Assembly: GCA_002067865.1 (NCBI GenBank)
Contig: MVRC01000018.1
Location: 1-53,540 of the forward strand
Direction of reading: 5' to 3'
From: Methanomassiliicoccales archaeon PtaU1.Bin124
GTDB taxonomy: Archaea > Thermoplasmatota > Thermoplasmata > Methanomassiliicoccales > UBA472
DNA length: 53,540 bases
The position numbers and the translations under genes were made by a program. Under the pieces are notes generated by a model that saw only the letters and a program-made list of their open reading frames with translations, had not been told where the DNA came from and ran no database searches. Shown here piece after piece: positions 1 to 53,540 of this stretch. Within the stretch, counting starts at the first letter, position 1. The number at the start of each line of letters is the position of its first letter.

Positions 1-771
1 CCCAACACCAAGCCCGCAGCGTTTACACCCTGGACTACCGGGGTATCTAATCCCGTTTGCGCCCCAGGGCTTCGTTCCTCACCGTCGAATTCGTTCTAGT
101 CAGACGCCTTCGCCACCGGTGGTCCTTCTAGGATTACAGGATTTTACCCCTACCCCAGAAGTACCTCTGACCTCTCCCGATCCCAAGTCTTACAGTCTCC
201 CCGGACTTCGGACAGTTAAGCTGGCCGATTTACCCAAGGATTTATAAGACCGGCTACGAACGTTTTAGGCTCAATAATATCGACCACCACTCGGGCCGCG
301 GGTATTACCGCGGCGGCTGGCACCCGTCTTACCCGGCCCTTACTTCTCCAGTTTTTTGGACTGGGGAACAGCCAACACAATGTGCTGGCACTTGGAATTC
401 CCTCATCGGGGTTTCCCCCATTGTGAAGTTTTCGCGACTGCTGCGCCCCGTAGGGCCTGGACTCATGTCTCAGAGTCCATCTCAGGGCTCCCTCTTTCAA
501 GGCCCTTACGCGTCACTGGCTAGTGGGTCCGTTACACCCACTACAACCTGATACGCCGCAGACCAATCCTTGGGCACCGGAGTTTTGGACCTACAAGCAT
601 TCCAGCATAGTAGATCTATGGAGTATTATCCTCAGTTTCCCGAGATTATCCTCCACCCAAGGGCATGTTATCCGCGTGTTACTGAGCGGTCCGCCGAGTC
701 CTTACGACTCTCGACTCGCATGTCTTAATCGAATTCCAATAGCGGTGGCCGCCGGCAGGATCAACCGGAAT
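1..771 (-). rRNA. 16S rRNA, 5' ~770 nt; the 3' part lies beyond the window start
   Basis: Reverse complement of 721-780 reads ATTCCGGTTGATCCTGCCGGCGGCCACCGCTATTGG, the archaeal 16S 5' end. Rev-comp of ~640-700 gives GCTCAGTAACACGCGG. Rev-comp of ~300-320 is GGTGCCAGCCGCCGCGGTAATAC, the 515F region. Rev-comp of 1-60 contains GGATTAGATACCCCGGTAGTCC. No 23S-like sequence lies on the 5' side, so 16S appears unlinked. Confidence 0.9.
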
Positions 772-1032
772 CGATCCTTGTCGATAATTCCTGATTATCT
801 TAGGATTACACACTTTATAGGATTTGGCAGGATTACCAAGTTTCACCGGCGATACCACTTATCGATATCGCCATCGATCGTCAGAGCAAAGAGGGCACGT
901 CACGATGGACGGAGATCTTAGCTCTCCACTTTTCGTTCATTTTGCACGGTCATTTTAGACGCAACGACCTTTTGGCCAGTTGTTGCGTTTTGTGCGTTGT
1001 GTTCCGCGCAGAGTCCCCTTAACTTCGGGCTC

Positions 1033-1040
1033 ATATATAA
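1033..1040 (-). promoter_or_regulatory. TATA-like element (TTATATAT on minus strand) ~265 nt upstream of the mature 16S 5' end. Candidate rRNA promoter with a long leader.
   Basis: The plus strand reads tcatatataacc. On the minus strand this gives an archaeal TTTATATA-like box oriented toward the 16S gene. Confidence 0.3.
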
Positions 1041-1337
1041 CCCTTTCGAGTCACACATGCCTCCGAAGGGGGCAGCTTGCTTCCTTCCAAGCAAGGTAAA
1101 ATAACCTAATGCGTCCGAGTATATAGGCCTTTGCAGGGACTAGCCAGTATTGTTCTTTTTTGTAACTCAATCGTGGCAAGGTGTAGCATTCCGCACCGGC
1201 CCCTAAGGAAAAAATCGATATGAGTATCAGCCCTTGATCGAGCATCACTTACCATTGGAACGGAAATGAAATCATGCTACGTGGCCAGTTATCATTCTGC
1301 ACCACACATTTCAGGTGATTAATCCCATCATGCGAAA

Positions 1338-1345
1338 ATTTAAGA
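1338..1345 (+). promoter_or_regulatory. TATA-like box (AAATTTAA) ~27 nt upstream of the tRNA-Ser 5' end
   Basis: cgaaaatttaagaacg ends ~27 nt before tRNA position 1, the canonical archaeal TATA-to-start spacing. Confidence 0.35.
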
Positions 1346-1371
1346 ACGATAGGGCATTACTCAGAATCCAA

Positions 1372-1458
1372 GCGGAGATGGCCCAGCTCGGTAAGGCGTT
1401 GGATTGCTAATCCAATGTCCGAAAGGACTCGGGGGTTCAAATCCCCCTCTTCGCGCCA
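1372..1458 (+). tRNA. tRNA-Ser(GCU), 87 nt with encoded CCA
   Basis: Manual fold. Acceptor gcggaga pairs with tcttcgc (one G.U). D-stem is 3 bp (gcc/ggc) with GG in the D-loop. Anticodon stem ttgga/tccaa has loop ttGCTaa with U33. Long variable arm gtcc-gaaa-ggac is typical of class II Ser tRNAs. T-arm is ggggg-ttcaaat-ccccc, discriminator g, then cca. Confidence 0.85.
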
Positions 1459-1464
1459 CTTTTC
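1442..1464 (+). repeat. attL: 23-bp direct repeat (tccccctcttcgcgccacttttc) covering the tRNA-Ser 3' end (T-stem 3' strand, acceptor 3' strand, CCA) plus 6 nt downstream
   Basis: Perfect 23/23 identity with 17106-17128. The flanking catat is also shared, with a 2-nt offset. Confidence 0.8.
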
Positions 1465-1732
1465 ATATCCAGTATGTCAGATTTCTCAGTCAATCAGCGG
1501 TTTTTTGTACCGGACCGAGCCAGCAAAACACGTTACCGGACTTTAAGGGAAACATTTCAAGGGGATTAAGAGAAGATACGAGACCGCTACAAGGATTCGG
1601 CGGATTCATATCAAATTAATCCCCATTTATTTTTTCATGCTCGGTCTTGTTGCTATGATTCTCCATTGCGAATGTCCTTAAGCTAATCCTAAAGCTTTGA
1701 ACGACTTACAGCGTCAAAGTTGAGGGAAGAAA

Positions 1733-3253
1733 TTGGCTATTTCCAATCTGAATCACTTAAACGGTGACTTGAACGTCGGCACACTTGAGAACTGGCTCTG
1801 GGAAGCTGCCAACATCCTCAGGGGTCCAGTGGATGCTGCCGACTTTAAGACCTATATCTTCCCCATGCTCTTCTTCAAGCGCATATCTGATGTCTATGAT
1901 GAAGAGCATCAAGCTGCTCTAGACGAATCCGGTGGAGACGAAGAATATGCTTTGTTTCCTCAGAACTACCGTTTCCAGATACCGGATGGAAGTCATTGGG
2001 CCGATGTCCGTGCGGTCACTACCAATGTGGGCTCAGCCCTCCAGACGGCCATGAGAGGGATAGAGAAGGCGAATCCGGACACGCTTTACGGAATATTCGG
2101 TGATGCCCAATGGACCAACAAGGACCGTCTTCCGGACTCACTGCTCCGTGACCTAATCGAGCACTTCTCACAATACAACCTTGGAAACAAGAATGCACAA
2201 TCAGACATCCTAGGCCAATCTTATGAGTATCTGATTAAGAAGTTCGCTGACGCGACAAACAAGAAGGCTGGGGAGTTCTACACACCCCGGTCCGTTGTGC
2301 GGTTGATGGTCAACATCCTAGACCCTAAAGAGGGCGAGTCTATCTATGACCCTGCCTGTGGTACTGGCGGCATGCTTCTTGAGGCCGTCCATCATGTCAA
2401 GGTGAATCATGGTGATGACCGGACACTTTGGGGGAAGCTGTATGGCCAAGAGAAGAATCTTACCACATCTGCCATTGCTAGAATGAACTTGTTCCTTCAT
2501 GGCGCTTCTGATTTCCGTATCGTTCGTGGCGATACCCTTAGGCAACCCGCATTCCTTGCCAATGATGCATTGTCAACCTTTGATTGTGTGATTGCCAACC
2601 CACCTTTCTCATTGGAGAACTGGGGGGAAGAGGTATGGGCGAGTGACCCATACGGGCGGAACTTCGCAGGGATGCCACCGAACAAGAGCGGCGACTATGC
2701 ATGGGTACAGCATATGATACGTTCTATGGCGTCCAAGACCGGACGTATGGCGGTAGTGTTACCTCACGGTGCCTTGTTCCGGATGAACTCGGAAGGCCGG
2801 ATTCGTGAAAAAATACTCAAAATGGACATGCTTGAAGCGGTCATCGGGCTTGGGCCGAACCTGTTCTATGGCACCACCCTTGCTGCTTGTATTCTCGTTT
2901 TCCGCCAGCGTAAAATCGATGAGCGTAAACACAAAGTACTCGTAATTAACGCCTCGAAAGAGTTCAAGACTGGTCGTGCTCATAACGAGATGCTCTCGGA
3001 ACATATCGAGCATATCTATGGCTGGTATCATGATTTCAAGGACGTACCTGGCGTTGCCCGCGTCGTAATGCTTGATGAGATAGCCGCTAATGAGTATAAT
3101 CTCAACATTCCACGCTATATAGAATCAGATGTGGAGAATGATTCAATCTCACTTGACGAAGCCATGAAGCATCTGAGAAAAAGTGCAATAGATGCCTTTG
3201 CAGCCGAGGATAACCTAATTGAAATCCTCAAGCGGGAAGGGATGCTCCAATGA
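1733..3253 (+). CDS. hsdM: Type I restriction-modification methyltransferase subunit HsdM (N6-adenine MTase)
   Basis: TTG start preceded by gagggaag. Motif I DPACGTGGML, motif IV VIANPPFSL, and an HsdM N-terminal domain (ENWLWEAANILRG). The stop overlaps the next start (ATGA). Confidence 0.85.
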   Translation: MAISNLNHLNGDLNVGTLENWLWEAANILRGPVDAADFKTYIFPMLFFKRISDVYDEEHQAALDESGGDEEYALFPQNYRFQIPDGSHWADVRAVTTNVGSALQTAMRGIEKANPDTLYGIFGDAQWTNKDRLPDSLLRDLIEHFSQYNLGNKNAQSDILGQSYEYLIKKFADATNKKAGEFYTPRSVVRLMVNILDPKEGESIYDPACGTGGMLLEAVHHVKVNHGDDRTLWGKLYGQEKNLTTSAIARMNLFLHGASDFRIVRGDTLRQPAFLANDALSTFDCVIANPPFSLENWGEEVWASDPYGRNFAGMPPNKSGDYAWVQHMIRSMASKTGRMAVVLPHGALFRMNSEGRIREKILKMDMLEAVIGLGPNLFYGTTLAACILVFRQRKIDERKHKVLVINASKEFKTGRAHNEMLSEHIEHIYGWYHDFKDVPGVARVVMLDEIAANEYNLNIPRYIESDVENDSISLDEAMKHLRKSAIDAFAAEDNLIEILKREGMLQ

Positions 3254-5961
3254 CCACTCGTATCTCACAACAGCAGCTTGAATCCTATCTTTGGGGTGCC
3301 GCGACTCTCTTAAGGGGAACAATCGACGCGGGGGACTATAAACAATTCATCTTCCCGTTACTATTCTACAAACGTCTCTGCGACGTGTATGATGAGGAGA
3401 CTAAAACAGCACTGGTCGAATCTGAAGGCGATAAGGATTTCGCGGCGTACCCAGAGAATCATCGTTTCCAAATCCCAACCGATGCTCATTGGAACGAGAC
3501 TCGGACGGTATCAAAAAATGTTGGTGCTGCCCTGCAAAGCGCCTTGCGCACCATCGAGACCGCCAACCCAGACAAGCTATACGGCATCTTTGGAGATGCT
3601 CAGTGGACAAACAAGGAGCGTCTTCCCGATTCGTTGCTCCGTGACCTTATCGAGCACTTCAGTTCCTTGGAGTTGACCATTGCCAATCTCCCAGAAGATG
3701 AGCTTGGTAATGGCTACGAGTACCTGATTAAAAAGTTCGCGGACGATGCAGGTCACACTGCCGCGGAGTTCTATACAAATCGCACAGTAGTCCACTTGAT
3801 GACCGAGTTGCTCCAGCCGCAGCCAGGCGAGAGCATCTATGACCCAACTTGCGGTTCTGGAGGTATGCTGCTATCCTGTATTGCCCAATTGCGCAGACAA
3901 GGCAAGGAATGGCGCAATGTTCAGCTCTATGGCCAGGAGCGTAACCTAATGACCTCCTCCATAGCTCGGATGAATTGCTTTCTCCACGGCATCGAGGACT
4001 TCCGCATTGAACGGGGAGATACTCTTTCCGAACCAAAGTTCGTACAAAGAGACCATCTGCAGCAATTTGATGTTGTATTGGCGAACCCTCCTTACTCCAT
4101 CAAGCAATGGGACCGCGAGGCGTTCGCATCAGACCCATGGGGACGCAATATCCTGGGCACTCCTCCCCAGGGTAGGGCCGACTACGCTTTCTGGCAGCAT
4201 ATCATTAAAAGTATGAACCCTCAGACAGGAAGGTGTGCCATATTATTCCCACATGGTGTTCTATTTCGGAAGGAAGAAGAGAAGATGAGGCAGAAACTCA
4301 TTGAATCTGACCTTATCGAGTGTGTTATTGGCCTTGGGCCTAACCTCTTTTACAACTCCGCAATGGAAGCGTGTGTTATCATATGTCGTATGACCAAGCC
4401 GAACATGCGTCGTAATAAAATCCTCTTTATCAATGCTGTGAATGAAGTAACTCGCGAACGCGCCCAAAGTTATCTTACTGATAACCACATTGAACGAATT
4501 GTTAATGCATACAAAGTGTTCAAAAATGAACCTGGCTTTTCTAATGTTGCCTCATGGGATGAAATAAGGAATAATTTCAATAATCTGGGGGTCCAACTTT
4601 ACGTAAAAGAGGAGGTTACTAACAACTCGACTTTACACCCAGTGGATATACAATTGAATGAAACATTCTTCTCTTTTCTTAAAAACGCAAAATCAGTACG
4701 GAAATCTCTGTCATGTCTTGCCCCGTCCTTTAGAGATAATGATTACCATTCAATTAACCAAGAGGCCAAAATACATCAACCAGAATGGTTCAAGCGTTCT
4801 GAGTGGAAGACAGTGCGGCTTGGTGATGTGGCTGTTCGAGATACTGAAAGAATCGAGCCTGAAGGAGGGGCGGTCTATAGGTGGGTTGGTGCTGACCATA
4901 TTGATGAAGGGGACATACATGTTCGTCGCTGGGGTTATACAACGGACCCATTGTTTCCACCTACATTTCGTTATACGTTTAAAGCTGGCCATGTCTTAGT
5001 ACATTCACGTAACCCGAATAAAGTAACCATTCCAGATTTTAACGGCATTACGGGAGAAAAATTATTTGTCTTGAAATCGAAAGATAGTTCGTTACTACGT
5101 GAAGATACCCTTGCATTTGTCTTGATGTCTTCATACTTTAAGAAGTGGGCGTCACAATGGTCGTCTGGGTCTGTAAATAGATTCCTAAATTGGTCGGCTC
5201 TTGAAAAGTTGGAGTTCCAACTCCCGCCACTCGACCAGCAACGCCGAATCGCTGAAATACTATGGACTGTGGATGATAATATCGCGAAAGGCCAGGCATT
5301 ATATGATTCTTTAAAATTATTACGCAAGGCAATACTTGATTGTGGGTTCTCACCAGACGTCGAGAAACAGAGTTTGGGGGATATAGTTGATTATGCATCA
5401 GACGGACCATTTGGTTCTAAACTTAAAACAGAACACTATGCGTCCTCTGGTGCTCGAGTGATTAGATTACAGAATATCGGTGATGACTACTTTGATGACA
5501 CTGAAAAAGCATTCATTCCCCTAGATTATTATGAAGAGATGCGTCGTTATGAAGTTCGTGGTGGAGATATTATTGTAGCTGGACTAGGTGATGATACTCA
5601 CCCTGTTGGAAGAGCGGTATTGGTTCCAAATGATATTGGCCCAACCATTAACAAGTCTGATTGTTTTTGTATCCGCTGTACGCCTAGTAAAATCTTAAAC
5701 TCATTCCTTATTTATTATCTTAATAGTAAAGAAGGCAGAGAACAAGTTCTCGCACTGGCCCAAGGTACTACACGTTTACGAATCAATGTAGGAAATATCA
5801 AGACCATACTCGTTTCATTACCACCACTTAGCGAACAAAAACAAAGAGTGGACCAATTGGAAAGAGTTGATATGGCTATTGCAGTGGTTAAACAAACCTT
5901 GGAGGATATTAATCATTTATTATGCGAGTTGATTAATAATATCTTCGAGGAGAGATTATGA
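3250..5961 (+). CDS. HsdM-HsdS fusion: a second N6-adenine MTase module (~aa 1-480) fused to a specificity subunit with two target-recognition domains
   Basis: The N-terminal half is ~60% identical to the upstream HsdM (shared LYGIFGDAQWTNK.RLPDSLLRDLIEHFS, DPTCGSGGML, LANPPYSIKQW). The C-terminal ~400 aa has two TRDs. Each is followed by a conserved HsdS-type motif (LEFQLPPLDQQRRIAEILWTVDD and LVSLPPLSEQKQRVDQLERVD). Confidence 0.8.
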   Translation: MTTRISQQQLESYLWGAATLLRGTIDAGDYKQFIFPLLFYKRLCDVYDEETKTALVESEGDKDFAAYPENHRFQIPTDAHWNETRTVSKNVGAALQSALRTIETANPDKLYGIFGDAQWTNKERLPDSLLRDLIEHFSSLELTIANLPEDELGNGYEYLIKKFADDAGHTAAEFYTNRTVVHLMTELLQPQPGESIYDPTCGSGGMLLSCIAQLRRQGKEWRNVQLYGQERNLMTSSIARMNCFLHGIEDFRIERGDTLSEPKFVQRDHLQQFDVVLANPPYSIKQWDREAFASDPWGRNILGTPPQGRADYAFWQHIIKSMNPQTGRCAILFPHGVLFRKEEEKMRQKLIESDLIECVIGLGPNLFYNSAMEACVIICRMTKPNMRRNKILFINAVNEVTRERAQSYLTDNHIERIVNAYKVFKNEPGFSNVASWDEIRNNFNNLGVQLYVKEEVTNNSTLHPVDIQLNETFFSFLKNAKSVRKSLSCLAPSFRDNDYHSINQEAKIHQPEWFKRSEWKTVRLGDVAVRDTERIEPEGGAVYRWVGADHIDEGDIHVRRWGYTTDPLFPPTFRYTFKAGHVLVHSRNPNKVTIPDFNGITGEKLFVLKSKDSSLLREDTLAFVLMSSYFKKWASQWSSGSVNRFLNWSALEKLEFQLPPLDQQRRIAEILWTVDDNIAKGQALYDSLKLLRKAILDCGFSPDVEKQSLGDIVDYASDGPFGSKLKTEHYASSGARVIRLQNIGDDYFDDTEKAFIPLDYYEEMRRYEVRGGDIIVAGLGDDTHPVGRAVLVPNDIGPTINKSDCFCIRCTPSKILNSFLIYYLNSKEGREQVLALAQGTTRLRINVGNIKTILVSLPPLSEQKQRVDQLERVDMAIAVVKQTLEDINHLLCELINNIFEERL

Positions 5962-8876
5962 CATTCACAGAATCAACTACAGTCGAGCAGATGATTATCG
6001 ACTCTGTAACAAGAATAGGCGAGGCTGATGGATGGATTTACAAATCTCCCTCGGAACTACCACGAAGCTTGACTGACGTGATAGTTGAAAAGTGGTTGCG
6101 CGAAGCTTTAACCCATCTTAATCCCGAAATTAAAGCTCAGCCTGACCGAGCGGACGAAGTCATATACAACCTTCGAGCCATTTTACTCTCGGTGGGTGCC
6201 GATGGTCTTGTTCGAGCAAATGAGAATTTCACCGCCTGGCTTCGCGGTGAGAAGACCATGCCTTTCGGCCCGAACGGTGAGCATGTGCCAGTGCGTCTTA
6301 TTGATACAGACCAACCACTGAATAACCACCTTGTCGTCACCAACCAATGGACCTTCCAAGCAGGACCGTTGGAGAAGCGTTTCGATGTGGTCTTCGTGGT
6401 CAATGGTCTACCACTGATAATCGGTGAGGCGAAGACGCCGACTCGTAGCGCTGTAACTTGGTTCGATGGCGCATTCCAAATCAATCAGATTTACGAACGG
6501 GACGTTCCCGCTATGTTCGTGCCTAACGTCTTTTCCTTCGCTACCGAAGGCCGCCTATACCGATATGGCTCTATCCGTATGCCTATCGATATGTGGGGCC
6601 CCTGGCGTGATGACGATAATAGGGACGAAGGGCAGATGTATCATGTCAAAGCCACACTCAAGAGCATGTTGAGGCCAGAAGTGGCGTTGGACATCATGCA
6701 GAACTTCACCCTCTTTGCCACCGACAAAAAGCATCGGCGCATCAAGATAATCTGCCGTTATCAACAGTTCGACACGGTGAACAAGATTGTTGCGCGGGTC
6801 GTGGCAGGTTATCCGAAGAAAGGTCTGATATGGCATTTCCAGGGTAGTGGTAAGTCACTGTTAATGGTATTCGCCGCACAGAAGCTTAGGCTGCATCCAA
6901 AGCTCGGCAACCCTACGGTAATGATAGTGGTGGACCGAATCGACCTTGATACGCAGATAACGGCAACATTCAACGCTACAGACGTTCCGAACATGGTCGC
7001 CGTAGAAACGAGAGAGGAGCTTCAAACCCTATTAGCTCAGGACGCACGTAAGGTCCTCATCACCACGATTTTTAAGTTCGCCGAGGCAGGCGGGCGATTG
7101 AACGAGCGTTCTAACATCGTCGTGATGGTCGATGAGGCCCACCGGACACAGGAAGGGGACCTAGGCCGCAAAATGCGTGATGCATTGCCGAACGCCTTCC
7201 TCTTCGGTCTGACGGGCACTCCAATCAATCGGGCGGACAGGAACACTTTCTGGGCCTTCGGCGCGGATGAGGATGAGAAAGGTTACATGAGCCGTTACTC
7301 ATTCCAAGAATCCATACGCGACAAAGCGACTCTGCCCTTGCATTTTGAAGCGCCAGAAGTACGGCTCAAGATTGACCGTGCCGCCATAGACGAAGCGTTC
7401 AAGAACCTAACTGACGAGCTTTCTGACCAGGACCGCGATGACCTGGCGAAGAAGGCAGCAAAGATGGCCGTGCTGGTCAAGAACCCGGAACGAGTCCATG
7501 CGGTGGTTAAGCACATGGTCACTCATTTCCAGGAAAAGGTGGAGCCGAACGGGTTCAAGGCACAGGTCGTGGTCTTCGACCGTGAGTGCTGCGTACTTTA
7601 CAAACAAGTCATGGACGAGCTGATTGGTCCGGATGCCAGCGCCATAGTCATGACCACCGCATCTGCGGACCCGCCGGAATGGAGGCAGTACGAGCGTAGC
7701 AAGGATGATGAGGAGAAGTTGCTGGACCGATTCCGGGACCCAGCAGACCCTCTCAAGTTCGTTATCGTCACCAGCAAGCTCCTTACAGGCTTCGATGCCC
7801 CTATCCTTCAGGTAATGTACCTTGATAAGCCGATGAAGGACCACACTCTGCTTCAGGCCATATGCCGTACCAACCGTACATTCGGACCGGAGAAGACCCA
7901 TGGCCTCATCGTCGACTATATCGGCATATTCGATGATGTTGCCCGTTCGCTCGATTTCGACGAGAAATCGATGCATGAGGTTGTATCAAACATCGAGGAG
8001 CTTCGCAAGGCGTTACCGATACAGATGCAGACCTGTCTGGCGTTCTTCCCAGGCGTTGATAGGACCATTACGGGATATGATGGCTTGATGGCTGCACAGC
8101 AGTGCCTACCGAATAATGACGTTCGGGATAAGTTCGCATCTCAGTACACGATACTCGGGACCATATGGGAAGCCCTTTCACCCGATTCATGTCTCACCCC
8201 ATACGAGACAGATTACCGTTGGCTCACGCAGGTCTACGAGTCCGTAAGGCCGGTCAGCGGCAACGGTAAGCTGCTTTGGCATGCCCTGGGCGCTAAGACA
8301 ATCGAACTCATCAATCAGAACGTCCACCTTGACTCGGTGCGCGACGACGTGGAAACACTGGTCCTTGATGCCCAGATGCTCGAAGAGATTCTCAACGACA
8401 AGAACCCCGGTGAAAGGGCAAGGAAAGTTGAGATAATTTTAGTTGCCAGATTGTACAAGCATGTTGGCAATCCAAAGTTCACTGAACTGGGCAAGCGGTT
8501 AGAGCAAATCAAGGAACGTCATGAGAAAGGTCTCCTGACAAGTCTGGAGTTCCTTAAGCAAATACTCGAACTTGCCAAGGATGTGGTCGAAGCGGAGAAG
8601 GAGACCGACCCTGAGGAGGAGAGAGACAGGGCCAAAGAAGCACTTACCGAGCTGTTCAACGAAGCGAAGAACACGAATACACACATCATCGTTGAACGCA
8701 TCGTTGCCGACATCGACGACATTGTAAAGAAGGTGCGGTTCCCTGATTGGCAGCATACTTCTCAAGGCGAGCGGCTAGTGCAAAGAGAACTACGGAAAAC
8801 TCTGCTTAAGTACAAATTGCACACCGACCAGGAGCTGTTCGACCGGGCATATGGTTACATCAAACAATATTATTAA
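5958..8876 (+). CDS. hsdR: Type I restriction enzyme R subunit HsdR (SF2 helicase/endonuclease)
   Basis: 972 aa. Walker A GSGKSLLMV, DEAH box VMVDEAHRTQ, helicase motif III GLTGTP. Start overlaps the M-S fusion stop (ATGA). Completes an operon-like hsdM/hsdMS/hsdR trio. Confidence 0.85.
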   Translation: MTFTESTTVEQMIIDSVTRIGEADGWIYKSPSELPRSLTDVIVEKWLREALTHLNPEIKAQPDRADEVIYNLRAILLSVGADGLVRANENFTAWLRGEKTMPFGPNGEHVPVRLIDTDQPLNNHLVVTNQWTFQAGPLEKRFDVVFVVNGLPLIIGEAKTPTRSAVTWFDGAFQINQIYERDVPAMFVPNVFSFATEGRLYRYGSIRMPIDMWGPWRDDDNRDEGQMYHVKATLKSMLRPEVALDIMQNFTLFATDKKHRRIKIICRYQQFDTVNKIVARVVAGYPKKGLIWHFQGSGKSLLMVFAAQKLRLHPKLGNPTVMIVVDRIDLDTQITATFNATDVPNMVAVETREELQTLLAQDARKVLITTIFKFAEAGGRLNERSNIVVMVDEAHRTQEGDLGRKMRDALPNAFLFGLTGTPINRADRNTFWAFGADEDEKGYMSRYSFQESIRDKATLPLHFEAPEVRLKIDRAAIDEAFKNLTDELSDQDRDDLAKKAAKMAVLVKNPERVHAVVKHMVTHFQEKVEPNGFKAQVVVFDRECCVLYKQVMDELIGPDASAIVMTTASADPPEWRQYERSKDDEEKLLDRFRDPADPLKFVIVTSKLLTGFDAPILQVMYLDKPMKDHTLLQAICRTNRTFGPEKTHGLIVDYIGIFDDVARSLDFDEKSMHEVVSNIEELRKALPIQMQTCLAFFPGVDRTITGYDGLMAAQQCLPNNDVRDKFASQYTILGTIWEALSPDSCLTPYETDYRWLTQVYESVRPVSGNGKLLWHALGAKTIELINQNVHLDSVRDDVETLVLDAQMLEEILNDKNPGERARKVEIILVARLYKHVGNPKFTELGKRLEQIKERHEKGLLTSLEFLKQILELAKDVVEAEKETDPEEERDRAKEALTELFNEAKNTNTHIIVERIVADIDDIVKKVRFPDWQHTSQGERLVQRELRKTLLKYKLHTDQELFDRAYGYIKQYY

Positions 8877-8902
8877 TAAAAATATTTTTAAATTTTATCT
8901 AT
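8877..8902. terminator. AT/T-rich convergent intergenic spacer between hsdR (+) and pAgo (-)
   Basis: aaatatttttaaattttatctatctagatataatatttaaat: oligo-T tracts on both strands, as in archaeal intrinsic terminators. Confidence 0.3.
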
Positions 8903-10456
8903 CTAGATATAATATTTAAATAATGGGCTCGGGTCCCTTACCAAAGGATTCGATACCAGTATCTCGCCTACGGCGTCGGAGAAGCCGATTGTAACCGGTT
9001 CTGAAGAACCAAGCTTACAGGCGTTATAGTTAAGTTTCGTCAGTGATAGAATATCACTTGCCACTTGGTCGATGGATGCATCTCCGTGCATGATGTCGAT
9101 TTTTACGGGTCTTGGTACTTGCCATCCGTCATATGTTTCCAATCGCCACTTGAAACCATTCGCCCATAGATAACCTTCAAACTCGCTCTTTTTCATAAAC
9201 GTACCTCGGGGGATGGGCCATTTCCCTTTCCGGTATATTTTTACCTCATTATCCAAACGAACCCGGATACCGACCAGTTTTACTCCTTTGGGGCAGGCTT
9301 CCCCGAACCCTCCAAACTCATCCCCATTAATCTCTGAGCGGCAATGCAGAAATATTTCCTTGAGAGGTTTTCCTTCAAGCATAGAATACTTAGAAAGTAC
9401 GCCATCCAATAGTTTTCTTGCGGCCTCTCGACTTAAATGATATTCATCGTTCTCAGGAGAATACCAGGGTCCCGTGTCTCCCAGGAAAACAACACCATCC
9501 CCCGAGTTAAGGAACATCTGCGCTGCACAACAAGCAGTTCTCGACTTCTTCTCAGGTTCTGTCTTCTTGTACGTGATTCCAATGTAGCAGACCCCATCAC
9601 GGGCTGAAGCTAGCCGCCAAGGTTTGCCTCCAGCCTTATAGTATAAGGTCGTGGATAGGTTCCAGGCCCTATCGCTTACTGGGGTCAACCCGCGTCTGTG
9701 GTTTAAGTCCTCTTCGACGATTGCTAGGGTTGATTCTCTAATTATCTGGATGGGTACACTTTGATTATTCTGGAACGAGGCTTTTTGATGCATACATTTA
9801 GCCTTTATCTGCCGTCGAAAATCAACGGAGTATCGATATGTGTCCGGGTCCCATTCTCCATCGATGCTTCTTTGCCCCTTGAGGGCTCCAGTTCGGAATC
9901 TTTTCGATGGCTTATCTCCCCAACCATCTACTATGACCGATTCGGACCGACAGTTCTTCCATACCTCATCGGGTACGATGCACAGCAGTACGTCGATAGA
10001 TTCGTCCTGCAATTGGAATTTTGCGATTCCATCGGTGTATTTCTCCACGATGGATGATGTTCGTTCGTATGGATTTCTATTTCTAGAAAGATATATTAAA
10101 TCCTCGGAATTTAAAATATGAGTTTTAGTCGGTCCATTTGCCCATCTAGAATGGAACGCGGCCTCGAAACCTGGAAAGGGCGGCCATAGGTTGTCTTTAG
10201 ACTCGACTTCACGGCATGGTCCAATCATGACGTCCTTAGTCCATCCCGATAGTAGTTCAATTCCATTCTGCGTGCCAATGACACCATAGGATATATTCTG
10301 AGGATGACTTGACAAATCGGTATCGTAAGGACCGAATATTGACAAACCGTCGTGGGGGTCCACCATTGCTTGTCCATACCTGAACTCTAGCAGAGGCTCC
10401 TTAAGTACAACTATCGGACTAGCCACTGGAATCCTCTCCCTCCATGCTATCATCAT
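8903..10456 (-). CDS. Short prokaryotic Argonaute (MID-PIWI, likely catalytically inactive), SPARTA-type effector partner
   Basis: Contains the hallmark Argonaute motif LYYKAGGKPWRL plus GDTGPWYS- and LLCIVPDE-type PIWI segments. It lies immediately downstream of, and co-oriented with, the TIR-APAZ gene. The listed ORF (start 10615) would overlap TIR-APAZ by ~200 nt. In-frame ATGs at 10456/10453 (38-nt overlap, ~517 aa) or 10366 are more plausible; start uncertain. Confidence 0.75.
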   Translation of the reverse strand: MMIAWRERIPVASPIVVLKEPLLEFRYGQAMVDPHDGLSIFGPYDTDLSSHPQNISYGVIGTQNGIELLSGWTKDVMIGPCREVESKDNLWPPFPGFEAAFHSRWANGPTKTHILNSEDLIYLSRNRNPYERTSSIVEKYTDGIAKFQLQDESIDVLLCIVPDEVWKNCRSESVIVDGWGDKPSKRFRTGALKGQRSIDGEWDPDTYRYSVDFRRQIKAKCMHQKASFQNNQSVPIQIIRESTLAIVEEDLNHRRGLTPVSDRAWNLSTTLYYKAGGKPWRLASARDGVCYIGITYKKTEPEKKSRTACCAAQMFLNSGDGVVFLGDTGPWYSPENDEYHLSREAARKLLDGVLSKYSMLEGKPLKEIFLHCRSEINGDEFGGFGEACPKGVKLVGIRVRLDNEVKIYRKGKWPIPRGTFMKKSEFEGYLWANGFKWRLETYDGWQVPRPVKIDIMHGDASIDQVASDILSLTKLNYNACKLGSSEPVTIGFSDAVGEILVSNPLVRDPSPLFKYYI

Positions 10457-11807
10457 CGGTCTCCTCATCGATTTGCTTGCCGTCGGTCTCTTCATCACCT
10501 TGAGGAGCTGCTTTCTCTTCGATGATGTGAACAGGCATGGTGTATTGCTCCAGCCGAGGAGAGATTTGTATTTGTTCCTCGGGTAGGTTACCGATAATAA
10601 TCCGGTCGTCGTCACCGGTCAGTAGTTGGACGATGGCCAGTTGATAGTTCAATAAGTTTGGATTCCACCAATACTTCGTTACTTTCTTGGACCTTGAGTT
10701 CTGACCTCGACCCTGTATTGGCGAACCGTCACCGTTGGTAACGAACGCCGAGAGATTGATGATAACATAATATCCAAGGGTGCGACCCCCTCTGACCCTG
10801 AAAGTCGGACTGAGGCTCCAGAGATAGTTTGTTATTTCTCCAGTCCGCAACCTAATTTTCCTCTGGCCACAAACAGCTCTCCATGTTTTTATTCCGTTGA
10901 AATCGATTAGGTGCACTTTGTTCTCTGCTTTATCGCCAGAGAATGGAAAATAGAACGAGGCTCTCTTTTGCTCGATTCCGACAAGCCCCCTCTCCCAGCA
11001 TTTTAACGATATGCTGTTCTCTAGTAAGTTGGAGATGACGGTGTGTATTGGAATCCCCTTAATGGATGATACATTTACCCATTCAATCTTCTGAGAGCCA
11101 TCCATCGGGCATTCATTCAGAATATCATCTGGAGGAGACATGAATGATAGAACACAATACTTGCTGACCCAGTAGAAGGGCCATTTCTTCAACCAATGTC
11201 TGGTGCCAGAAAAGGTCGTTGGTTGTGAAGTTTCAAACACATTAACATACCGAGGTATTGATTCCACCCTTAGTATGTTCGAGAAAACGGGTTCCATCTC
11301 CTCAACCAAGTAAGTTTTTTCATCTGGCAAATGAGAAAATGAACACATTTCCGTACTTTTTCTTGGAGTTTGGATGGATTCTAACTTCTTTATAAGACCA
11401 CTATATCCCTGAGCCCAACCGTGATTGAATGGAATGAAGGTTATATCACTTGTCATCCAATCGAGCTGAGTGGGTGATAAACCATCAAAATTGATGGGTA
11501 CCAGGAAGTCAGCAACTCGAAGTTCCTCCCCCATTCTCAAAGCTATGGTCCGTTCTTTGCTAGGGAGAGGCTTCACAATTGATTGTTCCGAGAGTATGGC
11601 AATCACACGGAATGCACGTTTGATTGCGACATCAATATCCCGAGGATACGACTCACCACCTAGGAGTTTTATCCTATCGCACCAAACATTAAATCCATCA
11701 GCTATCAGCTTTGAACATAACCAATCGATAAAATAACCCTGTTCCGAAGCATAACTGATGAACAGATGGTCTCTTTGAACCTCGATTCTATGTTCTTCCC
11801 CCGCCAT
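10419..11807 (-). CDS. TIR-APAZ protein: N-terminal TIR domain (putative NADase) fused to an APAZ domain; SPARTA partner of the short pAgo
   Basis: TIR signature DHLFISYASEQGYFIDWLCSKLIADGFNVWCDRIKLLGGESYP..AIKRAFRVIAILSEQS near the N-terminus. The C-terminal ~300 aa is APAZ-like. ATG at 11807 (MAGEEHRIEV...) is preferred over the upstream ATG at 11903, which adds a hydrophobic 32 aa. Confidence 0.75.
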   Translation of the reverse strand: MAGEEHRIEVQRDHLFISYASEQGYFIDWLCSKLIADGFNVWCDRIKLLGGESYPRDIDVAIKRAFRVIAILSEQSIVKPLPSKERTIALRMGEELRVADFLVPINFDGLSPTQLDWMTSDITFIPFNHGWAQGYSGLIKKLESIQTPRKSTEMCSFSHLPDEKTYLVEEMEPVFSNILRVESIPRYVNVFETSQPTTFSGTRHWLKKWPFYWVSKYCVLSFMSPPDDILNECPMDGSQKIEWVNVSSIKGIPIHTVISNLLENSISLKCWERGLVGIEQKRASFYFPFSGDKAENKVHLIDFNGIKTWRAVCGQRKIRLRTGEITNYLWSLSPTFRVRGGRTLGYYVIINLSAFVTNGDGSPIQGRGQNSRSKKVTKYWWNPNLLNYQLAIVQLLTGDDDRIIIGNLPEEQIQISPRLEQYTMPVHIIEEKAAPQGDEETDGKQIDEETDDDSMEGEDSSG

Positions 11808-12129
11808 CGAAGGATGAGGAACCTGCTTACTTATTATGATTGACGCTGTAGAATGCACAATAAGAAGACGAACGTTAAAGATGGTCAGAAATAGGGCCTG
11901 CATCGAATCATTACGTGGTTCGTCTTACCATTCACCCACGTGAGTGAAGAACATCCGCCCGTATGAGTGAAGTGCGACGAAACGATGTCGAACTATGTTC
12001 ATATCATGTTCACAGAAAGGGCCGAAAGCAGCACAGAGGACAGCTCGCATGGAGTATTCACGTAGAACATATACGGACCTTATTGTATCCTGAAAATTGT
12101 ATATATTTCTATAATGAGTATCCAGATAC

Positions 12130-12339
12130 ATGAAGAATAAGTCTCTAGTGATTGATGAAAAATTATATGATAAATTGGTGAAGGAAGTCGGTTATCCCAC
12201 CAAGACCAAGATGAGAATCGATGTTCAGATGGCACTTGCCATGTTCGAGAACGGTTGGTCATATCGACAGATTGGCGAACACTTCGGTGTTTCCGGTATT
12301 ACTGTTAAAAGGCGCATGCGAGGCGCAGGCATCATCTAG
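12130..12339 (+). CDS. Small HTH DNA-binding protein (resolvase/sigma-70 region-4-like HTH)
   Basis: 69 aa. C-terminal GWSYRQIGEHFGVSGITVKRRMRGAG is a classic HTH. Its AT-rich upstream region with TATA-like tracts (12080-12125) is shared divergently with TIR-APAZ. Confidence 0.5.
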   Translation: MKNKSLVIDEKLYDKLVKEVGYPTKTKMRIDVQMALAMFENGWSYRQIGEHFGVSGITVKRRMRGAGII

Positions 12340-13318
12340 TTGCATCTACTTGGTGCAACCTATAGCATGGCAATGCTACCGTCGATATGATTATCGGCTC
12401 ATTCATGCTCATAAGAGGTTTTAGTATCATCGAGACGCGTTCCGATACCATCGAGTCGCTCTCTTGACTGATTTTCTTTATTCCGTTTTTACCTTTGTTG
12501 ACTTTTCTGATTTCTTTGGCTAGCTCCTTATCCTCTATGACCAACCCTAATCCATTGTTATTGTAAAGTTCCTTCATCGGTTTAAGAATGCCCAGTTCAT
12601 CGAGAAAACATTCATTCAATTTATTCGGTCCCAATCGTCGAACCTTGCCCAGGTACGGTCCATCTGATAATCTTACATGGTCTTGGTGCTCTTGGTCAGG
12701 TCCGATAATTTCCTCTTCAATGACCCAGCCCAGTTGTACCAGTTCCTCATCCAATCGTTCATGGAGCTTCATCATGTTGTATACCTTTTCCTGGACCGGC
12801 ATCTTTGAAACCTTGACGTTAATGATGTCTTCCCTTGCTCTCCTCTGGATTTCATTGATGGCAGCAATAGCCCATTTTCCGCTGAGTTCCCTTGTGCACT
12901 TCACTACATCGGCCCTGAACGTATCCGTATAGGATATGCCCCAGGAGACTGGGTAGATAATTTTGACGTTCTCATCGTCATCGGCTTTTCCGTTATCTAC
13001 CTCATTGGCCGTTAATATCGCCCTGCTTAAGTCAGTGGATAAGGGGAGCCGTTCGATTTTATCGAGGTAAAAATTCTTTCCTCGCTTCTTGACGAGCTTC
13101 CTTTCGACCAATACATTCATGATTCGGTGAAGACGCGCTTTATCGACAGTTCTGTTCTTGCCAGTACGCATTTCTCCTTGGAGTGGTATCCCAATTAATA
13201 ACAACTCACTTTCAGTAATACCTTCTCCAAAGATATTTTTTGAAGAGATAATAGCCAGTACTTTAGAGTATGGCTTCCTCAACATTAATTCCTTACGGGT
13301 CAACTTATGCCTGGACAT
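12332..13318 (-). CDS. Hypothetical protein with an N-terminal winged-helix domain (island cargo; possible regulator or replication/partition factor)
   Basis: 328 aa clean ORF. The wHTH-like segment is TGKNRTVDKARLHRIMNVLVERKLVKKRGKNFYL. No other motif recognised. Confidence 0.45.
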   Translation of the reverse strand: MSRHKLTRKELMLRKPYSKVLAIISSKNIFGEGITESELLLIGIPLQGEMRTGKNRTVDKARLHRIMNVLVERKLVKKRGKNFYLDKIERLPLSTDLSRAILTANEVDNGKADDDENVKIIYPVSWGISYTDTFRADVVKCTRELSGKWAIAAINEIQRRAREDIINVKVSKMPVQEKVYNMMKLHERLDEELVQLGWVIEEEIIGPDQEHQDHVRLSDGPYLGKVRRLGPNKLNECFLDELGILKPMKELYNNNGLGLVIEDKELAKEIRKVNKGKNGIKKISQESDSMVSERVSMILKPLMSMNEPIIISTVALPCYRLHQVDATR

Positions 13319-13386
13319 ACAATTTGTATATGGTTGTCAATAATAATAAATTTCACTATCTAGTCGAAATCGACAATCTCCAATCC

Positions 13387-13620
13387 ATGAGATTGTTGGT
13401 GAATGTTCGAGTGAGTGCTCAGCTGATGGAACGTGCGAACACCGTGGCCGAGGCCGAGGATATGACCCCGGAACAGTTGGTCGACCACGCTATACGAAGC
13501 TATGTGGAGAGATGGGAGGACACCTTGGAGTCCGACGACGAGGCGTCCGAGGAGGACTCGGAGAATGATTCTGAGGACGACCTGGCCGATGAGGACCAGG
13601 ACCAAGAAACTGAAGACTGA
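13387..13620 (+). CDS. Ribbon-helix-helix (CopG/Arc-like) protein with an acidic C-terminal tail
   Basis: MRLLVNVRVSAQLMERANTVAEAEDMTPEQLVDHAIRSYVERW has an RHH beta-alpha-alpha pattern. It is followed by a D/E-rich tail. ATG at 13387 is preferred over the upstream start at 13270. Confidence 0.5.
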   Translation: MRLLVNVRVSAQLMERANTVAEAEDMTPEQLVDHAIRSYVERWEDTLESDDEASEEDSENDSEDDLADEDQDQETED

Positions 13621-13967
13621 CCAGGGGTGATTTCAATGGAAACGAATAATGTAAGCAACGACAAGGGCTTGTCCCGAGCCATCATCCTGAGGTGCTCGGA
13701 CCTTGCCTTTATTAATTTATTAGAGTTAATAAAAGGCTACCCGCAATGCTACCTGGTGTTCACCAAGTCCAGCCCTTTGAAGCTTGTTGTCAAGGAAGAA
13801 GGCTGGTAACGTGGATTCCAGACCGTACGGTCTGCATCACATACTTCGCGAGTACGAATATGTGGCTCAGGCCGAATTAGGGTTGATACTCAACAGTGGT
13901 TCCGTGGATACCAACTTCCAGAGGATTCAATCTGGCCCAGGTGTAATCCCGGTCCAATACCAAAAAT

Positions 13968-15128
13968 TTGGATTTGACTTGGTTTTTAGGGGTGCCCTCC
14001 GTGCGTAAGGAGGTCAAGCACACCGCCCATAGCATCGAGGTCTACCATCTAGCGATAGACGGCCGGGCACATGATGCAGGTTATACAATTCCTGAGATAG
14101 CCAAGTTAACTGGTTTGAATAAAGAAACGGTAAGGCTCATACTTAAGCAGCATGAGATGGACGGTTATGTTATTAGGAATCCTAGAACTAAAAGTCCGAT
14201 ATTCTTCAAAAGGGGTCCTTCGGCAAACGTTATTGACGAGGTTGTTACCGATTCCAAGACCAAATGTGATGACGATGAGACCGTCGATTCCAATGCAAGC
14301 GAGCGGTGTCAAAACCAAAAAAGGTCAACCCGTGTTAAGCCGGTCATAACCGAGGTGCATACTCTACGGACCCATCTGAACGGTCGGGTGCATTTCGAGG
14401 TCTATAAGATTGGAGACATGCAAACGATAAGGGAGCCGGACGGGAAGGGTGGTTACATCAACATTGCCCTGTTCCCCAAGTCACCCTATCGGACTCACCA
14501 CAACACTCAGTCCTGGAAGGCAACGATACTCACTGATGGTGTGCCGGTTAAAATCGATTTATTCGAGTCTAAAAGCCGTACATTATTAATTGTCTTCCCC
14601 CCGGAACAGGAATTGACGCAGGACCAACTGGCCGCCGCTAAGGACCTCTTGAAGAATAGAGCAGAGCAGGCGGTCGCCATCCTCTCGAAGTACGGTGGTT
14701 GGCTCCTTGGAGAGCCAGTTCTAGTCGGTACGGTAGAGTATGCCGACCAGGACTGCCTGTTGGCGAAGTATCTGCCAGATATGCCGAAGACACAAGGTTC
14801 ACACCTATGGAGGGACAATTCACACGGCTGCTCCGAGGATGAAACAAACAAACCTGCAATCGGAGAATGGCTTGCCAACTTCCTGAGAAAGGCCGACAAG
14901 GTAGAGTCTAAGCTGGACGAGCACGACAACAGACTATCATCAGCTGAAGAATCTCTGATACTTGTAGCCATAATTCTTGACAAACAAATTCAACTTAAGC
15001 AACTGGAGATAGAAGCTGCTAAAGCAGCGTCTGGTTGCGGCCAAACCAAGACACAAAACGAAGAATCATACACCTCCGGGATGGCAAAGAAGGACATCAA
15101 GGAGAAGCACGAGGTGATGTATCGATGA
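13968..15128 (+). CDS. Hypothetical protein with an N-terminal HTH (island cargo)
   Basis: 386 aa ORF. Its N-terminal segment YTIPEIAKLTGLNKETVRLILKQHEMDGYVIRNP is HTH-like and the rest is unrecognised. Start uncertain. Confidence 0.4.
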   Translation: MDLTWFLGVPSVRKEVKHTAHSIEVYHLAIDGRAHDAGYTIPEIAKLTGLNKETVRLILKQHEMDGYVIRNPRTKSPIFFKRGPSANVIDEVVTDSKTKCDDDETVDSNASERCQNQKRSTRVKPVITEVHTLRTHLNGRVHFEVYKIGDMQTIREPDGKGGYINIALFPKSPYRTHHNTQSWKATILTDGVPVKIDLFESKSRTLLIVFPPEQELTQDQLAAAKDLLKNRAEQAVAILSKYGGWLLGEPVLVGTVEYADQDCLLAKYLPDMPKTQGSHLWRDNSHGCSEDETNKPAIGEWLANFLRKADKVESKLDEHDNRLSSAEESLILVAIILDKQIQLKQLEIEAAKAASGCGQTKTQNEESYTSGMAKKDIKEKHEVMYR

Positions 15129-15294
15129 GTCTCCAGCAAACGGATGCCAAGATGCCTTTGCATGTCGAGATGTCACCTATGTCTCAGATGCTGTGCCCTC
15201 TAGCCAGTTTCATTTCCTGCTCATTATGCCCCTTCGTCCACCTTTGCCATGGCCGAGGTGGATGTCCGACAAACGGAAGAAATGGGGTGTGCCC

Positions 15295-15891
15295 ATGCGG
15301 GTAGCGCTTTACCCCCGAGTATCTAGGTCTGACAAGGACCAGAATCCCGAGAATCAATTGATTAAGCTCAGGGAATTTGTCATCAGGAAGGGATGGACCA
15401 TCTACGGCGAATATGTCGATTTCGCCAGCGGGGCAGCTCCCTCCCGACCTGCCTTCGACAGGATGATGGCCGAGGCGAGAGGACGGCATTTCGACATAAT
15501 CCTTGTCGTCAGGATAGATAGGATGGCCCGTTCGGTCAATCAATTGCTGAATATATTGGAGAAATTGAATAATTACGGGGTCAGCCTGATATGCACTGAC
15601 CAGGACATCGACACCAACAGCCCGACCGGCAAGTTACTTTTCACCATCCTTGGCGCAGTTGCCGAGCTAGAATTGGAATTAATCCGGGAGAGAACGAAGG
15701 ATGGATTGGCCAGGGCGAAAGCCCAGGGAAAGCGCTTGGGAAGGCCGCCGAACCCGGCCTTGACCGAGCAAATCACTCGTATGAGAGAAGAAGGGCTGAG
15801 CTACAGAGAAATCGGCTTACAGGTCGGATTAAGCCATCAAGCGGTCAAGAAGCGCCTCGTACGGGCGGGGTACAAAAAGGGGTCGAGTTAG
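15295..15891 (+). CDS. Small serine recombinase (resolvase/invertase family)
   Basis: Catalytic motif MRVALYPRVSRSDKDQNPENQ (YxRVS..Q). C-terminal HTH LSYREIGLQVGLSHQAVKKRL. ATG at 15295 is preferred over the upstream start at 15193. Confidence 0.8.
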   Translation: MRVALYPRVSRSDKDQNPENQLIKLREFVIRKGWTIYGEYVDFASGAAPSRPAFDRMMAEARGRHFDIILVVRIDRMARSVNQLLNILEKLNNYGVSLICTDQDIDTNSPTGKLLFTILGAVAELELELIRERTKDGLARAKAQGKRLGRPPNPALTEQITRMREEGLSYREIGLQVGLSHQAVKKRLVRAGYKKGSS

Positions 15892-16060
15892 GGAGATGAG
15901 GCCAGCACGAAGGGGGGCAACATCCCAAGGCGGGGCTACAATAACGGTCGATAAGTTTACATCCCCTTTCGATGATTCTTCGGCCGAGGGCGCCGACAAT
16001 GTATCGAAAAGAAGGCGTCCTAGTGCGCACGGTGTCGGGCGTAAGAGGGGGAGGCGTTCA

Positions 16061-17098
16061 ATGGGGCGCTATCCTTTCCTGACCTATGCGATGAAGTATC
16101 TGGAGAAGAGGAAGTCATTGGCGCCATCAAGCAAAGAGGACTACGAACGTAAGGCCCGGTTCCTTAATCGGACATTCGTAGACCTCCAAAGGGTCGGCAC
16201 GGTCAGCACATCAAATCCCAAGGGTATGACCAAGGCCGACATCTTCGCCTACATCCAGTGGATGAGGGCAGAGGAGCTTGAGGGGTCATATATGGCGAAG
16301 AATCTGGGATTCCTTAAGCAGATATGCGCCTACGCTGGAAACAATGTATTTGCACAGATAGCGGCCGATGGCGAGGAATTGCCTAAGAGGACTCCAAAGG
16401 ACCTAAACTCGTTGAGCGAGGATGACCTCAAGCTCATCTTTGAGAAGGTTGAGGAGCTTAAGGGCTGGGAAGGGGAAGTAATCAGATTCCTGATGTGGAT
16501 GTACCCCTTTACTGGTCTAAGGGCTTCAGAGCTAAGACTGGCTCAAGTGGAAGACATCAACCTCCAAGAATGGTCTATCTTCGTCAGGCATCCCAAGGGT
16601 GAGATAAGGTACGGGAAGAAGAGAAAGGCCCCCATACTGCCTCCGGCGAGGAAAGCGGTCATACGCTTCCTCAAAGCGAGGGAGCAACGGCTCAAGTCTC
16701 TAGGTATCAGTAAGTGCGTGGCACTGATACCGGCGAGGCATAGAGACGGAACGGCGGGCTTCTACTGCTCGAACGCCTTTAGGAACATGAAGAAGGAAAT
16801 AATGGAAAAAGTGAACATGGACCTTGAGGACAGAAGATTGGACTTCCACATCAAGACCATGAGAGACACCTTCATCCAGATGTGCATCGATAAGAACCCG
16901 GATAAGACCCCGGCAGTTTCGATGGTATCGGGTCACTCAACGACCAAGACCACCGAGACCACATACGGGCGCATTAGGAACAATCGGGCGCTGTCGGACG
17001 TGCAAAAACTATGGGGTGACGATATATCGGGGCCAGCACCCGAAAATGTCAAAAACCCCTTGATTGAAAAGAAGTTTGACATATCTGGATACGCGTAG
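16061..17098 (+). CDS. int: Tyrosine recombinase / phage-type integrase
   Basis: C-terminal catalytic region has R (MRDTFIQMC), H-x-x (SGHSTTKTTETTYGRIR) and a Tyr nucleophile. The N-terminal SAM-like core-binding domain is present. The gene ends 8 nt before attR. An alternative upstream start is at 15896. Confidence 0.8.
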   Translation: MGRYPFLTYAMKYLEKRKSLAPSSKEDYERKARFLNRTFVDLQRVGTVSTSNPKGMTKADIFAYIQWMRAEELEGSYMAKNLGFLKQICAYAGNNVFAQIAADGEELPKRTPKDLNSLSEDDLKLIFEKVEELKGWEGEVIRFLMWMYPFTGLRASELRLAQVEDINLQEWSIFVRHPKGEIRYGKKRKAPILPPARKAVIRFLKAREQRLKSLGISKCVALIPARHRDGTAGFYCSNAFRNMKKEIMEKVNMDLEDRRLDFHIKTMRDTFIQMCIDKNPDKTPAVSMVSGHSTTKTTETTYGRIRNNRALSDVQKLWGDDISGPAPENVKNPLIEKKFDISGYA

Positions 17099-17105
17099 GG
17101 GCATG

Positions 17106-17128
17106 TCCCCCTCTTCGCGCCACTTTTC
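17106..17128 (+). repeat. attR: second copy of the 23-bp tRNA-Ser 3'-end repeat
   Basis: tccccctcttcgcgccacttttc is identical to 1442-1464. No complete tRNA structure lies upstream of it. Confidence 0.8.
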
Positions 17129-17176
17129 CCATATTTCTCTGATAATTTCTCATCGAGCTGAAGACTTATAGGTCAT

Positions 17177-17443
17177 ATGGTTCATGGTAGGTTTATGAAT
17201 CTGACCAATGAAAGTTACCTGGTCAAGATCAGCGGTAAGAACGCCACTGAATATTATTACAAAGAAAAAGGCGTCTGGTACAAGGTCAGCTACCGTGGTC
17301 GGAGGTACAGGGCGACCGCTGAACAGATCCTGAACCATGTTCTCCCATCTGTGGCTGGCATCAAAGAGAACATTTCGATCGTGGTGGAGCACTACGAGGA
17401 CCCAGAGATGAGGCCTCTGCCCCCGAGCGTCGAAGAAAAATAA
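17177..17443 (+). CDS. Small hypothetical protein (88 aa) just outside attR
   Basis: ORF with a reasonable composition. No recognisable motifs. Confidence 0.3.
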   Translation: MVHGRFMNLTNESYLVKISGKNATEYYYKEKGVWYKVSYRGRRYRATAEQILNHVLPSVAGIKENISIVVEHYEDPEMRPLPPSVEEK

Positions 17444-17490
17444 AATATAAATAAATATATAAAATAATGGAAATGGTTTAAGAACAAAGC

Positions 17491-19569
17491 CTACTGGCCT
17501 TTCTTATTTTCTCCATTTCCATTGTTCCCCGTAACCTTCTGAGCGACGAACAGGGTCAATATGTCGCTCAAGCCTCCGTTCGAACCATTGCTGGAGACCA
17601 GGGTGTCCGGCACGACCTTGATCTTACCCTCTGCGATGGCCTCCACCATCTTCAGCCGGGCGATGTTGTCCCCGCCCATCGCCTCGACCTGGGCCTTGTA
17701 TGCGTCCGCCTTCGCCTCACCTACTGCTTTCTGGGCGTATGCTTCGGATTCACCTACGTTCTTGATCTTGGACGCCTCCGCCTCACCCATGTATTTGACC
17801 TTCAGCGAGTCTGCCTTTCCGATCATCTCCGTCCTGGAAGCTTCCGCTCGGCCGGTCATCTCCGTCTTCGCCGCCTCGGCCTCGGCCAGATACTTTATCC
17901 TGGCGGCCTCTCCCTCTGCCATCTTCTGCAATTTGTAGCTCTCTCCCTCGGCCAGGGTCATGTTATATGCCTTGTCGCCTTCCGCGGTCTTCCTTCTTGC
18001 ATCGGCTCGGCTCTGCTCGATCTCGATGGACAGCTTTGCCGCCATGACCTCTCCCTGCTTATCGGCCTGGGCGGTCTTGGAGATGACATCCTTCCTCATC
18101 TCCTGGGCCTCGGCCTGCTTTTGGAACTGGGCCAGCTGCTGCTCTGCTATCTCCTTGTCCGTCTGCGTTTTCATCAGCTCAGGAGGGGCCAGGATATATG
18201 AGACCAGGAGATTCTGAGCCTCGACGTGATACTTCTCGAACTCGTTCCTCGCCGTCTTCAGTGCTTCCTCTTGAAGCCTTGTCCTGCTCTTGATGAACTC
18301 AATGGCCTTCTCATTTCCCGCCTTGTTGCGGAAGGATGAGTCGATCAACGGGTGGACGATCTGCTGGATTAGGTTTTCGACCGAACCGAACCTGGCGATG
18401 ATGAAGGGCGCATTCTCTGGCCTGATGCGTATGATCATCCTCACATCGACATCTAGGGTGAACGCGTCAGAGCTGGTGACCTTCAGCTGACTGAACTTGA
18501 AGAAATCATCCCCTCTCTGGCTAGGGATATTTCCAGATGCATCTGATTCCCTCTTTGGTTGCGTCTCGCTAGCCCAGTCGATCGTGATCGCGCTGGTCGG
18601 CACTAGGTAAGGCGTGAAAGCCAACGGATTCAGATTGTACTTACCAGGTGCGACCGGTTCCTTCCAGATGCCTCGAACGTTCTTATCCGTGATCAGGAGG
18701 GTCTCCCCCTCTTCATGGACCGGAGTGCCGATATCGTTCGATCCGGTGTTAACGCTGGGCGCCCCCATCTTCGACTCCAGCTCCGTCCCGATGTTGGAAC
18801 GGATGACCGCCACATACCCAGGAGGAACCTCCTGGATCTTCACGGTCTTCACAGCGAAATGCAATGGATTGATGTAATAGACACCTGGCTGCAGGGATTC
18901 CTGCTGCGTTCCCCTGAAACCGCCCGAATCAAGGAACGCCTGCCCATCGGTGAAGTGCTTGTGGACGCGAGCGTTCGGGAACTCCGCGTTCGGTTCTTCG
19001 ACCGGTTTCGGCGCAATTAGAAATCCCGACGGAAGTGGGCGGCCATCCTCGGCGATGACGACCCCGATCATCTCGGCATCGATCCTGGTGGCCTTGCTGA
19101 TGTTGATCTGGAATGCACATGTGTTGACACGGTAGACTCCGGGCCTTAGTATAGCGCACTGCGGTCCCTTCGTGCCCCCGTTCTGGAGGAACATCTTGGC
19201 ATCCTGGAAGTTGTTGCTTTCGACCTCATCGCCCAGCACCCTGCCCTTCGGCATCGGCTTTCCGTCGATAGCATTCACCACACCGATGGAATCTGGTCCG
19301 ATGAATACCACATTGGTCTTTTCCACCGACCAGATGAAGGGCATCTTCCAGTAAAGCCCAGGCATAAGGGTGTCCGCCTGGATGCCCACCTCGCCATCGA
19401 GGGCGATGATGTGCCCCTGTGGCATCGTCTTGCCCAGCATCTTCTTTCTCTTTATCCCCACTTGGTCATCCCGGATCAGATAGAGTCCCCGGTAGACGAA
19501 GATCGCCAGTACTATGAACGCAATGATTCCCACTAAGAACAGTGGCTCTGTCAAAATCGAACCTGCCAT
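17491..19569 (-). CDS. Flotillin-like SPFH/band-7 protein (YqiK/FloT-like) with a long EA-repeat coiled-coil C-terminus
   Basis: N-terminal TM helix, SPFH domain, then a long Glu/Ala/Lys-rich repeat region (AEAEAAKTEMTGRAEASRTEMIGKAD...). Confidence 0.75.
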   Translation of the reverse strand: MAGSILTEPLFLVGIIAFIVLAIFVYRGLYLIRDDQVGIKRKKMLGKTMPQGHIIALDGEVGIQADTLMPGLYWKMPFIWSVEKTNVVFIGPDSIGVVNAIDGKPMPKGRVLGDEVESNNFQDAKMFLQNGGTKGPQCAILRPGVYRVNTCAFQINISKATRIDAEMIGVVIAEDGRPLPSGFLIAPKPVEEPNAEFPNARVHKHFTDGQAFLDSGGFRGTQQESLQPGVYYINPLHFAVKTVKIQEVPPGYVAVIRSNIGTELESKMGAPSVNTGSNDIGTPVHEEGETLLITDKNVRGIWKEPVAPGKYNLNPLAFTPYLVPTSAITIDWASETQPKRESDASGNIPSQRGDDFFKFSQLKVTSSDAFTLDVDVRMIIRIRPENAPFIIARFGSVENLIQQIVHPLIDSSFRNKAGNEKAIEFIKSRTRLQEEALKTARNEFEKYHVEAQNLLVSYILAPPELMKTQTDKEIAEQQLAQFQKQAEAQEMRKDVISKTAQADKQGEVMAAKLSIEIEQSRADARRKTAEGDKAYNMTLAEGESYKLQKMAEGEAARIKYLAEAEAAKTEMTGRAEASRTEMIGKADSLKVKYMGEAEASKIKNVGESEAYAQKAVGEAKADAYKAQVEAMGGDNIARLKMVEAIAEGKIKVVPDTLVSSNGSNGGLSDILTLFVAQKVTGNNGNGENKKGQ

Positions 19570-19687
19570 TGGACCCCCCGCCCAGACACGTTTTTATCAT
19601 TTATTTAAAAAAATTCCCGATGGTGTGCTCCTTAAGAATGATCACGACGATGAGGACGAATTAAATAACCGAAGGAGATAGCCGACC

Positions 19688-20929
19688 GTGCGTTTCTTCA
19701 TCGAGACCTATGGCTGCACCATGAACCAGGGGGAGAGCCGCGACCTGGCCCAGGACCTCCTCAGCCATGGTCATGAGCAGGTGGCGGATGAGGGAGATGC
19801 AGATCTGGTCATCATCAACACCTGCGTGGTCATCCAGCCGACCGAGCTCAAGATCATGAAGAGACTGAGGCGGCTCAGCCAGACCGGTCAAAAGGTCATC
19901 ATCGCCGGCTGCCTGCCCTCTGTCAAGCCAGACCAGATGCGTCACGAATTTCCCGATGCAGTGCTCCTCCCTCCATCCGATTACCCGATATTCTCGGAAA
20001 TGGTCAACGAGCTTTATGGCACGTGCAAGACCGGCGGTTCGCTCACGGTCGGCCAGATATCAGGCATACTTCCCGTTTCCCAGGGCTGCCTGGGCAACTG
20101 CTCCTACTGCCTCACCAAGAAGGCCAGGGGAGATCTGAACAGCTATCCCATTTCCAATCTAAAGAAGAAGGCCAGGCAGCTTCTGGAAGATGGGGCGAGG
20201 GAGCTGTTGGTGACGGCCCAGGACACTGGCTGCTATGGTCTGGATATCAATACCGACCTCTCTGAGCTTCTAAAGGAGATCGTCGCCCTGGATGGAGAGT
20301 TCATGGTCCGATTGGGGATGATGAACCCCGACAGCTTGGCGCAAGTGCTGGACCAGACGGTAAAGGTCTGGAACCACCCCAAGGTGTACAAGTTCCTGCA
20401 CCTCCCCGTTCAATCAGGCAGCGAAAGGGTGCTCAAAGCGATGGGCCGAGGATATGACGTTCCTACGTTCGAAAGCCAGGTACGTCATTTCCGTGCTCTT
20501 AAGCCGCTCATGTCCCTGTCCACCGACATCATCACCGGATTCCCTGGCGAGACAGAGGATGATCATAGGGCGTCGGTCGAGCTGATGGAAAGGGTCAGGC
20601 CGAACATCATCAACGTCACGAGATACTCTCCTCGTCCCGGGACGCCCGCTGCCAAGGCAAAGGGCCAGGTTCCCAGCTGGATATCGAAGGAGAGGTCGCG
20701 TGAAATGGCCAAGCTGAGGTTCGAACTTGGCGAGGCCTATTATGCCGGTTTCGTCGGCCAAGCTTTGGAGATCCTTATCACCGAGGTCGGGAAGAAGGGG
20801 AGCCTGGTGGGAAGGAGTAGAGAATATGCTCCGGTCGCGATCTCGGAACGCGATGCCCGGTTGGGACAATGGGTCGAGGTGGAGATCACTGGGCACGCTG
20901 CCACCCACCTACTGGGTAAGGCCATTTGA
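19688..20929 (+). CDS. mtaB: Radical-SAM methylthiotransferase, MiaB/RimO family (archaeal MtaB-type, tRNA t6A37 methylthiolation)
   Basis: GTG start with ggagata RBS. MTTase N-terminal domain (FIETYGCTMNQGESRDL). Radical-SAM Cys cluster CLGNCSYC. TRAM-like C-terminus. Confidence 0.8.
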   Translation: MRFFIETYGCTMNQGESRDLAQDLLSHGHEQVADEGDADLVIINTCVVIQPTELKIMKRLRRLSQTGQKVIIAGCLPSVKPDQMRHEFPDAVLLPPSDYPIFSEMVNELYGTCKTGGSLTVGQISGILPVSQGCLGNCSYCLTKKARGDLNSYPISNLKKKARQLLEDGARELLVTAQDTGCYGLDINTDLSELLKEIVALDGEFMVRLGMMNPDSLAQVLDQTVKVWNHPKVYKFLHLPVQSGSERVLKAMGRGYDVPTFESQVRHFRALKPLMSLSTDIITGFPGETEDDHRASVELMERVRPNIINVTRYSPRPGTPAAKAKGQVPSWISKERSREMAKLRFELGEAYYAGFVGQALEILITEVGKKGSLVGRSREYAPVAISERDARLGQWVEVEITGHAATHLLGKAI

Positions 20930-20987
20930 GCCATGGCCATTTTATGATGATGCAAATATATACGAGAAGCTTTATCAGCGCAAGCAC

Positions 20988-21060
20988 AGCCCCGTAGTGT
21001 AGTGGTCAATCATGCTGGCCTTTGGAGCCGGCGACGCCAGTTCGAATCTGGCCGGGGCTA
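20988..21060 (+). tRNA. tRNA-Gln(UUG), 73 nt, CCA not encoded
   Basis: Manual fold. A1-U72 pair as in archaeal tRNA-Gln. Anticodon stem ctggc/gccgg with loop cUUUGga and U33. T-arm gccag-ttcgaat-ctggc. Acceptor agccccg/cggggct, discriminator a. Confidence 0.75.
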
Positions 21061-21082
21061 CTCATGTTCAAGAGGTAAGGAA

Positions 21083-21307
21083 ATGTCGGTGAATTGCCGC
21101 ATCGAGATCGATCTCCAGTCGGAGGAACAGGCGGAGGCGATCCTCCGTTCCATCGAGCTCGATAACGGAAAATATGCCGATGCCAAGGTCGAAGGCAAGA
21201 CCCTGATCCTCACGGCCGAGGCGAAGAGCATGCCCTCCATGCTTCATACGCTCGAGGACCTGCTGGCCTGCGTCAAGGTGGCTGGGGATATGACCGACCT
21301 ACGCTGA
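21083..21307 (+). CDS. pcc1: KEOPS Pcc1-like small protein (74 aa)
   Basis: aggtaagg RBS then ATG. The pattern EIDLQSEEQAEAILRSIELDN...KVEGKTLILTAEAKS..LHTLEDLLACVKVA resembles the Pcc1 family. Assignment is by motif recollection only. Confidence 0.5.
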   Translation: MSVNCRIEIDLQSEEQAEAILRSIELDNGKYADAKVEGKTLILTAEAKSMPSMLHTLEDLLACVKVAGDMTDLR

Positions 21308-23257
21308 TGGTTTGATACCTTCCCTGACCTTGATCGCCAGTCCCTTTTTGAATCGCCCGATCTCATCGCCGGTCAGGACCATTCTGCCGATCGCGACCGG
21401 TGAATCGTTCTTATCGACCACGATCACCTCATCCTGAGGCCTGAGCTCCGCATCGGCCTCGACTACGAAGGTGCTCATGACGTTCTTCCCTTCCCGGTTG
21501 AACGGGACCGAATCGTCTAGCACCACCGCCCTCAATCGCGGGGCCGGGATCGCGTTCAAAAGTCGAATGGCACCCGGCGGCCGGAGGGTGAAGAAACCGT
21601 CCTCCGCCCTCATCGAGACCACATGTTCCCCGTCCACCAGGACGTTCCTGATCTTGTCAGTGTTCTTTGACTTGATCAGTTCCACCTTACCGGAGAACAA
21701 TGCCGCCGCAGCTCCTTTGCCGAACTGATGGTCTGCCACGGCATGGACGCGGGCCACGTCCAGGTCGAACCTGCCCGGACCCTTCGACATCATGCCCAAC
21801 ATCTCGCACGTCACCTGGCCATCGTACATGCATGAGAGAGAATACTGGTGTCGGTGAGAAAGGTCCTCCATCTCCTCCCTGAGCTTCTCGGTCATATCCC
21901 TATCCCGGATGCGTGGGAATATCGACTGGGCCACCGGATAGATCTCGTCCAGTTCTATCGGCAATGGGCCCAACTCGCTCATGACGAAGAAATGAGAGTC
22001 GGCCAATTTCAGGATCTCCCCCATCTGCGCGGCCCAATGCCTGGCATAGGGTTTCTCTCCGCCTTCGAAGACCACCATGGTCTCCGTCTTGGGCATGGTG
22101 TATCGCTCCTTCACCCTTTGCTCGAAACGAAGCAACGCTGGCCTGTTCAGTGTCTCAGCGCCGGTATAGAACATTGCCGAGTCTCTGCTGAGCGGCTCGT
22201 ACCTCTCCAGGAACTCTCTGTGCTCCTTGAGCCGGCGCAGGCCATCCAGAAGGGCCGGATGTGTACGGCAGCGCATCTCCGCCAGTTCCCAGATGTCCCC
22301 TTCGAGGACGGCCCGTTTTACTCGGTCCATCTCCATCTTGGAGGCGTAGAGGTTGTGCCTGGCGATCGTCTCGAAACGCTGTTCGGGCTTCATCGCCTTG
22401 AGCGTTTCGATCGTCTTTCCGGCGCAGGCGGGACAATCGCAGTCCAGCACCTTCATGTCCTTCAGGTGGTAGGTCCCCTCGATCGTCATGTAGCGGTCGT
22501 CCTTGGCGAACTTGGCATAGGAGGCAGAATCGAACATATCGCATCCCAGCAGGACCGCCAGTGAGAAGACCATGGGGTGGCCTGCACCGAACAGATGCAC
22601 CGGCCTCTCTGGTGCCAGCCCCTTCTTGGAGGCGATTATGACATCGACCAGATCGGCATACCGGTATTGTTCCATCAACGGTACGACACCGCCTATGGGA
22701 TGAACATCGACATCGATGGCCCGGAGCTGCTCCGCACAATGCTGGCGCAGGTCAGGGTATATCGATCCTTGGACCACACCTGCCAGCATCATCTCTCCCT
22801 TTCTCGTCGATGCTTCCTTGGTGCGGTCCAACGTCACTTCCACCGCTTCGGCGGTCCTTTCCTTGCTCCATTCCGGCTCTGTGAATATGTCCAGTACGGT
22901 CCCGATGTCCGTGCCGATGGACCGCTGGAAGTCCACGATCTCCTCGTTCTTCACCTCTACTTCGCCGTACATGTGGCTCTGGAAGGTGCCTGAGTCGGTC
23001 ATAATTATGCCAGGGTAATCGAGCATGGCATGAAGTCCGGAAGATACCGCCGTTTCTCTCATCTTCAGGTCGTTCCTGATGATGTAAGAATTGGTGATGA
23101 TGGCCTTGAAGCCGAACGTTTCATAAAGCTCCCTCGGTGTGATGGCCTGGAACCTTGGGTTCACCACTGGCAACAGCGCAGGGGTCTCCAGCGTACCGTG
23201 CCTGGTCTCTAACTTGCATATTCTGGCCAGGCCGTCCCGACGAATGAGCTCTAACAT
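21299..23257 (-). CDS. tgtA: Archaeosine tRNA-guanine transglycosylase (ArcTGT) with a C-terminal PUA domain
   Basis: N-terminus MLELIRRDGLARICKLETRHGTLETPALLPVVNP. Zn motif CDCPAC. ~650 aa including C-terminal extension domains. ATG at 23257 is preferred over the upstream start at 23359. Confidence 0.85.
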   Translation of the reverse strand: MLELIRRDGLARICKLETRHGTLETPALLPVVNPRFQAITPRELYETFGFKAIITNSYIIRNDLKMRETAVSSGLHAMLDYPGIIMTDSGTFQSHMYGEVEVKNEEIVDFQRSIGTDIGTVLDIFTEPEWSKERTAEAVEVTLDRTKEASTRKGEMMLAGVVQGSIYPDLRQHCAEQLRAIDVDVHPIGGVVPLMEQYRYADLVDVIIASKKGLAPERPVHLFGAGHPMVFSLAVLLGCDMFDSASYAKFAKDDRYMTIEGTYHLKDMKVLDCDCPACAGKTIETLKAMKPEQRFETIARHNLYASKMEMDRVKRAVLEGDIWELAEMRCRTHPALLDGLRRLKEHREFLERYEPLSRDSAMFYTGAETLNRPALLRFEQRVKERYTMPKTETMVVFEGGEKPYARHWAAQMGEILKLADSHFFVMSELGPLPIELDEIYPVAQSIFPRIRDRDMTEKLREEMEDLSHRHQYSLSCMYDGQVTCEMLGMMSKGPGRFDLDVARVHAVADHQFGKGAAAALFSGKVELIKSKNTDKIRNVLVDGEHVVSMRAEDGFFTLRPPGAIRLLNAIPAPRLRAVVLDDSVPFNREGKNVMSTFVVEADAELRPQDEVIVVDKNDSPVAIGRMVLTGDEIGRFKKGLAIKVREGIKPSA

Positions 23258-23358
23258 ATGTCTGATGGAATGGTCTGGGGGTATAAAACTGTAGATGTAA
23301 ATGGAAGGCGATTGAATGGCGAAAAGAATGAAATATTGGTTGTGCAGGTGCACGAACA

Positions 23359-23583
23359 ATGGAGTCCGAGGACAGCCTTCTATTGGATTGCCCCAGCTGT
23401 AACATCATGATCACGGTCAAGGTCTCGCTCTGCAACGGAACGGAGTTTCCCTGCCCCATCTGCGGGGACATCATCTGCTTCGAGATAGACCCTGCCGCGA
23501 TCGATTCGGTCCTGGACGAAGCGCGCAAGAAGCAGGAAAGGGAACTGAAGAGGTCTTTCCGCCTCGCGTTCGGGGATGTTTGA
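23359..23583 (+). CDS. Small zinc-ribbon protein (CPSC...CPIC), hypothetical
   Basis: 74 aa with two CxxC pairs. Divergent from tgtA. Confidence 0.4.
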   Translation: MESEDSLLLDCPSCNIMITVKVSLCNGTEFPCPICGDIICFEIDPAAIDSVLDEARKKQERELKRSFRLAFGDV

Positions 23584-23632
23584 CGGATAATTTATCTGCG
23601 ATATTGTGCCTCTACCCATCGCCAGTGATGTG

Positions 23633-23986
23633 ATGGAGAACAAGATGATCATCGTGGTCCGAAAGGACATCAAGCTCTCGCCAGGCAAGTTGGCCGCCCA
23701 GGTGGCCCATGCCGCGGTCAATTGCGCCTTCTTATCGAAGAGGCGGGACCCGCAATCCTTCGATGCCTGGTACGAGGAAGGGCAGAAGAAGGTCGTGGTG
23801 AAGGTCAAGGATCTCCCGGAACTGTTCCAGATCAAGGCGGCGGCTGAGGCGGCCGGTCTGATAACCTCATTGATCACTGATGCTGGCCATACGGAATTGC
23901 CTCCTGGTACGATAACATGCCTGGGCATCGGCCCAGCCTCCGATTCCAGGATAGACAAGGTGACAGGCCATCTGGGGCTGATGTGA
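23633..23986 (+). CDS. pth2: Peptidyl-tRNA hydrolase, archaeal Pth2 family
   Basis: KMIIVVRKDIKLSPGKLAAQVAHAAV...ITDAGHTELPPGTITCLGIGP. An alternative GTG start is at 23606. Confidence 0.85.
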   Translation: MENKMIIVVRKDIKLSPGKLAAQVAHAAVNCAFLSKRRDPQSFDAWYEEGQKKVVVKVKDLPELFQIKAAAEAAGLITSLITDAGHTELPPGTITCLGIGPASDSRIDKVTGHLGLM

Positions 23987-24559
23987 GTGAAGGAGAATGT
24001 GCGCATCCTCGGCATCGATGACGCGCCATTCACCTTCTCTGATTCCACGGTACCGATAGTCGGGGCACTGCTCCGTTCTCCGGCATACTTGGAGGCCGTG
24101 ATGACATCCAAGGTCTCCGTCGACGGCACCGATTCCACCGCGGCCATCATCGAAATGGTCCGGGGATCGAGATATTCCGACCAGGTGAAATTGGTCCTGC
24201 TCGATGGCATTGCGTTCGGCGGGTTCAATCTTGTGGACATAGATGCCGTGCACGATTCTCTGCGGGTGCCCGTGGCGACCGTTACCAGGGATGCTCCGGA
24301 CATGATCGGCCTCAAGGGGGCATTGCAGAAACATTTCGATGATTGGCAGTGTAGATGGGAGCTGTTGGAACGCCATCCCGTTGTTAAGATCGATACCGAT
24401 CATAACCCCATTTACGTTTCATTTGTCGGCATCAGGTCTGATGACCTCAAGGGGATTCTGCGATCATGCACCATACAGGGTGCGATCCCCGAGCCGCTCA
24501 GGGTCGCCCACATCATCGCGTCGGCATTTGTAAAAGGCGAATCTTATGGTCGGGCTTAG
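23987..24559 (+). CDS. DUF99 (UPF0215) family protein
   Basis: RILGIDDAPF signature near the N-terminus. GTG start abuts the pth2 stop. Confidence 0.7.
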   Translation: MKENVRILGIDDAPFTFSDSTVPIVGALLRSPAYLEAVMTSKVSVDGTDSTAAIIEMVRGSRYSDQVKLVLLDGIAFGGFNLVDIDAVHDSLRVPVATVTRDAPDMIGLKGALQKHFDDWQCRWELLERHPVVKIDTDHNPIYVSFVGIRSDDLKGILRSCTIQGAIPEPLRVAHIIASAFVKGESYGRA

Positions 24560-25242
24560 CGGAAATGGATATCGGTCATGAGGCCCTGGGCGAAGGTGTT
24601 GTTACCGCCCTCTGTTATCTCCATCATTACCTCGGTGGAGTTGGACGAGACCGGCCGCATATCGATCTTGACTCCATGGGCCGACAGGTCGATCCGGGTC
24701 CCAGTGCTGGTATGGCTTAGGACATATTGATGTCCTTTTCCATCCAAAGTGCTCTTGACCCTCCCGCTCACGTTCGATGCACCGTCCTTGACCATATGGC
24801 GGTGGGTGCGATCGAAGCGATTCTTGTTCTTGTCGTTGTATGCCGTCACAGCGATGAGCGCAATGACGAGCGAGGCCGCAACACCAAAGGTGATGGGGTT
24901 GTCAGGCTTCAATCCCTGGTAGAGTGAGAGCATGACGACCGAGAATATCCCGACCTCGGTTATGTAGATCATGCCGAATGCGCTGACCACTAGGGATTTC
25001 GGGATCGTGTTCGGCTGCCATGCCTCATAGCTCCTCTGATGTAGCTTTTTCAGCGGCCAGAGGACGGAGAGAGCAGTGATGATCGCCAATGCCATGAACA
25101 CAGGGAACAAAGGATGGGCCACGACATAGGTCATCATCATACCTGCCAGGAAACCAGGTGCAATGACACCGAGGGCTAGCTCGATCCAAAGCCTCTCCCG
25201 GCCTAAATCCTTGAACTGCGCCGCTATGGATATCACTGGCAT
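24556..25242 (-). CDS. Hypothetical integral membrane protein (4-5 TM helices)
   Basis: 228 aa with hydrophobic segments throughout the N-terminal two-thirds. No motif recognised. Confidence 0.5.
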   Translation of the reverse strand: MPVISIAAQFKDLGRERLWIELALGVIAPGFLAGMMMTYVVAHPLFPVFMALAIITALSVLWPLKKLHQRSYEAWQPNTIPKSLVVSAFGMIYITEVGIFSVVMLSLYQGLKPDNPITFGVAASLVIALIAVTAYNDKNKNRFDRTHRHMVKDGASNVSGRVKSTLDGKGHQYVLSHTSTGTRIDLSAHGVKIDMRPVSSNSTEVMMEITEGGNNTFAQGLMTDIHFR

Positions 25243-25302
25243 CCCATCCTGTCTGACGATATGTCATACAGGATTATAATCATTTTGTGCCAACCAATAT
25301 GG

Positions 25303-26034
25303 TCAGATGCCTTTGCACACGGGGCAATGAGGATTCCTTTCCACATCGATCGTTTCCCAAGATTGTTCCAACAGGTCGCCGATGAGCAGCCGCCCCTGCA
25401 ATACACCAGGGAGGCCAAGGATGGTCTTTATGGCCTCGTTCGCCTCCATGCATCCGAAAGTGCCAGCCACCGCTCCGATGATGGGTATGGGGCCTTCCCG
25501 TTTGGGGGAGCGGGGAACAAGGCAGGAGATGCAACAGGTCTTCCCCGGAAAAATGGTAGTCATCTGCCCCCTCCACCCTTCGACCGCTGCATGGACGAGC
25601 TTCAGGCCATTGGTCACGCAATATCGGTTCAGATCGTGCCGGGCATCATAGTTGTCCAGACAATCTAGGACGACATTGGGTTTCTGAACCAGTCTGGCAG
25701 CATTTTTCAAATCCAATCGTTCCCTGACACCCTCTACAGTGATCTCAGGGTTGAGGGATCGAAGCTTCATCTTCGCACTTTCCACCTTTGCTCTCGAGGT
25801 CTCATAATCCTCTTGATGGTGTAGCAGCTGCCTGTTGAGATTGCTTAGCTCCACCGGGTCTGGATCGATGAGCCTGATGTTACCAACTCCTGCCGCAGCA
25901 AGATACATAGCTGCAGGGGACCCCAGACCCCCCACACCGACGATGGTGACGCTCGCGCCCGCCAGGACGTCCTGTCCACTTTCCCCGACCTCAGGTAGGA
26001 GGATCTGCCTGGCATAGCGCTTTCTTTCTGTCAT
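25303..26034 (-). CDS. moeB: ThiF/MoeB/HesA-family E1-like adenylyltransferase (molybdopterin/thiamine/SAMP activation)
   Basis: YARQILLPEVGESGQDVLAGASVTIVGVGGLGSPAAMYLAAAGVG Rossmann/ATP motif. C-terminal CxxC...CxxC zinc motif. Confidence 0.8.
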   Translation of the reverse strand: MTERKRYARQILLPEVGESGQDVLAGASVTIVGVGGLGSPAAMYLAAAGVGNIRLIDPDPVELSNLNRQLLHHQEDYETSRAKVESAKMKLRSLNPEITVEGVRERLDLKNAARLVQKPNVVLDCLDNYDARHDLNRYCVTNGLKLVHAAVEGWRGQMTTIFPGKTCCISCLVPRSPKREGPIPIIGAVAGTFGCMEANEAIKTILGLPGVLQGRLLIGDLLEQSWETIDVERNPHCPVCKGI

Positions 26035-26310
26035 CTTATCCCTCTGACATAGGGGAACTACAAGATGCAATAATAACCTGCCTCTCTCGATGGTTATTTG
26101 TAAGTGCAATGCATGCGCCCCCTACCCATCATATCAAGGCGTTGCATGAGAAGGGGGAGGAAGAGGTCCCACCGCGATGCTGGATGGTAACGAACGGACA
26201 TGCCTCGGAAGGCGGGGAAAACATGTCTGAATGGTCCCTAACAACCCTATACTCTTAAATAGGAAATGTGTAATAGGGCCATTGCTTCCGATATTACTTG
26301 AGGTGAAAGT

Positions 26311-26739
26311 GTGGCAAAAGGTCTTTACACTGCCAGGAAGTTGAAGAACGACAGGCAGAAGTTCCGATGGAGTGACAGTCAATACAAGCGCCGGATGCTT
26401 AAGCTGAAGGAGAAGTCCGACCCGTTGGAGGGCGCTTCCCAAGCTAGAGGCATCGTTCTGGAGAAGGTCGGTATCGAGGCCAAGCAGCCCAACTCCGCCA
26501 TCAGAAAGTGCGTTAAGATCCAGTTGATCAAGAACGGTCGCCAGATCACCGCCTTTGCGGTCGGTGACGGTGCCATCAACTTCATCGACGAGCACGATGA
26601 GGTGCTGGTCGAAGGCATCGGTGGCAGGCTGGGACGTTCCTATGGTGATATCCCTGGTGTCCGTTACAAGGTCATCCAGGTCAACAATGTATCCCTGAAC
26701 GAGCTTGTTCGGGGCAGGAAGGAAAAGCCGGTAAGGTGA
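26311..26739 (+). CDS. rps12: 30S ribosomal protein S12 (uS12)
   Basis: GTG start with gaggtga RBS. Conserved [25 protein letters not shown]. Confidence 0.9.
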
Positions 26740-27335
26740 AAATGATGGCTGACGAACCAATCCTTCAGACCAACAACATTCTGCTCTTTGGAAAATACGG
26801 CCTGTCCGAGATTGTGACCAGGGACGGCGGTCTTGCGAAGTACATCAACCTCAACCCAGTTTTGGTGCCACACTCCAACGCGAAGCACGCTAACCGCTCC
26901 TTCGGCAAGTCCAAGGTCAACATCGTGGAGCGCCTCATGAACAACATGATGCGCACCGAGGTCTTCACCGGAAAGAAGATGAAGTCCTACAGGGCCGTCA
27001 AGGATGCATTCCAGATCATTCAGGATAAGACCAAGAAGAACCCGGTCCAGGTGCTCGTAGAAGCCCTCGAGAACGCCGCCCCGCGTGAGGAGATCACCAG
27101 GCTGCAGTTCGGTGGCATATCCGTACCAAAGGCCGTGGACATTGCGCCCTCGAGGCGCCTCGACATCGCCCTGCGCAACATCTGCAAGGGTGCGATCCAG
27201 TCCTCGTTCAAGAACACCAAGCCCATCGAGCTGTGCTTGGCGGATGAGCTCATCCTGGCTGCGAAGAACGACATGAACAGCTTCTCCGTCGCCAAGAAGG
27301 AAGAGGTCGAGCGCGTCGCCCAGTCGGCCAGGTAA
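26736..27335 (+). CDS. rps7: 30S ribosomal protein S7 (uS7)
   Basis: Typical archaeal S7 sequence. Start overlaps the S12 stop. Confidence 0.9.
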
Positions 27336-27364
27336 ACAGGTAACGATAAAGAACGGTGGTGTTT

Positions 27365-29563
27365 ATGGGACGTAAAGAGGACAACATCAAAAAGGCCCAG
27401 TCCATCATGACCCAGCCTAAGTACATCAGGAACATCGGTACCGCGGCGCACATCGACCATGGTAAGACCACTCTGTCCGATAACCTGATCTGCGGCGCTG
27501 GTATGATGTCCGAGAACCTGGCGGGAAAGCAGCTCATGCTCGACTTCGATGAGCAGGAGCAAGCCCGCGGGATCACCATCAACGCAGCTAACGCTTCGAT
27601 GGTGCACACCTATGGTGGCCACGAGTATCTGATCAACCTGATCGATACCCCGGGCCACGTCGACTTCGGCGGCGACGTCACCAGGGCCATGCGTGCCCTG
27701 GACGGTGCCATCATTCTCTGTTGCGCGGTCGAGGGCATCATGCCCCAGACCGAGACCGTCATTAGGCAGGCTCTGAAGGAGCGTGTCAGGCCGGTCCTGT
27801 TCATCAACAAGGTCGACCGTCTCATCAACGAGCTGAAGGTCACCCAGGAGCAGATGCAGCAGCGCTTCGTCCAGATCATCACCGAGGTCAACAAGCGTAT
27901 CGTCGCTCAGCTGCCAGATGACCTTAAGAAGGCTTGGCAGGTCAAGGTCGAGGACGGCTCCGTCGCCTTCGGCTCTGCTTACAACAACTGGGCCATCTCT
28001 GCCCCCTACATGAAGAAGAGCGGCATATCCTTCAAGGACGTTTACGAGTACTGTAAGAACGGTGACCAGAAGACCCTGGCAAAGCGCTCCCCGGTCCACG
28101 AGGTGCTGCTTGACATGGCCATCACACACGTTCCCAACCCCCAGGACGCACAGAAGCGCCGTATCCCGGTCATCTGGAAGGGAGACCAGTCCAGTGAGAT
28201 CGGCCAGGCTATGCTCAACTGCGACACGAAGGGGCCGGTCGCGTTCATGGTCACGAAGATCATCATGGACCCCCATGCAGGCGAGGTCGCCGTCGGTCGT
28301 TTGTTCAGCGGGAAGATCGTAAGGGGTCAGGAGCTATACATCGCGGGCATGCCCAACCCCAACCGCGTCCAGACCGTTTCATTGAGCGTCGGTGCGGACC
28401 GTATCCCGGTCGATGAGGTCGACGCCGGTAACATCGTCGCCGTCTCCGGCCTGAAGGATGCAGTGGCTGGTTCCACCGTTTCCTCCCTGGCAGACATGGA
28501 GTCGTTCGAGAAGATTACCCACTACACTGAGCCGGTCGTTACCGTGGCCATCGAGGCGAAGCACATGAAGGACCTGCCAAAGCTGGTCGAAGTGCTTCGT
28601 TCCATTGGAAAGGCCGACCCATCGCTTCAGGTTCAGATCAACCAGGAAACTGGAGAGAACCTGTTGGCGGGTATGGGTGAGCTGCACTTGGAGATTACCC
28701 AGTACCGTATCGTCAACGATCATAAGTGCGAGATAAAGGCCTCCCCGCCAATCGTCGTCTACCGTGAGAACGTCAAAGAGAAGGGCGGGCCGTTCGAAGG
28801 TAAGTCCCCCAACAAGCACAACCGCTTCTTCATCGAGGCGATGCCGTTGGAGGAGGCCGTCGTGAAGGCCATCAAATCTGGCGATATCAACAGCTCTGCG
28901 AAGATCAAGGACCCGAAGGCCCTGGCGAAGCAGCTGCAGGACCTGGGCATGGACAAGGACGAGGCCAAGTCCGTAGTGTGCTTCAAGGAGGACAACGTCT
29001 TCCTGGACATGACCAAAGGTATCCAGAACCTCAACGAGACCATCGAACTGTGCAAGCAGGCCTTCGATGAGGCCATGTCCGTCGGTCCGTTGGCCCAGGA
29101 GAGGGTCGCCGGTATGAAGATTCGTCTGGTCGATGCCAAGCTGCACGAGGACAGCGTCCACCGCGGTCCTGGTCAGGTCATCCCTGCCACCCGCTCCGCC
29201 ATATACGGTGCGATGTGCCTGGGCGAGCGCATCCTGCTCGAACCCATGCAGAAGATCTTCATCAATGTCCCGCAGGACATGATGGGTGACGTCACCCGTG
29301 AATTGCAGTCCCGCCGTTCCACCATCGAGGACATCAACAGCGAGGGCGACAACGCCATAGTCGTGGCGCGTGCCCCGGTCGCCGAGATGTTCGGGTTCGC
29401 TTCCGCGATCCGCGGTGCGACTCAGGGACGCGCTCTGTGGTCGACCGAGAACTCCGGATTCGTCCGCCTCCCGACCGAACTGCAGAAGACCGTCGTTGCT
29501 TCGATCCGCAAGAGGAAGGGCCTTAACCCCGAGCCATATGACGCCGCTTACTATAGCGGCTGA
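27365..29563 (+). CDS. fusA: Elongation factor 2 (aEF-2)
   Basis: G1 AHIDHGKTT, DTPGHVDF, G-domain then domains II-V. ATG at 27365 is preferred over GTG at 27356. Confidence 0.9.
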   Translation: MGRKEDNIKKAQSIMTQPKYIRNIGTAAHIDHGKTTLSDNLICGAGMMSENLAGKQLMLDFDEQEQARGITINAANASMVHTYGGHEYLINLIDTPGHVDFGGDVTRAMRALDGAIILCCAVEGIMPQTETVIRQALKERVRPVLFINKVDRLINELKVTQEQMQQRFVQIITEVNKRIVAQLPDDLKKAWQVKVEDGSVAFGSAYNNWAISAPYMKKSGISFKDVYEYCKNGDQKTLAKRSPVHEVLLDMAITHVPNPQDAQKRRIPVIWKGDQSSEIGQAMLNCDTKGPVAFMVTKIIMDPHAGEVAVGRLFSGKIVRGQELYIAGMPNPNRVQTVSLSVGADRIPVDEVDAGNIVAVSGLKDAVAGSTVSSLADMESFEKITHYTEPVVTVAIEAKHMKDLPKLVEVLRSIGKADPSLQVQINQETGENLLAGMGELHLEITQYRIVNDHKCEIKASPPIVVYRENVKEKGGPFEGKSPNKHNRFFIEAMPLEEAVVKAIKSGDINSSAKIKDPKALAKQLQDLGMDKDEAKSVVCFKEDNVFLDMTKGIQNLNETIELCKQAFDEAMSVGPLAQERVAGMKIRLVDAKLHEDSVHRGPGQVIPATRSAIYGAMCLGERILLEPMQKIFINVPQDMMGDVTRELQSRRSTIEDINSEGDNAIVVARAPVAEMFGFASAIRGATQGRALWSTENSGFVRLPTELQKTVVASIRKRKGLNPEPYDAAYYSG

Positions 29564-29575
29564 GGTCGAAAACCG

Positions 29576-29584
29576 TTATATAAT
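29576..29584 (+). promoter_or_regulatory. TATA box (TTATATAAT) in the fusA-tuf spacer; internal promoter for tuf
   Basis: ttatataat sits ~56 nt before the tuf ATG. An aggagga RBS is at 29626-29632. Further tata-like repeats lie at 29608-29627. Confidence 0.35.
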
Positions 29585-29639
29585 AAGAACAATATCGAGC
29601 AAAAAAGCTATAAATGGTATATAAAAAGGAGGAAGAAAC

Positions 29640-30917
29640 ATGGCAGAGAAGCCCCACATGAATATCGTCTTCATCGGTCACGTCGATCACGGCAAGTCCA
29701 CCACTGTCGGCCGCGTCCTGTTGGAGACTGGCGCTATCGACAAGTATGTGATCGAGAAGTTCAGGAAGGAGGCCGAAGAGAAGGGAAAGGCCACTTTCGA
29801 GTTCGCCTGGGTCATGGACAACCTGAAGGAAGAGCGCGAGCGCGGTGTGACCATCGATGTGTCTCACAAGAAGTTCACCACCGACAAGTACTACTTCACC
29901 GTCATCGACGCCCCGGGCCACCGTGACTTCGTCAAGAACATGATCACCGGTACCAGCCAGGCCGACGCCGCTATCGTCGTCTGCTCTGCCATCGAGGGAC
30001 CGCAGGCTCAGACCAAGGAGCACATCTTCCTCGCGAAGACCCTCGGTGTGAAGCAGATCATCATCGCCATCAACAAGATGGATGCGATCAAGCCGGCCTA
30101 CGATGAGGCTCAGTACAAGAAGGTCGTCGGCGAGGTCTCCAACCTCCTGAAGGCCGTCGGATACAAGCTCGAAGAGGTCCCATTCATCCCGATCTCCGCC
30201 TACACCGGCGAGAACATCGTGAAGGCCTCTGACAAGATGGGCTGGTACAAGGGCGACAGCCTGGTGGCCGCGCTGAACAAGCTGAAGGTCCCCGAGCCCA
30301 TGACCGGCAAGGCCCTGCGCCTGCCGATCCAGGACGTCTACACCATCACTGGTATCGGAACCGTGCCCGTCGGCCGTGTCGAGACCGGTGTCTTGAAGCC
30401 GGACATGAAGCTCATCTTCATGCCGTCCAACAAGATCGGTGAGGTCAAGTCCATCGAGATGCACCACGAGCAGCTGCCACAGGCCATCCCCGGCGACAAC
30501 GTCGGTTTCAACGTCCGTGGCATCGCCAAGAACGACATCAAGCGCGGTGACGTTGCTGGCCCGGTCGACAACCCGCCGACCGTCGCTAAGACCTTCACCT
30601 GCCAGATCGTCGTGCTGAACCACCCGACCGCCATCCCAGTTGGATACACCCCGGTGTTCCACTGCCACACCGCTCAGGTCGCATGCACGTTCATCGAGCT
30701 TCAGAAGAAGCTGGACCCCAAGACCGGACAGGTCAAGGAGGAGAACCCCACCTTCCTGAAGACCGGCGATGTCGCCATTGTCAAGGTCGAGCCGACCAAG
30801 CCGATGGTCGTCGAGAAGGCGAAGGACTTCCCGCAGCTGGGCAGGTTCGCCATCCGCGACATGGGCCAGACCGTGGCCGCCGGTATGTGTGTCGATGTCG
30901 AAAAGAGGGAGATGTAA
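29640..30917 (+). CDS. tuf: Elongation factor 1-alpha (aEF-1A)
   Basis: [21 protein letters not shown] motifs. 425 aa. Confidence 0.9.
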
Positions 30918-30957
30918 TCTCCTTTCCCTTCCCTTTTCCTTTATTTGAGGGTTAAAC

Positions 30958-31269
30958 ATGGCGCAGCGTGCAAGGATTTCATTGAGCGGAACTGACCCGA
31001 AGAAGGTAGACAGCGTTTGCGGCCAGATTAAGCAGATCTCGCAGAGGACCGGCGTGGCAATTCGCGGACCCATCCCCCTGCCCACCAAGAGGCTGCAGGT
31101 TCCCTGCAGGAAGTCTCCTGATGGTGAGGGATCCGAGACTTGGGACCGCTGGGAGATGCGCATCCACAAGCGCCTCATCGACCTCGATGCCGATGAGAGG
31201 GCGCTCAGGCAGCTGATGCGTATCCAGGTGCCCGACGGTGTCAATATCGAGATCGTGCTCAGGTCGTAA
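30958..31269 (+). CDS. rps10: 30S ribosomal protein S10 (uS10)
   Basis: 103 aa with typical S10 sequence (RIRLSGTD-like start, GPIPLPTK). Confidence 0.85.
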
Positions 31270-31410
31270 AACCCTTTCCGCGTAACCTCTTAATCCCCCA
31301 GAAGTTGTTCTTGAAGACTGGGGCTTCAATATTCCTCCACTCCAGGCCATTGGCCGGAGTTTTTCCAATGTCGTTTGATCATCATACGTTCGCGCGCGTG
31401 CCAGTCCCAA

Positions 31411-31418
31411 TTCTATAT
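31411..31418 (+). promoter_or_regulatory. TATA box (TTCTATATAA) ~28 nt upstream of the ilvD ATG, implying a leaderless transcript
   Basis: ttctatataattgaaaaatcatcacgattcgatcaccATG. The TATA-to-ATG spacing matches the TATA-to-TSS distance. The listed TTG at 31421 sits inside or next to the TATA box and is rejected as a start. Confidence 0.4.
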
Positions 31419-31447
31419 AATTGAAAAATCATCACGATTCGATCACC

Positions 31448-33094
31448 ATGCGCAGCGATTGCGTCAAGAAGGGCGTTGCCAAGGCCCCCAGCAGGAGCCT
31501 TCTGCGCGCCGATGGCCTGAAAGACAGCGACTTCGACAAGCCTTTCATCGGAATTGCCAACTCTTGGAACGAGATCATACCAGGGCATATCCACCTGAAC
31601 AAGCTCTATGACGAGGTCAGGAAGGGCATAGTCGAGGCAGGAGGAGTACCTTTCTCGTTCGGTATCCCCGGCATCTGCGACGGTATTGCCATGGGACACG
31701 TGGGCATGCGATACTCGCTCACCTCCAGAGAGACGATCGCCGATTGCGTCGAGCTCATGGTCCAGGCGCACCGCTTCGATGCATGGGTCGGGCTCACCAA
31801 CTGTGACAAGATCACTCCGGGAATGCTGATGGCAGGCGGCCGAATGGACGTTCCGATGATCATGCTGACCGGCGGTCCGATGGAAGCAGGGAAGAAGGAT
31901 GGCAAGAACCAAGACCTGCAGAACGTGTTCGAGGCACTAGGTCAGTATACTGCCGGCAAGATCAGCGAGAAGGACGTCATCGAAGTCGAGCGCTGCGCCT
32001 GCCCTGGAGCCGGGGCGTGCTCCGGACTGTTCACGGCCAACACCATGGCCTGTCTCACCGAGGTTCTGGGATTGTCACTGGTCGGCTGCGGAACCATGCT
32101 CGCCACGGACAAGAGGAAGCTCGAGATGGCGAGGGAGACCGGTAGGAAGGCTGTGGAGTTGGCAATGAACGAGGTCAAACCGCGCAGCATTGCCACCAAA
32201 CAAGCGTTCCTGAACGCCATCAAGGTCGATATGGCCATCGGGGGCTCGACGAACACTGCGTTGCATCTACCGGCCATTGCGTACGAGTTCGGCGTGGACA
32301 TCGACCTGCACACCTTCGACTCCATATCGAGGGAGGTCCCCCACCTCACTAGCATAAGGCCGTCCGGGCCTTATGTGATGGGCGAGTTCGATAAGGCAGG
32401 CGGTGTTCCTGGCATAATGCATCGTCTGCAGGCAATGCTCGACGATTGCCAGACCGTAAGTGGAAGAACATCTAGGCAGATCGCTAAGGAGAGCAAGGTG
32501 AAGGATGATGAGATCATCCGCACTCTGGACAGGCCGTTCCATAAGGAAGGCGGTATCGCGGTCCTCTATGGCAACCTGGCCCCTAAAGGCTCGGTGATCA
32601 AGCAAGCTGCCGTTTCCGAGTCGATGATGAAGTTCACCGGTGTTGCTAAGGTTTTCGATTGCGAGGATGACGCCTCGGCTGCAATCAGTAAGGGAGAGAT
32701 CAAGAGCGGAGATGTCGTTGTCATCCGATATGAAGGTCCGAAGGGAGGACCAGGGATGCCGGAGATGCTCGGGCCGACCAGTATGATCTCTGGCATGGGC
32801 CTCTCCGAGTCTGTAGCGTTAATTACCGATGGCCGTTTCTCAGGCGCCACACGTGGCGGATGCATCGGGCATGTCTGTCCAGAAGCGTTCGACAAAGGCC
32901 CGATCGCTGCTGTGGAGGACGGAGACAAGATTAGGATCGATATTCCTGCCAGGAAGCTCGAGCTGCTCATCTCCGATAAGGAACTGAAGGGCCGTCTGGC
33001 CAATGTCAAAATTGTCGATCACAAGCCGACCGGTGTGCTGGCCAAGTACCGTAAGCTCGTTGCGGGAGCGGACGAAGGGGCTATCAGCAAGTGA
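31448..33094 (+). CDS. ilvD: Dihydroxy-acid dehydratase
   Basis: MRSDCVKKG start typical of IlvD. PFIGIANSWNEIIPGH. Cys ligands for the Fe-S cluster (CDGIAMGH, CPG). 548 aa. Confidence 0.85.
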   Translation: MRSDCVKKGVAKAPSRSLLRADGLKDSDFDKPFIGIANSWNEIIPGHIHLNKLYDEVRKGIVEAGGVPFSFGIPGICDGIAMGHVGMRYSLTSRETIADCVELMVQAHRFDAWVGLTNCDKITPGMLMAGGRMDVPMIMLTGGPMEAGKKDGKNQDLQNVFEALGQYTAGKISEKDVIEVERCACPGAGACSGLFTANTMACLTEVLGLSLVGCGTMLATDKRKLEMARETGRKAVELAMNEVKPRSIATKQAFLNAIKVDMAIGGSTNTALHLPAIAYEFGVDIDLHTFDSISREVPHLTSIRPSGPYVMGEFDKAGGVPGIMHRLQAMLDDCQTVSGRTSRQIAKESKVKDDEIIRTLDRPFHKEGGIAVLYGNLAPKGSVIKQAAVSESMMKFTGVAKVFDCEDDASAAISKGEIKSGDVVVIRYEGPKGGPGMPEMLGPTSMISGMGLSESVALITDGRFSGATRGGCIGHVCPEAFDKGPIAAVEDGDKIRIDIPARKLELLISDKELKGRLANVKIVDHKPTGVLAKYRKLVAGADEGAISK

Positions 33095-33265
33095 TCAGCC
33101 CAGGCCAGGTCCAATGACCCGTTCGAGATCTAAAGGACGAAGAGGACGGCCGTGAAGGACTATTAACACTGGCCAGACTCTCATCCGTTTCGATCTCAAA
33201 ATGATATCCGGATCGACATCGGGTTCAGAAACAATTAAATCCAGCGTGTCATTACCACAGCGCAA

Positions 33266-33342
33266 GGGCGGATAGATCAGACTGGAAGATCGCCTGATTT
33301 GCAATCAGGAGGTCTCGGGTTCAAATCCCGATCCGTCCACCA
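33266..33342 (+). tRNA. tRNA-Ala(UGC), 77 nt with encoded CCA
   Basis: Manual fold. G3.U70 identity pair. Anticodon stem cctga/tcagg with loop tUUGCaa. T-arm tcggg-ttcaaat-cccga. T-rich tract follows (catttttctttc). Confidence 0.85.
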
Positions 33343-33526
33343 TTTTTCTTTCATTCAAAATCAAAACCATCCTTTTTTAATATTTTAAATTAAAAAGAAT
33401 TTAATTTTTAGGGCACACAAAGTTAAATAAAAACCGTCCCACCTGTTATAAACGATAATATTTCGGGGGGCGGTTCTGGTGGATCTGAAAAGATATAAGG
33501 TGCGTATGGAGCCAGGGGCGGGAACG

Positions 33527-35830
33527 ATGAGGAGGACCAACATCCTGCTCATACTCACCTCGTTGATCTTGTCCGGCGTAGGTCCGATCCTATTGATCAC
33601 CACGGGCCAGGTGAATGCCGCTTCATCAGGTCTCCCCGATCCCCCCACCGATCTTACCGTAGAGCCAGATGACTTCGGGATTTATCTGAACTGGACCGTA
33701 CCTTTGGATGATGGTGGCAGTCCGATAACTGAATATCGCGTTTATAAATGGGACAATGAAACCTGGCCCCCGGTCTATGGTACCTGGTCCTTCAGCGGAA
33801 TGACCACCACCAGGATAGGAGGCCACATCGATGTTGAGGATTACTATCTCAGAGGAAACACCACCACCTACTTCTACGTTACAGCAATGAATGGCAATGG
33901 AGAAAGTACGAAGAGCAACGAAGTGAACGTGACCGCGAACTTCCGGCCCTGGAGGGTTTCATTGATCACCTTTGAGGGCGGATGGTGGGTCACGGACTGG
34001 GGCAACGGTTATGCCTATCTCGATTGGGAACCCCCTGCCGATGATGGCGGCCTGAAAATTCTGTATTACGAGATCCAACGCTCTCGCCAGGTTTTCGATG
34101 AATCACTGGGTTATGACGTCAGTGTTGATTGGCAAAACGTCACTGTGCCAGGAAGCCAGACAGAATATCTCGACGAAAGCGTCAGCAACGGAGTCGAATA
34201 TGAGTACGCAGTTCATGCTGTCAATTCCTTGGGACCTGGCATGGGATGGGTCTATCCGGTCACTCCAGGCACACCGTCTTGTGTGGGCGATCTTACCGCT
34301 GTCGGTGGGAACGGGACCGTGGAACTAAGCTGGACCGCTCCGGTCAAGGATTGCGGCAGCCCGATCACGCATTACGCCATTCAACGTCTGGACTGGTCCT
34401 CTGGCTATCCATATGAAACGGTAAATTTCACCTGCCCTGGCACACAGACCAAGTTCGTTGATACCAGCGCGCCAAATGGGCATTCGCTTCAATATTCCGT
34501 GGCCGCGTGCAATGCTCTCGGCGGTGCCGGAGGTGTAGAGGTTACATCGGCCATGTCTCATGGCGATCCTTCTCGTCCATGGAACCTCACCGCATCATGG
34601 GAGACCGATGAGGCCGGAAAACCGTTCATCACGGTCACATGGAGCCCGCCGGACTCAGCAACCGATATTGGTCAAATGTACCAAGTGTACAAATCGGGCG
34701 GCATGTTCGCGGTGATGAAGCTGGGATGCAGCGGAACGAGCTATGTCGACAGCGAAGTGATCGAGGGCGTGGCCTATACCTACTTTGTAACGACCTCTGT
34801 GGATGAGGCCGAGAGCGGACCGACCGAACCGATCACGATCACCCCTGGATATGGATCGTTGGCCCCGCAGGACCTCTTCGCTGTTCCTGGTAAGGGTTTC
34901 ATTAACCTATCCTGGAGGCCTCCCTACGATTTCGACAGAGTTGTTTCCTATGATGTGCTGAGAGGGACCGATGCGGACCATCTGACCAAGATCGCTTCAC
35001 TATCTCCGGGCACTTTAGGCTTGAACGATACAGATGTGAAGGCCGGCCTGACCTATTATTATTCAGTGAAGGCAATAGATAATGGCAATGGGTTCGGGAC
35101 CAGCGGGGTCGTAGAACGGACCGTTGCTGGCACTCCAGCATCGAATGGCGGGAGTATTTTGTGGGTGGCCATCGGGCTCGTCGCAATAGGGATAATCGTA
35201 TCTTCCGCCATCTGGATCTTTACCAAGTGGAACGGAAGGAAGAAACTTGGGGCAATAGCGATCGTGGCCATCATCGTCGCTGCCGGGGTCACCGTAGCAT
35301 CCTCCCTGAGGTCCGATGGGGCCGCAGGATCGGCATCCTCAACCATCTGGGAGCCGAAGATTGGTGATTTCTTCGAGTATGGCTACGAATATGGGGATGT
35401 CACCCAAGGGATGAAGGTCATGATCACATCCATCGGGGACACCACCATGACCGTGAACATAACGTTGCTGATATCTGGACAGGATCCTTACGTAATGGAA
35501 CAGACCTGGCAGAAGGATTCGACCATGGGCATGGGTCTGGGCCAGACCAACGGCGCAGATATCTTCTCCCTCTTCTCCGGGGGATCCGTCAGCAATGAGA
35601 CCTTGGCAACGGAATGGGGCTATCTCTGGACCGAGCACAAGGTGATGTGGATCGAAGAAATGGCAGGGATGCCGGTGAACATGACCCTCGAGATATGGCA
35701 GTGTGGGAACATAATCATCCAGACCGATGTCACCATGATCATGGACTGGGGCTATGGCCCTCCCACCCTCAGCTCCTTTCACATGCTCCGCTTGATCGAT
35801 ACGAACATCCTGCAGATTATAAGCCCGTGA
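33527..35830 (+). CDS. Large secreted/surface protein with ~5 fibronectin type III-like repeats and C-terminal TM anchors
   Basis: N-terminal signal/TM (ILLILTSLILSGVGPILL). Repeated FN3 signatures: LTVEPDDFGIYLNWTVPLDDGGSPITEYRVY, LDWEPPADDGGLKILYYEIQRS, LSWTAPVKDCGSPITHYAIQRL, VTWSPPDSATD, LSWRPPYDFDRVVSYDVLRG. Two hydrophobic helices near aa 560-600. An alternative start is at 33479. Confidence 0.65.
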   Translation: MRRTNILLILTSLILSGVGPILLITTGQVNAASSGLPDPPTDLTVEPDDFGIYLNWTVPLDDGGSPITEYRVYKWDNETWPPVYGTWSFSGMTTTRIGGHIDVEDYYLRGNTTTYFYVTAMNGNGESTKSNEVNVTANFRPWRVSLITFEGGWWVTDWGNGYAYLDWEPPADDGGLKILYYEIQRSRQVFDESLGYDVSVDWQNVTVPGSQTEYLDESVSNGVEYEYAVHAVNSLGPGMGWVYPVTPGTPSCVGDLTAVGGNGTVELSWTAPVKDCGSPITHYAIQRLDWSSGYPYETVNFTCPGTQTKFVDTSAPNGHSLQYSVAACNALGGAGGVEVTSAMSHGDPSRPWNLTASWETDEAGKPFITVTWSPPDSATDIGQMYQVYKSGGMFAVMKLGCSGTSYVDSEVIEGVAYTYFVTTSVDEAESGPTEPITITPGYGSLAPQDLFAVPGKGFINLSWRPPYDFDRVVSYDVLRGTDADHLTKIASLSPGTLGLNDTDVKAGLTYYYSVKAIDNGNGFGTSGVVERTVAGTPASNGGSILWVAIGLVAIGIIVSSAIWIFTKWNGRKKLGAIAIVAIIVAAGVTVASSLRSDGAAGSASSTIWEPKIGDFFEYGYEYGDVTQGMKVMITSIGDTTMTVNITLLISGQDPYVMEQTWQKDSTMGMGLGQTNGADIFSLFSGGSVSNETLATEWGYLWTEHKVMWIEEMAGMPVNMTLEIWQCGNIIIQTDVTMIMDWGYGPPTLSSFHMLRLIDTNILQIISP

Positions 35831-36416
35831 GGCCCAGCCATATGGTCAGAATGTAGAACAACGTGACGGCGATGATCATCCCAACGATGATCAGCATGAA
35901 CTGCCTCATCGGTCTTTGCGTCAAGGTGGTTCCAGCCGCAGCCACGACCGTTCCGAATGCCATTATCACGGTCGCTAGCAGGTACGCGTTCGCCTCTCCG
36001 GCAAAGCTCTTTGCCTTGGTCGAGTTGGCGTCCGATTTGTTCATGAAGACATTATAATCGGCCAGCGTGTTCTGAGCGAACGCTCCCCATGCCTGCCCAA
36101 AGTTATTATTGTACTTTGATGAACCAGTACCATCAACGTTCACATAGCCCATTTCCACACAGTATGCCTTGGCCCTCAAGTTCTCAGCGATCGTATAGTA
36201 TGTCATATCATGATTGATGTCCCCGAGGGTCTCCTGGACATCAGCATCGCTCAACAACTGCTGGTCATGCGTGATCAACTGCATCCCTCTGTCATAGCTG
36301 AATGTGGCCTCGCTCTGCCATTTCAAGCTGACGTTCGACGCCCCCATCGCCTCCCTGCCCGCCTCCGCAGATAGGAACCCGGCCAAGCCAGATGTGGCCG
36401 CGGCCATTGCGATCAA
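35817..36416 (-). CDS. Hypothetical exported/membrane-anchored protein (N-terminal signal, C-terminal TM helices)
   Basis: 199 aa. 3' end overlaps the FN3 gene by 14 nt in convergent orientation. Confidence 0.4.
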   Translation of the reverse strand: MIAMAAATSGLAGFLSAEAGREAMGASNVSLKWQSEATFSYDRGMQLITHDQQLLSDADVQETLGDINHDMTYYTIAENLRAKAYCVEMGYVNVDGTGSSKYNNNFGQAWGAFAQNTLADYNVFMNKSDANSTKAKSFAGEANAYLLATVIMAFGTVVAAAGTTLTQRPMRQFMLIIVGMIIAVTLFYILTIWLGLTGL

Positions 36417-36790
36417 CAGTGCGAACAGCTTCTCATGATATTTTCGTGGATCCTGTGCAGCATCGCTTATGTTCTCTCCCCCTCACAATCGAAATAAGAA
36501 ATGGGCGGGCCGGCAATCCATGCATTTCCGATCTCCTCATTTCGGACTCATGAAACCAATGATTGAAGCCAGGCCTGATCGTGACCATCGTTTCAAAAAT
36601 ATTATTGATTGGAGTAATAATGATTTGCCAATGCCGAACGATATATCTCCGGCATGAGGTCAGAAATATTTGAGAGGGGAACGAGCGCATGTCCCCAAAT
36701 TGTCATTTTTCCGGATTCCTGGCTTATTCGGATAATGTCCTTTCAAAAAGGATAAGAACCGTGGGCTGATTTACCTGATACGGGCACCAA

Positions 36791-38524
36791 ATGAGCACTG
36801 AGACCACACTGTTGTTCAACATCACCTTGATGTTGGTCATCGCCGGCATCTGCTCTATCCTCCTCAAGAAGATCAAACTGCCGGCCATCATCGGGTATAT
36901 TTTTGCCGGATTCCTGCTGAGCCCATACATCTTCCAGGAAGTCGTCATCAACCAGGATCTCGTCTCCATCTTCTCCAGCATCGGTATCGTGCTGTTGATG
37001 TTCTATATCGGCCTAGAGTTGAACCTGGGTGGCCTGAAGAAGGTCGCATCGTATGCCGCCACGATCGTCATCATTGAGATGCCGCTCATGGTCATCATCG
37101 GGTATACGGCCGGTGTCCTCATGGGCTATGCCCTCGGGGAGGCTTTGTTCCTGGGGGTGGTCATCTCGTGTGCGAGCACTGCCGTGGTCCTCGGAATAAT
37201 GAGGGACAACAAGAACATCGATTACAGGCTCTCTAGGGCCGTAACGGGCATACTCGTTCTGGAGGATATCGGTTTCATCATCATCCTGGCGGTGGCGTCG
37301 CCCATCATGGGGACGACCTCTTCCGGCTCCATCTTCAGCACCCTTCTCATCATCGCCATCTTCATCGGCATAACGGTCGTCATCGGGCTGACCATCATCC
37401 CGAGGTTCCTGGAATGGGTCAACAAACACTATCCCGGGGAGATATTGTTCCTGGTGGGGACGGGTTTTGCCTTCGGCCTGGCATTGATATCAAGTTCGCT
37501 TGGGCTTTCTGAGGCCATCGGCGCGTTCCTGGCAGGGATACTCATCTCCCAGGCGGATTGCTGCGATACGATGATCAGGAAGGTGGAACCGATGAAGGAG
37601 ATGTTCATGGCCATCTTCTTCCTTTCCATCGGGATGCAATTGGACCCGACCCTGATGTGGAGCGGCCTAGGTCTCGCGATATTGATCGCCGTCATATTTG
37701 TCCTGGGCAAGGTCCTCAGCATCGGGATTGGCTGTATGGTGGCGAACTTCCGCAGCAGGTCCGCCTTCTTTGTGGCCACGAGCATGGTGGCGATGGGAGA
37801 GTTCTCTTTCGTCGTGGCCAAGCAGGCGCTCGATGCCAATGTCATAACCAACGGTCTGTATGCATCGATCGTCGGTGCAGCGGTCATCACTATGATCGCG
37901 CTGCCGCTCGTCTCCAAGTCGTCCCCGAAATTGTTCAATTGGTTCGTAAAACATCTTCCGAAAAGGGCGTTTGAAACGCTGGATCGAATGGAGAACAGCA
38001 GGCTGGAGGTCAGGGCAAAGGTGGCTCGATCGGAGCATGCCAAGCACATGATCCGCCGCCAGCTGCTCTACGTCATCATCGATGTCGTGTACGTGATCGC
38101 GGTTCTATTGGGGATAAATGTTCTGGTGCTCTTGTATTCCACCGGTCAGGTCATACTGTTCATAGTCGCGGTGGTGATGGTCCTACCAGCCTTAGTTCAC
38201 ATGTCCAAGCGCATGAGGGTCATTTCCGAGATCATGGTTAGCACGATACCTAACGAGTCTGGTAAGGACCGGTCCAAACGCCTCCAGGCGTTCAAGTTCT
38301 TCAACAATGTCAATTCCATGGCGCTGTTCGTCCTGATGCTGGGCATAATCCTCCCCCTGCTGCCGAAACCGGAAGGGCTCCCGATATCCCCTATCGGGAT
38401 CGTCCTGGCACTGGCGATCGTGGTCTGGCTGGCATGGGATACCATCAACTCCCGGTACGACAAGGTGGCGGCCATTCTCAGCCGGTCGTTCACCGATCTA
38501 AAAGAGGACGACGACCATCACTGA
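36791..38524 (+). CDS. Monovalent cation:proton antiporter, CPA2 family (Kef/NhaP-type Na+/H+ exchanger membrane domain)
   Basis: 577 aa, ~12 TM helices. N-terminal LPAIIGYIFAGFLLSP motif typical of Na+/H+-exchanger family. Confidence 0.7.
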   Translation: MSTETTLLFNITLMLVIAGICSILLKKIKLPAIIGYIFAGFLLSPYIFQEVVINQDLVSIFSSIGIVLLMFYIGLELNLGGLKKVASYAATIVIIEMPLMVIIGYTAGVLMGYALGEALFLGVVISCASTAVVLGIMRDNKNIDYRLSRAVTGILVLEDIGFIIILAVASPIMGTTSSGSIFSTLLIIAIFIGITVVIGLTIIPRFLEWVNKHYPGEILFLVGTGFAFGLALISSSLGLSEAIGAFLAGILISQADCCDTMIRKVEPMKEMFMAIFFLSIGMQLDPTLMWSGLGLAILIAVIFVLGKVLSIGIGCMVANFRSRSAFFVATSMVAMGEFSFVVAKQALDANVITNGLYASIVGAAVITMIALPLVSKSSPKLFNWFVKHLPKRAFETLDRMENSRLEVRAKVARSEHAKHMIRRQLLYVIIDVVYVIAVLLGINVLVLLYSTGQVILFIVAVVMVLPALVHMSKRMRVISEIMVSTIPNESGKDRSKRLQAFKFFNNVNSMALFVLMLGIILPLLPKPEGLPISPIGIVLALAIVVWLAWDTINSRYDKVAAILSRSFTDLKEDDDHH

Positions 38525-39777
38525 GCAGGACCGGCCGCGGTCTTCTCCGCCATCCTGGCCTTGACAGCGCTCGAGACGATGTAACCCATCACCGAACCGA
38601 TGACGATCACGGGTACCAATGCTGGCTGGACCGCCAGTCCCAAGAAAAGCGCCACCGACAAAGGTATCGGCCATATCGCGCAGATGAACGAGGACATCAG
38701 CACCAAGATGCACACCCCCTCCGGGATGAATGGCAGGAGAAGGGAAACGGCCATACCAAATGTGCCGCCGATGAACAGGAGCGGGAATATCGGCCCTCCT
38801 TTGTACCCAGACCCGAAGGATATGGACATGGTGACCATCTTCGCCGCAACCAATGCCAGGAGGACCAAAGCCCCCTCCTGCTTGAACGTCGTCAGGAGCG
38901 ATTGCAGGCTTGACTGGCCAGAATAAAGGGATAGCGGCAGAAGGACACCGATGCAACCGAACACAGCCGCACCCAGCAACGCCCTTTGCACCGGCCGTGA
39001 CCTAAACATGGCCAGCCCCTTGCCCGAGCCTCTCATCAGCAGCATGTGGATTATGCCCAGACCCGCACCGAGCAGGCCGAGCAAGAACGCATAGAAGAGG
39101 TCGATCATTCTGGGGGCATCATAACCGGGGAAGGAGAAAGTGAACGATAACGAGGTCCCCAGAAGCAGGTAGAAGCCAGCATAGCCCACTGCCGCCGCCA
39201 CCAGGGCAGGTACGATCAGGCGGTAATAGTCCAGCTTCTTGATGAACATGTATTCCAACGAGACCACGACACCGACCACTGGCGAACTGAAGAATCCGCC
39301 GAAACAGCCGGCGATGGCGGCGAAGACGATGATCTTCAGATCCTCTTTCGAAAGCCGGAGCCGCTCGGATATGTAAGTTCCCACCCCTCCGGTCAGGTCG
39401 GACAGTGCCCCCTCGGGCCCTACGCTGGCTCCGGAAAGAAGCGAGACGAACGATGTCCCGATGATGTCAGGAAGATGGCGATGGTCGATCTTGCCCGTCT
39501 CGTCGAACTCCCTTTGCGCATGGCCGAGGCCACTGTTCTCCCCATATCTTTTGATCAACAGGCCAACTATGAGACCGCAGGCAAGTGCCAGACCGATCGT
39601 GAATATCCAGAACAGGTCAGACGGCAGTAACCCCCGTTTCAGGTCGCCGTTGAGGAATTCGGTCACCCCTTGGACGGTGACAAGGAAGACGACGGTGAGA
39701 ACAGAGGAGACGAGACCCACTAGCGCAGCCAGACCAGAAAGCCGCAACAATCCTCTGTCCCCATCGTTCCCGCCCAT
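38518..39777 (-). CDS. ClC-family voltage-gated chloride channel / H+-Cl- antiporter
   Basis: GASVGPEGA (GxxGPEG selectivity motif) and GYKGGPIFP (GxFxP) motifs. Confidence 0.75.
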   Translation of the reverse strand: MGGNDGDRGLLRLSGLAALVGLVSSVLTVVFLVTVQGVTEFLNGDLKRGLLPSDLFWIFTIGLALACGLIVGLLIKRYGENSGLGHAQREFDETGKIDHRHLPDIIGTSFVSLLSGASVGPEGALSDLTGGVGTYISERLRLSKEDLKIIVFAAIAGCFGGFFSSPVVGVVVSLEYMFIKKLDYYRLIVPALVAAAVGYAGFYLLLGTSLSFTFSFPGYDAPRMIDLFYAFLLGLLGAGLGIIHMLLMRGSGKGLAMFRSRPVQRALLGAAVFGCIGVLLPLSLYSGQSSLQSLLTTFKQEGALVLLALVAAKMVTMSISFGSGYKGGPIFPLLFIGGTFGMAVSLLLPFIPEGVCILVLMSSFICAIWPIPLSVALFLGLAVQPALVPVIVIGSVMGYIVSSAVKARMAEKTAAGPAQ

Positions 39778-39856
39778 GTTCCCTGAACCGTCTGGAACGA
39801 TAATAATACATCGCCACGGCTGAAAAATAAAAAAATGAGAAGAAAGGGGTTTTAGC

Positions 39857-40954
39857 TCACGGACCTTCGGTGGGCTTCTTCTTCGAGATGAGATCGCGGA
39901 CCTGCTCGGCCTGGACCTGTTCCTTCTCGATGTCCGCCTCTACCTGGGTCAGGTCGCGGCGCAGCTCCTCGTATTTCGGGATGGGCCCGAGGATGTCCTC
40001 CGGCTTACCCACGGTGTCTGCCAGCTCTTCCTTCGTGGCCATGTGCTTCTCCGGCAGCTTCTGGGAAACGCCCAGATACTCCGAGACGCCCTCGACCAGC
40101 TTGGTGACCTCGAACGGCAGGATCCACTTGGTGGACTGACCCTGGCCCAGCGCCTTCATGGTGTCAAGCGATAGGACGGTAAGTGCCTTGGAATCCAGCG
40201 AGTAAGCACCGACCGACAGTATGCGCAACCTTTGCGCCTCACCCTGGCTCTGCAGGATGATGGCCACACGTTCACCCTCGGCCTCCAGGACCTTCGCCTG
40301 GCGGAGACCTTCTGCTTGGAGGATGCGCGCCCTCTTCTCACCTTCCGCGCTTAGAATGGCGGCGGTCTTGGAACCGTCCGCCTTCAGGATCGCAGCCCTC
40401 CTTAGCCTCTCGGCCGAGGTCTGCTCCTCCATGGCCTGCTTGACCTTTGGAGCAGGGTCGACCTCGCGTATCTCGACCGCTTCTACCTTCACGCCCCACT
40501 TGTCGGTCGCCTCATCCAGGATGTCCCTCAGGCGGAGGTTGATCTTCTCTCTGTTGGACAATATCTCGTCCAGGTCCATGTCACCGATGATGGAACGCAG
40601 GGTGGTCTGGGCCAGATAGATGGTTGCTGCTCGATAGTCAGTCACCTGGAAGAACGCCTTGCTCGGGTCGATGACCTTGATGTAGATGATAGCATCAACG
40701 TTCACAGGCGAGTTGTCCTTGGTGATGACCTCCTGGCGGGGGACGTCCAGCACCTGGGTACGCAGGTCTAGCTTGATGACCTCATTGACAAGCGGTGTGA
40801 CAAAATTGAAACCCTGGTTCAATATCCTCACGAACCTGCCCAGCCGCATGTAAACGGCCTGTTCATATGGCCTGACTATCTTGATCCCGTTGATGGCGAT
40901 GAGCAACGATGCGATGATCGCCAGGAACAGTAACGCGATTATCCATTCATCCAT
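39857..40954 (-). CDS. Stomatin/prohibitin-like SPFH (band 7) protein
   Basis: N-terminal TM helix, SPFH domain (IVRPYEQAVYMRLGRF...TKDNSPVNVDAIIYIKV), C-terminal coiled-coil. Confidence 0.8.
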   Translation of the reverse strand: MDEWIIALLFLAIIASLLIAINGIKIVRPYEQAVYMRLGRFVRILNQGFNFVTPLVNEVIKLDLRTQVLDVPRQEVITKDNSPVNVDAIIYIKVIDPSKAFFQVTDYRAATIYLAQTTLRSIIGDMDLDEILSNREKINLRLRDILDEATDKWGVKVEAVEIREVDPAPKVKQAMEEQTSAERLRRAAILKADGSKTAAILSAEGEKRARILQAEGLRQAKVLEAEGERVAIILQSQGEAQRLRILSVGAYSLDSKALTVLSLDTMKALGQGQSTKWILPFEVTKLVEGVSEYLGVSQKLPEKHMATKEELADTVGKPEDILGPIPKYEELRRDLTQVEADIEKEQVQAEQVRDLISKKKPTEGP

Positions 40955-40978
40955 TTGATTCCTCCTCCAACACTCTCT

Positions 40979-41428
40979 TCACTTTATTTCCGTGACCTTC
41001 ACATGCACGCCTTCGCTCTCCACCACGACGACCTTGATGCCAGATGCGATCGTATGGTCGGCTGTGGCGCTCCAATCATCATGGTCTATGCGGACCTTGC
41101 CAGTAAGAACGTTGGGCTTTACCTCCGCAGTAACAACACCCATCTTACCGACCAGCGAGGTGGCCACGATCGTTTCGGGTGGTGCCGGCGGGGCCAGGCG
41201 CTGGTATAGCTTGATCGTGATATAGGTCATTGGGACCAGGATCAGGACAGCGATGATGGGGGAATAGATCGACATCAATATGTCCGGGAAAGCTAGCCCT
41301 AAGAATCCCAGCACGATGAGGACCGTGCCCGGTACCAATAGGAACGTGCCCGGCATGGTGAGCTCTGCAAGTAACAAGAGCACGCCGAGCACGACGAAGG
41401 CTATCGATAGTCCTACTACGAAATCCAT
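40979..41428 (-). CDS. nfeD: NfeD-like membrane protein (stomatin operon partner, short form with C-terminal OB-fold)
   Basis: Two to three TM helices then a beta-rich C-terminal domain (VGKMGVVTAEVKPNVLTGKVRIDHDDWSATAD). Immediately upstream of stomatin on the same strand. ATG at 41428. Confidence 0.65.
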   Translation of the reverse strand: MDFVVGLSIAFVVLGVLLLLAELTMPGTFLLVPGTVLIVLGFLGLAFPDILMSIYSPIIAVLILVPMTYITIKLYQRLAPPAPPETIVATSLVGKMGVVTAEVKPNVLTGKVRIDHDDWSATADHTIASGIKVVVVESEGVHVKVTEIK

Positions 41429-41615
41429 GGTCGGATAATTGTGGAACCCGGTATTTATTATATGTTCCACTTTAAGGAGCATATTATCCTAAATAGGAAA
41501 TTTTGTGGTTTTTCTTTCAATTATGTGCTTCGAAAATGAACTTCAGGCGGAAATCTGTTCCTTAAAAACAAATGATAAGTAATGCTAGCTCCCAACAGCT
41601 CTACAAGTGATCTGA

Positions 41616-42293
41616 ATGTCTGAGCAGAACGGACAGCAATCGGAAATGGCAGGACATATTCCGTTGATCGGTGAAAAGTTCCCCGCCATGGAGGTCAAGA
41701 CCACATTGGGGGCCGTAAGGTTGCCGGATGATTTCAAGGGCAAATGGATAGTCCTCTTCAGCCATCCCGCGGATTTTACTCCCATATGCACGACCGAGTT
41801 CGTAGCGTTCGCCAAGAGGCACGAGGAGTTCGAGAGCACGAACGCGCAGTTGATCGGCCTCTCGGTCGACCAGCTCTTCAGCCACATGAAGTGGATCGAG
41901 TGGATCGAGGATAACATGCATGTCCAGGTGCCATTCCCTCTCATCGCCGATGATGTGGGTGCAATAGCCAACCGACTCGGCATGATCCATCCTTCCCGGG
42001 CCACGAACACCGTCAGGGCGGTCTTCATAATCGACCCAGAAGGCAAGATCAGGTTGATCATTTACTACCCTCAGGAAGTGGGCCGAAGCGTTTCAGAGAT
42101 ATTGAGGTCATTGAAGGCCTTGCAGTTCTCTGACGCTAACCATGTATCCACTCCGGAGAACTGGCCCAATAATGAGTTCCTAGGGGACAAAGTGGTCATT
42201 CCGCCGCCCAGGGACTTCAAGAGCGCCATGGAACGAAAGAAGAGGATCGGAGAGGACTGCTACGACTGGTGGTTCTGCACCAAGAAGGTATGA
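41616..42293 (+). CDS. Peroxiredoxin (AhpC/TSA family, Prx6-like 1-Cys/2-Cys)
   Basis: FTPICTTEF peroxidatic Cys motif. 225 aa. Confidence 0.85.
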
Positions 42294-42296
42294 GGT

Positions 42297-43574
42297 TCAA
42301 AGCGTGAGCAGCAGCATGCTCGCCAGCAGCGTCAGGAACGTTATCGGAAGGCCTGCCTTAACGAACTGCCAGAGGGACACCTCCACCCCGGCCGCAGAGG
42401 CCTTCTCCACCACTATCACGTTAGCTGCGGCCCCCAGAATGGTGGCGTTCCCTGCCAGGGTGGAACTGGCGGCCAACGCAAGCCATAGGCTGGAGGTACC
42501 TATATGGGAGACGAAAGGGGCTAGGAGCATGACCGCAGGGACGTTGCTGATCAGGTTGGACAGGATGGCACAGAATCCGCTGAGGCCCGGGATGGTCTCC
42601 ATTCCGCCCCCGCCAACGCTCTGGAAGAAGTTGATCATCTCGGTCAGGAGCCCCGATACCTCCACACCCTTCAACAGAACGAAGAGCCCGATGAAGAAAA
42701 GCAACAATGTCCAGTCGACCTTGAGCACCATCTCCTTGGCGTTCGCCTTCCGGTTGATCAGGGGCAGGGCGAACAGCACGACGATGCCTCCAGCCAATGC
42801 GATCAGCGACAACGGCATGCCCCAATACTGGGCCGATATGAATCCGACGAAGACAAGGACCAGTACACCCAGGACCAGATAGATCGAGCGGTCCATCTTT
42901 CCCGCCCCGAGCCCGTTCATGGCCATGGCACAGTCGATCCGGCGTCCCTTGCCATCATCGCCCGCCAGGTTCTTCCGGAAGACCACCCAGATCATCCCGA
43001 TGGCGATCAACAGGGAGATGACCGCCACCGGGAACAGGTGGATGAAGAACTCATTGAACGTCAGGCCTGATTGGACTGCGATGTAGGCGTTCTGAGGATT
43101 GCCCACGGGTGTGGCGACGCTCCCGATGTTGGCAGATACGGCCTCGGCAACGAGGAATGGCACAGGGTTGGCGCTGCTGACCTGGCAGCATTTGATGACC
43201 ACGGGGGTGAAGAGGAGGACCACCGTATCGTTGAGGATGAGCGCGGAGAGAACGGCCGTCACCACCATTATCAGCACCAGGAGGCGCAGTTGGTCCCCGG
43301 CCCTTTTGACGACCTCCCTGGCCAGCAGGTCGAAGAAGCCGCATATCTCCAGTCCGATCACGATGAGCATCATGCCCAGGAGCAGAGCGAGCGTGTTGAG
43401 GTCGATAGCCTGCATCGTCTGCTCGGCCGATAGTACCCCCAACAGCACCATGGCCGCCGCCCCCAACAGCGCTATGGCGAATCGGTCCAGGACCACCACT
43501 CTGAGGTTCCTTACCGAGATGAGAATGTAGGTAGGGATGAAGATGAGCAGGGCAATGAGCGCGGCCGTTTCCAT
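42297..43574 (-). CDS. ArsB/NhaD-superfamily (IT superfamily) anion permease
   Basis: 425 aa polytopic. GNPQNAYIA motif. Duplicated hairpin motifs IDLNTLALLLGMMLIVIGLE and VDWTLLLFFIGLFVLLKGVE. Confidence 0.65.
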   Translation of the reverse strand: METAALIALLIFIPTYILISVRNLRVVVLDRFAIALLGAAAMVLLGVLSAEQTMQAIDLNTLALLLGMMLIVIGLEICGFFDLLAREVVKRAGDQLRLLVLIMVVTAVLSALILNDTVVLLFTPVVIKCCQVSSANPVPFLVAEAVSANIGSVATPVGNPQNAYIAVQSGLTFNEFFIHLFPVAVISLLIAIGMIWVVFRKNLAGDDGKGRRIDCAMAMNGLGAGKMDRSIYLVLGVLVLVFVGFISAQYWGMPLSLIALAGGIVVLFALPLINRKANAKEMVLKVDWTLLLFFIGLFVLLKGVEVSGLLTEMINFFQSVGGGGMETIPGLSGFCAILSNLISNVPAVMLLAPFVSHIGTSSLWLALAASSTLAGNATILGAAANVIVVEKASAAGVEVSLWQFVKAGLPITFLTLLASMLLLTL

Positions 43575-43627
43575 TCGACCCCCTCATACCTCTGGCGCTG
43601 AAAAAGCTTGCCTAATGACGCCTGCTC

Positions 43628-44068
43628 TCAGACCCCTGGCCGCCGCACCACTCGGTCCAGAACATACATGATGGACAGATTGTCGAACCCAAGGGGTCTT
43701 ATGCTTCGGTCGATCAGGCTCAGCAGGTCCCTATCGCTCTCAGCCTTAATCCGGAACATGATCCTCCTCTCCCCCGTGGTATGCAGCAGCTCGCTGACGC
43801 TCTCCAGGCTGAGAAGTCCGGACAAAGCCTCGCCCTCCTTTTCATATGGCACGTCCGCAGAGACATAGGCGTCGGCCGATATGCCCATGCGGTCCTCATC
43901 GACCACGATCGAGTAACCAAGGATGGTCCTCTCGTCCTCCATCCTCTTGACCCTGTCCCGGATTGTGGAGGGTGACCTGTCCAGTGCTGTTCCGAGCTCC
44001 TCGTTGGTGAGCTTCCCGTTCTTCTTGAGCAGCGCCAAAATGCGCTGGTCTAGCTCGTCCTGGACCAT
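43628..44068 (-). CDS. lrp: Lrp/AsnC-family transcriptional regulator
   Basis: LDQRILALLKKNGKLTNEELGTALDRSPSTIRDRVKRMEDERTILGY HTH followed by a RAM domain. Confidence 0.85.
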   Translation of the reverse strand: MVQDELDQRILALLKKNGKLTNEELGTALDRSPSTIRDRVKRMEDERTILGYSIVVDEDRMGISADAYVSADVPYEKEGEALSGLLSLESVSELLHTTGERRIMFRIKAESDRDLLSLIDRSIRPLGFDNLSIMYVLDRVVRRPGV

Positions 44069-44116
44069 ATCATCAGCTAATTAGGGCCCCGGATATATTT
44101 TCCTTTTCCGAGAGCC

Positions 44117-44845
44117 TCATGGACACTGGCGGACCTTCAAGGCATCTGAGACGATGCGGGCATGGTCTGCGGCCAGCTCAGGCAATCTGTCCAATGGGAA
44201 CAGGAACGCCTCGGCGGCATCATCGCCTCCCTTCAGCTCCCCCCCGACATGCCTTAGGTTGAACACCACCGTGATGAAGTGACCTCGCGGGTCCCTCTGC
44301 GGGTCAGAATATGTTCCGGCCAGCCCAATGACCTCCACGTCCAATCCGGTCTCCTCCTTCACCTCACGCACGACGCACCGTTCCAGCGTTTCGCCATACT
44401 CAACAATGCCTCCTGGCAGGGCGTACATGCCCAGGAACGGTTCCTTCCCTCTCCGGATGAGTACCAGTTTGCCGTCCACCAGCACCACCCCGTCCGTAGT
44501 GATCCAGGGCTTCATCCACAGATTCACGAGCTGCTGCCTCAGCATGCCTTCGTTGAGGCGGTACGTGCTGATGGCCTCCTTCCCTTCCGGCGTCAATAGC
44601 AGGGAATTGCCCGCGATCTCCACCAGGGGGGTTCCCGACTGGCCATTGATGGAATCGATGATACCAACGACGTCCCCATCAGGGATCCCGAAAGCCTTGG
44701 CGACGGCATCGATGTCCCCCATCTTCTGCACGGTCTCGATCAGCGAGCAAAGGATCGCATCCAGGACCACCTTGCCGTCCTTCCTCAGCACCAGCTCCGC
44801 ATCAGGCTCAAAACCCATGAGCATCCAGTAACGGTTACAAGGCAT
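44117..44845 (-). CDS. ModE-like winged-helix domain fused to a NUDIX hydrolase
   Basis: N-terminal LDAILCSLIETVQKMGDIDAVAKAFGIPDGDVVGIIDSINGQSGTPLVE resembles the ModE N-terminal/LysR-type HTH. C-terminal Nudix box GGIVEYGETLERCVVREVKEETGL. Confidence 0.65.
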   Translation of the reverse strand: MPCNRYWMLMGFEPDAELVLRKDGKVVLDAILCSLIETVQKMGDIDAVAKAFGIPDGDVVGIIDSINGQSGTPLVEIAGNSLLLTPEGKEAISTYRLNEGMLRQQLVNLWMKPWITTDGVVLVDGKLVLIRRGKEPFLGMYALPGGIVEYGETLERCVVREVKEETGLDVEVIGLAGTYSDPQRDPRGHFITVVFNLRHVGGELKGGDDAAEAFLFPLDRLPELAADHARIVSDALKVRQCP

Positions 44846-44878
44846 AAATTAATAGCTAGCTTCGCTTAACCTTCGAGC

Positions 44879-45877
44879 GTGCTGAACTTCAGAAAGCAGA
44901 TTCCCACCATCATGACGTCCCAGGAGATCCTGGACAAGGCGTTCAAGCGGGCCGTCAAGATCGACTCAGAAGGTGAGTCAAAGTTCGATATGATCAAGAA
45001 GAAGTCGGTGGCCAGGATAACCGCCACCGGCGATATCATCAGTACGCTTCTGGTCAAGTACAACCGGTCCTTTCCCAGCGTCAACAAGCGCGAAGGGTTC
45101 ATGGTCGAGCTGATGTGCGTCATGGTCGACATGGACGAGCTCAAACAATCGCTATCAAAGCTGGAATGGGCTGCGGAGAAGGTAGGCCAGCTGAGGAAGG
45201 GGTATATCGCCAAGGTCAAGGCGTCCAGGAACCTCAACGAGCTGGACGATGCCCGCAAGGAATATTATGGCCGCATGTCGTCCATCGTGCACCGTCTGGA
45301 CAAGGATCTGGCGGTATTGGCAGCGGCCAGGGAGAGATATCGCACCATTCCGATGGTCGATGAGGACATCCCCACCATCGTCATCGCAGGATTCCCCAAC
45401 GTTGGAAAGAGCCAACTGGTGGAACTGATATCCACGGCGAAGCCGGAGATCGCCCCCTATCCGTTCACCACCCAAGGCATCGGCGTGGGGCATTTCACTG
45501 CAGGCTGGAGGAAGTTCCAGGTGATCGATACCCCCGGTCTATTGGACCGGCCGCTGGAGGACCGCAATCAGATCGAGCTGCAGGCGATTTTGGCCTTGAA
45601 ATATCTGGCCGATATCATCGTGTTCATACTGGACCCTTCGGAAACAGCTGGTTACACCATGGAACAGCAGGAGAACCTGCTTCGCTCCGTTAGAACCAAT
45701 TTCGAGGGAATCCCGATCATCGAGGTGGAGAACAAGGTGGACATCCTTCGTTCCGACAGCGATAGGATGAAGATCTCCGCCAAGAACGGCATCGGAACGG
45801 ATGCGTTGGTCGAGGAACTGATCAAGTACCTCCGCCAGCTTGAAAAGGAACAGAACGTGATGCTGCCCAAGGAGTGA
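44879..45877 (+). CDS. NOG1-family GTPase (archaeal Nog1 homolog)
   Basis: GTG start. N-terminal FRKQIPTIMTSQEILDKAFKRA (NOG1 N-domain). G1 IAGFPNVGKS, G3 DTPG, G4 NKVD. Confidence 0.8.
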   Translation: MLNFRKQIPTIMTSQEILDKAFKRAVKIDSEGESKFDMIKKKSVARITATGDIISTLLVKYNRSFPSVNKREGFMVELMCVMVDMDELKQSLSKLEWAAEKVGQLRKGYIAKVKASRNLNELDDARKEYYGRMSSIVHRLDKDLAVLAAARERYRTIPMVDEDIPTIVIAGFPNVGKSQLVELISTAKPEIAPYPFTTQGIGVGHFTAGWRKFQVIDTPGLLDRPLEDRNQIELQAILALKYLADIIVFILDPSETAGYTMEQQENLLRSVRTNFEGIPIIEVENKVDILRSDSDRMKISAKNGIGTDALVEELIKYLRQLEKEQNVMLPKE

Positions 45878-45896
45878 AGGAAGGGAGGAGTGCGGA

Positions 45897-48800
45897 TTGA
45901 GGGAACTGGCTTGCAGTGACGACATGCGTCGCTACTTCCAGAACCTATTCCGGGAGAACGACCACTGCTACGCGGTGGCCACCAAGGCCAGGGAGATGGG
46001 CTATGACCCCCAGACCTATGTGGAGATCCCGCAAGCGGAGGACCTGGCCGCCCGGGTCGAAGAACAGCTGTCCCAGTGGGAAGTGGATGGCGTGGCCGAC
46101 CTTATCCGGGACCTGAGCAGCAAGCATGATAGTCGGGAAGAGGTCTCCCTTCTGGTGGCCAAGGAAGTGGCCAAATGGCCCGCCAAATCCAACGAGGAGG
46201 CGATCGACCGGGCCGTTCGCGTGGGGCTCAGCGTTCTGACCGAGGGGATCCTGGTCGCTCCAATTGTGGGCATCGGCGGGGTGAAGATAGGGACCAACAC
46301 CGACGGTTCTCAGTACGTCTCCCTATTCTTCAATGGTCCCATCCGTTCTGCGGGAGGGACCGGCCAGGCCATGTCCGTCCTGATCGCGGACATGGTCCGA
46401 AGAGAGTTCGGGCTGGGGGTCTACAAGCCGGAGCACGGCGAGGTCGAGAGGCTGAAGGAGGAGATCCCCCTCTACAAGCAGTGCCAGCATCTCCAGTATG
46501 TGCCCGGTAACGAAGAGATCGAACTGATCTACAAGAACTGCCCGGTATGCATAGACGGAGAGAAGACGGAGGACCTGGAGATATCCGGTTTCCGCAATCT
46601 CCCGCGCATCAAAACGAACAACGTGCGGGGCGGAGTATGCCTGGTCATCTCCGAGGGGATGTGCCTCAAGGCGCCCAAGCTAAAGAAGCACGTGGATAAA
46701 CTGGGTATTGATGGCTGGGGCTTCCTGGGCGAGTACATCAACCGGAAGAAGAACAAGGGGGATAGCAAGGATAGCGGCAAGGTCGCTCCCGATTCCAAAT
46801 ATCTTAAGGACATCGTGGGTGGAAGACCAGTTCTGGGCCACCCTTCAAGGGCCGGGGGTTTGAGGCTTAGGTATGGCAGGGGAAGGACGACCGGTCTCGC
46901 CGCGCTGGCGCTCAATCCAGCCACCATGTTCGCCCTCGATTCCTTCCTGGCCATCGGAACGCAGATCAAGATCGAGAGGCCCGGAAAGGCCGGGGCGGTC
47001 ACCCCCTGCGATGAGCTGGAAGGGCCGATATTGCTTCTGAAAAATGGAGACCTGGTCCAGGCGAACACCGTCGAAGAGGTCAAGAGATATCGCCACGAGA
47101 TGAAGCAGATCGTCGATCTGGGCGAGGTGCTGCTTCCATTCGGAGAGTTCGTGGAGAACAATCACGTCCTGGTCCAGGGGGACTATGCCATCGAGTGGTA
47201 CAAGCAGGAGCTTTTGCCAGCGTGCGATCATCAGCTCCCGGACGATTGGAGGGACCCGAAGAACCTGGAAAGGGCCATCGAACTATCGAAGCAGTTCAAG
47301 GTCCCCCTCCATCCCAATTTCAATCTGTTCTGGTACGATCTCAAACTGGAATCGCTCCAGAGACTGCGAAGCCGCATTTTGGAGAACGGCTCCTACGACG
47401 GGTGCCTCACATTCACTCCGACCCCGGAGGAAAAATTGGACCTGGAGAACCTAGGGGCCCTGCACACGATGGCGGACCAGGCAGTGAAGGTCGACCGTTA
47501 TGCATTGCCTTTGCTGAAAGGGTTGGGCCTCGGGGTGGACGGGGGCAGGATCGTCGAGATCGCCCCCCTTCAGGGAAGCTCGGTGATGGCCGCGGTGTCC
47601 GCCGCATACGGAATAACCGTTCGACCGAGGGCGGTCACCAGGATCGGCTCACGCATGGCCAGGCCAGAAAAGGCCAAGGAAAGGAAGATGAAGCCTCCAC
47701 CCCACGTCCTGTTCCCTATCGGCAAGAACGGAGGGCCACAGAGGCTGCTGGACAAGGCGGCCGAGAACAAATCGATCAGCGTCGAGGTCGGCGTCCGCAC
47801 CTGCCCGGATTGCGGCGATTCCTCGACCATCTCCTGCAGGTGTCCGGAGTGCGGCGCTCACACCACCGTCAGGGATGAGCCCCAGGAGATCGGGCTGAAC
47901 CTCAAGGACATGATCCGTGAGGCAGCGGAAAATTTGCGCGAGGGTCGCATCCCTGACAAGATCAAATGCGTCGAGGGGCTGATATCCAAGGACAAGACCC
48001 CCGAGCCGCTGGAGAAGGGCATCCTGCGCCGCAAGCACGATATCTTCGTCAACAAAGATGGAACGATCAGGTTCGACTTGACCGATGTCCCGTTGACGCA
48101 TTTCCGCCCCCGGGAGATAGGCCTTTCGGTGGAGAAGGCCATCCAGCTCGGCTATCAGCGCGATATCCACGATGAACCGCTCACCTCGCCGGAGCAGATA
48201 TGCGAGCTGCGGGTGCAGGACATAGTCCCCTCGGTATCCTGCGGGGACTTCATGGTCCAGGTGGCGAAGTTCACCGACGACCTGCTCACCAAGTTCTACA
48301 AGATGGAACCCTTCTACAATGCCAAGGAGAGGTCCGACCTGATAGGGCATCTGACCATAGGTCTGGCGCCCCATACTTCCGGTGGCATCCTGTGCCGAAT
48401 AATCGGTTACTCCGATTCAGCTGTCTGCTACGGTCATCCCTTCTTTCACGCCGCCAAGCGCCGCAATGCGGACGGCGACGAGGATAGCGTCATGCTGCTG
48501 ATGGATGGCCTGCTGAACTTCTCCCGGGCCTATCTGCCCGATTCCCGCGGTGGCCTGATGGACGCACCTCTGGTCCTGGCCATCCGCCTCGACCCGAACG
48601 AGATCGACAAGGAGGCGCACAACATCGACCTGTTATGGGAATATCCGCTGGAGTTCTACAAGGCCACCATGGAGATGAAGCAGCCCAAGGAGGTGCAGGG
48701 CCAGATGGACCTGGTGGCGGACAGGGTTAAATCCCTGCTGCAGTACGAAGGGTTCGGTTTCACCCACGACACCCACAACATCTCGGAGGGCCCCAAGGAG

Positions 48801-49430
48801 TCATCGTACAAGACCTTGGGCTCGATGGCCGACAAGATGAAGGCGCAGCTCAATCTGGCCAGGATGATCAGGGCGGTCGATGAGGTCGATACGGCCCAAC
48901 GCATCATTTCCAAGCATTTCCTGCCAGACCTTATCGGGAACCTGAAGCAGTTCTCGGGGCAGAAGATGCGATGCACCAAGTGCGGCGCCAGCTATCGGCG
49001 GGTGCCATTGTCGGGCAAATGCTATTGCGGCAACAAGCTCAATCTGACAGTATATGAGGCCAGCGTAAAGAAGTACCTGGCCGTCACGAAGAAGGTAGGA
49101 AAGGAATACGGCGTCTCCATGTACATCCAGCAAAGGGTGGGCATCATAGAGGACAGCATCCGTTCGATCTTCGGCAATGCAGATACTGCACTGGATATCG
49201 ACCTCGACTCATTGGACGAACCGATCATGGAAGAGGAGGAGGCGCCCAAGGCGCGCACCCTGGATTTCTTCACCGCCAGTTGTATCGACGCACCGGAGGA
49301 GGACCCGCTGCCAGGACCGGAGGACGACCCTGAACTGCTCACCACGGTGCGTGATGAGCCTAGGGATGAGGTGCCATTGCAGGTGCCTGAACCGAAAAGG
49401 AAGGCCTGCAGCCTGGATGATTACTTCTGA
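45897..49430 (+). CDS. polC: DNA polymerase II large subunit (PolD DP2)
   Basis: 1177 aa. Archaeal DP2 hallmarks, including the Zn-finger clusters CPVC...C and CRCPECG...C, and CTKCG...CYCG. No intein-sized insertion. TTG at 45897 with an upstream gggaggag RBS. An alternative ATG is at 45924. Confidence 0.85.
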   Translation: MRELACSDDMRRYFQNLFRENDHCYAVATKAREMGYDPQTYVEIPQAEDLAARVEEQLSQWEVDGVADLIRDLSSKHDSREEVSLLVAKEVAKWPAKSNEEAIDRAVRVGLSVLTEGILVAPIVGIGGVKIGTNTDGSQYVSLFFNGPIRSAGGTGQAMSVLIADMVRREFGLGVYKPEHGEVERLKEEIPLYKQCQHLQYVPGNEEIELIYKNCPVCIDGEKTEDLEISGFRNLPRIKTNNVRGGVCLVISEGMCLKAPKLKKHVDKLGIDGWGFLGEYINRKKNKGDSKDSGKVAPDSKYLKDIVGGRPVLGHPSRAGGLRLRYGRGRTTGLAALALNPATMFALDSFLAIGTQIKIERPGKAGAVTPCDELEGPILLLKNGDLVQANTVEEVKRYRHEMKQIVDLGEVLLPFGEFVENNHVLVQGDYAIEWYKQELLPACDHQLPDDWRDPKNLERAIELSKQFKVPLHPNFNLFWYDLKLESLQRLRSRILENGSYDGCLTFTPTPEEKLDLENLGALHTMADQAVKVDRYALPLLKGLGLGVDGGRIVEIAPLQGSSVMAAVSAAYGITVRPRAVTRIGSRMARPEKAKERKMKPPPHVLFPIGKNGGPQRLLDKAAENKSISVEVGVRTCPDCGDSSTISCRCPECGAHTTVRDEPQEIGLNLKDMIREAAENLREGRIPDKIKCVEGLISKDKTPEPLEKGILRRKHDIFVNKDGTIRFDLTDVPLTHFRPREIGLSVEKAIQLGYQRDIHDEPLTSPEQICELRVQDIVPSVSCGDFMVQVAKFTDDLLTKFYKMEPFYNAKERSDLIGHLTIGLAPHTSGGILCRIIGYSDSAVCYGHPFFHAAKRRNADGDEDSVMLLMDGLLNFSRAYLPDSRGGLMDAPLVLAIRLDPNEIDKEAHNIDLLWEYPLEFYKATMEMKQPKEVQGQMDLVADRVKSLLQYEGFGFTHDTHNISEGPKESSYKTLGSMADKMKAQLNLARMIRAVDEVDTAQRIISKHFLPDLIGNLKQFSGQKMRCTKCGASYRRVPLSGKCYCGNKLNLTVYEASVKKYLAVTKKVGKEYGVSMYIQQRVGIIEDSIRSIFGNADTALDIDLDSLDEPIMEEEEAPKARTLDFFTASCIDAPEEDPLPGPEDDPELLTTVRDEPRDEVPLQVPEPKRKACSLDDYF

Positions 49431-49483
49431 ACGGACGTATGCTTCGCTAGGAAATAAAAAAATGAGGAAAAAAGGAAACGGTT
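49431..49483. terminator. Convergent terminator region between polD (+) and rpoD (-), with oligo-T tracts on both strands
   Basis: gaaataaaaaaatgaggaaaaaaggaaacggttttag: T7 on the minus strand and T4 on the plus strand. Confidence 0.3.
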
Positions 49484-50335
49484 TTAGTTCTCCAGCGACG
49501 AGACCTGCTCCTTGAATCCGTCAAACTTCTGCTCCAGGATGTCCAGTGCTTTGAGCAGCGTCTCCTTGGCGGACAAGGAACCGTCGGTCTCGAACTCGAA
49601 GAGGAACTGGGTTGGGTCGCCCTCGACCTTGATGGCGCGGGTCTTGCAGATGTCGGGGTCGGCACAGGCCATGCAGAGAATGCAGGCCTTCTCGTCCACG
49701 ACCTTTACCTTGGCGCCTTCCTTGGCGAAGCAGTGCTTCGGGCAGACCGGAATGCAGGTACCGCCATTGTCGCACTTGGCCGCGTCGATCTTGACGCTGG
49801 GCAAGTACTTGTATCCGACTCCGTTGGTCACCTGCCACTTGGCGTGCTTCTTCCCGGTCCCGAGCTCGGCGTATGCGTACACCAGGATGGCCTGTCCCTC
49901 GCCCAGACGGACGAGCGGGATCATGTCGTCCTTTACGCGGACGCCAGTGTCGTTCTCGGCCAGGGGAAGCAGGTCACCAGAGTACACATCGCACGGGCCG
50001 GTCTTGAACAGAGAGTAACCGATCATGCAGGACGGGCAGCCTTCGCCGCCGCATTCGCACTTGTCCCTCTCCTTCAAGGTCAGGTCCGTTGGGATGGGCA
50101 CCAGGCCGAGGCGGTGGGCGACGATCTCGTCGAACAATGGAGAGACCGACTCGTACTCTTTGCCCTCGGCATCCTTGATGGGACCGAGGTGGAACTCCAC
50201 GGTCTCGATGGCCATCTTCGGTATCTCGGACATCAGCACCCGGCGCAGCGAGTTCACCACTTCGGGGCTGGAGTGCGTGACCAGGAACTTGGCGCTGGTC
50301 TCTGTCATCTCTATGATTTCGATCTCCATGTTCAA
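49484..50335 (-). CDS. rpoD: DNA-directed RNA polymerase subunit D (Rpo3) with a ferredoxin-like 4Fe-4S cluster domain
   Basis: RBP3/alpha-like dimerisation domain. Inserted Cys-rich domain CDNGGTCIPVCPKHC...CILCMACADPDIC (two CxxCxxC-like motifs). Confidence 0.85.
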   Translation of the reverse strand: MNMEIEIIEMTETSAKFLVTHSSPEVVNSLRRVLMSEIPKMAIETVEFHLGPIKDAEGKEYESVSPLFDEIVAHRLGLVPIPTDLTLKERDKCECGGEGCPSCMIGYSLFKTGPCDVYSGDLLPLAENDTGVRVKDDMIPLVRLGEGQAILVYAYAELGTGKKHAKWQVTNGVGYKYLPSVKIDAAKCDNGGTCIPVCPKHCFAKEGAKVKVVDEKACILCMACADPDICKTRAIKVEGDPTQFLFEFETDGSLSAKETLLKALDILEQKFDGFKEQVSSLEN

Positions 50336-50340
50336 CCGCC

Positions 50341-50724
50341 TTACACCCTTCTGCCCCTTCTGCCACCCTTCTTCTTGGTTCCGTCGTGCGGGATGGGAGT
50401 CGTGTCCTCGATCCTACCGATCTTCATGCCAGCGCGGGCCAATCCACGGATGGCCGCCTGAGCACCCGGTCCCGGGGAGGCGGACTTGTTGCCACCAGGG
50501 GCGCGCACCTTGATGTGCAGCCCCTCGTAGCCCTTCTCCCTGGCGATATCGGCCACACGCTCGGCGGCGCGCATCGCGGCGTAAGGGGAGGACTCATCCT
50601 TGGCCTGCTTGACCACCATTCCACCGGTGGCCTTGGTGATGGTCTCGGCTCCGGTGATGTCGGTCACGGTGATGATGATGTTGTTATAGCTGGCGAAAAT
50701 GTTCGCTATACCCCACTTGCCCAT
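50341..50724 (-). CDS. rps11: 30S ribosomal protein S11 (uS11)
   Basis: [18 protein letters not shown]...[10 protein letters not shown] typical of S11. Confidence 0.9.
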
Positions 50725-51447
50725 TTACTGTCCCTCCGGTGCATCGATTGGAGCGGCATCGTCCTTGGTAACGACCTCTGCCACGATCGGCTTTGCCACC
50801 TTCTTGACGAACTTCTTTCGGTCGCCGCCACCGCGGCCTCCGCGTCCGCCGCCCCTCTCCTCGCGCTCGCGGTAAGCGGCCTGGGCCGCCTCACGCCTGG
50901 CGCGGGCCTCGATGGCCCCCTTCTGCGCCACGCGGATGGGGTGCATCTCATCAGATACCGCGCTCAGCGGGTTGATGACGATGTTGTCCTCTTCTCCCCT
51001 CTGCACGATGTAGCCGGGGATGGTGACCTTTCGGTCGTTGATCGCAACATGTCCGTGCACGATGAACTGCCTCGCCTGTCCGGGCGAGCAGGCCAGTCCC
51101 TTGCGGAACACGATGGTCTGCAAGCGGCGGCCGAGCATGGACTCAGCGCCCAGACCGAGGACATCGTCCAGGGTGGCGCCTTCCATCGGCAGCAGGCCCA
51201 TGCGGGCGCAGCTCTTTAGCAGGTTCACGGTCTCGATCTTGGCCTGCTCTTCACCTGTGCGCAGCCGGGCCTGCAGGTCCCTGGACTGCTTCCTCAGGTT
51301 GCGCACGACGGTCTTGGCCTTCCACAGCTCGTGCTTGTTCTTCAGGCCGTACTGCCTGACGATCTCAGCCTCTTCCTTGATCCTCTCTCCCTGCCATGGG
51401 TGGGAGGGGGTGTTGAATGACCTGCGTGGGAATTTTGGATCGCCCAT
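50725..51447 (-). CDS. rps4: 30S ribosomal protein S4 (uS4) with a ~60-aa RGG-rich C-terminal extension
   Basis: Conserved S4 core through ...VINPLSAVSDE. Extra tail EARARREAAQAAYREREERGGGRGGRGGGDRKKFVKKVAKPIVAEV... Confidence 0.85.
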   Translation of the reverse strand: MGDPKFPRRSFNTPSHPWQGERIKEEAEIVRQYGLKNKHELWKAKTVVRNLRKQSRDLQARLRTGEEQAKIETVNLLKSCARMGLLPMEGATLDDVLGLGAESMLGRRLQTIVFRKGLACSPGQARQFIVHGHVAINDRKVTIPGYIVQRGEEDNIVINPLSAVSDEMHPIRVAQKGAIEARARREAAQAAYREREERGGGRGGRGGGDRKKFVKKVAKPIVAEVVTKDDAAPIDAPEGQ

Positions 51448-51456
51448 TCATACCAC

Positions 51457-52122
51457 CTACTTCTTCTCTTCCTTGGCAGCGCCTTCGGTCTTGGCGCCGG
51501 CGGCCTGCTGGGCCAGTTTCTGTCTCATGACACCCAGGGTCAGCCCAGTGCGGCCGTTGGACCTGGTCCTTTGACCGCGAACCTTCTGTCCCGTCTCGTG
51601 GCGCACACCCTTGTAGGAACGGACCATCTTCATGCGGTTGATGTCGTCCTTGCGTATGATCTCCAGGTCAGTGGAGACGATGTGCAGGTCGGCACCGGTC
51701 TCGATGTCGTTCTGGCGGTTGAGCGCCCAGGTGGGTGCGTACTCAGAATAGGTATTGATCAGCTTCTCCATCTCCTCGATCTTGCTGTCGGGGAGGGTAC
51801 CGATCTTGGCGGTGCGGTCGACGTGCGAGCGGCGGCAGACCACATCTGCCACGCGGGCACCTACGCCCATGACACCCTGGATCGCGATGAAGGTGGGCTT
51901 CGTGCCGTCCAGATCGCTGTTGACTATGCGGACGATGTACTTGAAGTCCTTACCATAGTCGGCCTTTACCGGGCCCTTGGGAGCGGCTTCCTTCTTTTCC
52001 GCCTTCTCTCCCTTCTCCTTCTTCTCTGCCTTCGGCTGCTTTTCAGCCTTCTCAGCCTTTTCGACCTTCTCGGTCTTCTCAGGCTTCTCTTCCTTAGCGT
52101 CCTTGTGCTCCTTCTCGGCCAA
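51457..52122 (-). CDS. rps13: 30S ribosomal protein S13 (uS13) with a ~70-aa Lys/Glu-rich N-terminal extension
   Basis: S13 core DFKYIVRIVNSDLDGTKP...GVRHETGQKVRGQRTRSNGRTG. GGAGGA RBS (52129-52134) lies 7 nt upstream of the TTG at 52122. The listed ORF extends further to 52251 without an RBS. Confidence 0.7.
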   Translation of the reverse strand: MAEKEHKDAKEEKPEKTEKVEKAEKAEKQPKAEKKEKGEKAEKKEAAPKGPVKADYGKDFKYIVRIVNSDLDGTKPTFIAIQGVMGVGARVADVVCRRSHVDRTAKIGTLPDSKIEEMEKLINTYSEYAPTWALNRQNDIETGADLHIVSTDLEIIRKDDINRMKMVRSYKGVRHETGQKVRGQRTRSNGRTGLTLGVMRQKLAQQAAGAKTEGAAKEEKK

Positions 52123-52410
52123 GATACTTCCTCCGATGTGGAATATCAACCCAGAACTCGGTCCCGGATTCCCTTCTTGGAGTGCTTGGTCATGCATCAA
52201 GCGCATGACCCGCAGTTCCCATCTCTGGATAGGGGCCAGTCCGGGAACCACTCGCCCTTAGGGACGAGCGCTCCGAGCAGATCTAGTCTGCTCAGTGTAG
52301 ACTCACGCAAGTGGACGACAATATTTAAACCTTTGTCATCGGCCATACTCGTGTCCAGATGCCGAGACGACGACCATACCCAGGCGATGCAGGGATACGG
52401 TCGCCGGTCA

Positions 52411-53070
52411 TTAGCTCTTTGCAGGACACATCTTGGCGAACATCTCCGGCACCTTGGCGAACGCATCGGGTATCTTCTTCGCGTCGCCTCCGCCGCCTTG
52501 GGCGAAGTCGGGCTTGCCTCCCCCGCCCCCTCCGATGATCGACATGACCTCCCGCAGCATGGCCTTGCAGTCCATATCCACATCGGCCGAACGGGTCACG
52601 AGCACCTTGGGGCTCGTTCCTGGCACCGCAATGACGGCCACCACCTTCGGCTCGGCGGCGAGCATCTTGGACATCTCATCCGCATTTTCGCCCTCCTCGA
52701 CCTGGTGGACCACCAAGCGCACACCATTAACGGTCTTGGCGGCCGATAGCAGCGAGCGGACCTTGACCTCGGCGAAGGCGGAAGAGAACTGTTCCAACCT
52801 CTTCTTCATATCTCTCAGGTCGGTCATGAGCTTCTCCGAGGCCTCGATGACGTTCTCCGAGGAGACGTTCCACCTCTCAGCCAAGGATTCCACGGTGGCC
52901 TTGTCGCTCTGCATCTCCGTGACCGCCACCAATCCAGCAGTGTACTCGACGCGGACGATCCCGTCCTGGATGCGCTTCGTCCGTCTGATGCGAATGGGGC
53001 CGACGAAGCCGGTGTGGGAGCAGTGTATACCTCCGCAGGCCTCTGCGTCCAACCCCACTATCTCGACCAC
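52411..53070 (-). CDS. Alanyl-tRNA synthetase C-terminal-region homolog (end of the editing-domain Zn motif plus the C-Ala/DHHA1-like domain). Stand-alone or truncated.
   Basis: ACGGIHCSHTGFVGPIRIRRTKRIQDGIVRVEYTAG matches the AlaRS/AlaX CGGTHV..TGeIG.f.I....RIE motif. C-terminal GGGGGKPDFAQGGGGDAKK matches the AlaRS C-Ala glycine motif. The upstream in-frame sequence is low-complexity R/D/E-rich with no start codon to the window end. The HxxxH half of the editing-site Zn motif is therefore not encoded. Confidence 0.5.
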   Translation of the reverse strand: MVEIVGLDAEACGGIHCSHTGFVGPIRIRRTKRIQDGIVRVEYTAGLVAVTEMQSDKATVESLAERWNVSSENVIEASEKLMTDLRDMKKRLEQFSSAFAEVKVRSLLSAAKTVNGVRLVVHQVEEGENADEMSKMLAAEPKVVAVIAVPGTSPKVLVTRSADVDMDCKAMLREVMSIIGGGGGGKPDFAQGGGGDAKKIPDAFAKVPEMFAKMCPAKS

Positions 53071-53118
53071 ACGGATGATCTTGCCTGGGACCGCACCGCC
53101 CTGGTAGAGGCGGTAGCC

Positions 53119-53540
53119 ATGCTTCTTCTCTGCCTCGTCGCCGTACTTCTCTGGATATCGGACTCCTTTTTTCCTCTTCTTCCGGGCTGGCTCTACATCG
53201 CCTCGGTCGCCATCGCCCTTCTTTTTGTGGCGCCGGGGATCGGGGTCGTCGAATGGAAGGAGGCCGCGCCGGAAATAGGCTGGGACATCTTCATCCTTGT
53301 CGGGGGAGGTCTCGCCCTCGGGTCCGGCCTCAACGAAACGGGCGTCATCAAGATCATAGCGGAGTACCTTTCGGCGGCGCTCCGGGGAGCGGGCGTTTCC
53401 GTCATCGCCGGGAGCGTGGCTCTCATCACTTCGCTCAGCATCACGGTTTTTTCGAGCCTGACGGCGACGGCTACGACCTTCGTCCCCGTCACGATCGGGC
53501 TCGCCCTCGCGCTGGGCCTGAATCCGGTCCCGCTGGGAAT
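53119..53540 (+). CDS. Partial (3'-truncated by the window end) IT-superfamily permease, ArsB/NhaD or DASS-like
   Basis: ATG at 53119. MLLLCLVAVLLWI...LYIASVAIALLFVAPGI gives two TM helices. VEWKEAAPEIGWDIFILVGGGLALGSGLNETGVIKIIAEYL matches the first-repeat hairpin of the 42297-43574 permease. The opposite-strand ORF 53193..53492 is low-complexity antisense. Confidence 0.45.
   Translation, partial: MLLLCLVAVLLWISDSFFPLLPGWLYIASVAIALLFVAPGIGVVEWKEAAPEIGWDIFILVGGGLALGSGLNETGVIKIIAEYLSAALRGAGVSVIAGSVALITSLSITVFSSLTATATTFVPVTIGLALALGLNPVPLG

What the first reader, a model, noticed from the sequence alone, without database searches (positions are those of the whole stretch)
1442..17128. tRNA-Ser-targeted integrated defence element bounded by a perfect 23-bp direct repeat
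The 3' 23 nt of tRNA-Ser(GCU) plus 6 nt downstream (tccccctcttcgcgccacttttc, 1442-1464) recur exactly at 17106-17128, 8 nt after the stop of a tyrosine integrase gene. The ~15.7 kb between them carries hsdM/hsdMS/hsdR, TIR-APAZ/pAgo, four small DNA-binding or unknown proteins, and a serine resolvase. The restriction and Argonaute genes are conspicuously AT-rich relative to the flanking chromosome. This is a classic attL/attR configuration. The integrase is at the tRNA-distal end. No capsid or terminase genes are present, so this is an integrative plasmid or defence-island type element rather than a provirus.
Basis: seen in the sequence. Interest (0 to 1): 0.7.

Follow-up and report, generated by a model that had tools for sequence, protein, structure and literature searches.

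The report
Archaeal tRNA-Ser integrated defence element
A 15.7-kb mobile element carrying two anti-virus/anti-plasmid systems (Type I restriction-modification and SPARTA) has inserted into the end of a serine tRNA gene of a methanogen-related archaeon; the mechanism is textbook, but the element's backbone belongs to an undescribed archaeal family.

Summary
An exact 23-nt direct repeat lies at 1442-1464 and 17106-17128. It consists of the last 17 nt of tRNA-Ser(GCU) plus 6 nt downstream, and it brackets 15.6 kb of lower-GC DNA (0.48 against 0.57).

- **Unoccupied sites.** Relatives keep the 16S/tRNA-Ser arrangement without the insert.
- **Shared architecture.** Homologous integrases sit at the tRNA-distal end of other islands with the same layout, for example at tRNA-Lys with its own exact 23-nt repeat.
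- **Modular evolution.** The same backbone and cargo occur in another metagenome, but with a 31%-identical integrase next to a different tRNA.

The two larger backbone proteins are near-orphans, and I found no virion, replication or conjugation genes.

Verdict: a genuine integrated archaeal element carrying defence genes. It is a new member of a known kind and of moderate interest. Excision was not demonstrated.

The parts
1..771 (-). 5' half of an archaeal 16S rRNA gene (left chromosomal flank; the contig starts inside it)
   Evidence: Rfam RF01959, 762 bits. 96% identical to the 16S of L083 and 88% to that of a Methanomassiliicoccaceae MAG.
1372..1458 (+). tRNA-Ser(GCU), intact; the integration target
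   Evidence: ARAGORN; Rfam tRNA, 57 bits.
1442..1464 (+). attL core: 17 nt of the tRNA 3' end plus 6 nt
   Evidence: Exact 23-nt repeat, 0 expected by chance.
1465..1732 (+). Left end of the element (putative P' arm). It contains a CCAGTA...CAGTCAATCAGCGGTTTTTTG motif shared with elements that carry related integrases.
   Evidence: Alignment with L081, L084 and L085. A binding function is inferred.
1733..3253 (+). hsdM, the free Type I methyltransferase subunit
   Evidence: Pfam N6_Mtase 6e-102 and HsdM_N; PADLOC MTase_I 2e-171.
3250..5961 (+). hsdM-hsdS fusion: a methyltransferase joined to two target-recognition domains
   Evidence: Pfam N6_Mtase, HsdM_N and 2x Methylase_S. End-to-end match to the 896-position PADLOC model PDLC03038. 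The M part is 53% identical to the free HsdM.
5958..8876 (+). hsdR, the Type I restriction/translocase subunit
   Evidence: Pfam HSDR_N, SWI2_SNF2 and T1R_D3-like; PADLOC REase_I 2e-136.
8903..10456 (-). Short pAgo (MID-PIWI) of SPARTA. The maximal ORF runs to 10615; the likely start is Met54/55 of that ORF.
   Evidence: PADLOC pAgo_I 1e-164. Full-length match (4-507 of 507) to solved SPARTA pAgo chains at 1e-104. Translation.
10419..11903 (-). TIR-APAZ partner of SPARTA; the likely start is about Met33 of the ORF
   Evidence: Pfam TIR_2 2e-16. PADLOC Aga_TIR-PNTD1-PNTD2 4.5e-55 over residues 43-485. PDB SPARTA TIR-APAZ chains, with the Glu of the 'KE' motif aligned.
12130..12339 (+). p69, a small HTH protein (backbone)
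   Evidence: Pfam HTH_23 / Sigma70_r4. 71% and 66% identical to its counterparts in L086 and L088.
12332..13318 (-). p328, a backbone protein of unknown function with a probable N-terminal winged helix
   Evidence: No Pfam, PHROG or PADLOC hit. Only 3 cluster representatives in 1.84 billion, one of them its own 100%-identical cluster. The AF2 model is weak and only residues 1-88 look ordered. Colinear homologues in L086 and L088.
13270..13620 (+). p116, an Arc/CopG-like (RHH) protein with an acidic tail; the conserved part starts at about 13390
   Evidence: Weak PHROG Arc-like repressor and Pfam CopG hits. Homologues in L086 and L088.
13627..13809 (+). p60, a small conserved backbone protein of unknown function
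   Evidence: 89% and 84% identical to its counterparts in L086 and L088.
13968..15128 (+). p386 (375 aa as called by NCBI): N-terminal winged HTH, a beta-rich middle and a C-terminal long helix; function unknown, candidate replication or regulation protein
   Evidence: Besides its own NCBI record (P0121), only one homologue in 5.8 billion protein clusters: P0122, 51% identical, with HTH_24/MarR_2. AF2 pLDDT 35. Only HTH-level PDB hits.
15295..15891 (+). Small serine recombinase (resolvase/invertase type); a conserved backbone gene
   Evidence: Pfam Resolvase 6e-42 with a C-terminal HTH. PHROG DNA invertase 2e-51. PDB matches to Gin, gamma-delta and Tn3 resolvases. 76% identical in both L086 and L088.
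16061..17098 (+). Tyrosine integrase, intact (the maximal ORF starts at 15896)
   Evidence: Pfam Phage_integrase. PHROG integrase 2e-25. R154, K179, R268, H292 and Y302 are invariant in 21 homologues. 157 homologues, mostly unnamed; the named ones are from Methanomassiliicoccales or Euryarchaeota.
17106..17128 (+). attR core, the second copy of the 23-nt repeat
   Evidence: The downstream sequence CCATATTTCTCTGATAATTTC matches the sequence directly after tRNA-Ser in the unoccupied site of L002.

Best explanation
This is an integrated mobile genetic element of about 15.66 kb in the chromosome of a Methanomassiliicoccales archaeon.

**How it got there.** Its tyrosine integrase recombined an attP core, which lies 7 nt past the integrase stop codon, with an identical 23-bp attB made of the last 17 nt of tRNA-Ser(GCU) plus 6 nt. 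This is the lambda / pNOB8 'type II' mode: the integrase gene stays intact, the tRNA is regenerated at attL, and the core is duplicated at attR.

**How it is built.**
- A 5-kb backbone (11.9-17.1 kb) holds small HTH and RHH regulators, two near-orphan winged-helix proteins, a small serine resolvase and the integrase.
- A 10.4-kb defence payload holds a Type I R-M system (free M + M-S fusion + R) and a SPARTA system (TIR-APAZ + short pAgo).

**What is shown.** The repeat, the tRNA target, gene identities, the compositional contrast, unoccupied sites in relatives, the family-wide architecture, and exchange of the integrase module.

**What is inferred.**
- The integrase still excises and integrates the element.
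- The resolvase resolves multimers of a circular form.
- One of the orphan proteins supports replication or regulation.
- R-M cleaves unmethylated invaders, and SPARTA depletes NAD(P)+ on guide-directed recognition of invading DNA. Both would protect the host and stabilise the island.
For: **Repeat and target**
- The exact 23-nt repeat is unique in the window, with 0 expected by chance.
- It overlaps the 3' end of tRNA-Ser(GCT).

**Integrase**
- The integrase is intact, with invariant R...K...KxxR...H...Y residues.
- attR begins 7 nt after its stop codon.

**Composition**
- GC is 0.477 inside the element and 0.566 outside.
- The flanks are core archaeal genes: 16S rRNA, MiaB-like methylthiotransferase, archaeosine TGT, EF-2 and PolD.

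**Unoccupied sites**
- L002 (Methanomassiliicoccus MAG) has 16S / tRNA-Ser / MiaB-like / tRNA-Gln with about 1.7 kb in place of 18 kb. The roughly 30 nt after its tRNA match the window's attR-distal flank.
- L082 and L083 (16S 96% identical to the window) have the tRNA plus the same 23-nt core, followed by cellular genes.

**Mobility**
- The integrase of L085 is 83% identical, while the neighbouring MiaB-like gene is only 58% identical.
- L081 has a related left end at the same tRNA.
- L087 shows the same layout at tRNA-Lys(CTT), with its own exact 23-nt repeat 3 nt after the integrase stop.

**Backbone and cargo as a unit**
- L086 and L088 are colinear with the window.
- L088 keeps hsdR (88%), pAgo (87%) and the resolvase (76%) but has a 31%-identical integrase beside a different tRNA end.

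**Defence genes**
-.
Against: - There is no direct evidence of excision: no attP or attB junction reads, and no episomal contig. The 23-mer is absent from IMG/VR.
- No unoccupied-site allele from the same species was found.
- Beyond about 30 nt, the L002 flank no longer aligns.
- No replication, partition or transfer gene could be recognised, and structure prediction of both orphan proteins failed. How the element spreads between cells is therefore unknown.
- The window is a MAG contig, so it reflects a population consensus.
- The activities of the R-M system, SPARTA, the resolvase and the integrase are all inferred from homology.
Confidence: 0.8

Rival explanations
1. It is a fixed (domesticated) genomic island. 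The element did integrate by the tRNA/integrase route but is no longer mobile, and is kept only for its defence genes.
For: No circular or episomal copy turned up in any collection. No recognisable replication or transfer genes. In L088 the p386 homologue is called only as its C-terminal half, which suggests backbone decay in at least one relative.
Against: The 23-nt repeats are still perfect. All backbone ORFs, the integrase and the resolvase are intact with catalytic residues. Integrase identity (83%) far exceeds host-gene identity (58%) in L085, which implies recent horizontal movement of at least the integrase module.
Confidence: 0.15
2. It is an integrated archaeal virus or virus satellite whose structural proteins are too divergent to recognise. 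p386 or p328 would be virion or packaging proteins, or the element would be mobilised by a helper virus.
For: Archaeal virus proteins often lack detectable homologues. p386 and p328 are near-orphans. p386 is predicted to have a beta-rich core and a long coiled helix (low confidence).
Against: There are no PHROG hits to structural or packaging families, except a marginal scaffold hit for the acidic tail of p116. The integrase and p386 have no relatives in IMG/VR or in phage records. Both orphans begin with winged-helix DNA-binding domains. Only about 5 kb of non-cargo DNA is available.
Confidence: 0.04
3. The repeat is a chance match or an assembly artefact, and the region is ordinary chromosome or a chimeric contig.
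For: The window is a metagenome-assembled contig.
Against: 0 of 100 shuffles give a second copy. The repeat sits exactly at a tRNA 3' end and exactly past an integrase stop. The same geometry recurs in L087 and, with core variants, in L084 and L085. A 23-nt repeat is too short to cause a misjoin in a typical assembly (inference).
Confidence: 0.01

Closest known systems
Type II (pNOB8 / lambda-like) archaeal integrative elements that target tRNA genes (classification reviewed in Badel et al. 2021, PMC8371274)
   Same: A tyrosine integrase that stays intact after integration. The att core equals the 3' part of a tRNA gene. Direct repeats flank the element, and the tRNA is regenerated.
   Different: Box II of this integrase reads KxxR (K-T-M-R), the consensus quoted for SSV1-type enzymes, not the YxxR of pNOB8-type. 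The integrase has no detectable relative in plasmid or phage records. The host order, Methanomassiliicoccales, is not mentioned in that review. The backbone shares nothing recognisable with pNOB8.
SPARTA (short pAgo + TIR-APAZ; Koopal et al. 2022, PMC9097488; solved structures such as 8fex, 8ifk, 8qlo)
   Same: A two-gene operon with TIR-APAZ upstream of a short MID-PIWI Argonaute. The pAgo aligns over its full length to solved SPARTA pAgos (1e-104). The TIR domain has the aligned Glu.
   Different: It is encoded on an archaeal integrative element. Figure S1 of Koopal et al. lists bacterial phyla only. The closest named homologues here (54-57% identity) are largely archaeal (Micrarchaeota, Methanocella, ANME-1, Nanoarchaeia) plus Chloroflexi. 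The APAZ part is divergent from the solved proteins.
Classical Type I restriction-modification systems (EcoKI-like, M2S1R2)
   Same: HsdM, HsdS (two TRDs) and HsdR domains are all present and ordered as one operon.
   Different: HsdS is fused to the C-terminus of a second HsdM paralogue, 53% identical to the free HsdM. The likely methyltransferase is therefore M + M-S. An engineered EcoKI M-S fusion has been studied (PMC3510504), and a PADLOC model covers natural fusions of this length.
Bacterial tRNA-linked defence or genomic islands (P4-like integrase islands)
   Same: A tRNA 3'-end target, low-GC cargo made of defence systems, and no virion genes.
   Different: The host is an archaeon. The integrase lies at the tRNA-distal end with attP immediately after its stop codon. 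A conserved small serine resolvase is part of the backbone.

Membership tests
tRNA-targeting integrative element with a type II (intact-gene) tyrosine integrase | Tyrosine recombinase with the catalytic R / K / xxR / H / Y residues | tested here: met
   Pfam PF00589. R154, K179, R268, H292 and Y302 are invariant across 21 homologues; sequence read.
tRNA-targeting integrative element with a type II (intact-gene) tyrosine integrase | Direct repeats that duplicate the 3' part of a tRNA gene and bracket the element | tested here: met
   Exact 23-nt repeat, 17 nt of it inside tRNA-Ser(GCT).
tRNA-targeting integrative element with a type II (intact-gene) tyrosine integrase | Related genomes with the same neighbourhood but without the insert | tested here: met
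   L002 has the same synteny and a matching 30-nt flank. L082 and L083 have the tRNA plus core followed by cellular genes. These are only genus- to family-level relatives, not the same species.
tRNA-targeting integrative element with a type II (intact-gene) tyrosine integrase | Excision to a circular attP form and a restored attB | not testable with these tools
   No reads are available. The core 23-mer is absent from IMG/VR, and the three metagenome hits are all tRNA-linked.
SSV-type (type I, 'suicidal') archaeal integrase element | att site inside the integrase ORF, so that integration splits the gene | tested here: not met
   The integrase ORF is continuous (16061-17098), and the core lies 7 nt beyond its stop codon.
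SPARTA | Short pAgo (MID-PIWI only) of the SPARTA clade | tested here: met
   PADLOC pAgo_I 1e-164. Matches residues 4-507 of 507 in solved SPARTA pAgos at 1e-104.
SPARTA | Adjacent TIR-APAZ gene in the same operon | tested here: met
   The TIR-APAZ ORF (10419-11903) overlaps the start of the pAgo gene. PADLOC Aga_TIR-PNTD1-PNTD2 4.5e-55; Pfam TIR_2.
SPARTA | Catalytic glutamate of the TIR NADase | tested here: met
   E117 (ORF numbering, in 'SKE') aligns with the 'KE' glutamate of the solved TIR-APAZ 8qlo. That this is the catalytic residue rests on prior knowledge of SPARTA.
SPARTA | Guide-dependent NAD(P)ase activity and loss of the DEDX slicer tetrad | not tested
   The activity needs biochemistry, and the tetrad positions were not examined residue by residue.
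Type I restriction-modification system | HsdM, HsdS (two TRDs) and HsdR functions encoded together | tested here: met
   NPPF/NPPY and DPxCGxGG motifs are present in both M moieties.
Type I restriction-modification system | Three separate subunit genes (classical organisation) | tested here: not met
   S is fused to a second M (903 aa, end-to-end match to PADLOC PDLC03038), and there is an additional free M.
Small serine recombinase (resolvase/invertase) | N-terminal resolvase catalytic domain with the Ser nucleophile, plus a C-terminal HTH | tested here: met
   Pfam Resolvase 6e-42 and HTH hits. The N-terminus reads MRVALYPRVSRSDK. PDB matches to Gin, gamma-delta and Tn3 resolvases. The res or inversion site was not identified.
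Provirus (head-tailed or other recognisable virus) | Capsid, portal, terminase or other virion genes | tested here: not met
   All ORFs are accounted for. There are no structural PHROG or Pfam hits, and no relatives in IMG/VR or phage records.
Conjugative element (ICE) | Relaxase, coupling protein or VirB4-type ATPase | tested here: not met
   No such domains appear in any ORF of 1465-17105.

The most novel reading that the evidence does not exclude
The conserved backbone (p69, p328, RHH protein, p60, p386, serine resolvase) may define an undescribed family of small plasmid-like integrative elements of Methanomassiliicoccales. In this reading one of the orphan winged-helix proteins is a new kind of replication initiator. 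The family would retarget itself to different tRNA genes by swapping integrase/att cassettes, while carrying a fixed Type I R-M + SPARTA payload between methanogen lineages.
Probability: 0.3. Interest if true: 0.5.

Novelty: new member of a known kind. Interest (0 to 1): 0.35.

Why it matters
Mobile elements of Methanomassiliicoccales, methyl-reducing methanogens found in guts and digesters, are barely characterised. The 2021 review of archaeal tyrosine recombinases does not mention the order at all.

This locus offers three things:
- It gives a cleanly delimited element with a defined attB/attP core and an integrase that could serve as a genetic tool for these hard-to-manipulate archaea.
- It shows a SPARTA system and an M + M-S Type I system travelling together on an archaeal element.
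- It documents exchange of the integrase module between otherwise colinear elements.

None of this overturns current understanding. It extends a well-known mechanism to a new host group and a new backbone.

Tried and rejected
- **Exact-protein look-ups.** The 400-aa integrase ORF and the 692-aa flank protein are not on record.
- **Structure prediction.** AlphaFold models of p386 (pLDDT 35) and p328 (pLDDT 43) were too poor for fold searches. Profile searches against PDB gave only HTH-level hits or none.
- **Known plasmids, phages and viral contigs.** The integrase has no match in PLSDB plasmids or in phage/virus records. Integrase and p386 profiles have no relatives in IMG/VR.
- **Phase-variable hsdS 'shufflon' driven by the resolvase.** Rejected: no inverted repeats flank the TRDs.
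- **A second island at tRNA-Ala.** A 16-mer with 2 mismatches lies at 45455. Rejected: it sits inside a NOG1-type GTPase gene, and the intervening 12 kb encodes only cellular proteins with no integrase.
- **SPARTA as a recent import from bacteria.** Not supported: the closest named homologues are mostly archaeal.


Full report
**1. The observation**

The 23-mer TCCCCCTCTTCGCGCCACTTTTC occurs at 1442-1464 and 17106-17128 and nowhere else in the window. This holds with three mismatches allowed, and none of 100 dinucleotide-preserving shuffles gave any match. ARAGORN and Rfam place tRNA-Ser(GCU) at 1372-1458. The repeat is therefore the last 17 nt of the tRNA, including the encoded CCA, plus 6 nt downstream.

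The similarity extends imperfectly upstream, to 38 nt at 82% identity. The integrase ORF ends at 17098, 7 nt before the second copy.

**2. The host is an archaeon**

- Positions 1-771 (minus strand) are the 5' half of an archaeal 16S rRNA gene.
- The right flank encodes a MiaB-like tRNA methylthiotransferase, tRNA-Gln, archaeosine tRNA-guanine transglycosylase, aEF-2 and the PolD large subunit.
- The integrase is 100% identical to a protein from a 53,540-bp contig of 'Methanomassiliicoccales archaeon PtaU1.Bin124', which identifies the window.
- The partial 16S is 96% identical to that of metagenome contig L083 and 88% identical to that of a Methanomassiliicoccaceae MAG.

**3. Gene content**

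| Gene | Coordinates | Note |
|---|---|---|
| hsdM | 1733-3253 | free methyltransferase subunit |
| hsdM-hsdS fusion | 3250-5961 | two TRDs; end-to-end match to a PADLOC model |
| hsdR | 5958-8876 | |
| short pAgo | 8903 to about 10456, minus strand | matches 4-507 of 507 in solved SPARTA pAgos at 1e-104 |
| TIR-APAZ | 10419-11903, minus strand | the Glu of the TIR 'KE' motif is aligned |

The two M moieties are 53% identical, and both keep the SAM-binding and NPPF/NPPY motifs.

The remaining 5 kb encodes:
- p69, a small HTH protein;
- p328, with a probable N-terminal winged helix;
- an Arc/CopG-like protein with an acidic tail;
- p60;
- p386, with a winged HTH at its N-terminus;
- a 198-aa serine recombinase of the resolvase/invertase type (15295-15891);
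- the tyrosine integrase, most likely 345 aa from 16061.

In a 21-sequence alignment the integrase residues R154, K179, R268 (within K-T-M-R), H292 and Y302 are invariant.

No ORF matches virion, terminase, relaxase, conjugation or known replication families.

**4. Composition**

The element has 0.477 GC and the right flank 0.566. The backbone (0.487), R-M (0.484) and SPARTA (0.454) regions are all low. The hsdS part is lowest, at 0.41.

**5. Is it an insertion?**

In L002, an uncultured Methanomassiliicoccus MAG, the order is 16S 5' end (minus strand), tRNA-Ser(GCU), about 1.7 kb, MiaB-like, tRNA-Gln. This is the same neighbourhood without the 15.7 kb. The roughly 30 nt directly after that tRNA (TCATATTTTTTGATAATTTCCTC) match the sequence directly after the window's attR (CCATATTTCTCTGATAATTTCTC). 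Beyond that point the alignment decays.

A scan of metagenome contigs for the 23-mer found three contigs, all at tRNA-Ser next to a 16S gene:
- In L082 and L083 the core is followed by cellular genes, an FAD/Fe-S oxidoreductase and glutamate-synthase-like proteins.
- In L081 the core is followed by a sequence related to the window's left end (CCAGTA...TCAATCAGCGGTTTTTTG). That indicates a related element at the same site in another population.

The repeat is thus not a dispersed motif, and unoccupied sites exist. They come from genus- to family-level relatives, not from the same species.

**6. The integrase family and its architecture**

The integrase has 157 homologues at E ≤ 1e-5. Most are unnamed, and the named ones are from Methanomassiliicoccales or Euryarchaeota MAGs. 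None is in plasmid, phage or IMG/VR collections.

- **L087.** This 1.29-Mb Methanomassiliicoccales contig carries a 53%-identical integrase at the distal end of a 9.2-kb island. The island is bounded by an exact 23-nt repeat that overlaps tRNA-Lys(CTT), and the second copy lies 3 nt after the integrase stop. This is the same geometry with a different tRNA.
- **L085 and L084.** Their integrases are 83% and 75% identical. Each is followed by the same core, with one mismatch in L085 and truncated to 15 nt in L084. Next comes sequence resembling the window's left end, an attP-like junction embedded in chromosomal contigs. I read these as tandem or remnant elements.
- **Discordant identities.** The MiaB-like gene of L085 is only 58% identical to the window's, while its integrase is 83% identical. 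That discordance argues for horizontal movement.
- **L082 as counterpart of L084.** L084 resumes homology with L082 about 2.4 kb after its core, so L082 is its unoccupied counterpart.

**7. The backbone and cargo as a unit**

p386 has a single homologue among 5.8 billion protein clusters. p328 has two homologous clusters among 1.84 billion representatives, apart from its own.

The p386 homologue lies on L086, which is colinear with the window from p69 to the resolvase. Identities there are p69 71%, p328 31%, RHH 41%, p60 89%, p386 51% and resolvase 76%.

The closest pAgo (87%) lies on L088. That contig is colinear over the whole element:

| Gene | Identity to the window (%) |
|---|---|
| hsdM-S | 51 |
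| hsdR | 88 |
| pAgo | 87 |
| TIR-APAZ | 73 |
| p66 (= p69) | 66 |
| p304 (= p328) | 26 |
| p70 (RHH) | 37 |
| p65 (= p60) | 84 |
| C-terminal half of p386 | 42 |
| resolvase | 76 |
| integrase | 31 |

For hsdM-S, only the M part aligns at the DNA level and the TRDs are diverged. The L088 integrase is followed by the reverse complement of a different tRNA 3' end.

Backbone plus payload therefore form a persistent unit, and the integrase/att cassette has been exchanged. The resolvase is a conserved backbone gene, better conserved than the integrase. This fits a role in the element's own maintenance, such as multimer resolution of a circular form, but that role is inferred.

**8. SPARTA in archaea**

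Koopal et al. 2022 list bacterial phyla for SPARTA. The named homologues closest to this pAgo (54-57% identity) come from Micrarchaeota, Methanocella conradii, ANME-1 and Nanoarchaeia, as well as Chloroflexi. This is therefore a clade with many archaeal members rather than a one-off import from bacteria.

**9. Mechanism**

*Shown:* a tRNA-Ser 3'-end target, duplication of a 23-bp core, an intact integrase next to attR, foreign composition, unoccupied sites in relatives, and a recurring architecture.

*Inferred from established knowledge of tyrosine integrases, Type I R-M and SPARTA:*
- The integrase recombines attP with attB in the lambda / pNOB8 'type II' manner, regenerating the tRNA.
- The small HTH and RHH proteins regulate the element or act as directionality factors.
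- The resolvase resolves multimers.
- M + M-S forms an M2S1-equivalent methyltransferase that works with HsdR.
- SPARTA depletes NAD(P)+ after guide-directed detection of invading DNA.
- Both systems also stabilise the island.

How the element transfers between cells is unknown.

**10. Comparison and novelty**

Functionally this is a type II archaeal integrative element. It is not an SSV-type element, because the att site lies outside the integrase ORF. Its box II nevertheless reads KxxR, the consensus quoted for SSV1-type integrases.

It is not a recognisable provirus or ICE. The kind of element is well known. The host order, the near-orphan backbone, the integrase-cassette exchange and the M + M-S / SPARTA payload make it a new member of that kind.

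**11. Dead ends**

- Structure predictions for p386 and p328 were unusable.
- A suspected second island at tRNA-Ala was dismissed.
- No hsdS inversion repeats were found.
- No same-species unoccupied-site allele and no episomal form could be found with the capped scans.

Noticed in passing
window 1733-5961: The Type I system has a free HsdM plus a second HsdM paralogue (53% identical) fused to HsdS. One M plus one M-S would reproduce the usual M2S1 stoichiometry. The S half has the lowest GC (0.41) and is the only cargo part not alignable at the DNA level with the L088 copy, which suggests TRD exchange.
   Followed up: partly
L084 1589-3974; L085 2317-9170: In two related contigs the integrase stop is followed by the core and then by sequence resembling the window element's LEFT end. 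This is an attP-like junction inside chromosomal DNA, with 2-7 kb of extra genes before the host flank (HFX_2341_N/FUSC_2 in L084; IS110 and zinc-ribbon proteins in L085). They are probably tandem or remnant elements at the same tRNA-Ser site.
   Followed up: partly
L088 1-13717: A Logan contig (SRR18053989) carries the same backbone and the same R-M + SPARTA cargo (hsdR 88%, pAgo 87%). Its integrase is only 31% identical and abuts the reverse complement of a different tRNA 3' end (ACTCGGGTTCAAATCCCGGCGCCCGCA). The integrase/att module has been swapped.
   Followed up: partly
L087 1688-10988: A 9.2-kb island in a 1.29-Mb Methanomassiliicoccales contig is bounded by an exact 23-nt repeat overlapping tRNA-Lys(CTT). 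A 53%-identical integrase sits at the distal end, and the cargo includes a SacI-like restriction enzyme domain.
   Followed up: partly
L089 and L090, about 10001-11100: Two further integrase homologues (47-49% identical) close clusters of many small ORFs plus an 880-1198-aa orphan protein. Both are followed by a shared GACACATTCTGGGGAATGTGAGA sequence. No tRNA lies within 10 kb, and the target was not identified.
   Followed up: no
window 1-1458: The contig begins inside a 16S rRNA gene that is transcribed divergently from tRNA-Ser. The 16S / tRNA-Ser pairing is conserved in L002, L004, L081 and L083. tRNA-Ala(UGC) lies alone at 33266-33342, not next to this 16S gene.
   Followed up: partly
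window 45455-45470: A copy of the tRNA-Ala 3' 16-mer with 2 mismatches lies 12 kb downstream of that tRNA (about 0.03 expected by chance). It sits inside a NOG1-type GTPase gene, and the interval holds only cellular genes, so I treat it as chance.
   Followed up: yes
window 17491-19569 and 39857-41482: The gene abutting attR encodes a 692-aa SPFH/Band-7 protein with no NCBIfam match. A second stomatin/NfeD pair lies at 39.9-41.5 kb. L002 has no counterpart of the 692-aa gene at this position.
   Followed up: no
window 8903-10615: The window's own pAgo was not returned at 100% identity in the protein collection (best hit 87%), unlike the integrase and p386 of the same contig. It may be uncalled or called differently in the public record. 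The ORF itself is intact.
   Followed up: no

What the first reader, a model, noticed from the sequence alone, without database searches (positions are those of the whole stretch)
8903..11903. SPARTA-like TIR-APAZ + short Argonaute pair on an archaeal integrated element
A TIR-domain protein fused to an APAZ domain sits immediately upstream of, and overlaps, a ~515-aa MID-PIWI Argonaute. This is the gene order and architecture of SPARTA, the short-pAgo/TIR-APAZ NAD+-depleting abortive-infection system. The TIR signature is DHLFISYASEQ...W...E. The Argonaute carries the diagnostic LYYKAGGKPW motif. Here the pair sits in an archaeon, inside a tRNA-integrated element, next to a Type I R-M system. 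Known SPARTA systems are overwhelmingly bacterial. An archaeal, mobile-element-borne copy is worth examining for divergence in TIR catalytic-Glu placement, the pAgo MID 5'-end binding pocket, and the operon overlap.
Basis: partly seen in the sequence, partly recalled or inferred. Interest (0 to 1): 0.8.

Follow-up and report, generated by a model that had tools for sequence, protein, structure and literature searches.

The report
Archaeal SPARTA defence operon on integrated element
A methanogen-related archaeon carries, on a 15.7-kb element inserted in a tRNA gene, an intact two-gene SPARTA system (an Argonaute sensor paired with an NAD-destroying TIR enzyme), a known kind of suicide defence so far studied only in bacteria, so this is an ordinary but archaeal and slightly divergent member.

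Summary
Two overlapping minus-strand genes at 8903-11903 encode a TIR-APAZ protein and a MID-PIWI short Argonaute. They match PADLOC models at E 4.5e-55 and 1.2e-164. The Argonaute aligns end to end with solved SPARTA Argonautes (E ~1e-104). The AlphaFold model of TIR-APAZ matches solved SPARTA TIR-APAZ chains.

SPARTA hallmarks are present:
- the TIR catalytic Glu;
- a 35-residue acidic C-terminal tail;
- the 5'-phosphate pocket Lys, Asn and C-terminal Ile;
- a broken DEDX tetrad;
- an 8-nt gene overlap, the commonest junction among relatives.

The window is the whole contig of MAG Methanomassiliicoccales archaeon PtaU1.Bin124. GenBank lists both genes as hypothetical proteins. The pair lies on a 15.7-kb element bounded by an exact 23-nt repeat of the tRNA-Ser 3' end. 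The element also carries a Type I R-M system, a resolvase and a tyrosine integrase.

Archaeal SPARTA is not unique. Twelve of the 80 best GTDB loci are archaeal, and eight group with the window (83% bootstrap). The whole subclade has Arg where every solved SPARTA has His207, and it shares only 36-39% Argonaute identity with them.

Verdict: new member of a known kind, of modest interest.

The parts
1372..1458 (+). tRNA-Ser (GCT), the integration target. Its 3' end (1442-1464) is the left attachment repeat.
   Evidence: ARAGORN and Rfam tRNA.
1442..1464 (+). attL: the exact 23-nt direct repeat TCCCCCTCTTCGCGCCACTTTTC.
   Evidence: the repeat finder family D4. Exact identity with 17106-17128 was verified.
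1733..3253 (+). Type I R-M methyltransferase HsdM.
   Evidence: Pfam N6_Mtase 6e-102 and HsdM_N 3e-24.
3250..5961 (+). A second HsdM paralogue fused to an HsdS specificity module (903 aa).
   Evidence: Pfam N6_Mtase 2e-89, HsdM_N and Methylase_S 4e-25. A paralogous 175-nt repeat at 73% identity links it to the first HsdM.
5958..8876 (+). Type I restriction subunit HsdR, convergent with the Argonaute gene.
   Evidence: Pfam SWI2_SNF2 2e-70, HSDR_N 9e-27 and T1R_D3-like.
8877..8902 (.). A 26-nt AT-rich spacer with T-runs on both strands between the convergent stop codons. It is a likely bidirectional archaeal oligo-T terminator (inferred).
   Evidence: Sequence read directly. The terminator function is inferred, not tested.
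8903..10426 (-). Short prokaryotic Argonaute (MID-PIWI), 507 aa from GTG 10426. GenBank OPY30845.1 starts at ATG 10453 (516 aa). Key residues: Arg204 (9815-9817), Lys208 (9803-9805), Arg363 at the third DEDX position (9338-9340), the LYYKAGGKPW motif (9617-9646) and the C-terminal Ile507.
10419..11807 (-). TIR-APAZ effector, 462 aa from ATG 11807. GenBank OPY30846.1 starts at 11903 (494 aa). The TIR domain spans about residues 12-140 and APAZ about residues 165-425. The catalytic Glu85 lies at 11553-11555. The acidic C-terminal tail lies at 10422-10526 (35 aa, 43% Asp/Glu).
11831..11838 (-). TATA-like CATAATAA centred about 27 nt upstream of ATG 11807. It fits an archaeal promoter for a leaderless or short-leader operon transcript (inferred).
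   Evidence: Sequence read directly. The geometry argument rests on general knowledge of archaeal promoters and was not tested.
12130..12339 (+). Small helix-turn-helix protein (69 aa) of the element backbone.
   Evidence: Weak PHROGs hits to DNA-binding and HTH proteins, best E 7e-5.
12332..13318 (-). Element ORF of unknown function (328 aa). It is not conserved next to SPARTA elsewhere.
   Evidence: No Pfam or PHROGs hit. No tblastn hit in the 80 related loci.
13968..15128 (+). Element ORF (386 aa) with a faint DnaD-like loader similarity. It may be a replication or regulatory protein.
   Evidence: PHROGs phrog_186, E 9.5e-4. No Pfam hit.
15193..15891 (+). Serine recombinase (resolvase/invertase).
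   Evidence: Pfam Resolvase 6e-42 and PHROGs DNA invertase 2e-51.
15896..17098 (+). Tyrosine integrase at the right end of the element.
   Evidence: Pfam Phage_integrase 7e-8 and PHROGs integrase 2e-25.
17106..17128 (+). attR: the second copy of the 23-nt tRNA-Ser 3'-end repeat. The element spans 1442-17128, which is 15,687 nt.
   Evidence: G+C is 47.7% inside the element against 56.6% in the rest of the contig.

Best explanation
This is an intact SPARTA system (short pAgo clade S2A plus TIR-APAZ) carried as cargo, with a Type I R-M system, on a 15.7-kb integrative element in the tRNA-Ser gene of a Methanomassiliicoccales archaeon.

Proposed mechanism, by homology with MapSPARTA, CrtSPARTA and BabSPARTA:
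1. The two genes are co-transcribed and translationally coupled through the 8-nt overlap.
2. The two proteins form a 1:1 heterodimer.
3. [quoted passage not shown]
4. The MID pocket (Arg204, Lys208, Asn468, the Ile507 carboxylate and Mg2+) anchors the 5'-phosphate of a small guide, most probably RNA drawn from the transcriptome.
5. Pairing of the guide with complementary ssDNA from an invading, highly transcribed or multicopy element displaces the tail and the PIWI sensor loop.
6. The complexes then dimerise and tetramerise.
7. The assembled TIR domains, using Glu85, hydrolyse NAD(P)+. The cell stops growing or dies before the invader spreads.

The PIWI domain only binds and cannot cleave.

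Shown here: the gene anatomy, the domain and fold identity, conservation of the key residues, the operon junction, the archaeal host, the element boundaries, and the phylogenetic neighbourhood. Inferred, not shown: heterodimer formation, guide type, the trigger, oligomerisation, NADase chemistry, and the abortive-infection outcome in an archaeon.
For: Domain and fold identity:
- PADLOC gives full-length hits: Aga_TIR-PNTD1-PNTD2 at 4.5e-55 and pAgo_I at 1.2e-164.
- The Argonaute aligns over residues 5-507 with the 507-aa Crt, Map and Bab SPARTA Argonautes at E 3e-104 to 6e-99. SPARHA, SPARDA and SPARSA Argonautes score much worse, with E-values of 1e-46 or weaker.
- The AlphaFold model of TIR-APAZ has pLDDT 83. 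Its top 32 Foldseek hits in the PDB are all SPARTA TIR-APAZ chains, E 6e-25 to 1e-17, aligned over about 440-460 columns. APAZ-only chains give TM 0.65-0.70.

Key residues:
- Map Glu77 aligns with Glu85 in a KERT motif. This Glu is invariant in the 41 closest homologues.
- The tail is 35 residues with 43% Asp/Glu. This fits the autoinhibitory tail described for S2A systems (PMC10899771).
- Crt Lys211, Asn466, Asn468, Thr228, Arg225, Arg243 and Ile507 are all conserved (residue roles from PMC11156904).
- The DEDX tetrad is broken. TtAgo D546 aligns with Arg363 in two independent alignments. No acidic residue lies in the GITYKK strand at the D478 position.

Operon and family context:
- 75 of the 80 related loci have TIR-APAZ directly upstream of the Argonaute.
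- The commonest junction among them is an 8-nt overlap, in 16 loci.
Against: - No experiment exists for any member of this subclade, and none of the solved SPARTAs is closer than 39% (Argonaute) or about 20% (TIR-APAZ) identity.
- The first MID-pocket residue is Arg, not the His207 that stacks on guide base 1 in CrtSPARTA.
- Several backbone contacts differ from Crt: R72 to Trp81, N439 to Arg, R481 to Gly and R364 to Glu. Guide preference could therefore differ.
- The alignment to a long pAgo used for the DEDX mapping is weak (hhalign probability 24%, E 8e-4).
- Pfam and NCBIfam give no Argonaute hit.
- Expression in the host is unknown, and the promoter and terminator assignments are inferred from sequence only.
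Confidence: 0.82

Rival explanations
1. The architecture is the same but the biochemistry differs. In this reading the RK-type subclade, including the archaeal branch, uses a different guide (DNA, 5'-OH RNA, or a different 5' base). Alternatively its TIR makes a signalling nucleotide or cleaves another substrate instead of simply depleting NAD+.
For: - His207 is replaced by Arg204 and Arg72 by Trp81 in 80 of 80 relatives, and several other nucleic-acid contacts differ.
- Identity to characterised systems is only 36-39%.
- CrtSPARTA itself can be activated by DNA guides through a different binding mode (PMC11851103).
- In 24 of the 67 aligned locus TIR-APAZ sequences, all bacterial, the Glu position is Gln or Arg, so effector chemistry may vary within this clade.
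Against: - The window protein and all aligned archaeal relatives keep the KERT Glu.
- Lys208, Asn468 and the C-terminal Ile of the 5'-phosphate/Mg2+ pocket are invariant.
- The RK pocket is a known 5'-phosphate-binding variant typical of short pAgos (PMC6299218).
- No separate downstream effector gene is conserved next to the operon.
Confidence: 0.12
2. The system mainly serves the mobile element rather than the host. SPARTA and the R-M system would then exclude competing plasmids or viruses and stabilise the integrated element (inter-element competition or addiction). This concerns the biological role and is compatible with the SPARTA mechanism.
For: - Both systems lie inside the att-bounded, low-G+C element, together with an integrase and a resolvase.
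- TIR-APAZ homologues occur on 20 bacterial plasmids, 16 of them conjugative.
- Distant relatives occur on 7 IMG/VR viral contigs.
- SPARTA is known to respond to multicopy plasmids (PMC9097488).
Against: - No data were obtained on excision, copy number or competitors.
- Defence genes carried on mobile islands benefit host and element alike, so the two roles cannot be separated by sequence.
Confidence: 0.3
3. The pair is a decaying or silent remnant with no current function.
For: - It was recently acquired: G+C is 45.5% against 56.6% in the host.
- Expression has not been shown.
Against: - Both ORFs are full length, with no frameshift or internal stop.
- All family-invariant residues checked are retained.
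- The coupling overlap and a Shine-Dalgarno-like run are intact.
- By contrast, some relatives (L011, L014, L028, L032, L033) show split or truncated TIR-APAZ matches.
Confidence: 0.04
4. It is a long, catalytically active Argonaute nuclease system that directly cleaves invader nucleic acid.
For: None beyond general PIWI homology. CbAgo and CpAgo score only E 3e-5 to 6e-4.
Against: - The protein is 507 aa with no N or PAZ region, and it is colinear with 507-aa short pAgos.
- The third DEDX position is Arg363 and the first lies in GITYKK.
- The N-L1-L2 equivalent is supplied in trans by APAZ.
Confidence: 0.01

Closest known systems
SPARTA: short pAgo clade S2A with TIR-APAZ. Characterised examples are MapSPARTA (Maribacter polysiphoniae), CrtSPARTA (Crenotalea thermophila) and BabSPARTA (Bacillales bacterium).
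   Same: - Two-gene operon with TIR-APAZ upstream and overlapping the Argonaute gene.
- A 507-aa MID-PIWI Argonaute that is colinear with the characterised ones.
- TIR with the catalytic Glu.
- APAZ fold.
- Acidic autoinhibitory C-terminal tail.
- Conserved Lys, Asn and C-terminal Ile of the 5'-phosphate/Mg2+ pocket.
- No DEDX tetrad.

   Different: - The host is an archaeon.
- Argonaute identity is only 36-39%, and TIR-APAZ identity about 18-21%.
- The MID pocket is the RK type (Arg204 in place of His207).
- Trp81 replaces Arg72.
- Insert57 is shorter, and an 8-residue QKASFQNN insertion follows the pocket helix.
- Biochemistry is untested.

The uncharacterised RK-type SPARTA subclade in genome databases. 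The closest members are Methanomassiliicoccus sp. UBA386 (L001), Micrarchaeota, Methanosarcinales, Thermoplasmatales and ANME-1 MAGs, plus Methanocella conradii proteins.
   Same: - Same operon, the same invariant residues (Arg204, Lys208, Trp81, the KERT Glu) and overlapping junctions.
- The window pairs with L001 at 100% bootstrap.
- An all-archaeal group of eight has 83% bootstrap in the concatenated tree.

   Different: - Argonaute identity is 75% and TIR-APAZ identity 57% to L001, and at most 59% to the rest.
- Flanking genes are not syntenic.
- Of the 11 archaeal loci scanned for tRNA genes, only L002 has one (tRNA-Ala); no att repeats or integrases were looked for there.
Other short pAgo systems: SPARSA (Sir2-APAZ), SPARDA (DREN-APAZ), SPARHA (HNH-APAZ) and the archaeal SiAgo/Aga1/Aga2 system of Sulfolobus islandicus.
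   Same: A catalytically dead MID-PIWI Argonaute partnered with an APAZ protein. Guide-directed sensing triggers a toxic effector (abortive infection).
   Different: - The effector domain here is TIR.
- Argonaute similarity to these systems is much lower: E-values of 1e-46 or weaker, against 1e-104 for SPARTA.
- APAZ matches are weaker too, about 1e-12 to 1e-9.
- SiAgo uses a membrane effector (PMC11788926).
tRNA-targeting archaeal integrative elements that carry defence cargo.
   Same: A tyrosine integrase at one end, direct repeats that duplicate the tRNA 3' end, lower G+C than the host, and cargo made up of defence systems.
   Different: - No viral structural genes and no clear conjugation genes were detected.
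- The backbone ORFs are orphans.
- The element was not classified into a named family.

Membership tests
SPARTA (short pAgo S2A + TIR-APAZ) | The Argonaute consists of MID and PIWI only, with no N or PAZ domain. | tested here: met
   The 507-aa protein aligns over residues 5-507 with residues 4-507 of the 507-aa Crt, Map and Bab Argonautes. PADLOC pAgo_I covers profile positions 4-493 of 493.
SPARTA (short pAgo S2A + TIR-APAZ) | The PIWI domain lacks the catalytic DEDX tetrad. | tested here: met
   - TtAgo D546 aligns with Arg363 in both hhalign and an independent hmmsearch.
- The D478 position falls in GITYKK, which has no acidic residue.
- E512 aligns with Tyr329.
- Only the fourth position (Asp484) may be retained, and that rests on extending the alignment.
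- The remote alignment is weak (probability 24%), but the two methods agree.
SPARTA (short pAgo S2A + TIR-APAZ) | The MID 5'-phosphate/Mg2+ pocket is conserved (Crt His207, Lys211, Asn468, C-terminal Ile507). | tested here: met
   Lys208, Asn468 and Ile507 are conserved. His207 is replaced by Arg204 in the window and in 80 of 80 relatives. This is the RK-type 5'-phosphate motif described for short pAgos (PMC6299218), so the feature is met with a variant first residue.
SPARTA (short pAgo S2A + TIR-APAZ) | The partner protein has an N-terminal TIR domain fused to an APAZ domain. | tested here: met
   - Pfam TIR_2 at 2e-16.
- PADLOC TIR-PNTD1-PNTD2 at 4.5e-55, full length.
- The AlphaFold model matches SPARTA TIR-APAZ chains at E 1e-25 to 1e-17, and APAZ-only chains at TM 0.65-0.70.
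SPARTA (short pAgo S2A + TIR-APAZ) | The TIR catalytic glutamate (Map/Crt Glu77) is present. | tested here: met
   Glu85 (numbered from Met33; Glu117 in the 494-aa ORF) aligns with Map Glu77. It is invariant in the 41 closest homologues.
SPARTA (short pAgo S2A + TIR-APAZ) | The operon has TIR-APAZ immediately upstream of the Argonaute gene. | tested here: met
   The genes are adjacent on the same strand with an 8-nt overlap (35 nt as annotated). The same order is seen in 75 of 80 relatives, where the modal overlap is 8 nt.
SPARTA (short pAgo S2A + TIR-APAZ) | TIR-APAZ carries an acidic C-terminal autoinhibitory tail. | tested here: met
   The tail is 35 residues with 43% Asp/Glu. Across relatives the median is 34 residues and 37.5%. 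The range reported for S2 clades is 16-46 residues and 21-45% (PMC10899771).
SPARTA (short pAgo S2A + TIR-APAZ) | The Argonaute is closer to S2A Argonautes than to those of other short pAgo clades. | tested here: met
   Solved SPARTA Argonautes score E 1e-104 to 1e-99. SPARHA scores 9e-47, and the SPARDA and SPARSA Argonautes 1e-33 to 1e-21. No full tree across all four clades was built.
SPARTA (short pAgo S2A + TIR-APAZ) | Heterodimer formation, guide-RNA/target-ssDNA-triggered tetramerisation, NAD(P)+ hydrolysis and cell death. | not testable with these tools
   This needs protein biochemistry and in vivo assays. It is inferred only from homology.
Long catalytically active pAgo | N-PAZ-MID-PIWI architecture with an intact DEDX tetrad. 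| tested here: not met
   There is no N or PAZ region, and Arg sits at the third tetrad position.
SPARSA / SPARDA / SPARHA | The APAZ partner carries a Sir2, DREN nuclease or HNH effector domain. | tested here: not met
   The effector domain is TIR. The Sir2-type PADLOC model matches only the Argonaute part, and weakly.
tRNA-integrated archaeal mobile element | An integrase together with direct repeats that duplicate the 3' end of an intact tRNA gene, and atypical base composition. | tested here: met
   - The tyrosine integrase lies at 15896-17098.
- An exact 23-nt repeat lies at 1442-1464 and 17106-17128.
- tRNA-Ser is intact.
- G+C is 47.7% inside the element against 56.6% outside.
- Excision was not tested.

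The most novel reading that the evidence does not exclude
The window belongs to an archaea-specific lineage of SPARTA. The lineage spans Thermoplasmatota, Methanosarcinales, ANME-1 and Micrarchaeota, and it may spread on integrative elements like this one. It sits inside a large, never-characterised RK-type subclade whose altered guide-binding residues (Arg204 for His207, Trp81 for Arg72, and others) would give it a guide or trigger preference different from the bacterial HK-type systems. If so, this would be the first route to studying NAD+-depletion abortive infection in methanogen-related archaea, and possibly a SPARTA with new programmability for diagnostics.
Probability: 0.25. Interest if true: 0.55.

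Novelty: new member of a known kind. Interest (0 to 1): 0.35.

Why it matters
- SPARTA has been dissected only in three bacterial systems, and the papers I could read present it as bacterial.
- This locus, and the archaeal branch it belongs to, show that the same NAD+-depleting Argonaute defence circulates among archaea. That includes methanogen relatives and DPANN symbionts. In this locus it is carried on a mobile element together with a restriction-modification system.
- The locus offers a compact, intact candidate for testing whether TIR-mediated abortive infection works in archaeal cells.
- It also offers a test of whether the RK-type guide pocket changes guide selection.
- It is not a new mechanism. 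Both genes already sit in GenBank as hypothetical proteins, so the immediate gain is better annotation and an experimental lead.

Tried and rejected
- **Pfam and NCBIfam on the Argonaute.** No hit. I rejected this as evidence against a PIWI domain, because none of the 120 homologues carries a Pfam domain either, and the PADLOC and PDB comparisons are decisive.
- **Exact-sequence look-ups of HsdR, EF-1alpha and P0121 to find the source.** Nothing was found. The source came instead from the TIR-APAZ homology search and the cluster look-up.
- **Synteny with the closest relative, L001.** Only the operon itself matches, at 66% nucleotide identity, and the flanks do not. No shared element can be claimed.
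- **Search for other conserved neighbours of SPARTA.** The element ORFs have no hits in the 80 loci. Type I R-M genes recur in about 9 loci, which fits general defence-island clustering rather than a fixed module.
- **Viral contigs.** Only 7 distant loci were found, at 34-38% identity.
- **Plasmids.** Haloarchaeal plasmids carry short pAgo relatives but no TIR-APAZ, so they are not archaeal SPARTA.
- **Ryazansky 2018 supplementary tables.** A search for Methanocella, Methanomassiliicoccales and Thermoplasmata found none. It found only a Methanosarcina short pAgo with a solo APAZ.
- **Argonaute-only NJ tree.** The archaeal clade got just 41% bootstrap. The concatenated tree was needed to reach 83%.
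- **The 32-residue hydrophobic N-terminal extension of the annotated 494-aa TIR-APAZ.** I considered it as a possible membrane anchor and rejected it as a likely annotation artefact. Homologues lack it, and the TATA-like box lies downstream of that ATG.

Full report
**1. The observation**

The minus strand between 8903 and 11903 holds two long ORFs: 10419..11903 (494 aa) and 8903..10615 (570 aa as the maximal ORF).

The upstream ORF matches:
- Pfam TIR_2 at 2e-16;
- the PADLOC model Aga_TIR-PNTD1-PNTD2 over its whole length at 4.5e-55.

The downstream ORF matches:
- PADLOC pAgo_I at 1.2e-164;
- the 507-aa Argonautes of the solved CrtSPARTA, MapSPARTA and BabSPARTA complexes, colinear from residue 4 to the C-terminus, at E 3e-104 to 6e-99.

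None of this can be chance.

Pfam and NCBIfam give no Argonaute hit. That is a property of those libraries. None of the 120 nearest homologues has a precomputed Pfam domain either.

**2. Gene starts and the overlap**

Homology to solved TIR-APAZ proteins begins at residue 44 of the 494-aa ORF. The nearest homologue, P0122, is 462 aa and starts at the position equivalent to Met33. A TATA-like CATAATAA sits about 27 nt upstream of that ATG at 11807. I therefore take 11807 as the start, giving 462 aa.

Homology to solved Argonautes begins at residue 68 of the 570-aa ORF. A GTG at 10426 is preceded by GGAGGGAGAGG and yields a 507-aa protein. The 87%-identical P0001 is 506 aa with the equivalent N-terminus.

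This start overlaps the TIR-APAZ stop codon by 8 nt (GTGGCTAG). Among the 80 related loci, an 8-nt overlap is the commonest junction (16 loci), followed by 4 and 11 nt. GenBank annotates 494 aa (OPY30846.1) and 516 aa (OPY30845.1, ATG 10453), both as 'hypothetical protein'.

**3. Host and element**

The window is the complete 53,540-nt contig of the MAG Methanomassiliicoccales archaeon PtaU1.Bin124.

The contig itself proves an archaeal host. It carries:
- the 5' half of an archaeal 16S rRNA at 1-771;
- archaeosine tRNA-guanine transglycosylase;
- aEF-2, aEF-1alpha and the PolD large subunit.

tRNA-Ser lies at 1372-1458. Its last bases plus downstream sequence, 23 nt in all (TCCCCCTCTTCGCGCCACTTTTC, 1442-1464), recur exactly at 17106-17128, just after a tyrosine integrase gene.

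The 15.7 kb between the repeats has 47.7% G+C against 56.6% for the rest of the contig. It encodes:
- hsdM, an hsdM-hsdS fusion and hsdR;
- the SPARTA pair, convergent with hsdR across a 26-nt AT-rich spacer;
- a few orphan or HTH ORFs;
- a serine recombinase and the integrase.

No virion or conjugation genes were detected. This is an integrative element whose recognisable cargo is defence.

**4. Functional residues of TIR-APAZ**

- The catalytic Glu77 of MapTIR-APAZ aligns with Glu85 (KERT motif). This Glu is invariant in the 41 closest homologues.
- The AlphaFold model has mean pLDDT 83. Foldseek returns SPARTA TIR-APAZ chains as its 32 best PDB matches (E 6e-25 to 1e-17).
- Global TM is only about 0.4-0.5, because the TIR and APAZ lobes are oriented differently in a model of the isolated chain. 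APAZ-only chains superpose at TM 0.65-0.70.
- The last 35 residues are 43% Asp/Glu. This matches the acidic tail that blocks the nucleic-acid channel in apo BabSPARTA (PMC10899771).

**5. Functional residues of the Argonaute**

Crt Lys211, Thr228, Arg225, Arg243, Asn466, Asn468 and the C-terminal Ile507 are conserved. These residues hold the guide 5'-phosphate, Mg2+ and backbone (PMC11156904).

His207 is replaced by Arg204, and Arg72 by Trp81, in the window and in all 80 relatives. Ryazansky et al. describe this RK-type pocket as characteristic of short pAgos (PMC6299218). Every solved SPARTA has the HK type.

I mapped the DEDX tetrad against TtAgo, fetched from pTT27. Its D478, E512, D546 and D660 were verified.
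- D546 aligns with Arg363 in both hhalign and an independent profile search.
- The D478 position falls in GITYKK.
- E512 falls on Tyr329, in the loop that acts as the 'sensor loop' in SPARTA.
- Only the fourth position may still be Asp (Asp484), and that rests on extending the alignment.

The tetrad is therefore not intact.

**6. Relatives**

The Argonaute has 3379 database homologues. The best 120 are 53-87% identical. Named ones include Micrarchaeota, Methanocella conradii, Nanoarchaeia and ANME-1, as well as Chloroflexota.

In one-genome-per-species GTDB data, at least 570 loci encode relatives. Of the 80 best, 12 are archaeal, and the top five are all archaeal. TIR-APAZ lies directly upstream in 75 of the 80.

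In NJ trees:
- All 81 sequences separate from Crt, Map and Bab (100% bootstrap), to which the window is 36-39% identical.
- The window pairs with Methanomassiliicoccus sp. UBA386 (100%).
- In the concatenated TIR-APAZ plus Argonaute tree, eight archaeal systems form an exclusive group with 83% bootstrap. They come from Methanomassiliicoccales, Thermoplasmatales, Methanosarcinales, ANME-1, Micrarchaeota and an unclassified archaeon. The Argonaute-only tree gave 41%.
- Bathyarchaeia form a separate trio.

So this copy sits on an archaeal branch that has moved between archaeal phyla. It is not a fresh import from bacteria. These are quick distance trees on the 80 best loci only, so the deeper topology is unresolved.

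**7. Mechanism**

By homology, the most likely working is the SPARTA cycle:
1. a coupled heterodimer forms;
2. the acidic tail autoinhibits it;
3. the MID pocket loads a 5'-phosphate guide, probably RNA;
4. the guide recognises complementary invader ssDNA;
5. the tail and the sensor loop are displaced;
6. the complexes tetramerise;
7. Glu85 drives NAD(P)+ hydrolysis, and growth stops.

The anatomy and the residues are shown here. Every biochemical step is inferred. The changes in the pocket and backbone contacts leave room for a different guide preference. I rate that at about 0.12 as a rival.

Because the system rides an integrative element together with R-M, it may serve element competition as much as host defence. 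Bacterial homologues occur on conjugative plasmids.

**8. Comparison and novelty**

All sequence-testable defining features of SPARTA are met. The one variation is RK in place of HK. Membership of the long pAgo, SPARSA, SPARDA and SPARHA families fails on architecture.

In the literature I could search:
- SPARTA distribution is described for bacterial phyla only (Koopal 2022).
- No paper found treats archaeal SPARTA.
- Ryazansky's tables do not list these taxa.

The sequences are nevertheless public, and the family is large. I therefore class this as a new member of a known kind: an archaeal, mobile-element-borne, RK-type SPARTA. It is useful as an annotation correction and an experimental lead, but it is not a new mechanism.

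Noticed in passing
L014:1-11800 (Thermoplasmata MAG CAYYXK010000015.1): Here the SPARTA pair (about 4678-7503) sits inside a Type I R-M operon, between hsdM (3-1280) and hsdS/hsdR (7569-11794), all on one strand. About 9 of the 80 related loci have Type I R-M genes within 6 kb. The TIR-APAZ match in L014 is split into two pieces, which may indicate a frameshift.
   Followed up: partly
Loci L015, L018, L020-L026, L031, L039, L044-L049, L053-L055, L062, L066, L070, L071 (TIR-APAZ genes): In 24 of the 67 aligned locus TIR-APAZ sequences, all bacterial, the position of the catalytic Glu (KERT) is Gln (MRQR, 14 loci) or Arg (ARR, 10 loci). The surrounding alignment is clean. These SPARTA-like systems may have a shifted catalytic residue or a non-NADase TIR.
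   Followed up: partly
window 1733-5961: Two tandem HsdM paralogues are present. The second is fused to an HsdS specificity module (903 aa). The two share a 175-nt stretch at 73% identity (1993-2167 and 3486-3660). This is an unusual Type I R-M subunit layout.
   Followed up: no
window 10427-10453 and 11808-11903: The GenBank start codons for both genes look too far upstream (516 against 507 aa, and 494 against 462 aa). The extra 32 residues on TIR-APAZ are hydrophobic and could be misread as a membrane anchor.
   Followed up: yes
window 1-771: The 5' half of an archaeal 16S rRNA gene (minus strand) is cut by the contig end, about 600 nt from the tRNA-Ser that serves as the integration site.
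   Followed up: partly
window 9760-9790 (Argonaute residues about 213-222): An 8-residue insertion (QKASFQNN) follows the MID pocket helix. It is shared with the 87%-identical P0001 but is absent from the consensus of the other close homologues and from Crt, Map and Bab. Conversely, the insert57 region is shorter than in the solved SPARTAs.
   Followed up: no
plasmid collection: Short pAgo relatives occur on Haloarcula (4) and Halorarius (3) plasmids, but no TIR-APAZ homologue was found on any archaeal plasmid. These are presumably other short pAgo system types.
   Followed up: partly
window 17491-19569 and 39857-40954: Two SPFH/Band 7 family proteins are present. The first (692 aa) lies immediately outside attR.
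   Followed up: no
window 33266-35830: tRNA-Ala (TGC) is followed by a 783-aa fibronectin-type-III protein in a local dip of G+C (49% at 33-34 kb, against about 57% in the flanks). This could be another small insertion.
   Followed up: no
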